A program made the translations under genes and the position numbers. From IMG/VR virus record IMGVR_UViG_3300043416_000189, positions 1 through 36,876 of that record: a DNA stretch of 36,876 nucleotides. One strand, given 5' to 3'. Of the stretch, positions 1 through 36,876 are shown in pieces (the stretch's first letter is position 1; every line of letters begins with the position of its first letter). The notes below the pieces were generated by a model. That model saw only the letters and a program-made list of their open reading frames with translations. It was not told the origin of the DNA and made no database searches. This stretch comes from a virus (taxonomy: Duplodnaviria > Caudoviricetes).

Positions 1-127
1 TTCATGCTACGCGCGGGAGGCCGTTGCAAGCGGTTCAGAACATGAACCTATGGCTCTCACGCGCGAACAAGCCCGAGCGCGTTGAGCACATCTTTGCGGT
101 CGATTCAGACGACGCCACCGCAGCCGT
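1..127. repeat. Terminal direct repeat, copy 1 (circular contig overlap)
   Basis: nt 1-127 are identical to 36750-36876. An ORF reads through the junction in frame, and 127 is a common assembler k-mer size. Confidence 0.97.
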
Positions 128-614
128 CCTGCAACGCTTCTGCGGAGTCTGCCAAGAGACGGACGGCGGATCAGTCGGAGCGTGGAATCTGGCTGCTAGC
201 GTGAGCACCGGTGACATCCTCGTGCAATTCTCTGATGACTTTGAATGTCCGCCTGGCTGGGATGACATGCTTGAAAGCCGCTTGGACATCAATGCCGAGA
301 AGGTTCTCCGCATATCGGACGGATACCGCACCGACGAACTCCTGCCGATGGCGATTTGCACACGGAAATTTTATGACAAGCAAGGACTCTTTCACCCCGA
401 TTTTAAAAACCAATTTTCAGACGCCGAGTTCACCATTCGCGCCGAGCAACTGGGCGCGATTGTGGACGCTCGCGACGTTGTTTTCGTTCATCACCATCCG
501 GCTTTTGAGCCAATTCCAAAGGATGCCACGCACGAGCGATGCAGTGACCCCATCGAACGCGAACGCGCAAAGAGAATCTTTGAAACACTAACCAAAAACC
601 CAACAAATCCATGA
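3..614 (+). CDS. C-terminal part (second GT2-like domain) of a 561-aa GT2/TPR-like/GT2 glycosyltransferase starting at 35678
   Basis: In frame with the ATG at 35678 across the junction. Motifs SLLHATR, VGAWNLAA, GDILVQFSDD and FSDAEF. Paralogous to the N-terminus of 611..1768. Confidence 0.88.
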   Translation, partial: HATRGRPLQAVQNMNLWLSRANKPERVEHIFAVDSDDATAAVLQRFCGVCQETDGGSVGAWNLAASVSTGDILVQFSDDFECPPGWDDMLESRLDINAEKVLRISDGYRTDELLPMAICTRKFYDKQGLFHPDFKNQFSDAEFTIRAEQLGAIVDARDVVFVHHHPAFEPIPKDATHERCSDPIERERAKRIFETLTKNPTNP

Positions 615-1768
615 AAAAAATCAGCCTGCTACACGCAACCCGAAACACACCACAACGCGCCCTAGCCACAAAACAAATCTGGCTTGAGCGCGCGACAAAT
701 CCCGAGAATGTTGAACACATTTTCGGCATTCAGTCCGACGATAAAGAGTCGCACTTGCAATTTGAAACCGCCGCGCTCAGCGTCCCGCCGCCCGAGTGGG
801 CATCTTCCAGCGTTGCGAATTGGAACTTGGCCGCCGCCTACGCAACCGGCGACATCCTTGTCGTCATTGCCGACGATCTCACGCCGCCGCAGGGCTGGGA
901 TGAAGAGCTGCAAAAACTCCCCGCAGGGAGTGAAGAATGGGCATGTTACGTGCCGGACTCGCTCCGTGAAGACGGCCTCATGTGCCATCCGGTTCTCTCT
1001 CGGGCGCTATACAATAAGCGCAAGTATGTTTTCCATCCCAATTATTACGGAGTTTTTTGCGACAACGATTTTACGACTCGCACGCAGCTTGAAGCGCCTG
1101 TTCTCCAGGTGAACGGATTGAAATGGCAGCACGATCACCCGATGAACGGCACGCGCCCGACTGACGCCATCGTTGGCCTTCAAAACTCCGATCGCGCCTA
1201 TCAATACGGCATGAATGCTTTCGTTTCACAGTGGCCTCTCATCAACATCTTCAACCGCTCGCGATCTATCGCCGGAGACATCAACGAACACATGCTCCGC
1301 CTTGCGCAGCTCGCGCGGCAATGCGATCACGTGACAGAGTTCGGAGTGCGCACAGGGATGTCCACCTACTCATTTCTGCACGGTCTATCAAACAAGCCAA
1401 ACACGAAGCTCCGCAGCTACGATCTTCACGACTTTTTCAACGTGCACGGCATCAGTTCGCAGCTTGCAATCGACTGGACATTCCAGCAGGGCAGCACGCT
1501 CGACGCTGAAACAATCGAACCGACCGACCTGCTTTTCATCGATACGCTTCACACCTACGCACAGGTAAAAGGCGAACTCGAAAAGCACGGCAACCAGGCG
1601 CGCAAATACATCGTCTTCCATGACACGGTTGCCTTTGGTGTTGTAGGCGAAGACAACGGCGCCGGAATCAACTTGGCAATCCAAGAGTTCTTACGCGACA
1701 ACGATCACTGGCATATCGCGGAGCATTACGAGAACTGCAACGGCCTCACCGTCCTCGCACGCAAATGA
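611..1768 (+). CDS. GT2-like glycosyltransferase fused to a class I SAM methyltransferase (Methyltransf_24-like)
   Basis: N-terminal SLLHATR, VANWNLAA, GDILVVIADD and FCDNDF. C-terminal VTEFGVRTGMST, DLLFIDTLHTY and IVFHDT. ATGA overlap with the upstream gene. Confidence 0.85.
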   Translation: MKKISLLHATRNTPQRALATKQIWLERATNPENVEHIFGIQSDDKESHLQFETAALSVPPPEWASSSVANWNLAAAYATGDILVVIADDLTPPQGWDEELQKLPAGSEEWACYVPDSLREDGLMCHPVLSRALYNKRKYVFHPNYYGVFCDNDFTTRTQLEAPVLQVNGLKWQHDHPMNGTRPTDAIVGLQNSDRAYQYGMNAFVSQWPLINIFNRSRSIAGDINEHMLRLAQLARQCDHVTEFGVRTGMSTYSFLHGLSNKPNTKLRSYDLHDFFNVHGISSQLAIDWTFQQGSTLDAETIEPTDLLFIDTLHTYAQVKGELEKHGNQARKYIVFHDTVAFGVVGEDNGAGINLAIQEFLRDNDHWHIAEHYENCNGLTVLARK

Positions 1769-2460
1769 GTACGACACACTCAGTCTGGATCGGGCCGCGC
1801 CTCGGCCTGATGGAAAAACTCACGCTTCAGCTTTTACTTGAAGTCGGACACAAGCCGATTCTCTGGACCAATCAAAAAGTCGCTGGCGTTCCCGACTTGG
1901 TGGAAGTGCGCCAAGTCCCGAAGGACTACGTGCAGCCGGTTGGATTCGCAGGCAATCCGCACACCGGCATTCCGAACGGCGGCATCGGCTCGTTTGCACA
2001 TTGGAGCGATTACTTCGCCTTCAAGATCCTTCACGATTACGGTGGGATCTGGGTGCAGATGGACGTGGCAGTCACGAAGAAGATCGTCGCGGAGGATTAC
2101 ACCTTCACGCCGTGGCTCTCGATGATCTCGCCTGTTGTCATGGCCATTCCGAAAGGCTCTGCCTACGCCTCAGAAATGTCTGATATTATCGGCGACATGC
2201 TCAAGGATGGCATGGCTGGACGCGACTGGCACGAAGCCATGATTGCAATGATTCAAGGCCTCCAGCGCAGTGGGATTTCATTCCGCACATTCGAAAATTA
2301 CTTCGACTGCGGCGGCGTGGCAGGCTCTCCATACACGCATCCGGTGGCGACACCCTACGACATCATCCACTGGTCGAACGCAACGCACAATACGAGCAAG
2401 GAAACGCCAACACGGGGCAGTGAGTATCACCGGCTCTGCAAGAGCGTGGGCTTAATTTGA
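1765..2460 (+). CDS. GT32/OCH1-like (sugar-binding DxD family) glycosyltransferase with a degenerate DxD
   Basis: HSVWIG at the N-terminus. SDYFAFKILHDYGGIWVQMDV resembles the family signature SDxxRxxxLxxYGGxWxDxD. Confidence 0.7.
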   Translation: MSTTHSVWIGPRLGLMEKLTLQLLLEVGHKPILWTNQKVAGVPDLVEVRQVPKDYVQPVGFAGNPHTGIPNGGIGSFAHWSDYFAFKILHDYGGIWVQMDVAVTKKIVAEDYTFTPWLSMISPVVMAIPKGSAYASEMSDIIGDMLKDGMAGRDWHEAMIAMIQGLQRSGISFRTFENYFDCGGVAGSPYTHPVATPYDIIHWSNATHNTSKETPTRGSEYHRLCKSVGLI

Positions 2461-2476
2461 CGAAACCGGCACAATG
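2457..2476 (+). promoter_or_regulatory. Late-gene motif TTGACG-N6-GC, 19 nt before GTG 2476
   Basis: TTGACGAAACCGGCACAAT|GTG. Confidence 0.7.
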
Positions 2477-2784
2477 TGAGCCTTGCCACTTATTTTGCTG
2501 CCGACTTTGCCGCCGTCCTTGGGGAACTACCGATCACCGTCACGTTTCAAGGCTCTACATTCTCGGCAAATCGGACAACATTTCGCTGCGAGAACAGCGT
2601 CGGGGATGGCGGATTTATGACGCAAATTGCGATGGTAATCACCGCGCCTTACAATTCCGTAACGCAGCAAATCAACCTTGGCGACGTGGTGGCGATTGAC
2701 GCTGCCAGCTTCCGCGTCGTCTCTGCGGAGTTGGCACAAGATGCCGTCTCAGTGGACTTCGCACTTCAGGACGTGAACAAATGA
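2476..2784 (+). CDS. Head-tail joining/closure protein (gpFII-like)
   Basis: 102-aa beta-rich ORF with GDVVAIDAASFRVV pattern, located between head and tail genes. Confidence 0.6.
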   Translation: MSLATYFAADFAAVLGELPITVTFQGSTFSANRTTFRCENSVGDGGFMTQIAMVITAPYNSVTQQINLGDVVAIDAASFRVVSAELAQDAVSVDFALQDVNK

Positions 2785-3251
2785 TTTTTTTCTCGACAAC
2801 ACCCGAACCGAAAAGCGCGGTCGCGACTACGACGCGCACGCTTGAAAAGGCAATCACCGACGCTTTTATTCGATATTTGCAGGCTGAATTTCAGAATGAC
2901 TTGACTGTCACATCGTCGGAGAACTTCGCCGCAATGACGTTGCCAGCGTGCTTTGTAAAGGCAACCCGGCAGTCGGAGTCGATTACGAACAGCGCAATTT
3001 TTCAATTCACGATTGACGTTGTTTTGGCAGTCCAAGCAGACGACGCAAACGCGCAAACTCTCGAAAATCTCTGGGCTGAATTACTGTGTGTGACACACGA
3101 TGTCTTTGGAATCGTGGACAAGCTCAACGCTATCGAGCCTAAATCCTGCCAAGTGTACGGCGTGTTGAGAGATGGGCCGGTTGCCCTCTCGACAACCGAC
3201 CGGCACTTTTTGCGCAGCGTCTCCGTGACGGTCCACACTGGGCTTCTCTAA
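2781..3251 (+). CDS. Putative tail terminator/completion protein
   Basis: 156 aa with an LPACFV motif, just upstream of the tail tube gene (synteny). Confidence 0.5.
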   Translation: MIFFSTTPEPKSAVATTTRTLEKAITDAFIRYLQAEFQNDLTVTSSENFAAMTLPACFVKATRQSESITNSAIFQFTIDVVLAVQADDANAQTLENLWAELLCVTHDVFGIVDKLNAIEPKSCQVYGVLRDGPVALSTTDRHFLRSVSVTVHTGLL

Positions 3252-3252
3252 G

Positions 3253-3618
3253 GTGAGAGCCGCGCTCGCCATCCTGCTTCTCGCATTGTCGGCATGCACT
3301 CCGACAAACCCTGAGCGGTGGATGGAAATGGAAAAGAACGCTTGCATGCCGACCGCAATCGCGATGGACGCAGGGCTTCGCAGGCAGGGCATCACCAGCC
3401 GCGTCTTGCAATACGGATACCAGCGCAACGGCAAGATCGCTGGGCATGCCGTGACGACATACTTCTTCGCGCCTGGCGAGAACAAGCTTTGGGCGTACGA
3501 CTTTGAAGGCAGCACGCGCATCCGCGCGTTTATCGACAATCCCATTCAGATCGCGACGCAGGCGGAGATTGCGCGCGGGCGTAATACGCGCGTCGTCTTT
3601 GCCGAGTTCCTCAACTGA
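3253..3618 (+). CDS. Lipoprotein with a papain/transglutaminase-like Cys-His-Asp pattern
   Basis: Signal peptide and lipobox LALSA-C, followed by NAC...GHAV...WAYD. Confidence 0.55.
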   Translation: MRAALAILLLALSACTPTNPERWMEMEKNACMPTAIAMDAGLRRQGITSRVLQYGYQRNGKIAGHAVTTYFFAPGENKLWAYDFEGSTRIRAFIDNPIQIATQAEIARGRNTRVVFAEFLN

Positions 3619-3619
3619 G

Positions 3620-3639
3620 TTGACAGTTTTTGCGAGGTA
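3620..3639 (+). promoter_or_regulatory. Late-gene motif TTGACA-N6-GC, 19 nt before ATG 3639
   Basis: TTGACAGTTTTTGCGAGGT|ATG. Confidence 0.75.
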
Positions 3640-4010
3640 TGGCCGCATCTGTCATCACCTCATCCTCTGCCGCGAGTGTTACTTTCGGCGCAACCGCCGA
3701 AACCGGCATCATCCTCTCCTCGTTCAACCGCTCCGTCCAAGGACAGAAGGCTGAACTCATGGACGAAGATGGCGATATTGTCGCCATCTCGACCTACGGA
3801 CGCACCGCAACCATCTCGATCTCAGGCGCAATCAACGGCGCAAGCGGAGTTGCCACAGCATCCGTCGGCAGCCTCTTGACCATCGCAAATGCTACGACCG
3901 AGTTCGGCGTGACCGGCGGCAAGATCGTTGTCGACAGCGTTTCTTCCGAGCAAAGCAGCGACACATTCCGCACCATGACGATTCAGGCAACGCAGTATCC
4001 GAGCATGTAA
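3639..4010 (+). CDS. Major tail tube protein
   Basis: 123-aa S/T/G/A-rich beta protein upstream of the chaperone and tape measure genes, followed by a hairpin. ATG 3639 is preferred over TTG 3630. Confidence 0.65.
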   Translation: MAASVITSSSAASVTFGATAETGIILSSFNRSVQGQKAELMDEDGDIVAISTYGRTATISISGAINGASGVATASVGSLLTIANATTEFGVTGGKIVVDSVSSEQSSDTFRTMTIQATQYPSM

Positions 4011-4036
4011 TTTCTCGCACCCGCTCGCACGCGCCC

Positions 4037-4069
4037 GCTGACAGACCGGCTAAAGTCTGTCGCCTTTTT
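4037..4069 (+). terminator. Probable intrinsic terminator/attenuator after the tail tube gene
   Basis: GACAGAC-8 nt loop-GTCTGTC followed by GCCTTTTT. Confidence 0.55.
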
Positions 4070-4074
4070 AAAAT

Positions 4075-4488
4075 ATGAACACCGAGACGATTAACGACAG
4101 GGAGCAGTATTTCTACACTCCGAACCTAAAGGTTGCCACAGCGATGGTGACTCTCGGCTTTCTCCCCAAAATGCCTTGCCCGATTACGCGCACCGTGCGC
4201 TCAGACGGGCGGGAGTCTACCGTTTTTTGGCTTGACGCCGTGAATGACAAGGGCCAGCGCGCGGAGGATGTCTTTGCCGGGATGACCAAGGGCGGCGAGG
4301 CACTCAACGAAAGCGACCCTGAGAACCCGATAAACTACATCCGCGCCGCACTCGCGAATCGCGATGTGCTCGTGGACTGGATTCGCAACACACCGCGCCG
4401 GATCGAAGTCGAAATCAAGGGCAAGCGACTCCTCATCCGCGAAGACGCAACCGACGAAGACAAAAAAGAAATCATCCAAAACTTATGA
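4075..4488 (+). CDS. Hypothetical protein (tail region)
   Basis: 137-aa ORF with an A-rich leader and ATGA overlap with the next gene. Confidence 0.75.
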   Translation: MNTETINDREQYFYTPNLKVATAMVTLGFLPKMPCPITRTVRSDGRESTVFWLDAVNDKGQRAEDVFAGMTKGGEALNESDPENPINYIRAALANRDVLVDWIRNTPRRIEVEIKGKRLLIREDATDEDKKEIIQNL

Positions 4489-4874
4489 ACACCGAACTAC
4501 TAACAGACGACGAAGTGCTCCGCGAAGCGGGCATGCGTGAGGGAACCCGCAAAACAGGCAAGTGGAAACTCAGGCCGTGCGTGCCTGGCACGATCTCCAT
4601 CATTCGCTCAAACATGCTGGAGAAGCGCGACGAGTTCTGGTTTGTGGCAGCATTTGCTTTTGTGCATATCGCACCGCTTGAGGACGTGCTTGCCGTGGAC
4701 AGCGATCAGATCGCGTTCAATAAGGCCGTGCGCCGTTGGCAGCTCGACAACCTAACGACAATCGACGAACAGAACGAACTCTCTGCTCTCGTGTCCGCAG
4801 CGTGGGACAAGGTGAACGCTGCCGAAACTAAAGCCCAACACGCTTCAGGAGCGAGTCCGAGCGGGGGAAAGTAG
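4485..4874 (+). CDS. Tail assembly chaperone (gpG-like)
   Basis: Lies between tube and tape measure genes and ends in G GGA AAG TAG, the lambda G-T slippery heptamer. Confidence 0.8.
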   Translation: MNTELLTDDEVLREAGMREGTRKTGKWKLRPCVPGTISIIRSNMLEKRDEFWFVAAFAFVHIAPLEDVLAVDSDQIAFNKAVRRWQLDNLTTIDEQNELSALVSAAWDKVNAAETKAQHASGASPSGGK

Positions 4875-5125
4875 CATCCCCCAACTGGCTCGCGTCTTAC
4901 GTCTTCAGGCTCGCGAGCGCGACCGGCTGGGGGTTCAAAGAGTGCATGTGGGAAATCCCGTATGCGGCTGGCTTGCAAATTCTCGACGCCGATTCTTTCG
5001 CTCGTGGCATCCCGCGCGTGTACACGCGAAGCAATGAGAGGGAAGATTTTGACGCGCTCGCCGAAATAGAGCGGATTCTCAAAACTCACAAAACTCACAA
5101 AACTCACAATGGCGGGGAAATTTAA
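4871..5125 (+). CDS. -1 frameshift extension of the tail chaperone (gpT-like; fused product 4485..5125, about 213 aa)
   Basis: The -1 frame after GGGAAAG (4865-4871) is open for 84 codons: VASPNWLASYVFRLASATGWGFKECMWEIPY...NGGEI*. Not in the ORF track. Confidence 0.8.
   Translation, partial: VASPNWLASYVFRLASATGWGFKECMWEIPYAAGLQILDADSFARGIPRVYTRSNEREDFDALAEIERILKTHKTHKTHNGGEI
5081..5107 (+). repeat. Tandem repeat (AAAACTCAC)x3
   Basis: Encodes KTH x3 in the gpT frame and forms the leader of ATG 5109. Confidence 0.9.
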
Positions 5126-5897
5126 ATTCGACAAACAGAAGTTCGTGGAAATCCTTAAGGATTATTCCGAGATCGTTGAGAAGTCGATTCCCGATTGCGT
5201 GGCTCTCAATGCTCGCCTGCTTTGCGTAGAGTTAGCGAGGCGGACGCAGCCGTTCGGAACGAAGCCTGACGCTGGAGCCAAGCGCGTTGAATTGGATATT
5301 GGAAAGATTATTAAGACCGACCAAGCACTTGACGATATGGTTGCCGAAGTCTCAACCGAGAAAATCCGCAATCGCTTGCAAACTTTGGTGAAACAAAAGC
5401 GTTACGATGTCATCAAGATCATTCTGGAGCGGATTGGATTTTTGAAGAAGTGGGGCGAGCTTGAAGTCACAAACGACTTCAAAGCCATACACCAAGAGCA
5501 TCGCAAGCCGCGAGACGGGCGCACGCGAAACAGGGGTAACAAACTCTACATTGCCGAAGGAGACTTGCCTGGCTACATCGAAAGCGTCGCCAAGCGCGTC
5601 GGCATTGCAAAGTCTGGCTGGGCACGTTGCGCGGAGCAGCTTCCGCGAGTCATAAGCGGGAAGATGACACGAGGGATTCCCGACTGGGTCGTGGATCAGA
5701 CAAAGGCGACCGGCGAAATAGAAAACCACCTCGGGGACACATCGAACCCGCGAGTGCTGATGACAAACAAAGTGCCGTGGCTTAGTCGCATCTGCCCGCC
5801 AAGCGAACAGCTCAAAGCCTCGCAGGTCGTAGTCGCCAAAATGAAAAAGCAGATGGAGACGATCTTGAAGAAGCGAAAGAAGACTTTGACGGAGTGA
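5109..5897 (+). CDS. Putative neck/tail morphogenesis protein (basic)
   Basis: 262-aa K/R-rich ORF within the tail module. The function is inferred from position only. Confidence 0.45.
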   Translation: MAGKFKFDKQKFVEILKDYSEIVEKSIPDCVALNARLLCVELARRTQPFGTKPDAGAKRVELDIGKIIKTDQALDDMVAEVSTEKIRNRLQTLVKQKRYDVIKIILERIGFLKKWGELEVTNDFKAIHQEHRKPRDGRTRNRGNKLYIAEGDLPGYIESVAKRVGIAKSGWARCAEQLPRVISGKMTRGIPDWVVDQTKATGEIENHLGDTSNPRVLMTNKVPWLSRICPPSEQLKASQVVVAKMKKQMETILKKRKKTLTE

Positions 5898-5904
5898 CCT
5901 AGTA
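5886..5904 (+). promoter_or_regulatory. Late-gene motif TTGACG-N6-CC, 18 nt before the tape measure ATG
   Basis: TTGACGGAGTGACCTAGT|ATG. Confidence 0.65.
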
Positions 5905-8234
5905 TGGCTGATGTCACAGTAGAATTTGGAGCAAAGGACGCGGGACTATCGCAGACGTTGAAGAACGTCCAAAAGGAACTCGCCGAACTTGACACGCAGC
6001 AAAGAACAACGGCGATGTCCGCCGATGAGTTTCAAAAAACTCTCAGTCGCACCAAGCAGCTTGAGGGGATGGAGAAAAAACTTAGGTCGATGGGGGACTC
6101 AGCTTCAGACACAGCGCCCAAAATTGATCGACTCGGGAAAGAATTGCAGGACGTTGGCAACAAATCCGAAAATGCTGGCGGATTATTTGACTCGTCATTT
6201 GCAAAAATTACAGGCGCATTTACGCTTGGAAATATCGCCGCCGCTGGATTTAACAAGGCGATCAACCTTGCATTTAGCGGAGCGCAATCGGTGGCTCGGG
6301 GATTTGGTGACGCGCTTGATCTTGGCGGACGGCTTACGGATCTAAGCGCACGAACAGGTGAGGCCGCAGGCAAGTTGCTCGTATTGGAAACGGCTTTTAA
6401 AAACGCAGGACTCGGAGCCGAGATGGTAGGAACCGTCATAAACAAGCTGCAAAACTTTATGCAGGACGCGGCCAACGGCGGAGACAAACAAGCCACCGCA
6501 ATGACCGACCTGGGGATTTCGTTGGCAGAACTCAAAGGCAAGACACCTACCGAGCAGATGAAGGTTTTTGCCGACAAGATCGCGGCGATTGAAGATCCTA
6601 CGCAGAGAGCAGCGATGGCATCCGAAGTATTCGGTGACAAGCTTGGCGGTAAGTTGCTCCCACTTCTAACGGACTTCTCACCGGCGTTGGCTGATGCTCG
6701 CGGAAAAGTCGGATCGCTGGAACGCGTGATGAACGAAAACGCTGCGACGTTTGACGCAGCGGGCGAAACAATCGATGCCGTAAAAGGGAAGATGGCGGCA
6801 TTTGCTGCCGGTATTTTGAGCGAGGTTATTCCTGCCGTGGGTGGCTTAGGTGCTAGCATGGAAAAAGTGGACGCCGCTGGATTCGGCCAACGTGTCGGAG
6901 AATACCTGACTCCTCTAATTCAAGACCTAACAAATGCGACGAAAGGAGCGGCTTCCGCGCTGGGAGATATTTCTAACGCCAACACAAAAGCCGCTAACGA
7001 CACTGGAATCCTCGGATCTGCTTATCGTGGCGTGACAACATCGCTTGATGGATTCAATCAAATGATGGCCGATGCGTTTAAGTATTATACGCCATTTGGA
7101 TTCGCTATGAGCTACCTTGTGAAACGAGGCGAGGATTTAAGCGCTAGCCAAAAAGATGTCGGAACAACCGTTGCGACTTCCACCGGAAAAATTGAAGAGC
7201 TTGGAGAAAAAGCGAAAGAAACAGGCGCGGAAATTGGATCGGCATTTAATCTCAACTCAGACTTCAAGACTGCCATCGACGGGATCAGCTCTGCCTGGTC
7301 GAATTTCAACAGCGAGATAACTGGAACTACGCCACTGCTCGAAAGCAACTATTCGTATGCCGACTCTATCGCTGGGAAAATCGACGAGCAAACGCAAGGG
7401 ATCGGAGACTTAAACAAACAGCTCGATCTCTCCAAGAAACTCGAAGAGCAAATTAACAACATCAAGACCGTCCGCGTCGAAAAAGAAAAAGAATCAGCAG
7501 CCAAGGAAGCCGAACGCCAGTCCGATCTCCGCGAAAATCTTGAACTCGACCTGCAATCACTAAAGGCAAAGATCAGCGGAAACGAGCAAGAGCAAAAAGC
7601 GGTGCAATATAAAAAGGATTACAACGCCGCGCTAAAGCAGGCCATCGACGCAGGCATGGGCCAACCTGAAGCGAAATCATTTGCGGATGAAATTGCCCGC
7701 GCTCGCCAAGATCAGGCAGGCATGAATAAAGAATTATCAAAATCAGCCAGCATCCTGAAAAGCATTGCGGAAGCTGAATCGCAGCAGAGCATCGACAAGG
7801 GCGGGCGCTTGCAACAACGCGCTGAGAAGCAAATCCAAAAAGGACAATTTGAGTTAGCAAAAAGAACCGCCGAGCAGATCCGTCAAAGCGAAGTCGAGTC
7901 GAGCATTCGAGGGGAAGGATCAGGCCGCGACACCCGCAGCATGTACGATATTGGAAAATCTCTCGGGCTGAGTAAGCAGGACAAAGAAACAGGCTCCGAG
8001 TTTGCCCAGCGCGTCAAAGACGTTCAAGAGGGCAAGTCTGAAGTCATAGACAAATTTGGAAGGTCTAAAAAAAGGGACGGTCAACCGGAAGTCGACAGGC
8101 CCGGCGAGGACGGAAAAACAAAGCGAGACATGGAAAAGGAGAAACAGAAGCCTCTCGAAACTCTTGTGCTTGAAATCAAAAACCTTGTCGCAAAAATCGA
8201 ACCGAAACTCCCACAGCAAGCACTAGCATACTAA
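5904..8234 (+). CDS. Tail tape measure protein
   Basis: 776-aa A/G-rich helical protein with the typical DLSARTG...LGIS...VFG...LLPLL core, downstream of the frameshifted chaperone. Confidence 0.9.
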   Translation: MADVTVEFGAKDAGLSQTLKNVQKELAELDTQQRTTAMSADEFQKTLSRTKQLEGMEKKLRSMGDSASDTAPKIDRLGKELQDVGNKSENAGGLFDSSFAKITGAFTLGNIAAAGFNKAINLAFSGAQSVARGFGDALDLGGRLTDLSARTGEAAGKLLVLETAFKNAGLGAEMVGTVINKLQNFMQDAANGGDKQATAMTDLGISLAELKGKTPTEQMKVFADKIAAIEDPTQRAAMASEVFGDKLGGKLLPLLTDFSPALADARGKVGSLERVMNENAATFDAAGETIDAVKGKMAAFAAGILSEVIPAVGGLGASMEKVDAAGFGQRVGEYLTPLIQDLTNATKGAASALGDISNANTKAANDTGILGSAYRGVTTSLDGFNQMMADAFKYYTPFGFAMSYLVKRGEDLSASQKDVGTTVATSTGKIEELGEKAKETGAEIGSAFNLNSDFKTAIDGISSAWSNFNSEITGTTPLLESNYSYADSIAGKIDEQTQGIGDLNKQLDLSKKLEEQINNIKTVRVEKEKESAAKEAERQSDLRENLELDLQSLKAKISGNEQEQKAVQYKKDYNAALKQAIDAGMGQPEAKSFADEIARARQDQAGMNKELSKSASILKSIAEAESQQSIDKGGRLQQRAEKQIQKGQFELAKRTAEQIRQSEVESSIRGEGSGRDTRSMYDIGKSLGLSKQDKETGSEFAQRVKDVQEGKSEVIDKFGRSKKRDGQPEVDRPGEDGKTKRDMEKEKQKPLETLVLEIKNLVAKIEPKLPQQALAY

Positions 8235-8235
8235 A

Positions 8236-8985
8236 ATGGCCTACACATACCACGGCACACGCAATCTCATCACGGCACCAGGCAGGGCCGTGCAGACCTT
8301 CCCGAGCGGCCTTGTGCGGGTGGAGCGCACATACATTTGCCGACGCGGCGACGAGAATCGCTATCGCTCAGAGTTGGCGGTGGGGAACCTATTGCCAGAT
8401 GACGAGGGGACGCCTGCAATAGACGGGCTTTATATTTACCCTGACCCGCAGGAGCAGACGCGCGAGGATGGGTTTACCGAGTTTCGAGTAACGGCCTACG
8501 GGCGGACAAATACGACGGGGAATATCGAGCGGCTGGGAGTTATTGAGAGACTAACAGGCAGCTCTGGAACTAAGCACTTCGATTTTCTTTATGAGAATTA
8601 CATTTTCACCAGAGTGCTCCCAAGCAATGTTTCGTTGGCTCAAATTTTTGAACCTCCGCAAATCGACATTGTGACAGAGGTCCAGCCATCTTCGGACATC
8701 GCTTCTTTTACGAAATATGATGGGCCTATAAATCTGGGTTATTTCGGGTACAGGAGAATCATACCGGCGTCCGCGCAGGCTTTCGTTATCTCTGAACAGC
8801 CGTTTTTACAAGGCGGATACAGCTTTGCAACATTCAGCCTCTACTCTGTCGCGAAGGGCATTTTCTACGTGAACCATACAACGAAAAACTTTGGTTCATT
8901 TAGCGAGTATGTCATCTCGTACAATCAAGATGTTCCTCGGCGACTTGAAGACTTGAGCACAATAAATTTCTTGCCCGTTGCATAA
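8236..8985 (+). CDS. Putative tail tip protein
   Basis: 249 aa, immediately after the tape measure gene. The 3' half is visibly AT-richer. Confidence 0.5.
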   Translation: MAYTYHGTRNLITAPGRAVQTFPSGLVRVERTYICRRGDENRYRSELAVGNLLPDDEGTPAIDGLYIYPDPQEQTREDGFTEFRVTAYGRTNTTGNIERLGVIERLTGSSGTKHFDFLYENYIFTRVLPSNVSLAQIFEPPQIDIVTEVQPSSDIASFTKYDGPINLGYFGYRRIIPASAQAFVISEQPFLQGGYSFATFSLYSVAKGIFYVNHTTKNFGSFSEYVISYNQDVPRRLEDLSTINFLPVA

Positions 8986-8988
8986 CCT

Positions 8989-9264
8989 ATGGCAGCAACG
9001 CTCCCAGTTGATTTCCAGCAAAAAGTTTTACTCCCGAAAGGGCAAACAGCGTCGGACTATCCGTATGCGATTAAAGCGACCGACTTGATGCAGAACTTTG
9101 TTTTTGCCGCGCTCGACGCTCACGAATCGCTTATCGAATCTTTCCCCGGCCAAGGAGGACACACGCAGCGCAGGCTGAAAATTCCGGCACTCCCGACCTC
9201 TGGGACATACGTCCTCGGAGCGGTCAATGGGGCGCTCGCCTGGATTGAAACTGAGGCTTGCTAA
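8989..9264 (+). CDS. Small putative tail protein
   Basis: 91-aa ORF in the tail-tip cluster. Confidence 0.5.
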   Translation: MAATLPVDFQQKVLLPKGQTASDYPYAIKATDLMQNFVFAALDAHESLIESFPGQGGHTQRRLKIPALPTSGTYVLGAVNGALAWIETEAC

Positions 9265-9266
9265 AT

Positions 9267-9836
9267 ATGCCTTCGATCAAATTAAAGGCAGGCACACAGA
9301 ATGTAATAATCACAGCAGACGGAAAAGTCTCATGCGCCTGTTGCTGTAATTGCGGCCAGGTTACTGGCGTAATATATGCAACCTATGGCGTCGGATCTCC
9401 TCCCGTTTACTCCAATGGTTACGTTTTTCAATTACAGCTTAAGGCATGCGAGAGCGAGTTGGTTATCGACGGCGGCCCTGACCCAGAATGCGATCCAGAG
9501 TCATTGCCAGAAGGGGAAGAGTGCCTGCTCATTTCATACAATTTCGGGGTGTCCTCAGTACTCACTGGGAAAAGCTCGGGCGGGATTTCGTACGCAATTG
9601 CGGGAGATGAATATGGCCCTGTTTTTACTATTCCATACCTAGGTTCGCCAACTTATCTGGGCACAATTTCCGTTGGTAGCTCCGTGGGAATAATCATTGT
9701 TTTCCCTTCGCTCCCGCCTGCGGATGCTGATGGGAATTACCGACTGGTTTTAACAATTCCGCTGCCATACGGGCAAACCTCGTGCGTTAATTCGACGATC
9801 GTCCTGTCTCCTTCCCTGGAGGTGATTCATGGATAA
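9267..9836 (+). CDS. Cys-rich putative tail tip protein
   Basis: ATG 9267, with a DGKVSCACCCNC cluster near the N-terminus. Confidence 0.5.
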   Translation: MPSIKLKAGTQNVIITADGKVSCACCCNCGQVTGVIYATYGVGSPPVYSNGYVFQLQLKACESELVIDGGPDPECDPESLPEGEECLLISYNFGVSSVLTGKSSGGISYAIAGDEYGPVFTIPYLGSPTYLGTISVGSSVGIIIVFPSLPPADADGNYRLVLTIPLPYGQTSCVNSTIVLSPSLEVIHG

Positions 9837-10065
9837 ATGCGATTTTCAAAATTCCGCACGGGGGCATATTTCGTGCAGGCTTGGATTTTACGGGGGCAAA
9901 CCATTTCTGGGAAACTGTGTGGCGTGCATCCATCTCGGGGAAAACACCGAGGAGCATGCCAGACGCCTACATGAGAGGCATGCAAAATCACACCCTGACG
10001 GCGTAACAAGAATCAGCGGATGCTGTGACTCCGCGCGTAATTATTTGACATCCTCCGCCATTTAA
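9829..10065 (+). CDS. Small Cys-rich protein
   Basis: 78 aa with pattern C...C...CxxC...GCC. Confidence 0.55.
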   Translation: MDKCDFQNSARGHISCRLGFYGGKPFLGNCVACIHLGENTEEHARRLHERHAKSHPDGVTRISGCCDSARNYLTSSAI

Positions 10066-10067
10066 CA
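10045..10067 (+). promoter_or_regulatory. Late-gene motif TTGACA-N6-GC, 22 nt before ATG 10067
   Basis: TTGACATCCTCCGCCATTT|AACATG. Confidence 0.7.
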
Positions 10068-11674
10068 TGGCACGCGATCTCTTCATCGACCTCACGAATA
10101 ATCGGCTCGCTACGAGCGAAACCAACCTCTCACCGGCTGGCGTGCCGAGATTCACAAAGGGCGACACAGGCACTTTCAACCTCTATTTTCTACAGGCCAC
10201 CGGAATCGTTGGCGCGCCGTTCACCGTTGTCGATAAAACCAGCTCCAGCGTCAAACTTGGCGTAGGCTCACGCACAGGCACGCCCGAGACGGGAGCTTAT
10301 ACGCTCACATTCGGCGGGGACACCACCAGCGCGCTCGACGCAGCGGTAACAGCCGGACAAGTTCAAACCGCGCTCAACGCTCTTACAGCGATCTCCAGCG
10401 CGGGCGGCGTGACAGTGACAGGCCAACTCTCGGAGCAGTTCACAGTCCGCTTTACAACCGCAGGCACGCGCGGAAGCATCACAGCCGACGTCTCTCAGCT
10501 CATTCCTGATACCGTCGCCGTTATTGGCGAGCGCGTAGCAGGGAGCGCAACGGCAAAAGAGGTGCAGGAAATCGAATTGCGCTTGGCTCCCGCCGTATTC
10601 CAATCGACATGGACTAACCTCTCGACCGCCGTCACCGCCACGCTCGCGACTACAGTTACAGGCTCCGCAACAAACAACGAAGTTCAACGACTCTCGTTTT
10701 CGCAAAAGCCCTTCTCAGGCACCTACCGCCTGACAACGCCAAGCTCGTCAATCACGATTGGCTCGCTCGTAACTGCGGGCGTGTTTATCACATCCGCAAA
10801 CCACGGCCTTGCGCTCAACCAACCCGTAACGCTCACGGGATTTTCGGCGCTAACCGGCTATTCAAACGGCACACAGTATTTCGTAAAGGCTTTGCCACAG
10901 CCGACGCAGTTCACGGTTTCTGTGACGGCAGGCGGCACGGCGCTGACAGGCACAGCCACAACCGGCAGCGTCCTGACGACACTTCGCCAGACAGAGCCTC
11001 TTGCAGCCAACGCAACGGCGGAAGATATTGCGTCCGCATTGGCCGCGCTTGATTCGATAGGCGCTGGCGGCGTCACAGTCGCAGGCATTGAAGGCGAGTA
11101 TTATGACATCACATTTGCAGGGGCCAAGGGCTTTGCCGACCTGCCAGTGATGACAATCCAAAGCGGACTGACAGCCAAGCCGGGCAAGACCGCAGACGTC
11201 AATTTTGCAACCTACGCGTTGCGGGATTTGGTGGGCAACGAACAGGCAGTTGACCTCGATCTCGAAATCGAACTCACGGAAGGCGGCACACGGCAGACCG
11301 TGATTCTGAGCGCGTGCTCAGTCTCGGAAGAGTTGATCGACGCGGACGCATTCTCTCCCGTCCCTCAATTCTCGCTGCCGATCAACTCCGTGGCAGTCTC
11401 GGCCTATACGCTCGCGCTCTCCGACGCCTACGGCCTCATCAATGCGACTACCGGCATGACGATCACCGTGCCCCCGAACTCGACAGCGGCCTTCCCGACC
11501 GGCTCGCAGGTGCTCCTCTACCGCTCCGCAGTCAGCGGCGTGGCTGTGACAGCGGGGGCAGGGGTGACCGTAAACGCGGCGGGTGGCGCATCTGCATTGT
11601 CATTGCGTCACTCTATCGGGGCGCTGATAAAGCTCGGAACAAATGAGTGGGTGCTTGGGGGGGACGTATTGTGA
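10067..11674 (+). CDS. Tail fibre/baseplate-like structural protein
   Basis: 535 aa, T/A/G/S-rich. Two repeats of an ALxA...GGVTVxG module and an NHGLALNQPV module common in virion proteins. Confidence 0.65.
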   Translation: MARDLFIDLTNNRLATSETNLSPAGVPRFTKGDTGTFNLYFLQATGIVGAPFTVVDKTSSSVKLGVGSRTGTPETGAYTLTFGGDTTSALDAAVTAGQVQTALNALTAISSAGGVTVTGQLSEQFTVRFTTAGTRGSITADVSQLIPDTVAVIGERVAGSATAKEVQEIELRLAPAVFQSTWTNLSTAVTATLATTVTGSATNNEVQRLSFSQKPFSGTYRLTTPSSSITIGSLVTAGVFITSANHGLALNQPVTLTGFSALTGYSNGTQYFVKALPQPTQFTVSVTAGGTALTGTATTGSVLTTLRQTEPLAANATAEDIASALAALDSIGAGGVTVAGIEGEYYDITFAGAKGFADLPVMTIQSGLTAKPGKTADVNFATYALRDLVGNEQAVDLDLEIELTEGGTRQTVILSACSVSEELIDADAFSPVPQFSLPINSVAVSAYTLALSDAYGLINATTGMTITVPPNSTAAFPTGSQVLLYRSAVSGVAVTAGAGVTVNAAGGASALSLRHSIGALIKLGTNEWVLGGDVL

Positions 11675-12348
11675 TTTTAGGACTCCCATTCATTCAAAAA
11701 CCAAAATTAAGAAACGGGTTGCTGGCATTCTACCGACTAAGCGACACTTTCGACTCTTCTGGAAACAACAGAACACTCACCAACAATGGTGGAGTCACAT
11801 TTGCTTCTGGCAAAATTGGAAATGCTGCCGTGTTTGATGGCGCTAGCTACTTTTCGCAGCCAGCAATAAGTGTTGCTGGGGGAAGTTTCACAATTTCACA
11901 GTGGCTAAACGTAAGCTCCAGCCAATATGAAGTGTTTTCAGAGACTGTTTCAAAATGGGCGGGCTTCATAATGCAAGGGTCGTTTGTAACTGGGCTTAAT
12001 GAAAATGAAGCAAATAGTTTTTTTGCTTATTGCAGAACAGACGAAGGCGCGTTTCCTTTGTATGTTTTTGCCAATTTTGACGAATGGGCGCATTTTGTTT
12101 TCAGAGTCGATAATGACAGCAAAATAATTTCTCTTTTTAAAAATGGGACTCTAAGCGCAAGTAATTCTATAACAGGGGATATTGTATCTAGTGAAGGGAG
12201 CACGGAATTGCAAATAGGGGCAGGAGAAAGCGACGGTTCTTTTCCTTTAAATGACGGAAAAATTGACGCAGTTGGCATTTGGAGTCGCGCATTGAGTGAC
12301 GCTGAAATTGCGCTTCTTTACAACAGTGGAAGTGGAAGGGAACTATGA
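11671..12348 (+). CDS. LamG/concanavalin A-like lectin-domain protein (candidate receptor-binding protein)
   Basis: GTG 11671 overlaps the upstream TGA. Motifs DSSGN, GKIGNAAVFDG, FTISQW, WAHF and IDAVGIWSRALSDAEIALLY. AT-rich. Confidence 0.8.
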   Translation: MILGLPFIQKPKLRNGLLAFYRLSDTFDSSGNNRTLTNNGGVTFASGKIGNAAVFDGASYFSQPAISVAGGSFTISQWLNVSSSQYEVFSETVSKWAGFIMQGSFVTGLNENEANSFFAYCRTDEGAFPLYVFANFDEWAHFVFRVDNDSKIISLFKNGTLSASNSITGDIVSSEGSTELQIGAGESDGSFPLNDGKIDAVGIWSRALSDAEIALLYNSGSGREL

Positions 12349-12539
12349 ACGACCACCCTTTCTTTGTTGCGCTAGTCGGCACTACAACGTCCGCCACAGG
12401 CTTCATCATTTCCCTTCTTCCGCAACTCACCGCAGGCGTCCAATTCGCGACCGCTTGCGTGGGCCTCGTCGCCGCGATCCTCACGGCGCTCTACATGTCG
12501 CGAAAAGTAAAGCACCAAAACAATGAAAAACCTGACTGA
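12345..12539 (+). CDS. Small membrane protein (holin/antiholin-like)
   Basis: 64 aa with two hydrophobic stretches and a basic tail, at the start of the lysis cluster. Confidence 0.55.
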   Translation: MNDHPFFVALVGTTTSATGFIISLLPQLTAGVQFATACVGLVAAILTALYMSRKVKHQNNEKPD

Positions 12540-12699
12540 TACAATCCTCGACTACGCAGGCCAGACCTCAACTTGGCGCGGTCTTATCTTCGTCGCCGCT
12601 AGCCTCGGGCTAACGCTCGATCCTGAGCTTCAAAACCACATCATCGCCGCAGCCCTCGGGCTTGTGGGCATCATCAACGTATTCCGAAAGGGTCAGTGA
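12523..12699 (+). CDS. Holin-like protein (58 aa, below the ORF-track cutoff)
   Basis: MKNLTDTILDYAGQTSTWRGLIFVAASLGLTLDPELQNHIIAAALGLVGIINVFRKGQ. Two TM segments and an STWRGL motif. Confidence 0.65.
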   Translation: MKNLTDTILDYAGQTSTWRGLIFVAASLGLTLDPELQNHIIAAALGLVGIINVFRKGQ

Positions 12700-12899
12700 T
12701 GCTTGACCACTACCGCACGATTGCCATCGGCTTTTTCGCGGCGGCGATCTTCTGTCTCCTCATGCTTCTCATGACCGGCTGCGCCGTCTCGTGGCCTACG
12801 AAGGCTGGCAACGTCACGCTGTCATTCAGCCCACCGCCCGAACTTATCAACAAATACGGCGCGCACGTTTTTGACTCGCCTACCAGACGAGACAAATGA
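12699..12899 (+). CDS. Lipoprotein (spanin-like candidate)
   Basis: Hydrophobic N-terminus with lipobox LMTG-C and a Pro-rich remainder, located between holin and lysin. Confidence 0.5.
   Translation: MLDHYRTIAIGFFAAAIFCLLMLLMTGCAVSWPTKAGNVTLSFSPPPELINKYGAHVFDSPTRRDK
12871..12896 (+). promoter_or_regulatory. Variant late-gene motif TTGACT-N6-CC, 25 nt before the endolysin ATG
   Basis: TTGACTCGCCTACCAGACG|AGACAAATG. Confidence 0.45.
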
Positions 12900-13327
12900 G
12901 CCAAGAAATTTTCGAGTTTCAAAAACTACTCGACCGCCAGGGAATCAAATACTTCTCGGCGAAAGAGGTTTTCTTTCTCGGCAATTCCAATTCCTTCCTC
13001 AAGTGCAACGCGATCCCCGCGCAGGCACTTTGGCCAAACATTATCCCGACCCTTTACGCTGCCGACGCGATCCGCGAGCGGCTTGGCGTCCCGATCCAAA
13101 TCCTCTCAGCCTACCGCAATGAAGCCTACAACAAGGCAATCGGCGGGGCGCGTGGGAGCTATCACACGCGCTTCATGGCTCTCGACATCACGGCCAAGGT
13201 CTCCATCCCCGACCTTGTGAAAATCGCGAAGGACGTCCGCAAGGACAAAATCTTCACCGGAGGAATCGGCACCTACGCCGGATTCGTTCACATCGACTGC
13301 GGGCCACTCCGCAACTGGCACGGATGA
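12896..13327 (+). CDS. Endolysin, peptidase M15 (Zn D-Ala-D-Ala type) family
   Basis: SAYR...YNKAIGGA..SYH....ALDI...GGIGTY..FVHIDC. Confidence 0.88.
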   Translation: MSQEIFEFQKLLDRQGIKYFSAKEVFFLGNSNSFLKCNAIPAQALWPNIIPTLYAADAIRERLGVPIQILSAYRNEAYNKAIGGARGSYHTRFMALDITAKVSIPDLVKIAKDVRKDKIFTGGIGTYAGFVHIDCGPLRNWHG

Positions 13328-13551
13328 AAAAAATGGAGAAGAGCCGCGAAGCCGTCATGGTTGAAGTCCGCAAGCTCCTCTCCGAACATTTTGACGCAGG
13401 ACTCGCAATCGTTACGTGGGAGCACGAGGGCGACACGTTGCACTCCGAAATTAAATTCGGCAACCGCTACGCAGTTGAAGGACTACTCGGCCAAGCAAGT
13501 GACATCATTCACCCGCCGGAAGATGAAGACGAAGAAGAGGAACTCATATGA
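13324..13551 (+). CDS. Hypothetical protein with acidic C-terminus
   Basis: 75 aa with ATGA overlaps on both sides. Confidence 0.7.
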   Translation: MKKMEKSREAVMVEVRKLLSEHFDAGLAIVTWEHEGDTLHSEIKFGNRYAVEGLLGQASDIIHPPEDEDEEEELI

Positions 13552-13805
13552 AAGCCACGCTTGAATTTAACCTGCCAGAAGAACGCACAGAGCACATTTG
13601 CGCTGTGAAGGGCATGGACGCAATCGCAGTGATAGACGACCTCCTTGAAGAAATCCGCTCATTTCTTAAATACGATGGCGGCGAGTTTCGCGAGTGGCGC
13701 GACGAAGCAGGATGCAGTCACATCGCAGACGCCGAAACTCTCGAAAAAGTCCGAAGCTACATTTGGGAACTCCGCAAGGACAACGAAATCCCTGACCTCT
13801 TATGA
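13548..13805 (+). CDS. Hypothetical protein
   Basis: 85 aa starting MKATLEFNLPEE, with ATGA overlaps. Confidence 0.75.
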   Translation: MKATLEFNLPEERTEHICAVKGMDAIAVIDDLLEEIRSFLKYDGGEFREWRDEAGCSHIADAETLEKVRSYIWELRKDNEIPDLL

Positions 13806-14533
13806 ATATCTCAAAGGGCTGGAAAAAGTGGATGGCGGTCGGATGCTCACACGGCGATCAAATCGACCCTGAGGCACGCAAGGCGGTCCTGACATTCCGC
13901 GACCGCTGGAAGCCAGATACGACATTTCACTTGGGCGATTTTCTGGACCTTGCCGCATTCCGCGCAGGCGCCGTCAATGACCCGAACTCCAGCGACCGGG
14001 CAGCCAGCGTGAGCGACGATCTCAGCGCGGGCATTGATTTTCTCCACGAACTCCGCCCGCAGCACATCCTATTCGGCAACCACGAAGCCCGGCTCTACAA
14101 GCTCGCAGCCTCGCCAAACGCGCTGGCAGCTCACGCCGCCACGCTTACCATCCAAGCCATCGAGGAGGCCGCTAAGAAGCTCAGGGCGCGATTGTATCCG
14201 TATCACATTCGAAGTTACGCCGAACTCGGAGGAACAAAATTCCTGCACGGATACATGTTCAACGTGCAAGCGATCCGCGACCATGCCGAGACCTACGGCA
14301 ACTGCGTTCTCGCGCACCTACACCGTGTCGGGAGCGAACGCGCCCGCACTCTCGACGGAGCGACCGGACACTGCACCGGCATGCTCGCTCGATTCGACAT
14401 GGAGTATGCGAGCACACGCCGCGCAACGCTGGCTTGGTCGCAGGGCTTCGCTTACGGCTTTTATAACGAAAAAACGGTCACAATAAACACATGCGAAAGA
14501 AAACACAATCACCCCTGGCTTCTGCCAATATAA
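13802..14533 (+). CDS. Calcineurin-like metallophosphoesterase
   Basis: Motifs GCSHGD, GDFLD, GNHE, HG and AHLHR. Confidence 0.8.
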   Translation: MNISKGWKKWMAVGCSHGDQIDPEARKAVLTFRDRWKPDTTFHLGDFLDLAAFRAGAVNDPNSSDRAASVSDDLSAGIDFLHELRPQHILFGNHEARLYKLAASPNALAAHAATLTIQAIEEAAKKLRARLYPYHIRSYAELGGTKFLHGYMFNVQAIRDHAETYGNCVLAHLHRVGSERARTLDGATGHCTGMLARFDMEYASTRRATLAWSQGFAYGFYNEKTVTINTCERKHNHPWLLPI

Positions 14534-14769
14534 CCGCCGCCTGGGCGCGGGTATTCGAAAATGCAAAAATTGACGACATCGAACAACTCCACAGTGAGGG
14601 CTGGCAGAGCATTTACGACATCGCCGAGCAATCTGACCGCTGCCGAAAAACATTGTGCAATGTTCTCGAATCCGAAGTAAACGCCGGACGGTTTGAAAAA
14701 AAACTTGCTAAGGTAAAGCACGGGCCGCAAATAAGAACGGTTTCGTTTTACCGGCCGATCGCAAAATAA
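14491..14769 (+). CDS. Hypothetical protein, possible winged HTH
   Basis: WQSIYDIAEQSDRCRKTLCNVL. Last gene before an AT-rich gap. Start uncertain. Confidence 0.5.
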   Translation: MRKKTQSPLASANITAAWARVFENAKIDDIEQLHSEGWQSIYDIAEQSDRCRKTLCNVLESEVNAGRFEKKLAKVKHGPQIRTVSFYRPIAK

Positions 14770-14780
14770 AAAGCCGTTTC

Positions 14781-14809
14781 ACCCGCACCAGCATTGGACG
14801 CGCGGGTTT
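14781..14809 (+). terminator. Hairpin at the late/early boundary
   Basis: ACCCGC..CCA-GCAT-TGG..GCGGGT followed by a short T run. Confidence 0.35.
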
Positions 14810-14814
14810 GTAAA

Positions 14815-14890
14815 GACATTTCTCAAAATTTATTTTCGGGAAATCTCAAAAAAATCTTTTCATTTTTCGGGAAGATGGAAAATTGATTTC
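14815..14890. promoter_or_regulatory. AT-rich control region with direct repeats TTTTCGGGAA (14833, 14864)
   Basis: Non-coding stretch upstream of the early/replication genes, with two exact 10-mers 31 bp apart. Confidence 0.5.
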
Positions 14891-14915
14891 AGCGCAAGGG
14901 ATGCGCTCTAAAAAT

Positions 14916-15065
14916 ATGAAAATCAAAACATACATCTGCGAGGGATATGACCCTCTTTTCGGTCCGATTCGGGACATGATGGACGCCTGCTCGGCTGAGG
15001 AGGCAAAGGCAAAATTCAAAACTCTTCACGGCATCGCGGCGCTTTTTGTCGCGCTGGAAAAATAA
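14916..15065 (+). CDS. Small early hypothetical protein
   Basis: ATG 14916 after an AAAAAT leader, 49 aa. Confidence 0.55.
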   Translation: MKIKTYICEGYDPLFGPIRDMMDACSAEEAKAKFKTLHGIAALFVALEK

Positions 15066-15066
15066 T

Positions 15067-15186
15067 ATGGAACCCGAGACTATCACTCAGAATCTTCAGT
15101 TTGCTTGGGAAGCGTTTAAGGCATTCGGGCCGGTCGCGATCTTCGCGACGCTGACCTACTGGCTCACAACCTGGGGGGAGAAATGA
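15067..15186 (+). CDS. 39-aa membrane peptide
   Basis: MEPETITQNLQFAWEAFKAFGPVAIFATLTYWLTTWGEK. Fills the gap and has an ATGA overlap with the next gene. Confidence 0.55.
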   Translation: MEPETITQNLQFAWEAFKAFGPVAIFATLTYWLTTWGEK

Positions 15187-15380
15187 AAACATTGACTTGG
15201 AACGAAGCTGCGATTTTGCCGGAGGTAAACAAGACCGTCATTCTCCATTTCGGATTCGATATTCTGGAGATTGGGTGCTATTCAAAAAGCGGCTGGGAAC
15301 TCATGACGGGACTTCCGCCACACGAGACAGTCACGCATTGGGCAGAGTTTAATTTTCCTTCTGAGGAGGGACTTGAATGA
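15183..15380 (+). CDS. DUF551-like small protein
   Basis: W....LP...VTHWAE..P pattern. Confidence 0.6.
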   Translation: MKTLTWNEAAILPEVNKTVILHFGFDILEIGCYSKSGWELMTGLPPHETVTHWAEFNFPSEEGLE

Positions 15381-15484
15381 GCGCAGCTCTCGCCATTTCC
15401 ATCGCTGTGCTGACCCTCGGCTCATGCGTGGCTTGCTACCACATCGGACGCGAGGCGGGGCGGATTGAGAAGAAAGACAAATGA
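15377..15484 (+). CDS. 35-aa membrane peptide
   Basis: MSAALAISIAVLTLGSCVACYHIGREAGRIEKKDK, with ATGA overlaps on both sides. Confidence 0.55.
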   Translation: MSAALAISIAVLTLGSCVACYHIGREAGRIEKKDK

Positions 15485-15933
15485 AAACCATCCTTGCTAT
15501 TGACCCAGGAACGACGCACAGCGCATACGTGTTATATGGGAATGGAATTATTTTTGACCACGGATGGATATCAAATTATGACATGCGGCAAGTTCTCATC
15601 GGCATTGAATACGACGCCGTGGCAATCGAAATGATTGCATCCTACGGCATGGCGGTCGGGGCTTCCACCTTCGAGACCTGCGTCTGGATCGGGCGATTCA
15701 CGGAAATTGCAAGAGTCGAACCGACTCTCTGCTATCGAAAAGACATCAAACTTTTTCTCTGCGGAACAATGCGAGCTAAGGATGCGAACATTCGCCAAGC
15801 CTTGATCGACCTACTCGGGACGCAGGGAACAAAGGCCCAGCCGGGGCCAACATACGGCATCAAATCCCACACCTGGGCGGCGCTGGCAGTGGCCGTTTAC
15901 GCTGCCAATCAAAAAGAAAAACCAAAAATATAA
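15481..15933 (+). CDS. RuvC-like Holliday junction resolvase
   Basis: ILAIDPGT, VAIE and C-terminal AALAVA helix. Confidence 0.8.
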   Translation: MKTILAIDPGTTHSAYVLYGNGIIFDHGWISNYDMRQVLIGIEYDAVAIEMIASYGMAVGASTFETCVWIGRFTEIARVEPTLCYRKDIKLFLCGTMRAKDANIRQALIDLLGTQGTKAQPGPTYGIKSHTWAALAVAVYAANQKEKPKI

Positions 15934-16109
15934 ACCTAACACCAAAACAGCAGGCAAAATCGGACGGATACCGTCCACTCACCACGGCATACAAGCTGCC
16001 GGGAGAACAATGGATGCTAGACAACATCCTTGCAGACATGAATCGCGCAAATGCGGATATCGTATTTGTCGGAGAAGATCACAACTCAATAGAAATCTGG
16101 AAAAAATGA
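15930..16109 (+). pseudogene. 59-codon open frame beginning with ATA (non-canonical start or lost ATG)
   Basis: INLTPKQQAKSDGYRPLTTAYKLPGEQWMLDNILADM...IEIWKK*. ATAA overlap with the RuvC stop and ATGA overlap with the next gene. Confidence 0.4.
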
Positions 16110-17041
16110 AAATCACAAAAGGCAAGCAAACACGACCACAACGCGTCGTCATTTACGGAGTGGAATCGGTCGGCAAGACAACCTTCGCCGCGCAATTCCC
16201 GACTCCACTCTTTCTCGACATCGAGGGCGGCACAGCACACCTGGACACAGACCGATGCGAGATTAACAGCTGGGCTGAACTTAACGCCGCGCTGAAGGAG
16301 GTTGCAACCAGCGACTACCAGACCGTTGTCATTGACTCGGCAGACTGGGCAGAGCGCCTATGCGTGGAAGACCTGTTGGCGAGCACGAAGAAAGGCAGCA
16401 TTGAGGACTTTGGATATGGCAAGGGCTGGGTTCAGGTTGCTGAGCGCATGAGCCGACTCCTGACCGCGCTGGATTCGTTGATCGCCATTGGCAAGCACGT
16501 TGTCTTGCTCGCTCACAGCAAGGTTCAGCGCGTGGAGCCGCCGGACCTGATGACGGCCTACGACCGCTACGAGTTGAAGATGAGCAAACAAAGCTCACCG
16601 CTCGTTAAGGAATGGGCAGACGAACTCTGGTTTTTCCGGTTCAAAACAAAGGTAGTGGAATCTGAAAACGGCAAGGCCAAAGGCACAGGCGGCAAGCAAC
16701 GCATCATCCTGACAACACACTCGGCGGCATACGACGCCAAGACCCGCAGCGGGCTGGCTGAAGAACTGCCGATGGAGTGGGATTCGGTGGCGCATTTATT
16801 TGCAGCGGAAAAGCCAAAAGCAAAATCCGAACCGGCTTTGTTTGTAGTCGGTGCCAAGCATGTGCGAGCATTTGAAATGTTGGCAGAAAACGAGGAAGCG
16901 GTCAACGCCTTCCTTGTCTCCAACAAATCCATTGAGCCAGGGCAAACTTGGCGCGATGTCTCAGATAAACTCCGCGCAAACATCGTGGCTCGCCCCGAGG
17001 CATTGATTGCCAAGGCGCTCGAAGCGAAGGAGGTCGCATGA
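16106..17041 (+). CDS. AAA_24 family ATPase (Sak4-like recombination protein)
   Basis: Walker A GVESVGKT, LFLDIEGG, VVIDS and GYGKG. Likely start is ATG 16106. Confidence 0.85.
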   Translation: MKITKGKQTRPQRVVIYGVESVGKTTFAAQFPTPLFLDIEGGTAHLDTDRCEINSWAELNAALKEVATSDYQTVVIDSADWAERLCVEDLLASTKKGSIEDFGYGKGWVQVAERMSRLLTALDSLIAIGKHVVLLAHSKVQRVEPPDLMTAYDRYELKMSKQSSPLVKEWADELWFFRFKTKVVESENGKAKGTGGKQRIILTTHSAAYDAKTRSGLAEELPMEWDSVAHLFAAEKPKAKSEPALFVVGAKHVRAFEMLAENEEAVNAFLVSNKSIEPGQTWRDVSDKLRANIVARPEALIAKALEAKEVA

Positions 17042-18045
17042 AAGAACTCACGCCGAGCATGGCTCCAAAGCTTGCAGAGTGCCCGGTATTCGTCGGTGCA
17101 TCCGGTGCGTCGGCGGCTGCCGAGCGCGGCACGGCAATCGACTATGCTATCCGCATGGCGATGAATGGAGACATCGAACCGACCGAACAACTTCCAGCGG
17201 AAGATCAAGCATCCGCACGGTGGGGAATTAAGACCTTGCGCCAACTAAGCGGCGGCGAGCGCGTCGAAACTCGCGAGGAGTATCTTGCAATGGCGGTGCC
17301 GGGCTTGTCTAAGCTCGGCACGGCGGATGCAATCTGCAAGCGCGCGCGGTGGGTTGCGGACATTAAGACCGGCCAAGTGCGCAACTATTGCGAGCAACTC
17401 GCAGCCTATGCGCTCGCCTGCATGGAGGACAACTTTGCCAAGTCGTGGACGGGCCATGTTGTTTATGTCGACCAACAGCTCGTGCGCTCCTACGACTTCA
17501 GCCGCGAAGAGGCCGAGGCCACAACTCAGCGGTGGATATCGGCGGCAATATCCCCGTTCGCTCGCCCAACGCCATGTGAGTATTGCAACTGGTGCGCCAA
17601 CAAAGAAGGATGCAGCGCGCTCGTGCTGCAAAGTAAGGCGGCATTAGCAGACGTTAAAGCGACTAATAAAGACACGCTTACCATAATCAAAGACCGAATC
17701 CTTGCCGACCCGCTCAAGCTCTCGGACTTTGCGAAGCGGTTCAAATTCTTCGAAAAGGAGATCGCAGAACCTTTGGTGGATGCGCTAAAAGAACGCCTAA
17801 ACGCCGGAGACGAAATCCCAGGCTGGAAGGTCTCGACAAGCGCAGGCCGCGAATACGTCGAAGCCGACGCCATCGCTAAGGCGTCCGAAGGAGTCTCGAA
17901 AGAAACCCTCATCCTCGCTCTCGGCGGCAAAATGACCGGAGCAAAATTCCGCGAGTTTTGCGCAGCCGGTGGGGTCGAGGTTGACGAATCAGCAATAAAA
18001 GCAGGCGCACCGATCACTACACTCCGACAAGTAAAGGCCAAGTAA
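17038..18045 (+). CDS. PD-(D/E)xK exonuclease, Cas4/DUF2800-like
   Basis: N-terminal CP, GTAD, VADIKTG, QLAAYA and CEYCNWC...C. Adjacent to the recombinase and SSB genes. Confidence 0.8.
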   Translation: MKELTPSMAPKLAECPVFVGASGASAAAERGTAIDYAIRMAMNGDIEPTEQLPAEDQASARWGIKTLRQLSGGERVETREEYLAMAVPGLSKLGTADAICKRARWVADIKTGQVRNYCEQLAAYALACMEDNFAKSWTGHVVYVDQQLVRSYDFSREEAEATTQRWISAAISPFARPTPCEYCNWCANKEGCSALVLQSKAALADVKATNKDTLTIIKDRILADPLKLSDFAKRFKFFEKEIAEPLVDALKERLNAGDEIPGWKVSTSAGREYVEADAIAKASEGVSKETLILALGGKMTGAKFREFCAAGGVEVDESAIKAGAPITTLRQVKAK

Positions 18046-18053
18046 AGGCCAAG
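18028..18053 (+). repeat. Tandem duplication (CAAGTAAAGGC)x2 plus CAAG, spanning the stop codon
   Basis: Seen directly in the sequence. Confidence 0.85.
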
Positions 18054-18099
18054 CAATCACCCCCAAAACACACAAAACCAACATCAACACAAAATAAAT

Positions 18100-18558
18100 A
18101 TGCCAACATACACACAATCAGAACCCCGCGAGACCTACTTCGTTGAGCCGGGCAAATACCAAGTCGAAATCACCAAAGGGATCGAGAAGAACAGCCAGGC
18201 TGGAAATCCCATGATCAAGCTGACCTGCCGCGTCAAACTAGCAGACGGAACAGACGGGCCGGAGATCGCAGAACACCTGACTTTCACAGCCAAGGCGGCG
18301 TGGAAGATCGACCAAGTGCGCCAAGCACTCGGGCAGGCGGTTATCCCAGGTGAAGACGTTAGCATCGAGGCGGAGGACTTCGTAGGAATGTCCGCATGGG
18401 TTATCTTGGGAGAAGAACCCGGCAGCACAAATCCGAGCATGCGATTTAATACCATTGAGCGTTGGATTCAATCCAAGCAACCCGCTAAGGCCGCAGTGAA
18501 GGCCGCAGTTAATCCAACACTCACAAAAGACGCAGACGGCGACGATATCCCGTTTTGA
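18100..18558 (+). CDS. Single-stranded DNA-binding protein (DUF669-like)
   Basis: PGKY...SQAGNPMIKL and an acidic DDIPF C-terminus. Confidence 0.8.
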   Translation: MPTYTQSEPRETYFVEPGKYQVEITKGIEKNSQAGNPMIKLTCRVKLADGTDGPEIAEHLTFTAKAAWKIDQVRQALGQAVIPGEDVSIEAEDFVGMSAWVILGEEPGSTNPSMRFNTIERWIQSKQPAKAAVKAAVNPTLTKDADGDDIPF

Positions 18559-18603
18559 CCTAACCGCAGCGACCGGGGCGCGACGCGATACGCGTAATTT
18601 TTT

Positions 18604-19107
18604 ATGAGTATAATTTCAGAGTCGGAAAACATTGCCACAATGACAATAAATCATTACGAACGCATTTTGCGCGAGCGAGACGAGGCGCGGGAGATTATCG
18701 CCGCTGCACTCAAATCCTTACCTGTCGGATACATCCCAGCGCATACCCCCGAAAGCATCCCCGAGCGCATTGCAGATTTGTGCAAGGCCGTAGTCGATGC
18801 AGATTGCGAACGCGACGAGGCGAGAACAACCATCGAAGACGCAAAACGAGCATTAAATGCAACCAATTACGAAGGAATTTTATTGGCGGCACTGCGAGTT
18901 AAAGAAGAGCGAGACGAGGCGCGGGAACTGCTGGCAAGTGAGAAAATCACACGCGACCATGTAATCAAACGCGGAATTGAGATGCAGAAAGAGCGCGACG
19001 AGGCGAGGGAGGTAGCGCAGCAGATGACGGAGTCAAATCACGTGCTGATGGCGGATACTCGATTTTATCGAAACGCATGGGAGCAACTCAAGGAGGAAAC
19101 AAAATGA
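18604..19107 (+). CDS. Coiled-coil protein with four ERDEAR repeats
   Basis: ERDEAR occurs four times, separated by unrelated segments. Confidence 0.75.
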   Translation: MSIISESENIATMTINHYERILRERDEAREIIAAALKSLPVGYIPAHTPESIPERIADLCKAVVDADCERDEARTTIEDAKRALNATNYEGILLAALRVKEERDEARELLASEKITRDHVIKRGIEMQKERDEAREVAQQMTESNHVLMADTRFYRNAWEQLKEETK

Positions 19108-19126
19108 GCGAGACGCCAAAGACAAA

Positions 19127-19321
19127 ATGACGCCTGAAATCACACTCAGGCTCGCAATATGCGCGAACGGTTGCCCAGTCGGCCCGCGCCTGGAGCGAGG
19201 CGAGAAGATGCCAGCCTATCAACACACCTACGCATTGGAAGAGCGTGACAAGGCCGAGGTTGACCTTGAAAAAATTAAGAACTACATACAAAAGCACCAC
19301 CTACAAAAATACAAAAAATGA
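19127..19321 (+). CDS. Hypothetical protein
   Basis: 64 aa with an ATGA overlap. Confidence 0.6.
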   Translation: MTPEITLRLAICANGCPVGPRLERGEKMPAYQHTYALEERDKAEVDLEKIKNYIQKHHLQKYKK

Positions 19322-19578
19322 CTACTGAAGAAAAACTAGACAACGAAATCATGTTCACGCGAAGCGTGCTCTGCGGAATGATCCGCCAGGCCGTAATCGA
19401 CGCGCAAAATGACCGAGAATACCTGAGTCTCGACAATAAGAACGGACGCGAAAGCAACCAACGAAGCGCAATGCAATTCCTAAATTCTGAATTTTACCGC
19501 CATCTGTGCGAGGCTCTCGGCAATGCTTCGGGAATCGGACTCCCGCATGACCGCATCCGGTTGGAGGCTATGAAATGA
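19318..19578 (+). CDS. Small helical hypothetical protein (possible regulator)
   Basis: 86 aa, GMIRQAVIDA...AMQFLNSEFYRHLCEALG. Confidence 0.6.
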   Translation: MTTEEKLDNEIMFTRSVLCGMIRQAVIDAQNDREYLSLDNKNGRESNQRSAMQFLNSEFYRHLCEALGNASGIGLPHDRIRLEAMK

Positions 19579-20030
19579 GCGAATGGATTAAAGTCGAACA
19601 TCACCTTCACGAAAAAGTGGAGGTTGCGGCCATTGCTGATCTGACCGGATTAGACGCCGATACGGTGGTCGGAAAGCTCATAAAAGTGTGGTCGTGGGCG
19701 TCACGGAATTGTCACGGTGACGGCGTGACAGGAATTGCATCATTGCGAATCATCCGCGAAATCACGCACTGCGAGACGTTCGATGAAGCGATGGCAATTT
19801 GCGGTTGGATCACGATAAAAGGTGACAAAGTAAGCTTCTCAAACTTTGACCGACACAACAGTCAAACCGCTAAAGAAAGGGCACTTGCAACGCAGAGAAA
19901 GTGGAAGCAACGCGGTCACGGCGATGTCACGAAAATGTCACGCTCAGAGCGTGACAAAAACGGGACTAGAAGAGAAGATAATATAAGGGGTGCAAAGCAC
20001 CCCGAACCAGAACCGCAACGTTGCTTGTAA
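19575..20030 (+). CDS. Replication initiator (lambda O-like/replisome organiser)
   Basis: MSEWIKV...VGKLIKVWSWA N-terminus, internal iteron-like repeats, and position directly upstream of DnaB. Confidence 0.7.
   Translation: MSEWIKVEHHLHEKVEVAAIADLTGLDADTVVGKLIKVWSWASRNCHGDGVTGIASLRIIREITHCETFDEAMAICGWITIKGDKVSFSNFDRHNSQTAKERALATQRKWKQRGHGDVTKMSRSERDKNGTRREDNIRGAKHPEPEPQRCL
19700..19990. promoter_or_regulatory. Putative replication origin: TGTCACG-N7-CGTGACA iterons
   Basis: Inverted pairs at 19710-19730 and 19936-19956 (the second is a perfect 10-1-10 palindrome), extra GTCACG half-sites, then an A-rich tract. Confidence 0.6.
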
Positions 20031-20036
20031 AATCTC

Positions 20037-21302
20037 ATGCCTACCTACACTTCACAAAAAGCCGAGATTATCCAAATGCCCCCAGCTATCCCGAGAAACG
20101 ACACAGCGGAGCGTGTCGCGCTCTCGTGCATCGTCCAACATCTTTCGACTCTTGATCTGGCAACATGGCCGGACGACCTTTTCTTCAGCCCAGCCAACAA
20201 ACTCATCCTGGCATCGGCCAAAGCCTGCCACGAATCGGGAGCGCCTTCGGACGCCCTGAGCATAATCGCTCACATGGAAACCTGCGGGACGCTCGCGAAT
20301 GCGGGCGGAGCCGAGGGAATTATGGACGTGCTAACCGCGTATCCGGTCGGTGACCCGAAAACCGCTCTCTGGTATCGAGACCAACTGATGACAGCAGCCC
20401 GATACAGGAAGGCTCAGGATTGCGCCAGCAGGGCCGCCATCGAGTTTCGGACGATGGAAGGCGACATTGCCGCGCTCTCGGGTGAACTCGCTGAAATTTC
20501 GGCAATGGTGGACCGCCCGAGAAAAACACTAAAAGAAACGATGAGCGAGTTCATCGCCGAAATCGAAAGCACGGAGCCGGTCGAAGCGTTCTCGACCCGC
20601 CTTGCGTCGCTGGACGGTATAACCGGCGGCGGGCCGAAGCGTGGCGAGCTATTCGTCGTAGCAGCCGAGACAAGTGGCGGCAAATCGATAATTTTGCAAC
20701 AAGTCGCGCTCGACGCGGCGGAAAAACTCAAATATGTGCTCGTATTCTCGCTCGAAATGCCAGCGAAGCAGGTGTTCGGGCGTATGCTCTCAAATTTCAC
20801 CGGCCACCGGATCAAGGCGGCAGCGCAAGGCCTACTCTCCGAGGATATGAGGCGTATGCAACAGGGAATCGCTCATTTCAGCAAAATGAACCTCCGCATC
20901 GAATCGGATGTCACGGACTGGGAGGCTATCGAATCGGCTGCACGCGAAGCACACGGCAAGGGCCAACTCGACGTTTTAATCGTCGATTACATCCAGCTCG
21001 TACACCTTCGAGCACTCGGAAAAAATGAAACGCGCGAACAGCACGTGAGCGAGATCACACGCCGATTGAAGGCTCTTGCCCTCCAGCTCAACATCTGCGT
21101 CGGCACAGCCAGCCAGCTTAACGACGAAGGCCGGTTGCGCGAATCCCGCGCGATCTCGCACCATTCGGATCACGTCTGGATTCTCGCAAATGGTGACAAG
21201 GGCAAAGTTCTGCGGATCGACAAGAACCGAAACGGCGAGCGTGACAAGGCTGTGCCAGTCATCATGCACGGGCACATCGCGAGGTTCGAAGAGTGCCAAT
21301 AA
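20037..21302 (+). CDS. dnaB: Replicative DNA helicase, DnaB family
   Basis: AERVAL N-domain, Walker A AAETSGGKS, FSLEM, IVDYIQL, SQLN, LRESRAI and KNRNG. Confidence 0.92.
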   Translation: MPTYTSQKAEIIQMPPAIPRNDTAERVALSCIVQHLSTLDLATWPDDLFFSPANKLILASAKACHESGAPSDALSIIAHMETCGTLANAGGAEGIMDVLTAYPVGDPKTALWYRDQLMTAARYRKAQDCASRAAIEFRTMEGDIAALSGELAEISAMVDRPRKTLKETMSEFIAEIESTEPVEAFSTRLASLDGITGGGPKRGELFVVAAETSGGKSIILQQVALDAAEKLKYVLVFSLEMPAKQVFGRMLSNFTGHRIKAAAQGLLSEDMRRMQQGIAHFSKMNLRIESDVTDWEAIESAAREAHGKGQLDVLIVDYIQLVHLRALGKNETREQHVSEITRRLKALALQLNICVGTASQLNDEGRLRESRAISHHSDHVWILANGDKGKVLRIDKNRNGERDKAVPVIMHGHIARFEECQ

Positions 21303-21356
21303 AAAAACCCTTCGCGAAAAAATATCTTCCCGCATACCTTCCGAAAAAACATAAAT

Positions 21357-21788
21357 ATGAACGAACCGCGTGACGCCGCAGAATATGACGAAGCCAGCTA
21401 CGAGGTGGATTTTGTGTCCCTTTGCGATGCTGACTCACTCAAGGGGATTCGCCTATTCCCGACAGAGCCATCAATGTCAGCATACCGCGAGGCCAGTGAG
21501 AGGATGATGGGGACGTTAAACACTTTCATCACATTCTTATCCGAGCACGGATACGGCAAAAGCAAAACCCTTTGGGGAATCGCCTACGCTCTCGGGCATC
21601 CGCTCACAGCGGGCATGTCCATGCTCGAAGCCGCGCGTTACCTGGGATGCACGAAACAGGCGATCAGCAAGATCGCGTGTGACTTTCTGACCGAGACGGG
21701 GCTGCCTCCCTCATCGGCACTTAAAAGCGAAGAGGCAAAATCAACCTACAAAATAACAAATGGAAATCGTAAATACACTCACGCTTGA
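21357..21788 (+). CDS. HTH protein resembling sigma region 4 (candidate late transcription regulator)
   Basis: GMSMLEAARYLGCTKQAISKIA, located at the end of the replication module. Confidence 0.55.
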   Translation: MNEPRDAAEYDEASYEVDFVSLCDADSLKGIRLFPTEPSMSAYREASERMMGTLNTFITFLSEHGYGKSKTLWGIAYALGHPLTAGMSMLEAARYLGCTKQAISKIACDFLTETGLPPSSALKSEEAKSTYKITNGNRKYTHA

Positions 21789-22284
21789 GTCCATCGAGTC
21801 TCGGGCACGCGAACAATACGCCCTAGCCCTCCGCCACGCAGTCGACGCAAAGGCATCCGCACGCGAGGCCGTCCTATCAATGGCAGACTGCGGGCAGATG
21901 CTACTCATGGGGCGCGAACACGTCAGGGGGCCCAAGGGTGAATGGATCGTGGGTCTTGGCATTCCGCTGCAGGATGCAGAGAAGGCCGTCTTCCTCGCTC
22001 GCAACCGTGACCAACTTGAGCTTGACCTTTGGCCGCAAGACGTCGCAAAGGTCGGTGCGCAGTTTATCGGGATGCTTCCCCCTCCCGGCTCATCGAATCG
22101 CGCTACAGACGATCCTGAGCGAAGCACGGGCGTGCCTAGTGGGTGGTTTACTCATGCCAATAAACTTCAGCGCGGATTGGCTGACTTGTTTGCATCGCGA
22201 CCCGTTACGGCGTGGCGTGAGGATGAGCGGGCCAACGTCAAACTCTCGCTAAAGCCGATTGTCGAACTTTACAACACATTGTGA
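21760..22284 (+). CDS. Hypothetical protein
   Basis: 174-aa ORF overlapping the previous gene. Confidence 0.7.
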   Translation: MEIVNTLTLESIESRAREQYALALRHAVDAKASAREAVLSMADCGQMLLMGREHVRGPKGEWIVGLGIPLQDAEKAVFLARNRDQLELDLWPQDVAKVGAQFIGMLPPPGSSNRATDDPERSTGVPSGWFTHANKLQRGLADLFASRPVTAWREDERANVKLSLKPIVELYNTL

Positions 22285-22305
22285 CCTATTGCCCTGCACA
22301 AGCAC

Positions 22306-22398
22306 TAGGCAAAATTTTCCTAGGGGTAGGAGACTCCTACCCAAAACCTCAGGCCGGTGGGAACCAAACTCTCGCAACTCTCCTATGAATAGGCAAAA
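22306..22398. other. Candidate cos/packaging site
   Basis: Perfect palindrome GGGTAGGAG-A-CTCCTACCC (22324-22342) flanked by two TAGGCAAAA (22306, 22390), in the non-coding gap upstream of the packaging genes. Confidence 0.45.
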
Positions 22399-22431
22399 AA
22401 TGCCGAGTTATAAAAAATTCACAAAAACACT

Positions 22432-22947
22432 ATGAAAATCGAACAAATCCCGACCGAAAAACTTATCCCCTACGCACGCAATGCCAAGAAGCACGACGCC
22501 GCGCAGGTCTCAAAACTAGCCGGCAGCATCCGTGAGTTCGGTTTCAACAATCCAGTGCTCATCGACAAAGACAACGGCATCATCGCCGGGCACGGTCGCG
22601 TGATGGCTGCGCAAAAATTGGAGCTGAAGGAAGTTCCCTGCATCCGCCTCGGACACCTCACGGACACGCAACGCCGCGCATACATTCTTGCAGATAACCG
22701 ACTCGCGGAGATCGGCGGTGGGTGGGACGAGGAGTTGCTAGGGCTGGAGCTTGCGGATTTGCGCGAGTTGGATTTTAACTTAGACCTCATGGGATTTGAT
22801 AATAGTGCTATCGAGGCAGCATTGAATCCGCCTGAGCCTGAAGAAAATTACCCTGACTCATCTTCAAAAGAAATTGACGTAGACGGAATGCAAATGGAAT
22901 GCGCCTGTCCAAAATGTGGATTTGAATTTGATCCAAAGAAGCCATGA
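22432..22947 (+). CDS. ParB/Srx N-terminal domain protein with C-terminal CPKC motif
   Basis: LIPYARNAKKH, SIREFGFNNP, IIAGHGR, ILADNR and CPKCGFEF. Confidence 0.88.
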   Translation: MKIEQIPTEKLIPYARNAKKHDAAQVSKLAGSIREFGFNNPVLIDKDNGIIAGHGRVMAAQKLELKEVPCIRLGHLTDTQRRAYILADNRLAEIGGGWDEELLGLELADLRELDFNLDLMGFDNSAIEAALNPPEPEENYPDSSSKEIDVDGMQMECACPKCGFEFDPKKP

Positions 22948-23969
22948 ATAAACCAGAATGCGCATGGATGCTTGCTGACCTGAAGGCAGTTCCGCAGAAC
23001 GGAATCAAAGTCATGTCGACTTTTGCTTGCGGTGGCGGAAGCTCAATGGGCTACAAGCGCGCCGGTTGCCAGATCGTAGCAGCAAACGACATTGACCCTG
23101 AGATGGCGTGGCACTACAAGAAGAACCTAAACCCGCCAAACTACTTCCTATGTCCGATCCGCGACTTGCCGCCAGAGCTTTTCGCCTTAGACATCCTTGA
23201 CGGATCGCCGCCGTGCTCGACGTTCAGCATGGCGGGAAGCCGGGAAAAGGCATGGGGCAAGGACAAACATTTCCGAGAGGGACAGGCGAAGCAGGTGCTT
23301 TCTGATTTGTTCTTTGACTACCTCGACCTCGTCGAGCGGTTGAAACCGAAAGTTGCCATTGCTGAGAACGTCAAGGGCATGATCCTCGGAAACGCCAAAG
23401 GTTACACGAAGATGGTCATGGCTCGGTTCAGGGAGATCGGCTACCGCCCGCAGCTTTTCCTTCTGAACGGCGCGGACTGTGGAGTGCCGCAGCGCAGGGA
23501 GCGGGTGTTCTTCGTGGCGATCCGTGATGACATCAAAGCCGCACCTCTGAAGCTCGCGCCAACGCATCGGTGGATTTCAGCCGGTGAGGCCACGGCGGAT
23601 TTGCAGGTGCTGACGGCGGAGGAGAAGGTGGATACAAAAGCGGACGACCATTATAAAAAATACTGGTCAAACACAATTCCAGGAGCTGTTTCAACAAACG
23701 GAAAAGGAAAGAAAGGTGTATTTTATGGTGTTAGACTGTCAAACAAAGAGACATCAAGAACGCTTGTATCAAGAACTACATATCACCACTGGGAGTTATT
23801 CAGGCAGCTCACCTTCCGAGAATGGAAACGCCTCGGCAGCTTTCCTGACGATTACGAAGCCAAGACCGACAAGATCGGAAAATACATGATCGGCATGAGC
23901 GTGCCGCCGAAGATGACGGAGCAAGTTGCACGCGCTGTAATTGATCAATGGCTACAACCTAAACCATGA
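22944..23969 (+). CDS. DNA (cytosine-5) methyltransferase
   Basis: Motif I FACGGG, IV GSPPC, VI ENV, VIII PQRRER, IX R.LT.RE..RL.SFPD and X IGMSVPP. Confidence 0.92.
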   Translation: MNKPECAWMLADLKAVPQNGIKVMSTFACGGGSSMGYKRAGCQIVAANDIDPEMAWHYKKNLNPPNYFLCPIRDLPPELFALDILDGSPPCSTFSMAGSREKAWGKDKHFREGQAKQVLSDLFFDYLDLVERLKPKVAIAENVKGMILGNAKGYTKMVMARFREIGYRPQLFLLNGADCGVPQRRERVFFVAIRDDIKAAPLKLAPTHRWISAGEATADLQVLTAEEKVDTKADDHYKKYWSNTIPGAVSTNGKGKKGVFYGVRLSNKETSRTLVSRTTYHHWELFRQLTFREWKRLGSFPDDYEAKTDKIGKYMIGMSVPPKMTEQVARAVIDQWLQPKP

Positions 23970-24550
23970 GCGCGAAGAAAACACCACCGCCGCAACCGGC
24001 ATCCGATCTCCAGGGGAAGATCCGCGAAGCCGAGTTTAAAAACATCCTGCAAAAGCTGAAGGACGGCAAGACGCTGACGGCGCGAGAGTCGAAGATCGCG
24101 GCAGAGTTTGCGGAGCAGCGGGACGGAAAAAAGAAACTGACACAGGCCGAGCTTGCGGAGCTGTGGGGCATGACACAGCCGAACATCCACAAAATGGTAA
24201 AGCAAGGAATGCCGATGGACAGCGTGGAATCGGCGACCGCCTGGCGCAAAAAGTTTTTGGAAGAGCGCACACCGGCAGACTACAACGAAGCGCGGACGAA
24301 GAAGGCTCTACTCGAATGCGAGAAGCTGGAAATGCAACTTGCAATCTTGAAGGGCGACTACGAGCCGAAAGCTCAAGTCCGCGAAGACGGCATCCGTATC
24401 GGGGCCGTATTCACCGCCAAGCTGGCTGCGCTTGTGAACGACGCGAGCGGGGCGCTGGCGGGGCTCGACGAAGTGACGCTGAGGAAGAAGCTTCACGAGC
24501 GCACGCAGCAGATCCTATCGGAAATCAAAGACGAACTCGAAAAAACATGA
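23966..24550 (+). CDS. Terminase small subunit (Nu1-like)
   Basis: HTH LTQAELAELWGMTQPNIHKMVKQGMP plus a coiled coil, upstream of TerL. Confidence 0.75.
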   Translation: MSAKKTPPPQPASDLQGKIREAEFKNILQKLKDGKTLTARESKIAAEFAEQRDGKKKLTQAELAELWGMTQPNIHKMVKQGMPMDSVESATAWRKKFLEERTPADYNEARTKKALLECEKLEMQLAILKGDYEPKAQVREDGIRIGAVFTAKLAALVNDASGALAGLDEVTLRKKLHERTQQILSEIKDELEKT

Positions 24551-24765
24551 CTCGCTCGCAACTCTGGAAAATATACGTCAAGCGCAATCCTTCATTCGAC
24601 GGCAACGGCAACGTCACGATGACCGCGCGGGGGCTGCGGAAGATGTTTGAGACGACGTGGGACGTGGCTTATTTTGACGGAGAAATTGAGTCGGATGGAC
24701 CATATCGTCGGGATCAACCAAATAGTCAGGTTGAGGCTCTGAAATCAATGTTCGGAATGAAATGA
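24547..24765 (+). CDS. Hypothetical protein
   Basis: ATG 24547 (MTRSQLWKIYVKRNP...), with ATGA overlaps on both sides. Confidence 0.65.
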   Translation: MTRSQLWKIYVKRNPSFDGNGNVTMTARGLRKMFETTWDVAYFDGEIESDGPYRRDQPNSQVEALKSMFGMK

Positions 24766-26492
24766 GCGGATCGAAATGCGCAGGCACAGCCGAGGGCATC
24801 AAGCTCGCCTATGACGGGACAATTCTCGACTGGGCCGAGGCGCATGTTCGCTTTCCGAACTCGGACCGCGCGAGCCGGTTTGACCGCACGGTCGCGCCTT
24901 GGATGAATGACGTGTTGCTTGCCGTTACGGATGACGAAGCCACGCAAGTCTTTCTCCGCGCGAGTACCGGCGCGGGCAAGACGACGATGATGGAAACCCT
25001 TGCGTGCTTCATCGTCGCACAGAAGCCGGGTCCGACTTTGTTTGTCGGGCAGACTGACGACATGGTAAAGGACTGGACGGAATCGCGATTGCTGCCGATT
25101 TTCAGGGAGTGCGAACCCGTCCGCGCTTTATTCCCAGAAGACCGGCACGCATTGCGCAAGACCACGATATTCTTTCCGCACATGGTCTTGTTCGCGGGTG
25201 GCGCGAACATGACGAACCTCCAGGAAAAATCCATGCGCTACTGCATCGGCGATGAGGTCTGGCGTTGGAAAGACGGAATGATTAAGGAACTCAAAGCCCG
25301 GCATCACGACCGCTGGAATCGCAAGACGTTTCTCTGCTCGCAGGGCGGCGGCAGCACGGATGAAATGGAACACGAGTGGGACAGCGGCACGCGTGAAGTA
25401 TGGGGCTGGACGTGCCCGCATTGCAAGACGTGGCAGCGGTACACATTCGACGCGATCAAATTTGAGCAACCGAAGAACGCAGCGGGCGAGATGCTATGGG
25501 ACGGAGTTCAAGACTCGGTGCGGATGGAGTGCGAGCACTGCAAAACGCAATTTCCCGACACCGCTGCAGTGCGGCGTGGGCTATCGACCGGCGCGAGCTT
25601 CCGCGCACTCAACCCGAACCCTGTTCGCGGGCATCGCTCGTTCGAGGTGCCAGCCTACGGAGTCTGGTGGATTCCGTGGTTTTCGATTGTGAAAGAGTTC
25701 CTCGAAGCCAGCGAAGCCAAGGGCAACGGCAACCTGGAACCTCTGAAACAATTCATCCAGAAGCGCAAGGCGCAGACTTGGCAAGAGGAGATCGTTTCCG
25801 ACCTTCCGGAGATTACCGCCGGAGATTATTCGAAACTTGATTTTCTCGACGGGCAGAAGATCGACGGGGAGCACCGGCGCTTTCTTTGCGTGGACAAACA
25901 GCGCGACCACTTCTGGTATGTCATCCGCGCCTTCCGTGCGGATGGATCGTCCATGCTATTATCCGAGGGCAAAATCCTGACGTGGGAGACCATCGAATCG
26001 CTCGGGCTTCAGTACAACGTGCCCGGGCGGAGCGTAGTGATTGACGCCGGTTACGACACGCCGCTTGTTTACGAGCGTTGCGCGCGCAACGGTTGGACCG
26101 CATCGCACGGATCGGGGCAGGATGGGTTCTCGCATGTGGACGGCAACGGGCGGCGTGTGAAAAAGTTTGTTTCCAAGATCGAAACGGCAGTCGCTGGATC
26201 GGACAACCTTCGCGCGTTCTATTTTTTTCACAGCAACGAAAAGATCAAAGACAAGTTGGCCGCAATCCGCCAACCGGACGCAATGCCGAAGTGGGAAACT
26301 CCGCGTGATGCGTCCACCGACTACCGCTCGCAGATGGTGAGCGAGATGAAAAAGGACATCGTGAACTCTAAGACGAAGCAGGTTGAGTCGCGCTGGGTGC
26401 GGATCGGCGGGAGACCAAACCATCTATTCGACTGCGAGTGCATCGCGCTTGCGTCCGCTATGCTCGCGGGAGTTTTGCCGATTGGGGAGTGA
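24762..26492 (+). CDS. Terminase large subunit, lambda GpA family
   Basis: ASTGAGKT, IGDE, CPHC/CEHC, CVDKQ, VIDAGY and PNHLFDCE. Confidence 0.9.
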   Translation: MSGSKCAGTAEGIKLAYDGTILDWAEAHVRFPNSDRASRFDRTVAPWMNDVLLAVTDDEATQVFLRASTGAGKTTMMETLACFIVAQKPGPTLFVGQTDDMVKDWTESRLLPIFRECEPVRALFPEDRHALRKTTIFFPHMVLFAGGANMTNLQEKSMRYCIGDEVWRWKDGMIKELKARHHDRWNRKTFLCSQGGGSTDEMEHEWDSGTREVWGWTCPHCKTWQRYTFDAIKFEQPKNAAGEMLWDGVQDSVRMECEHCKTQFPDTAAVRRGLSTGASFRALNPNPVRGHRSFEVPAYGVWWIPWFSIVKEFLEASEAKGNGNLEPLKQFIQKRKAQTWQEEIVSDLPEITAGDYSKLDFLDGQKIDGEHRRFLCVDKQRDHFWYVIRAFRADGSSMLLSEGKILTWETIESLGLQYNVPGRSVVIDAGYDTPLVYERCARNGWTASHGSGQDGFSHVDGNGRRVKKFVSKIETAVAGSDNLRAFYFFHSNEKIKDKLAAIRQPDAMPKWETPRDASTDYRSQMVSEMKKDIVNSKTKQVESRWVRIGGRPNHLFDCECIALASAMLAGVLPIGE

Positions 26493-26521
26493 ACATTTTC
26501 GTGGCGTCAGGAAAATGATCG

Positions 26522-26558
26522 CGTCCGCAGAGCTAGTGTTCATGCGGCTCTGCGGGCG
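26522..26558. terminator. GC-rich hairpin after TerL
   Basis: CGTCCGCAGAGC-13 nt-GCTCTGCGGGCG. It is followed by an A run rather than a U run, so the function is uncertain. Confidence 0.35.
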
Positions 26559-26592
26559 GCAAAAAATAATTTCATTTTCTTGAAAATAATTG

Positions 26593-26621
26593 TTTACAAA
26601 AAATCAAATGCGTGAGATAGT
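26593..26621 (+). promoter_or_regulatory. Sigma70-like promoter for the ligase cassette
   Basis: TTTACA-17 nt-GATAGT with an extended-10 TG and an AT-rich UP-like tract. Confidence 0.55.
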
Positions 26622-26674
26622 CATTCCAGATCGAAGCCACCACGGCGGAGACAAAAACAAAAAACCAAAACAAT

Positions 26675-27433
26675 ATGAAACCAATGCTCGCTAAGTGCTA
26701 TGAAGGCCAATCCGTGAAGGGCTGGATGATGAGTGAAAAACTCGATGGTGTTCGCGCTATCTGGGACGGATCAAAACTAATAAGCCGCAACGGAAATCAG
26801 TTCTTTGCCCCTGAATGGTTCCTGTCTCAGTTGCCCGCTGGGGTCACGCTCGATGGCGAACTGTTCATCGGTCGGGGACAGTTCCAGTCCACCGTCAGCG
26901 TCGTGAAGAAAAAGAGTCCGGTGCATAGCGAGTGGAGCCAAATCCGCTACTGTGTGTTTGATGCTCCGCAAGCACTGGGCGGCTTCGAAGATCGCCTTGC
27001 ATTCTGCGAGTCCTGCCTTGCTGGATCGACTATCGCCAGCGTCGTTCCTCACAGAGAATGCACTGGAAAACAAGACATGGAGATTTTCTTCAAGGAGCTT
27101 TGCGCTGATGGTGCTGAAGGTATCATGTTGCGCGCCCCTGGAAGCCGCTACGAAAACCGCCGGTCTACAAGTCTGCTTAAATATAAGCCATTCGAGTCTG
27201 ACGAAGCAGTGATAGTTGGAAGTGAAAGCGGGGAAGGTCGCCTGGCAGGCATCGTCGGCGCTCTTATAGTCAAATGGGGCAATGTCACATTCCGCGTTGG
27301 ATCGGGTTTAAGCGATGATGTGAGAATAAATCCGCCGAAAGTGGGGGCGCTGATAAGCTTTGGATTCTGCGGTCTGACCGATGGGGGATGCCCGCGCTTC
27401 CCTACGTTCCTCGCTGAACGCTCTTATGAGTAA
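26675..27433 (+). CDS. Minimal ATP-dependent DNA ligase
   Basis: SEKLDGVR, LDGELF, VFD, EGIMLR, LLKYK and an OB-fold ending in PRFPTF. No signal peptide. Confidence 0.92.
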   Translation: MKPMLAKCYEGQSVKGWMMSEKLDGVRAIWDGSKLISRNGNQFFAPEWFLSQLPAGVTLDGELFIGRGQFQSTVSVVKKKSPVHSEWSQIRYCVFDAPQALGGFEDRLAFCESCLAGSTIASVVPHRECTGKQDMEIFFKELCADGAEGIMLRAPGSRYENRRSTSLLKYKPFESDEAVIVGSESGEGRLAGIVGALIVKWGNVTFRVGSGLSDDVRINPPKVGALISFGFCGLTDGGCPRFPTFLAERSYE

Positions 27434-27623
27434 ATCGAAAAAACCCACCACCCACGGCGGCCCGCGCAAAGGCGCGGGCCGTCCGAAAGGCAAGAAGAAC
27501 GCCAACGCCAAAGGCCGGACAGCCGTGACGCGCTCCGTCTCCATGCCAGCCGAGGTCTGGCGGGATTTCGATATTCAGCGAGGAACGATGAGCAGAGGGA
27601 AGTTTATCGCATGGCTTCTTTGA
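27426..27623 (+). CDS. Small DNA-binding protein (GGxRxGAGRP motif plus ribbon-helix-helix-like)
   Basis: HGGPRKGAGRPKG...TRSVSMPAEVW...SRGKFI, ATG 27426. Confidence 0.6.
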   Translation: MSKSKKPTTHGGPRKGAGRPKGKKNANAKGRTAVTRSVSMPAEVWRDFDIQRGTMSRGKFIAWLL

Positions 27624-27639
27624 CACCCTCGCCCAAGGA
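27620..27639 (+). promoter_or_regulatory. Late-gene motif TTGACA-N6-CC, 19 nt before ATG 27639
   Basis: TTGACACCCTCGCCCAAGG|ATG. Confidence 0.75.
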
Positions 27640-27887
27640 TGGCGCAAAATTCCACTTTTTTCGGGCTTCCGCTTGCAACGCTTCAAAGCTTGCAGGAAAA
27701 ATATATCGCATGCCTTGAGGCAATCGCCGTTGCGGGGGCGAGTTACAGCATCGCGGGGCGCTCGTTTACTCGGGCGAATTTAACCGAGGTCTCGAACATC
27801 GTCGGGCAGTTGCAATCTGCTATTGAGTATGCAAGTGGTTCTCGGGTGAAGCGTACCGTCACAGCCTTTTCGACACAGCGCCCTTAG
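27639..27887 (+). CDS. Head completion protein (gpW-like)
   Basis: 82 aa, GASYSIAGRSFTRANL, directly before the portal as in lambda. Confidence 0.75.
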   Translation: MAQNSTFFGLPLATLQSLQEKYIACLEAIAVAGASYSIAGRSFTRANLTEVSNIVGQLQSAIEYASGSRVKRTVTAFSTQRP

Positions 27888-27889
27888 TA
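27870..27889 (+). promoter_or_regulatory. Variant motif TCGACA-N6-CC, 19 nt before the portal ATG
   Basis: TCGACACAGCGCCCTTAGT|ATG. Confidence 0.6.
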
Positions 27890-29961
27890 TGAAACAAGAC
27901 TTTTTTACGCGCGCTCTGGCAGTTGTCGCACCGAAGGCGGCAATGGCCCGCATGATTGCGCAAGACCGCCTGCGCAACTTTGGGCGGTTCGACGCGGCGC
28001 TCGAATCCAGTAAGCGCGGGATCAGTCGCAACATCGCCGGAGGCGAGGACACGAGCGGCACAGCCGAGCGTTACAAGCTTATCCGCGCTGCGCGTGACTT
28101 GGCCGACAACTTCCCACCGGTGCGCTCGTTACTCCTGAAATTTGCAACCTATGTCTCGGGCCGTCTCTCCTACCAAGCCCGCACCGGCAACAAGGATCTC
28201 GACGCGCAGGTTGAGCGATACTGGTCCGACTGGTGCAGCAAGTGCGATTTCCTACGCCGTCACGATTTCACCACCCTGCTTCAGCTCGCAGTCATGGCCA
28301 TCCTTCGCGATGGCGACTGCGGGTTTGTAATCGTCCGCGAAGCCGGAGAACTCCGCTTGCAGAGCGTGGAAGCCGACCGCATTGGCTCGCCCTACAATCG
28401 CTTAATCGACTCGGACAAATACATCGGCGGAATCATGCTGGATGAATACGGGAGGCCGGACAAGTACCAAATCTATGTTCGCACGATAAACAACCAATAT
28501 CTCGACCCGACCGACATTGACGCAGCGGAATTTATTCACCTATTCGACGCCACGCGACTGGACGAATATCGCGGACGCTCCGCATTTGCCACGGCGCTCA
28601 ACGCCGCGCGGGACTTGCAAGAGGCGTTGAAGGCCGAGATCCAAGCGATCAAATACGCCAGCTATCAGACCGGCGTCATCACCACCGAAAACGGATCGGC
28701 GGACGCATCCGACTACTTCGCGGCCAGCTCACGGAATGACAACGGGCAAACCGAGAAGCTCTCGAATATCGACCCCGGCGCGATCAATTATCTTTCGCCT
28801 GGCGAGAAGATGGAAATGTTCCAAAGCGAGCGCCCAGGCGGAGCGTTCGGCGAGTTCATCCGGCTGGTGCAATCGCACATTTGCATGAGCGTCGGGCTTC
28901 CCTACGGCTTTGCGTTCGACGCAGACAAGAGCGGTCCGATGGCACGCATGGAGGCAGCTATGGCCGAGCGCACTTTTGCGCGTTGGCGCGGGCTTCTTGA
29001 ATCACAGTTTCTAAACCGCATCAAGAACATTGTCCTTCTCGACGCCGCCGCGCGCGGGGAGATTGACGACTCGGAGTTTTTGCTGGACGGACGCTGGTGT
29101 TGGCCAGCAAAGGTCAGTATCGATTACGGACGCGAGGCGACTGCCGACATCGCGCTCTGGAAAGCGGGACTGAAGACAGCCGGTCAGATTTACTCAGACG
29201 CTGGCGAGGACTACGAAGAAGCACTCCGCGCAAGGGCGAAAGAGGCCGCTATGATCGTTGATCTTGCGGAGGAAATGGACATCCCTGCGCAATACATTTC
29301 CGACTCCGTGCCAATGCCGAAGGCAAATGAGATCCAGCCAGTCATCGCACCGCAGCCGACGCCAGAACCCGCACCCACACCGGATCCGCAACAGGCCGCA
29401 GCCTCGCAATTTGAGGACGGCAAAAACAAGCCGACCTCTGGCATGATCGCCGAAGCCAAGAAGGGGTTGGAGTGGCGCGCGAAATACAATCGCGGCGGGA
29501 CGAATGTCGGAGTTGCACGCGCTCGCGACATCTCGAACGGCGAAAATCTTTCCGAAGATACCGTCAAGCGGATGCATAGCTATTTTTCGCGGCACGAAGT
29601 TGATAAAAAGGGGCAGGGTTTTCAACCAGGAGAAGAGGGCTTTCCTTCCGCAGGCCGCATTGCATGGGCATTGTGGGGCGGTGACGCAGGCCAGACATGG
29701 GCGGCGGCGAAGGCGCGCAGCATCTCCGCAAAGGAAGCGGCCAAGAAAGGTCTCAACATGAAATTCCAACGCGACGCGCACGGACGGGTTGCCAGCCTAT
29801 CTCTCCCAAGCCTGACCGAGTTTGTCATTCCATCCCCTACGGGGAGCGAGTCTGAAAAGGATTTCATCCCTCGCTGTATGGCGGATGACACCATGCTCGC
29901 AGAATTTCCAGATACAACCGAACGCGCGGCAGTCTGCTACGCACAACTTAAATCAAAATGA
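27889..29961 (+). CDS. Portal protein (lambda family) with a long C-terminal extension
   Basis: ARDLADN, RDGDC, EADRI, GI.LDEYGRP, IHLF..R....RG and L.PGE, then a Pro-rich linker and extra domains. Confidence 0.88.
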   Translation: MKQDFFTRALAVVAPKAAMARMIAQDRLRNFGRFDAALESSKRGISRNIAGGEDTSGTAERYKLIRAARDLADNFPPVRSLLLKFATYVSGRLSYQARTGNKDLDAQVERYWSDWCSKCDFLRRHDFTTLLQLAVMAILRDGDCGFVIVREAGELRLQSVEADRIGSPYNRLIDSDKYIGGIMLDEYGRPDKYQIYVRTINNQYLDPTDIDAAEFIHLFDATRLDEYRGRSAFATALNAARDLQEALKAEIQAIKYASYQTGVITTENGSADASDYFAASSRNDNGQTEKLSNIDPGAINYLSPGEKMEMFQSERPGGAFGEFIRLVQSHICMSVGLPYGFAFDADKSGPMARMEAAMAERTFARWRGLLESQFLNRIKNIVLLDAAARGEIDDSEFLLDGRWCWPAKVSIDYGREATADIALWKAGLKTAGQIYSDAGEDYEEALRARAKEAAMIVDLAEEMDIPAQYISDSVPMPKANEIQPVIAPQPTPEPAPTPDPQQAAASQFEDGKNKPTSGMIAEAKKGLEWRAKYNRGGTNVGVARARDISNGENLSEDTVKRMHSYFSRHEVDKKGQGFQPGEEGFPSAGRIAWALWGGDAGQTWAAAKARSISAKEAAKKGLNMKFQRDAHGRVASLSLPSLTEFVIPSPTGSESEKDFIPRCMADDTMLAEFPDTTERAAVCYAQLKSK

Positions 29962-30371
29962 TCGCACAAGGAATTGCACTATCAGCCAAGCAGGCTTTCC
30001 TGCTCGGCATCCACCAATCGACCGACACCTACAAGCTCGCGCTTTACACGAGCCGCGCAACGATCGGGCCGGAACTCGCGCACTACACCGAGGCGGGCGA
30101 GGTCAGCGGGCCAGGCTACGATCGCGGCGGCTACGTGCTCACCGGCTTCAAGAACGGCATGGCAGGCCGCAGCGCTTTCGTGACATTCAACGATCTCAAA
30201 ATCGACCGCGCATCCTTCACCGCTCACGGCGCGATTATCTACAACGCATCGAAGAACAACTCTGTGATTTGCGCGTTGAATTTCGGCGCGGACCGCTCGG
30301 TTTTCGACGGGTCGTTTGAAATCAAATTCCCCGAACCCACCGAGAAAAACGCACTCATCTTGCTCGCATGA
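29958..30371 (+). CDS. Structural protein (fibre/appendage-associated)
   Basis: YKLALYT...EVSG.GY.RGG..L...GAIIYN pattern seen in virion proteins. Confidence 0.55.
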   Translation: MIAQGIALSAKQAFLLGIHQSTDTYKLALYTSRATIGPELAHYTEAGEVSGPGYDRGGYVLTGFKNGMAGRSAFVTFNDLKIDRASFTAHGAIIYNASKNNSVICALNFGADRSVFDGSFEIKFPEPTEKNALILLA

Positions 30372-30958
30372 TTGGCGTAAACATCCAGCAACCATCTACC
30401 GGCGGCGGCATTTCAGATGGCGACAAGGGCGATATAACAGTCTCTGGAAGCGGAGCCACCTGGACAATCGACAACTCGGCAGTGACGAATGCGAAACTTG
30501 CAGACGTTGCCACTGCCAGAATCAAGGGCAGGACAACTGCCGGAACAGGCTCGCCCGAAGACCTGACTGGGACGCAAACAACCGCATTACTCGACACTTT
30601 CACGTCGAGTTTAAAGGGTCTCGCTCCAGCATCAAGCGGAGGCACGTCAAATTTTCTACGCGCGGACGGGACGTGGGCCGCGCCCGCAGGCGGATCGAAC
30701 GAACCGGCCGACGATGTTTTTCGAATTGTCGGATCAACGGACGCAACACGCAAATTAGCATTTGAAGTTGACGGAATCTCCACAGCAACAACAAGAACAT
30801 TTACCGCGCCGAACCGAAACGGGACGATGGTTGTCTCCGACACCACCGCAGGCAGCGGATCGGATGTCGTCAACAATATCGTGTCACTCACTCAGGCAGA
30901 ATACAACGCCATTGGCTCGCCAGACGCGACGACGCTTTATCTCATAACAGACCCATAA
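30368..30958 (+). CDS. Fibre-like structural protein
   Basis: DGDKGDITVS, FLRADGTWAAP and C-terminal LTQAEYNAI..PDATTLYLIT. T/S/G-rich. Confidence 0.6.
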   Translation: MIGVNIQQPSTGGGISDGDKGDITVSGSGATWTIDNSAVTNAKLADVATARIKGRTTAGTGSPEDLTGTQTTALLDTFTSSLKGLAPASSGGTSNFLRADGTWAAPAGGSNEPADDVFRIVGSTDATRKLAFEVDGISTATTRTFTAPNRNGTMVVSDTTAGSGSDVVNNIVSLTQAEYNAIGSPDATTLYLITDP

Positions 30959-30963
30959 ATAAT

Positions 30964-31806
30964 ATGCCGCTCTTACAAAAAGGATATTTAGGTGCGACTC
31001 CGCTTTTTCGGAACATCCCATTTTTTGCTGGGCCGCAAGTTACTGATTCTACTTCAAATACAGGCACAATAACTGTAACGGCCTCGGCGACCACTCACAC
31101 CAAAGGCGCGTGGGCGCAAGCGATTGCAGCGACCGCCAGCGAAACAACTCTTTTGGCGTTATTGGTGAGCGGCGTATCGACTGGCTCCACCGATACATCA
31201 ACACTAATTGACATCGGTGTTGGAGCGGCGGGAAGTGAAATTGTAGTCATTCCTAACATTGCGGTGGGAGGCGCGGCGGCAACAAACATTTTAGTTCCCG
31301 TAAAAATAGCGTCCGGCAGCCGCATTTCCATCCGCTCACAGTCGCGAGTTGTGAGCAAATCTTTTACTATAGTGGCACGAGATTTTACAGCGTTCAACGC
31401 TGGCGATTCGGAATTGACTCCAACAGCGCTGGATGTATTGGGGACATCTACAGCTACATCAACTGGCACGGCTATGAGTGGAGCGTCAGGCACATGGGTT
31501 CAAATCGTAGCCTCAACTGCTCAAAATTACTCAGCTTTTAGCATCGTGCCATCGACTACGGATACTGATATTGCACTCATTGATCCGTTTGTTTACGAAA
31601 TCGGCGTCGGCGCGGCGGGAAGTGAGGTTTCATTTGGGCGCATCATCTGTTCCACCGCTGTTGCGGAAAGCATTACTATGCGGCGAGTCGGGCCACTTAT
31701 TTTCGGGCGCGAAGTTCCCGCAGGATCACGCCTCTCTATCCGCCACAACATCACCGTAAACCCCGGCAAATATGATGCGTGCATTATCGCCGTTCCGAAA
31801 GTTTAA
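30964..31806 (+). CDS. Structural protein with an internal domain duplication
   Basis: Two copies of G.W.Q..A.TA...IGVGAAGSE...GSR.SIR. Confidence 0.6.
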   Translation: MPLLQKGYLGATPLFRNIPFFAGPQVTDSTSNTGTITVTASATTHTKGAWAQAIAATASETTLLALLVSGVSTGSTDTSTLIDIGVGAAGSEIVVIPNIAVGGAAATNILVPVKIASGSRISIRSQSRVVSKSFTIVARDFTAFNAGDSELTPTALDVLGTSTATSTGTAMSGASGTWVQIVASTAQNYSAFSIVPSTTDTDIALIDPFVYEIGVGAAGSEVSFGRIICSTAVAESITMRRVGPLIFGREVPAGSRLSIRHNITVNPGKYDACIIAVPKV

Positions 31807-31810
31807 AAAA

Positions 31811-32248
31811 ATGGACACTTGGAATTTAGTTTACGACACCGCAACTGGCCAAGGCGTGAGCATCGGCACAGTGATTGCGAACCCGCTCCCCGCCAACCTC
31901 ACTGCACTGGAATTGAGCGAGGAGCAATCCACCGCCATTCTCAGCGGTGCGATGGTATGGGATGCAGACACGCTCTCACTTATCCCGACCCCACGCCCTC
32001 TTGTAACTGCTATTCAACATCTCGAGAGCGTTGGACTCGGCAGCGACTACCAGCCGACTCTCATCTACCTTCGCATCAACTTAACCGCTGCCAACAAAAC
32101 ATGCACGGAACTCGACGCGCTGGAATCCTATTTGCAAGGCGTGTTGGCGATTTTCGCGCAAGACCAAAATCCTCGAAATGACTGGGCAATGCCACCCGTG
32201 ACCTTTGACGCGGCAGTCATTGCATCGATGTCCGAACTCTCATCTTAA
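31811..32248 (+). CDS. Hypothetical protein (possible fibre chaperone)
   Basis: ATG 31811 after an A-run. Follows the fibre-like genes. Confidence 0.55.
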   Translation: MDTWNLVYDTATGQGVSIGTVIANPLPANLTALELSEEQSTAILSGAMVWDADTLSLIPTPRPLVTAIQHLESVGLGSDYQPTLIYLRINLTAANKTCTELDALESYLQGVLAIFAQDQNPRNDWAMPPVTFDAAVIASMSELSS

Positions 32249-32254
32249 AAAACC

Positions 32255-32875
32255 ATGGCGAACGAACTCAACACAGCACAGGCAACCAGCGGGCTAACGA
32301 TCACCGCGCAACTCTTCCAGACCGGCGCGGCAGTTGGCTCCGCGATAACATGCGCGGAGGTTGGAAGCTCAAGGTTTTATTCCGCGAACATGCCAGTCAT
32401 CACAGCAGGCACGTATCAAGTTGTTTTTTATCAGTCGGGCGTCACGCCACTCTCAAGCGGGACGATTGCGTGGAACGGCACGGCTGAAATTTTGGTGAAC
32501 GATCTCTCGACCGCTACCACCGCAGGCATTGCGGATGCTGTCTGGGACGAAGCCACGAGCGGGCACACAACCAGCGGAACCTACGGCGGGCGAATCGTGC
32601 GCTCGACTAACGCGAACGTTGAGTTGGCAATAAACGCTCAGAATAATGCCGCTGCCAATGTTCATCAATTTCAGACCGGCGTAATCGTCTCAGGTGCTTT
32701 TGATGCTGGCGTACTGACCGCATTTGCTGTTCCTGAATTGCAGGAAATCCACCTTATTCACGGCCTAAAATCTGGAAGTGCGTTGACCGTCACACCTTCA
32801 AGTCGTGCGGCTGGTGCGATCTCGCAAAACATAACCGGCGACGGAGTCGCCAGCACAACCGTCACGCGAGTCTAA
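32255..32875 (+). CDS. Putative structural protein
   Basis: 206 aa, T/A/G/S-rich, with IADAVWDE...H...GT.G motif. Confidence 0.55.
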   Translation: MANELNTAQATSGLTITAQLFQTGAAVGSAITCAEVGSSRFYSANMPVITAGTYQVVFYQSGVTPLSSGTIAWNGTAEILVNDLSTATTAGIADAVWDEATSGHTTSGTYGGRIVRSTNANVELAINAQNNAAANVHQFQTGVIVSGAFDAGVLTAFAVPELQEIHLIHGLKSGSALTVTPSSRAAGAISQNITGDGVASTTVTRV

Positions 32876-32878
32876 GCC

Positions 32879-33361
32879 ATGCTTGTCAGCCTGCTCATCG
32901 CAACGCAGGGTCTGCTACCAAGCCCCACGCCGCTTTCAATCGGCATCCAGGGGCTTCTAGACCCGAACGCAGTAACGCCGGAACCGCCGCCGATTGTAAG
33001 CGGGCGGGATTTACCTGGCGGGTTCTATCGGCACGGGCAGAGAGTAATCGTCGAAATTGCGCGCGGCGTATCTGCGAAACTCAGCACCGCAGATGTCGGG
33101 ATTTCAATATCGACAGCCGCAAACGTGCGCGGATTCTCATTCCTTTCAGGAAGCGGCCTTGCGGACGTATCGACATGCGAAAAATTTTTCTTGCAGGGCA
33201 ACGTGCAAAACATTTCAGCCAATCGCGTGCGGCAGTCGATTTCATGTTCATTCGACGTCGTATATTCCCGCGAAGACGACGAAGCGGAAATGTTGCTACT
33301 CGCTCAGGCCGCGCTTGAGGAAATGTTTTTGCAGAGCATCATTGACCAATACGACGATTGA
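32879..33361 (+). CDS. Hypothetical protein
   Basis: 160 aa with repeated TQGLL/IQGLL at the N-terminus. Confidence 0.6.
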   Translation: MLVSLLIATQGLLPSPTPLSIGIQGLLDPNAVTPEPPPIVSGRDLPGGFYRHGQRVIVEIARGVSAKLSTADVGISISTAANVRGFSFLSGSGLADVSTCEKFFLQGNVQNISANRVRQSISCSFDVVYSREDDEAEMLLLAQAALEEMFLQSIIDQYDD

Positions 33362-33366
33362 TTCTT

Positions 33367-33386
33367 TTGACATCGCTGCCTCGGCA
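33367..33386 (+). promoter_or_regulatory. Late-gene motif TTGACA-N6-CC, 19 nt before ATG 33386
   Basis: TTGACATCGCTGCCTCGGC|ATG. Confidence 0.75.
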
Positions 33387-34234
33387 TGAGCGACGTCATC
33401 GAAGCAGTATCCATCATCTCAGTCGGCGAGGCCAAAGGCCACGGACTCTACGTGGACGCGCAGACATTGCGCGAAGTTAAGGCATGCGCGGAGACCTATG
33501 CGGGCGGCGTCAAAGTCAATCTCGACCACGGTGCGGGAATCAAAGACATCATCGGCTTTGTCGATAACTTTCGCATCGTCGGAGAAAAGCTCCTCGGAGA
33601 TTTGAACCTTTTGCAAAACGCAGACCGGCGAGCCTACGTCTTGGAAATTGCCGAGAAGCTACCCGACACATTCGGCATCTCGATTGCATTCAGCGGGCCT
33701 GTGCGGGACATCGGCGGCAAGAGTTTTGCGTCGTGCGAGGAACTTTACTCTGCCGACTTGGTGCAGACACCCGCAGCGAATCCCACCGGCCTCTTCAGCT
33801 TCGAGGCAAAGCCAGTTGACAAAATTTCCAAGCAAATGGAAGACACACCCGAAATCGAAATCGAACCCAAGGAAGACGAAGTGAGCATTGCCGACATCGT
33901 CTCCCGTCTCAGCGCCCTTGAATCCGCCTTTGGCGATTACAAGAAGGCAATGGAAGCCGCTCCCGAAGAGCCAAAGGATGAGCCAATGAAGGACTCTGAA
34001 ATGTCCAAGCTCGAAGCCAAGCTCGACACGATCATTTCAAACTTTGGCGCAGCTCCCATGAAGGCATCCGCTGCCGCCGAAGTTCCTGCCGAAGTCAAAT
34101 TTGATCTGAAGAATTTGATCGAAGCGAAAACTGCAGAACTCGGCTCCAAGACCGCCGCAATCAAATTTGCGATGTCGAATCACCCCGCTGAATACATCGC
34201 CCTCCGCGACTCCAACCAACTCAACAACCTCTAA
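33386..34234 (+). CDS. Prohead protease fused to a scaffold domain
   Basis: GEAKGHG, LDH, FGISI and ADLV..PAANP.GLF, then an acidic helical C-terminal half. Upstream of cement and MCP. Confidence 0.75.
   Translation: MSDVIEAVSIISVGEAKGHGLYVDAQTLREVKACAETYAGGVKVNLDHGAGIKDIIGFVDNFRIVGEKLLGDLNLLQNADRRAYVLEIAEKLPDTFGISIAFSGPVRDIGGKSFASCEELYSADLVQTPAANPTGLFSFEAKPVDKISKQMEDTPEIEIEPKEDEVSIADIVSRLSALESAFGDYKKAMEAAPEEPKDEPMKDSEMSKLEAKLDTIISNFGAAPMKASAAAEVPAEVKFDLKNLIEAKTAELGSKTAAIKFAMSNHPAEYIALRDSNQLNNL
33816..33836 (+). promoter_or_regulatory. Intragenic late-gene motif TTGACA-N6-CC, 20 nt before in-frame ATG 33836
   Basis: TTGACAAAATTTCCAAGCA|AATG. Confidence 0.65.
33836..34234 (+). CDS. Nested in-frame scaffolding protein (132 aa)
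   Basis: ATG at codon 151 (MEDTPEIEIEP...), at the domain boundary and preceded by the late motif. Analogous to lambda Nu3 within C. Confidence 0.6.
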   Translation: MEDTPEIEIEPKEDEVSIADIVSRLSALESAFGDYKKAMEAAPEEPKDEPMKDSEMSKLEAKLDTIISNFGAAPMKASAAAEVPAEVKFDLKNLIEAKTAELGSKTAAIKFAMSNHPAEYIALRDSNQLNNL

Positions 34235-34246
34235 TCTACTCACACC

Positions 34247-34600
34247 ATGGCATCCCAAACTGACATTCCATTCCGCTCGTTCACATTCGCGTCCGCGCTC
34301 TCAGGTAACACGCTCGTCCGTTGCTCGGGCGACAACGCAGCCGCAGCACTCGTAACCGCCTCTGAAGTCATCGGCGTCCTTCAAGACGACGTTGCCGCCG
34401 CTGGCGTTGGCGAAGTGAAACTCTTCAAGGCAACTCAATTCGGAATCGTTTCGCCTGGTCCCGTGACCGCTGGCAATTCGGTTTTTGCCACAACCGGCGG
34501 CGTGATTGTCGGAACGCTCGTCACCTCTGGCGTGACTCTCGGCACCGCAATCAACTCCGGCGTAACCGGCGACATCATCGAGTTCGCAATTCGTCTCTAA
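34247..34600 (+). CDS. Capsid cement/decoration protein (DUF2190-like)
   Basis: 117 aa, A/G/V/T-rich, with IGVLQ.D...G.A......GDIIE, immediately before the MCP. Confidence 0.7.
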   Translation: MASQTDIPFRSFTFASALSGNTLVRCSGDNAAAALVTASEVIGVLQDDVAAAGVGEVKLFKATQFGIVSPGPVTAGNSVFATTGGVIVGTLVTSGVTLGTAINSGVTGDIIEFAIRL

Positions 34601-34634
34601 GCACCTGATCGAAACACTCAACTAACTAACTACC

Positions 34635-35594
34635 ATGTCACTCACCACTACCACAATTCGCGGAGACATCGCACAGGCCGTTTACGAGGGCCGCTCGAAC
34701 AAGCAAAACCTCTTCATCGGTGCCGAAGTCATGCCGATCTACGTTGCAGACGTTCGCTCTGGCGAGTATCTGAAAATCAACCTGGGCGCATCTGAGGCAC
34801 TTAACGACGACGCGACCAAGATCGCCGCTGGCTCTGCATATCCCCGCGTTGGCCGCAAGTTCACATCGGATACATTCGCGACTACCGAGTACGGTCTTGA
34901 GGAAGTGCTCCCCGACGCAACTCAGCGCGACCTAGCCCGATTCCTCGACGTTGAGGTCGCCGTTGCCGACATGCTCCTCAGCCAGATCCAAATCGGCCAC
35001 GAGCTTCGCGTTGCCTCGCTCACCTACGCAGCGAACGGCATCACAGCCATCTCCGCCGCCGGTGCAACAGCCGCTTATACCGAAGCCAACATCACAACCT
35101 TCGATCTCGCAGCCGACGTTGCCGCAGGCAAGTTGGAACTCGCTAAATATGGCGTGCTTCCAAACACGCTTGTCATGTCCGCAGTCCTGTTCGAGCGCGT
35201 CCGCCGCTCGACCAAGGTTCAAAATCAAATGTTCGGCGTAGTCGCCACGAACTCAACTCGCCTCCTCTCCGAGCAAGAAGTTGCTCAAGCAGTCGGCGTG
35301 GAAAAGGTCCTTGTTGGCCGCGCTCCTCGCAACACTGCGAAGAAGGGTCAAACTTACTCAGGCGGATTCGTCTGGGGTGACAGTTACATCGCACTCGCCA
35401 ACACAGTTGGCGGTGAGTTCGCAGCCGGTGGATTCGGTCGCACGATCCTCTGGGGCGCTGATAGCCCAGTGCCTTTCGTCTCCGAGACCTACCGCGACGA
35501 AGCCCGCCGCTCCAACATCCTCCGCGTGCGTCAGCACGTATCCGAGAAGGTCGTTGACGGCTCCTCGATCATCCGCATCACGACCGGCCTGTAA
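34635..35594 (+). CDS. Major capsid protein (lambda gpE-like)
   Basis: 319 aa with FIGAEVMP, E.RVA, G..PNTLVM and ETYRDE. Follows protease and cement and is followed by a strong terminator. Confidence 0.85.
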   Translation: MSLTTTTIRGDIAQAVYEGRSNKQNLFIGAEVMPIYVADVRSGEYLKINLGASEALNDDATKIAAGSAYPRVGRKFTSDTFATTEYGLEEVLPDATQRDLARFLDVEVAVADMLLSQIQIGHELRVASLTYAANGITAISAAGATAAYTEANITTFDLAADVAAGKLELAKYGVLPNTLVMSAVLFERVRRSTKVQNQMFGVVATNSTRLLSEQEVAQAVGVEKVLVGRAPRNTAKKGQTYSGGFVWGDSYIALANTVGGEFAAGGFGRTILWGADSPVPFVSETYRDEARRSNILRVRQHVSEKVVDGSSIIRITTGL

Positions 35595-35613
35595 AAAGAT
35601 CACGGTTCACATC

Positions 35614-35643
35614 AAGCCCGCTCTCACAAGGAGCGGGTTTTTT
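35614..35643 (+). terminator. Rho-independent terminator after the major capsid gene
   Basis: AAGCCCGCTC-TCACAAG-GAGCGGGTTT followed by TTT. Confidence 0.85.
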
Positions 35644-35652
35644 GTTGCCCTT

Positions 35653-35678
35653 TTGACATCGCTCCCTTGGCAGAAACA
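35653..35678 (+). promoter_or_regulatory. Late-gene motif TTGACA-N6-CC, 25 nt before ATG 35678
   Basis: TTGACATCGCTCCCTTGGC|AGAAACATG. Matches the 33367 copy at 18 of 20 nt and lies just after the terminator. Confidence 0.72.
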
Positions 35679-36876
35679 TGAACCAAAAAAATCGCCTTGT
35701 CGCGGGCTTGATATGCGGCAACGAAGCCGAGCGCATCGAGCGGTGCGTCCGATCCCTGCAAAAAATCTGCGATGATGTCGTCATCATTCGCGCAGTCGGA
35801 GCACTCGAACCCGACGCCACTCTTGACATTGCAAAGAGCCTCGGCTGTCACGTTGGCGAATATCGCAACTCGCCACTCTGCCGCCATTGGCCGCACCTCG
35901 ACGACTTCGCCGCCGCGCGGAATGTCGCATTTGAAAAAGCCTACGACCTGACCGGCGAAGGCGGCTGGGTCATGTGGGCAGACTGTGACGACGTGCTTCA
36001 GGACAACATGGTTGAGCCTACGCTGAAGGCGCTTCGCGACTGCCCAGCAGAGTGTGACTGGATTCTCAGCGATTACGTCATCCCTGAGCAGCACAAGCGC
36101 GCACCGCGAGAGCGATTCTTCCGCTACCGCACCGGCTACTGGTGGCGCGCTGTGCATGAGAACGTCCACCCGACAAAGACGATCAAGATTTACATGCGGC
36201 GCGACTTGGAAATCCATCACATGCCGCCGCTGGGACAGCGCAAGAGCAACGAGCGCAACCAACGCATCCTCGAATGGCAAGATCAATTCGCACCGCATTG
36301 GAAGTTTTATCTCCATTACGAAAAAATGATTACCGGACAGCGAGAGCTGTCCTTGCGCTACGGCGCGGAGGCCATCGCAATGAAGGATTTGGATCTTGTC
36401 CACAAATATGAAACGCTCATGAACATGAGCAACATGACGGACGGCGAATCCTCCCTTCGCTTTGCTCGGGCCGCGCGCTGGCTTGACCCCGCCCGCCGCG
36501 AAGCCGTCGCGCTGGAAGCATCCATTCTTCTCGACGAAGGAAAGCCGGTTGAATCACTCAAGCTTCTCGACGAAATGGAGAAAATCCCCGTCCCTTCCTT
36601 CACGCAGTGGACGCATAAGGCTGAGTACTACGGCGTCAAAGCCAAGCGACTCCGCGCTTGGGCGCTCAGGCTGGCAGGCCGAAAGGAAGAGGCATTCAAC
36701 CTTGAAATGCAGGTTCTCAATGACGCACCGCACCCGCGCATCTCACTGCTTCATGCTACGCGCGGGAGGCCGTTGCAAGCGGTTCAGAACATGAACCTAT
36801 GGCTCTCACGCGCGAACAAGCCCGAGCGCGTTGAGCACATCTTTGCGGTCGATTCAGACGACGCCACCGCAGCCGT
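35678..36876 (+). CDS. GT2 glycosyltransferase / TPR-like / GT2 protein (561 aa; continues through the junction to 614)
   Basis: Manual translation shows no stop: MNQKNRLVAGLICGNEAERIERCVRSL...DDFAAARN...WVMWADCDD...VHE...helical region...RISLLHATR. This part is absent from the ORF track. Confidence 0.88.
   Translation, partial: MNQKNRLVAGLICGNEAERIERCVRSLQKICDDVVIIRAVGALEPDATLDIAKSLGCHVGEYRNSPLCRHWPHLDDFAAARNVAFEKAYDLTGEGGWVMWADCDDVLQDNMVEPTLKALRDCPAECDWILSDYVIPEQHKRAPRERFFRYRTGYWWRAVHENVHPTKTIKIYMRRDLEIHHMPPLGQRKSNERNQRILEWQDQFAPHWKFYLHYEKMITGQRELSLRYGAEAIAMKDLDLVHKYETLMNMSNMTDGESSLRFARAARWLDPARREAVALEASILLDEGKPVESLKLLDEMEKIPVPSFTQWTHKAEYYGVKAKRLRAWALRLAGRKEEAFNLEMQVLNDAPHPRISLLHATRGRPLQAVQNMNLWLSRANKPERVEHIFAVDSDDATAA
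36750..36876. repeat. Terminal direct repeat, copy 2
   Basis: Identical to 1-127. Confidence 0.97.

Follow-up and report, generated by a model that had tools for sequence, protein, structure and literature searches.

A conserved TTGACA-N7-C module ahead of late-gene start codons in an uncultured phage: a candidate compact promoter

T4 single-element late promoters (TATAAATA) are read by gp55/gp33, and T7-like single-subunit polymerases also use compact promoters. Such short promoters reach ~20 bp at most upstream from the start, and they depend on a specificity protein that the phage encodes. Verrucomicrobia phage P8625 (NC_029047.1), the best TerL match among cultured phages to the genome described here (highest bits, lowest E), carries TTGACA exactly 36 nt before four ATGs. 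Three of these four sites have a -10-like hexamer (TATTGG, TATTGG, TATCTG) 7 nt before the ATG, a canonical leaderless geometry as predicted from sequence. In the Thermus phages Lalka27a and phiYS40, dense late promoters give rise to leaderless mRNAs, and the authors infer a phage factor that alters host polymerase specificity (bioRxiv 10.64898/2026.04.20.719267). The late promoters of these phages keep a -10 element (TAGGGT), set 6 nt ahead of the transcription start, and a conserved C at -25. Cluster K mycobacteriophages carry start-associated sequences (SAS/ESAS) of 13 bp that lie 3-7 bp from the start, have an SD core and precede only non-structural genes; a translation role is proposed there and no function is assigned (PMC3203893).

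We analyzed a 36,876-nt window, the complete genome of an uncultured phage (IMG/VR record IMGVR_UViG_3300043416_000189), together with 146 related viral loci and five complete relatives. Across this set, a module TTGACA-N7-C-N5-A recurs upstream of late-gene start codons. The genes concerned encode the adaptor, the protease, its nested scaffold, the post-capsid glycosyltransferase (GT4), g3639, the tape measure and the tail fibre (Table 1). Counting from the first T, the start codon mostly follows at an offset of 19-20 nt, and a C is fixed 8 bases past TTGACA. The word is bipartite and fixed relative to itself, with TTGACA, C at position 14 (C14) and a purine at position 20. The module is a real, strand-specific DNA word, conserved ahead of a fixed set of late genes and lacking a -10 box; literature searches found no published description of a TTGACA-N7-C box. 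We consider it rather probable, on the sequence comparisons below, that the module is a compact phage-specific late promoter with transcription beginning ~19 nt past the first T, at or near the start codon. If so, it would be an undescribed compact promoter whose messages begin at or beside the start codon.

We know of no polymerase-promoter complex whose geometry matches that of the module. Like T4/T7-like promoters, the module has an upstream recognition block followed by an A/T-richer block before +1. Unlike them, it has a different sequence word, and no gene of gp55-like, sigma-like or single-subunit polymerase type turned up; searches of the window with PHROGs and Pfam found no phage RNA polymerase or sigma factor, and the largest unassigned proteins are below 540 aa. 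The window shares with P8625 co-directional genes in similar order and TTGACA on the same strand at late-gene boundaries. It differs from P8625 in that the hexamer lies 19-26 nt before the ATG, with no -10 and an invariant C14, instead of 36 nt with a -10-like hexamer. One of the four P8625 sites, TTGACA-17-TATCTG-7-ATG, precedes gp22, whose N-terminus is homologous to the tail-fibre protein of the window from residue 1 (N-terminal 207 aa), and a promoter is therefore expected at the tail-fibre boundary of the window. The Thermus phages are similar in having many phage-specific late promoters within co-directional gene blocks, transcripts that start on the A/G of the initiator codon, as predicted for our module, and one extra invariant cytosine (bioRxiv 10.64898/2026.04.20.719267). 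Our module differs from theirs in lacking a -10; apart from a -35-type hexamer, which would occupy about -19 to -14, it has no strong element, and its C would fall at about -6. Like SAS, our word is asymmetric: both words are so, occur in one orientation just before the start codons of a gene subset, favour ATG and are conserved, SAS across subclusters (PMC3203893). The TTGACA word, by contrast, stands 13-19 nt away from the start, contains no SD core, precedes late virion genes and, in relatives, is also found before a non-coding element.

Table 1. Modules, near-matches and related features in the window
Feature	Position	Strand	Remarks
Weaker module TTGACG-N7-C, g2476	2457..2478	+	GTG at offset 19
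Module TTGACA-N7-C, g3639 (123 aa, late protein)	3620..3641	+	ATG at offset 19
Weaker module TTGACG-N7-C, tape-measure gene	5886..5906	+	ATG at offset 18
Module, 535-aa tail-fibre-like gene	10045..10069	+	ATG at offset 22, A at position 20
TTGACT-N7-C, doubtful member	12871..12898	+	Endolysin start 25 nt downstream
g21357, conserved 143-aa protein, predicted helix-turn-helix	21357..21788	+	Upstream of terminase genes
Sigma70-type promoter-like site, before ligase insert	26593..26621	+	TTTACA-17-GATAGT with TG; canonical layout
Module, head-tail adaptor gene	27620..27641	+	ATG at offset 19
TCGACA-N7-C near-match	27870..27891	+	Portal start 19 nt downstream
Module, protease/scaffold gene	33367..33388	+	ATG at offset 19
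Module inside protease gene	33816..33838	+	In-frame ATG 33836 (nested scaffold-type start), offset 20
Intrinsic terminator 3' of major capsid gene	35614..35650	+	11-pair stem + T run, immediately upstream of 35653 module
Module, glycosyltransferase GT4	35653..35680	+	ATG at offset 25, A at position 20

An earlier sequence-only reading had listed ten copies, and all ten lie where it placed them, at the spacings it gave. Its pattern, TTGACR-N6-SC, describes the eight copies with TTGAC(A/G) and misfits those at 27870 (TCGACA) and 12871 (TTGACT). The S-C pair that it saw at positions 13-14 is present in all ten, although S13 is merely a preference and C14 the invariant base. The A that it noted at offset 19 in the four longer-spaced copies is there. 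The word is also commoner than chance allows: TTGACRN6SC has 18 matches on both strands of the window, the eight true copies among them, against 7.14 +/- 2.6 in shuffles, with 0/100 shuffles reaching 18. Eight of the 52 plus-strand TTGAC sit 18-25 nt before one of the 58 predicted starts, where 0.65 would be expected (binomial P 3e-7). Five of six plus-strand TTGACA-N7-C precede annotated starts (P 2e-9), and the sixth precedes the in-frame internal ATG 33836. Within the 30 nt that precede starts, no 6-mer is more enriched than TTGACA (6/58 regions, 9 copies genome-wide). As the same reading had observed, the word does not precede replication genes; there is no TTGACA within 10046-27619, the span containing these genes. 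The five complete relatives carry the module at the same late genes and never before homologues of the window's replication genes; the few copies in their replication regions have no start or precede ORFs without a window homologue.

Conservation of the word was assessed gene by gene among orthologous upstream regions. TTGACA is found in 25/26 unique upstreams of g3639 (and in 5/5 complete relatives), in 44/52 of the adaptor gene, with TTGACG in the other 8, and in 59/61 of the protease/scaffold gene, where upstream flanks are unrelated between subgroups. GT4 has TTGACA in 35/46 orthologues and a sequence one base different in 7 more; its spacing to ATG varies from 23 to 26 with C14 kept. Upstream of the tail-fibre gene, TTGACA, C14 and an A at position 20 are kept in 6/6 complete genomes while the ATG offset varies between 20 and 25. 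The two weaker sites are less uniform. g2476 has TTGACG in 18/29 orthologues and TTGACA in 1/29, with a module in G001, G003 and G004, and the tape-measure gene has TTGACA in 2/18, with 10/18 differing at position 6 only. One-mismatch variants at orthologous sites differ at hexamer position 6 only in 43/43 cases, and position 6 is the weakest of the -35 consensus. TTGACA was absent upstream of capsid (0/43), g34247 (0/58) and g29958 (0/66) orthologues. Two of the ten listed copies, those of the portal and endolysin genes, are not conserved in relatives. At the portal site, 0/59 unique orthologous upstreams have TTGACA and 13/59 have TCGACA, and this near-match is probably a by-product of adaptor coding sequence. 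The endolysin copy is replaced by TTAATT in G004, the sole complete relative with this endolysin. Both copies are probably non-functional as members.

An unlikely alternative is that UUGACA-N7-C is an RNA-level, start-associated element in polycistronic late mRNA, where the ribosome or a phage RNA-binding activator reads it to place or unmask an AUG 13-19 nt downstream in a host using few SD sites. Strict start-codon linkage, mostly at offsets 19-20 and including the internal in-frame start, is equally expected of such a signal and to that extent counts against a promoter. Start-associated sequences are known from Cluster K mycobacteriophages (PMC3203893). The sequence-only reading had cited a lack of SD sites, but this goes too far. 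Good SD-like words precede several genes, those at 9829 and 17038 among them; most others have A/CA-rich leaders instead, as the RNA-level reading would expect. Spacer hairpins around the AUG are stabler than shuffled spacers in 4/8 gene families (mean z -1.4 to -2.1) and resemble activator-opened hairpins, but there are none in the other four families, AUG pairing is not above that of shuffled spacers, and the hexamer has no complementarity to the anti-SD sequence. In the 13-20 nt ahead of the ATG, module-bearing starts are poorer in A, richer in G+C and more structured than other starts (P 0.04-0.06), which would make these stretches poor internal initiation regions and speaks for the promoter.

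The internal spacing of the word argues against a signal tied to the AUG. C14 is present in 224/225 unique TTGACA with ATG at 19 or 20, and its frequency is 100% at offset 19, 99% at offset 20 and 100% at offsets 23-25. C14 thus keeps a constant distance from the hexamer rather than from the ATG. Flanks and spacers around the module diverge freely. The purine at position 20 likewise stays with the hexamer as the AUG moves 20-26 nt away; in GT4 it is A in 14/14 sequences at offset 23 and A in 9 and G in 5 at offset 25. Counting against the promoter, position 20 is T in GT4 at offset 24 (0/5 purine), the tape measure at offset 20 (0/3) and 4/20 scaffold sites. Of the TTGACA copies in the 146 related loci, 617 lie on the coding strand and 122 on the opposite one; 154 copies are followed by an ATG at offset 19 and 178 by one at offset 20. 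Antisense copies are ~2.5-fold depleted (122 observed vs 298 expected), and subtracting sense copies with an ATG at 19, 20, 23, 25 or 26 leaves 617-449 = ~168, against 417 expected. Such depletion, including that on the non-transcribed strand, is expected of a DNA signal and not of an RNA signal, although the antisense depletion ranks only 179th of 4009 hexamers, which counts against the promoter reading.

Two module contexts bear on selection at the DNA level. The copy inside the protease gene is found in 38/39 orthologues, and T2, C5 and C14, which all fall on third codon positions, are identical in 100% of 38 unique sequences, against a typical 0.42-0.63 at neighbouring third positions. These bases are invariant while the residue at the C14 codon varies (S, F, D, L, A), which indicates nucleotide-level selection inside a coding region. 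In 10 relatives a module lies 3' of a terminator and ahead of a conserved ~100-nt element without an ORF or start codon, a position that an RNA-level translation signal would not account for. The element has indels that are not multiples of three, and at its end stand a hairpin, supported by 5 compensatory pairs, and a T run. Its module has C14 in 10/10 and A (9/10) or G (1/10) at position 20, and sequence conservation of the element starts exactly at position 20.

Modules adjoin strong terminators 3' of the capsid gene and 5' of the adaptor gene. The copy that had been described as lying right behind the capsid terminator does so; the strong stem spans 35614-35640 with the T run after it, and G003 and G004 have equivalent hairpins ahead of the module. 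The adaptor copy follows right behind the ligase insert, as had been reported, with the stop of the upstream ORF 27381-27623 inside its hexamer, and it lies directly 3' of a terminator in some relatives. The genes downstream of these terminators therefore need re-initiation within ~20 nt, and little read-through RNA is expected there for an RNA-level signal to act on. It is quite improbable, in our estimation, that TTGACA-N7-C is instead a non-promoter DNA-binding site at gene boundaries, where a phage or host regulator (a repressor, anti-terminator loader or RNA-processing guide) modulates transcripts begun elsewhere, or, in a variant, that it marks endonucleolytic cuts creating short-leader mRNAs. 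An asymmetric conserved word with a single invariant distal base does look protein-binding, a conserved HTH-like protein is encoded beside the terminase genes, and the missing -10 box suits this reading too. Against it, there is no other promoter-like sequence between the terminators and the downstream starts, and canonical sigma70-like sites are no commoner than in shuffles (6 vs 6.2; 14 vs 10.8). A processing site would require precursor RNA, which the terminators would remove. The fixed purine 19 nt downstream, with conservation of the non-coding element from that base on, fits an RNA 5' end.

The absence of a consistent TATAAT, noted earlier, extends to every spacing. TANNNT occurs in 0-3.4% of 264 unique instances at each of 52 hexamer positions (spacers 1-52); for spacers 15-19 the figure is 0-0.8%. 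The -12 to -7 stretch is G+C-rich. It is hardly credible, then, that TTGACA is an ordinary -35 with the -10 in the first codons and RNA starting ~35 nt downstream inside the gene, even though the hexamer is the -35 consensus and TTGACA-17-(-10) is the host-type geometry used before the ligase gene and in P8625. The start codon would be missing from RNA of that kind, although the N-termini of the genes are conserved from residue 1, and nothing would explain why the ATG follows at a fixed 19-20 nt. With a -35-type hexamer placed at -19, a -10 element no longer fits in, which also counts against the promoter that we favour. Synonymous-site conservation, the non-coding-element copy, terminator adjacency and the absent -10 box nevertheless fit the compact promoter proposed in the sequence-only reading. 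Variation confined to hexamer position 6, the depletion of TTGACA on both strands and the P8625 gp22 site speak for it as well.

At such a compact promoter, a phage factor would direct the host RNA polymerase to TTGAC(A/G) at about -19 to -14; alternatively, sigma region 4 may be repositioned. Binding would use the C at -6, the A/T-richer stretch from -5 to -1 would melt, and RNA synthesis would begin with the A (or G) of position 20. This would give leaderless mRNAs at offset 19, a 1-nt leader at offset 20 and 3-6-nt leaders at offsets 22-25. Through these transcripts, selected virion genes would be re-supplied both after terminators and within long co-directional late operons, and the transcript from inside the protease gene would yield the nested scaffold protein. 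A candidate regulator of the modules, and so a possible phage factor of this kind, is g21357, a conserved protein with a predicted HTH. Members of its family give sub-threshold hits to HTH_23 (13/30) and HTH_3 (8/30), and its structural model has pLDDT 79-92 over residues 41-120. Fold matches are weak and none is significant (E > 0.3), and all are HTH regulators. g21357 is missing from G003, whose modules remain. Finally, relatives carry TTGACG-17-GATAGT at the promoter-like site ahead of the ligase insert, a sequence pattern which suggests that the host polymerase reads ordinary -35/-10 promoters.

An earlier reading, made from the sequence alone, proposed that late genes of the window are preceded, about 19 nt before their start codons, by a TTGACR hexamer with a fixed downstream C, forming a leaderless promoter system. 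We found all ten of the proposed sites (first T at 2457, 3620, 5886, 10045, 12871, 27620, 27870, 33367, 33816 and 35653) with the spacings described for them. We call TTGACA(or G)-N7-C-N5-A the module, count its positions from the first T, name its invariant C C14, and define the offset as the distance from the first T to the start codon. The hexamer is TTGAC(A/G) at eight sites; 27870 reads TCGACA and 12871 reads TTGACT, and these two are doubtful members of a set that is otherwise confirmed. The proposed linkage to starts exceeds chance: 8 of 52 plus-strand TTGAC lie 18-25 nt upstream of one of the 58 predicted starts, against 0.65 expected (P = 3e-7). The plus strand has nine copies of TTGACA itself, the minus strand one. 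Six plus-strand copies extend to TTGACA-N7-C, five of them ahead of annotated starts and one ahead of an ATG inside the protease gene (33836); the remaining three have neither C14 nor a start. In most copies 13-14 nt separate the hexamer end from the ATG. TTGACA is the top 6-mer within 30 nt upstream of window starts, followed by ACAAAA, whose enrichment is due to the A/CA-rich leaders of most other genes. The leader of g5109 (the gene starting at 5109), three tandem copies of CAAAACTCA at 5080-5108, is an extreme example of the CA-rich leaders seen ahead of many module-less genes.

The ends of the contig (1-127 and 36750-36876) are identical over 127 bases, so the window is a complete, circularly permuted genome of about 36.7 kb. 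The 5'-open ORF at 3-614 is thus the C-terminal part of GT4, the glycosyltransferase encoded after the capsid gene. Every predicted gene lies on the plus strand. The ATP-dependent DNA ligase (26493-27433) is missing from all five complete relatives, comes with a canonical promoter-like site of its own (26593-26621) and a long leader rich in A, and looks like a recently acquired moron. A small basic ORF (27426-27623) overlaps the end of the ligase gene, has its stop inside the adaptor module (TTGA), and is kept in two of these relatives (G002 and G005). On visual inspection its product looks like a small DNA-binding protein; Pfam gave no match.

Gene order in the window and occurrence of TTGACA in unique orthologous upstream regions of related loci
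Feature	Position	Strand	Assignment	Upstreams with TTGACA
g1765	1765			21/30; window itself without it
g2476	2476			1/29, plus 18 TTGACG
g3639	3639			25/26
Glycosyltransferases, several unknown late genes, then tape measure	tape measure 5904	+	PHROGs/Pfam	tape measure 2/18, plus 10 one-base variants
Tail-fibre-like protein, 535 aa	10067	+	PHROGs/Pfam	
LamG protein	after tail-fibre-like gene, before endolysin	+	PHROGs/Pfam	
M15 endolysin	12896	+	PHROGs/Pfam	
Replication/recombination block: RuvC, Sak4, exonuclease, SSB, initiator, DnaB, ParB-like, methyltransferase	after endolysin	+	PHROGs/Pfam	
TerS, TerL, ATP-dependent ligase	after replication block	+	PHROGs/Pfam	
~100-nt element (relatives)	L049:3021-3133; same place in L047, L052, L053, L065, L067, L068, L073, L074, L078			
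Head-tail adaptor	27639	+	PHROGs/Pfam	44/52
Portal	27889	+	PHROGs/Pfam	0/59; 13 TCGACA
g29958	29958			0/66
g32879	32879			0/61
Protease with in-frame internal ATG at 33836	33386-34234	+	PHROGs/Pfam	59/61
Internal scaffold start	33836			38/39
g34247	34247			0/58
Major capsid protein	34635	+	PHROGs/Pfam	0/43
Glycosyltransferase GT4, after capsid gene	35678	+	PHROGs/Pfam	35/46

We compared the module across 146 related loci, which came from portal and capsid searches of viral contigs and show 70-100% protein identity. TTGACA occurs 617 times on their coding strand and 122 times on the other strand. An ATG follows at offset 19 in 154 cases, at 20 in 178, at 23 in 59 and at 25-26 in 58, and control hexamers gave no comparable peak in these loci. 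C14 is present in 224 of the 225 unique TTGACA copies with an ATG at offset 19 or 20. Because its frequency stays near constant in all offset classes (100% at 19, 99% at 20 and 100% at 23-25), C14 is fixed to the hexamer and not to the ATG. Among unique plus-strand TTGACA, C14 accompanies 287 of 305 start-linked copies and 54 of 125 unlinked ones, most of the latter 54 belonging to two conserved families. A -35-like hexamer, TTGACA or TTGACG/T, precedes the start in 268 of 301 unique orthologous upstreams, and all 43 one-base variants at orthologous sites change hexamer position 6 only.

In each of five relatives with complete or nearly complete genomes (G001-G005; proteins 40-90% identical), the coding strand has six to nine copies of TTGACA-N7-C and the other strand zero to three, most of them ahead of the same late genes as in the window. 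The sequence-only reading had seen no copy before replication genes, and none precedes the homologues of these genes in the five relatives. At the tail-fibre gene, TTGACA, C14 and A20 are kept in six of six genomes despite unrelated spacers and ATG offsets of 22, 24, 24, 20, 22 and 25. Two of the ten proposed sites are doubtful: the endolysin copy (12871) is not kept in G004, and the portal copy (27870), with TTGACA in none of its 59 orthologous upstreams, looks like a by-product of the adaptor coding sequence. The internal ATG (33836-34234 within the protease gene) and the module belonging to it are conserved in 38 of 39 relatives, and the ATG looks like the start of a nested scaffold gene of the lambda C/Nu3 type. 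A separate site, TTGACA-16-TATAAG with C14, occurs within the adaptor gene, about 60 nt upstream of the portal start (L049:3339-3368), and about 20 relatives in the 70%-identity group carry it at the equivalent place. The window does not have this site, which may be either a canonical promoter within the gene or a coincidence of coding sequence.

The proposal that no consistent -10 box accompanies the hexamer was borne out. TANNNT occurs in 0-0.8% of 264 unique module instances at spacers 15-19, and does not exceed 3.4% at any of the 52 hexamer positions scanned (spacers 1-52). The module therefore does not have the -10 hexamer that canonical sigma70/sigmaA promoters carry 16-18 bp downstream of the -35 hexamer. 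Moreover, start codons lie 18-26 nt from the first T, so that an RNA starting at position 35 would miss them. Positions 8-14 are G+C-rich, position 10 is mixed G/C/T, and positions 15-20 are A/T-richer. An extended -10 arrangement fails as well, because taking T2-G3 as the TG gives a hexamer CA+N4 without T at its last position. Bacteroidetes -7/-33, sigma54 -24/-12, sigma32 and sigma28 promoters were set aside as readings of the sequence because the spacing is wrong or bases are missing. Generic sigma70-like sites are not in excess in the window over shuffles (6 against 6.2, and 14 against 10.8). One good canonical site, TTTACA-17-GATAGT with TG, lies ahead of the ligase insert, and its counterpart in relatives is TTGACG-17-GATAGT; judged from these -35/-10 sites, the host probably reads ordinary promoters.

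T4-type late promoters are read by the phage sigma-like factor gp55, and T7-like promoters by a phage-encoded single-subunit RNA polymerase. PHROGs searches of 56 window proteins and Pfam searches of 30 gave no gp55/gp33-like or other sigma-like gene, a search that distant relatives could escape. Neither database matched a single-subunit RNA polymerase among the window proteins, and the largest unassigned ORF in the complete 36.7-kb genome is at most 535 aa. A Shine-Dalgarno role was rejected because the hexamer sits 13-19 nt upstream of the ATG and lacks a GGAGG-like core; at module-linked starts, the preceding 13 nt are rich in G+C and have C at -6.

We regard a compact late promoter, TTGAC(A/G)-N7-C-N5-R, giving predicted leaderless or near-leaderless RNAs, as the best and a reasonably probable explanation of the module. 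Its main rival, a start-associated signal acting in the RNA, we consider unlikely, and several results favour a DNA-level signal. Within the protease gene, the third codon positions T2, C5 and C14 of the module are invariant in 38 unique sequences, against a major-base frequency of 0.42-0.63 at typical neighbouring third positions; the amino acid specified by the C14-ending codon varies among S, F, D, L and A. Ten relatives, in the 70%-identity group, have in place of the ligase region a terminator, a module, an element of about 100 nt, and then a second module followed by the adaptor ATG. This element, between TerL and the adaptor gene, has no ORF and has indels that are not multiples of three, and its 3' end forms a hairpin with five compensatory pairs followed by a T run. 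The module ahead of it has C14 in 10/10 and A (9/10) or G (1/10) at position 20, and the element's conservation starts exactly at that position. No Rfam family matched it and ARAGORN did not recognise it; from its sequence features it could be a phage small RNA. The ligase insert occupies its place in the window, where no Rfam family was matched either.

Three further results argue likewise for a DNA word. As the sequence-only reading had noted, a strong terminator adjoins the module after the capsid gene, and in relatives one also adjoins the module ahead of the adaptor gene. TTGACA is depleted outside modules: about 168 sense copies (by subtraction) have no ATG at 19, 20, 23, 25 or 26 in the 146 loci, against 417 expected, and the antisense copy TGTCAA has an observed/expected ratio of 0.41 (rank 179 of 4009). 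In most, not all, classes with the ATG at another position, a purine occupies position 20. At GT4 it is A in 14/14 cases at offset 23, and A in 9 and G in 5 at offset 25; it is T in 5/5 GT4 cases at offset 24, in 3/3 tape measure cases at offset 20 and at 4 of 20 scaffold sites. A scan of metagenome contig ends with a degenerate protease-start pattern returned 120 loci, mostly unrelated; none of the approximately six true relatives began at the ATG.

Module-linked initiation regions in the protease, g3639, adaptor and scaffold families are more stably folded than the same regions with their spacers shuffled (mean z -1.4 to -2.1). Compared with other starts, module-linked starts in the window are poorer in A, richer in G+C and lower in folding energy (P 0.04-0.06). 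The other four of the eight module families show no extra stability, the AUG is not paired above shuffled-spacer versions, and pairing with the first codons differs between subgroups. We rejected a hairpin as the core feature, given that only four of eight families are more stable and the AUG is no more paired than in shuffles, and read RNA structure as a secondary feature. Such structure is compatible with start codons that are hard to reach in read-through RNA and exposed in RNA beginning at the start codon.

Among cultured phages, Verrucomicrobia phage P8625 gave the best TerL match to the window by both bit score (highest) and E value (lowest), with 23% identity over 96% coverage (E 2e-31). 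Like the window, P8625 has all genes co-directional and in similar order. TTGACA lies exactly 36 nt before four of its annotated ATGs, three of them with a -10-like hexamer (TATTGG, TATTGG, TATCTG) 7 nt before the ATG, a canonical leaderless geometry. Unlike the window, it has no TTGACA 19-26 nt before an ATG. The first 200 residues of gp22, the product of one of the four genes, align with the window tail-fibre protein from residue 1 (29% identity, E 5e-16), so at this one gene boundary P8625 has a canonical promoter-like site where the window has the compact module. This comparison lends support to a promoter at the tail-fibre boundary and hints weakly at a verrucomicrobial host. Synechococcus phage S-CBS3, with a 28% identical portal, has no start-linked TTGACA.

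Published systems resemble the module in part. In Thermus phage Lalka27a, late promoters combine a TAGGGT -10 with a conserved C at -25, late transcripts are leaderless, and the authors infer a phage factor (bioRxiv 10.64898/2026.04.20.719267). About 10% of start sites in Akkermansia muciniphila are leaderless and have ordinary -35/-10 logos (PMC4782308). Cluster K mycobacteriophages carry 13-bp start-associated sequences, a GGGATAGGAGCCC-like word 3-7 bp before the starts of non-structural genes (PMC3203893); word, distance and gene class all differ from the module. Our literature search found no description of a TTGACA box at this distance or geometry.

We know of no described sigma-promoter complex with the geometry of the module. 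We are evenly balanced on a broader proposal, a new bacterial promoter class that lacks a -10 and combines a lone -35-type hexamer at -19 to -14 with a single C at -6. A small phage protein would activate it, and it would start the leaderless mRNAs of individual late genes across a large group of freshwater phages whose hosts are probably Verrucomicrobia, and drive a small non-coding RNA and a nested scaffold protein as well. Should the module be a promoter, RNA polymerase would be able to initiate without a -10, from a -35-type word 16 bp closer than normal. This would explain how expression re-starts after terminators in these common lake phages, how selected virion proteins are dosed, how the nested scaffold protein originates and how messages with little or no leader are translated. 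It would also improve gene-start and operon annotation across thousands of metagenomic phage contigs, and provide a compact, portable expression signal.

Our guess for a factor acting on the modules is g21357 (143 aa), which with the overlapping g21760 (174 aa) lies upstream of the terminase genes and is conserved in four of the five complete relatives. HTH matches in its family are all sub-threshold (HTH_23 in 13/30, HTH_3 in 8/30). The AlphaFold model is confident over residues 41-120, and Foldseek returned weak matches only, all to HTH regulators (best E 0.31). A PDB sequence-profile search gave chance matches only. A relationship to sigma region 4 was not supported: hhalign against the S-CBS3 sigma factor gave a probability of 0.26%, and the nearest named Atlas cluster (score 0.75) has Sigma70_r4 on 10% of its members. 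G003 keeps the modules, and a g21357 homologue is absent from it.

We found no tRNA genes in the window, no near-identical cultured phages, and no prophage relatives in scans of genome contigs with the portal and with the g21357 alignment. Short palindromes and near-palindromes are strongly avoided in the window and the 146 related loci, with GTAC-containing hexamers, GGWCC, GGGCCC and CCGCGG strongly under-represented. The window contains zero copies of GAATTC, GAGCTC and AGATCT. This avoidance suggests pressure from host restriction systems.
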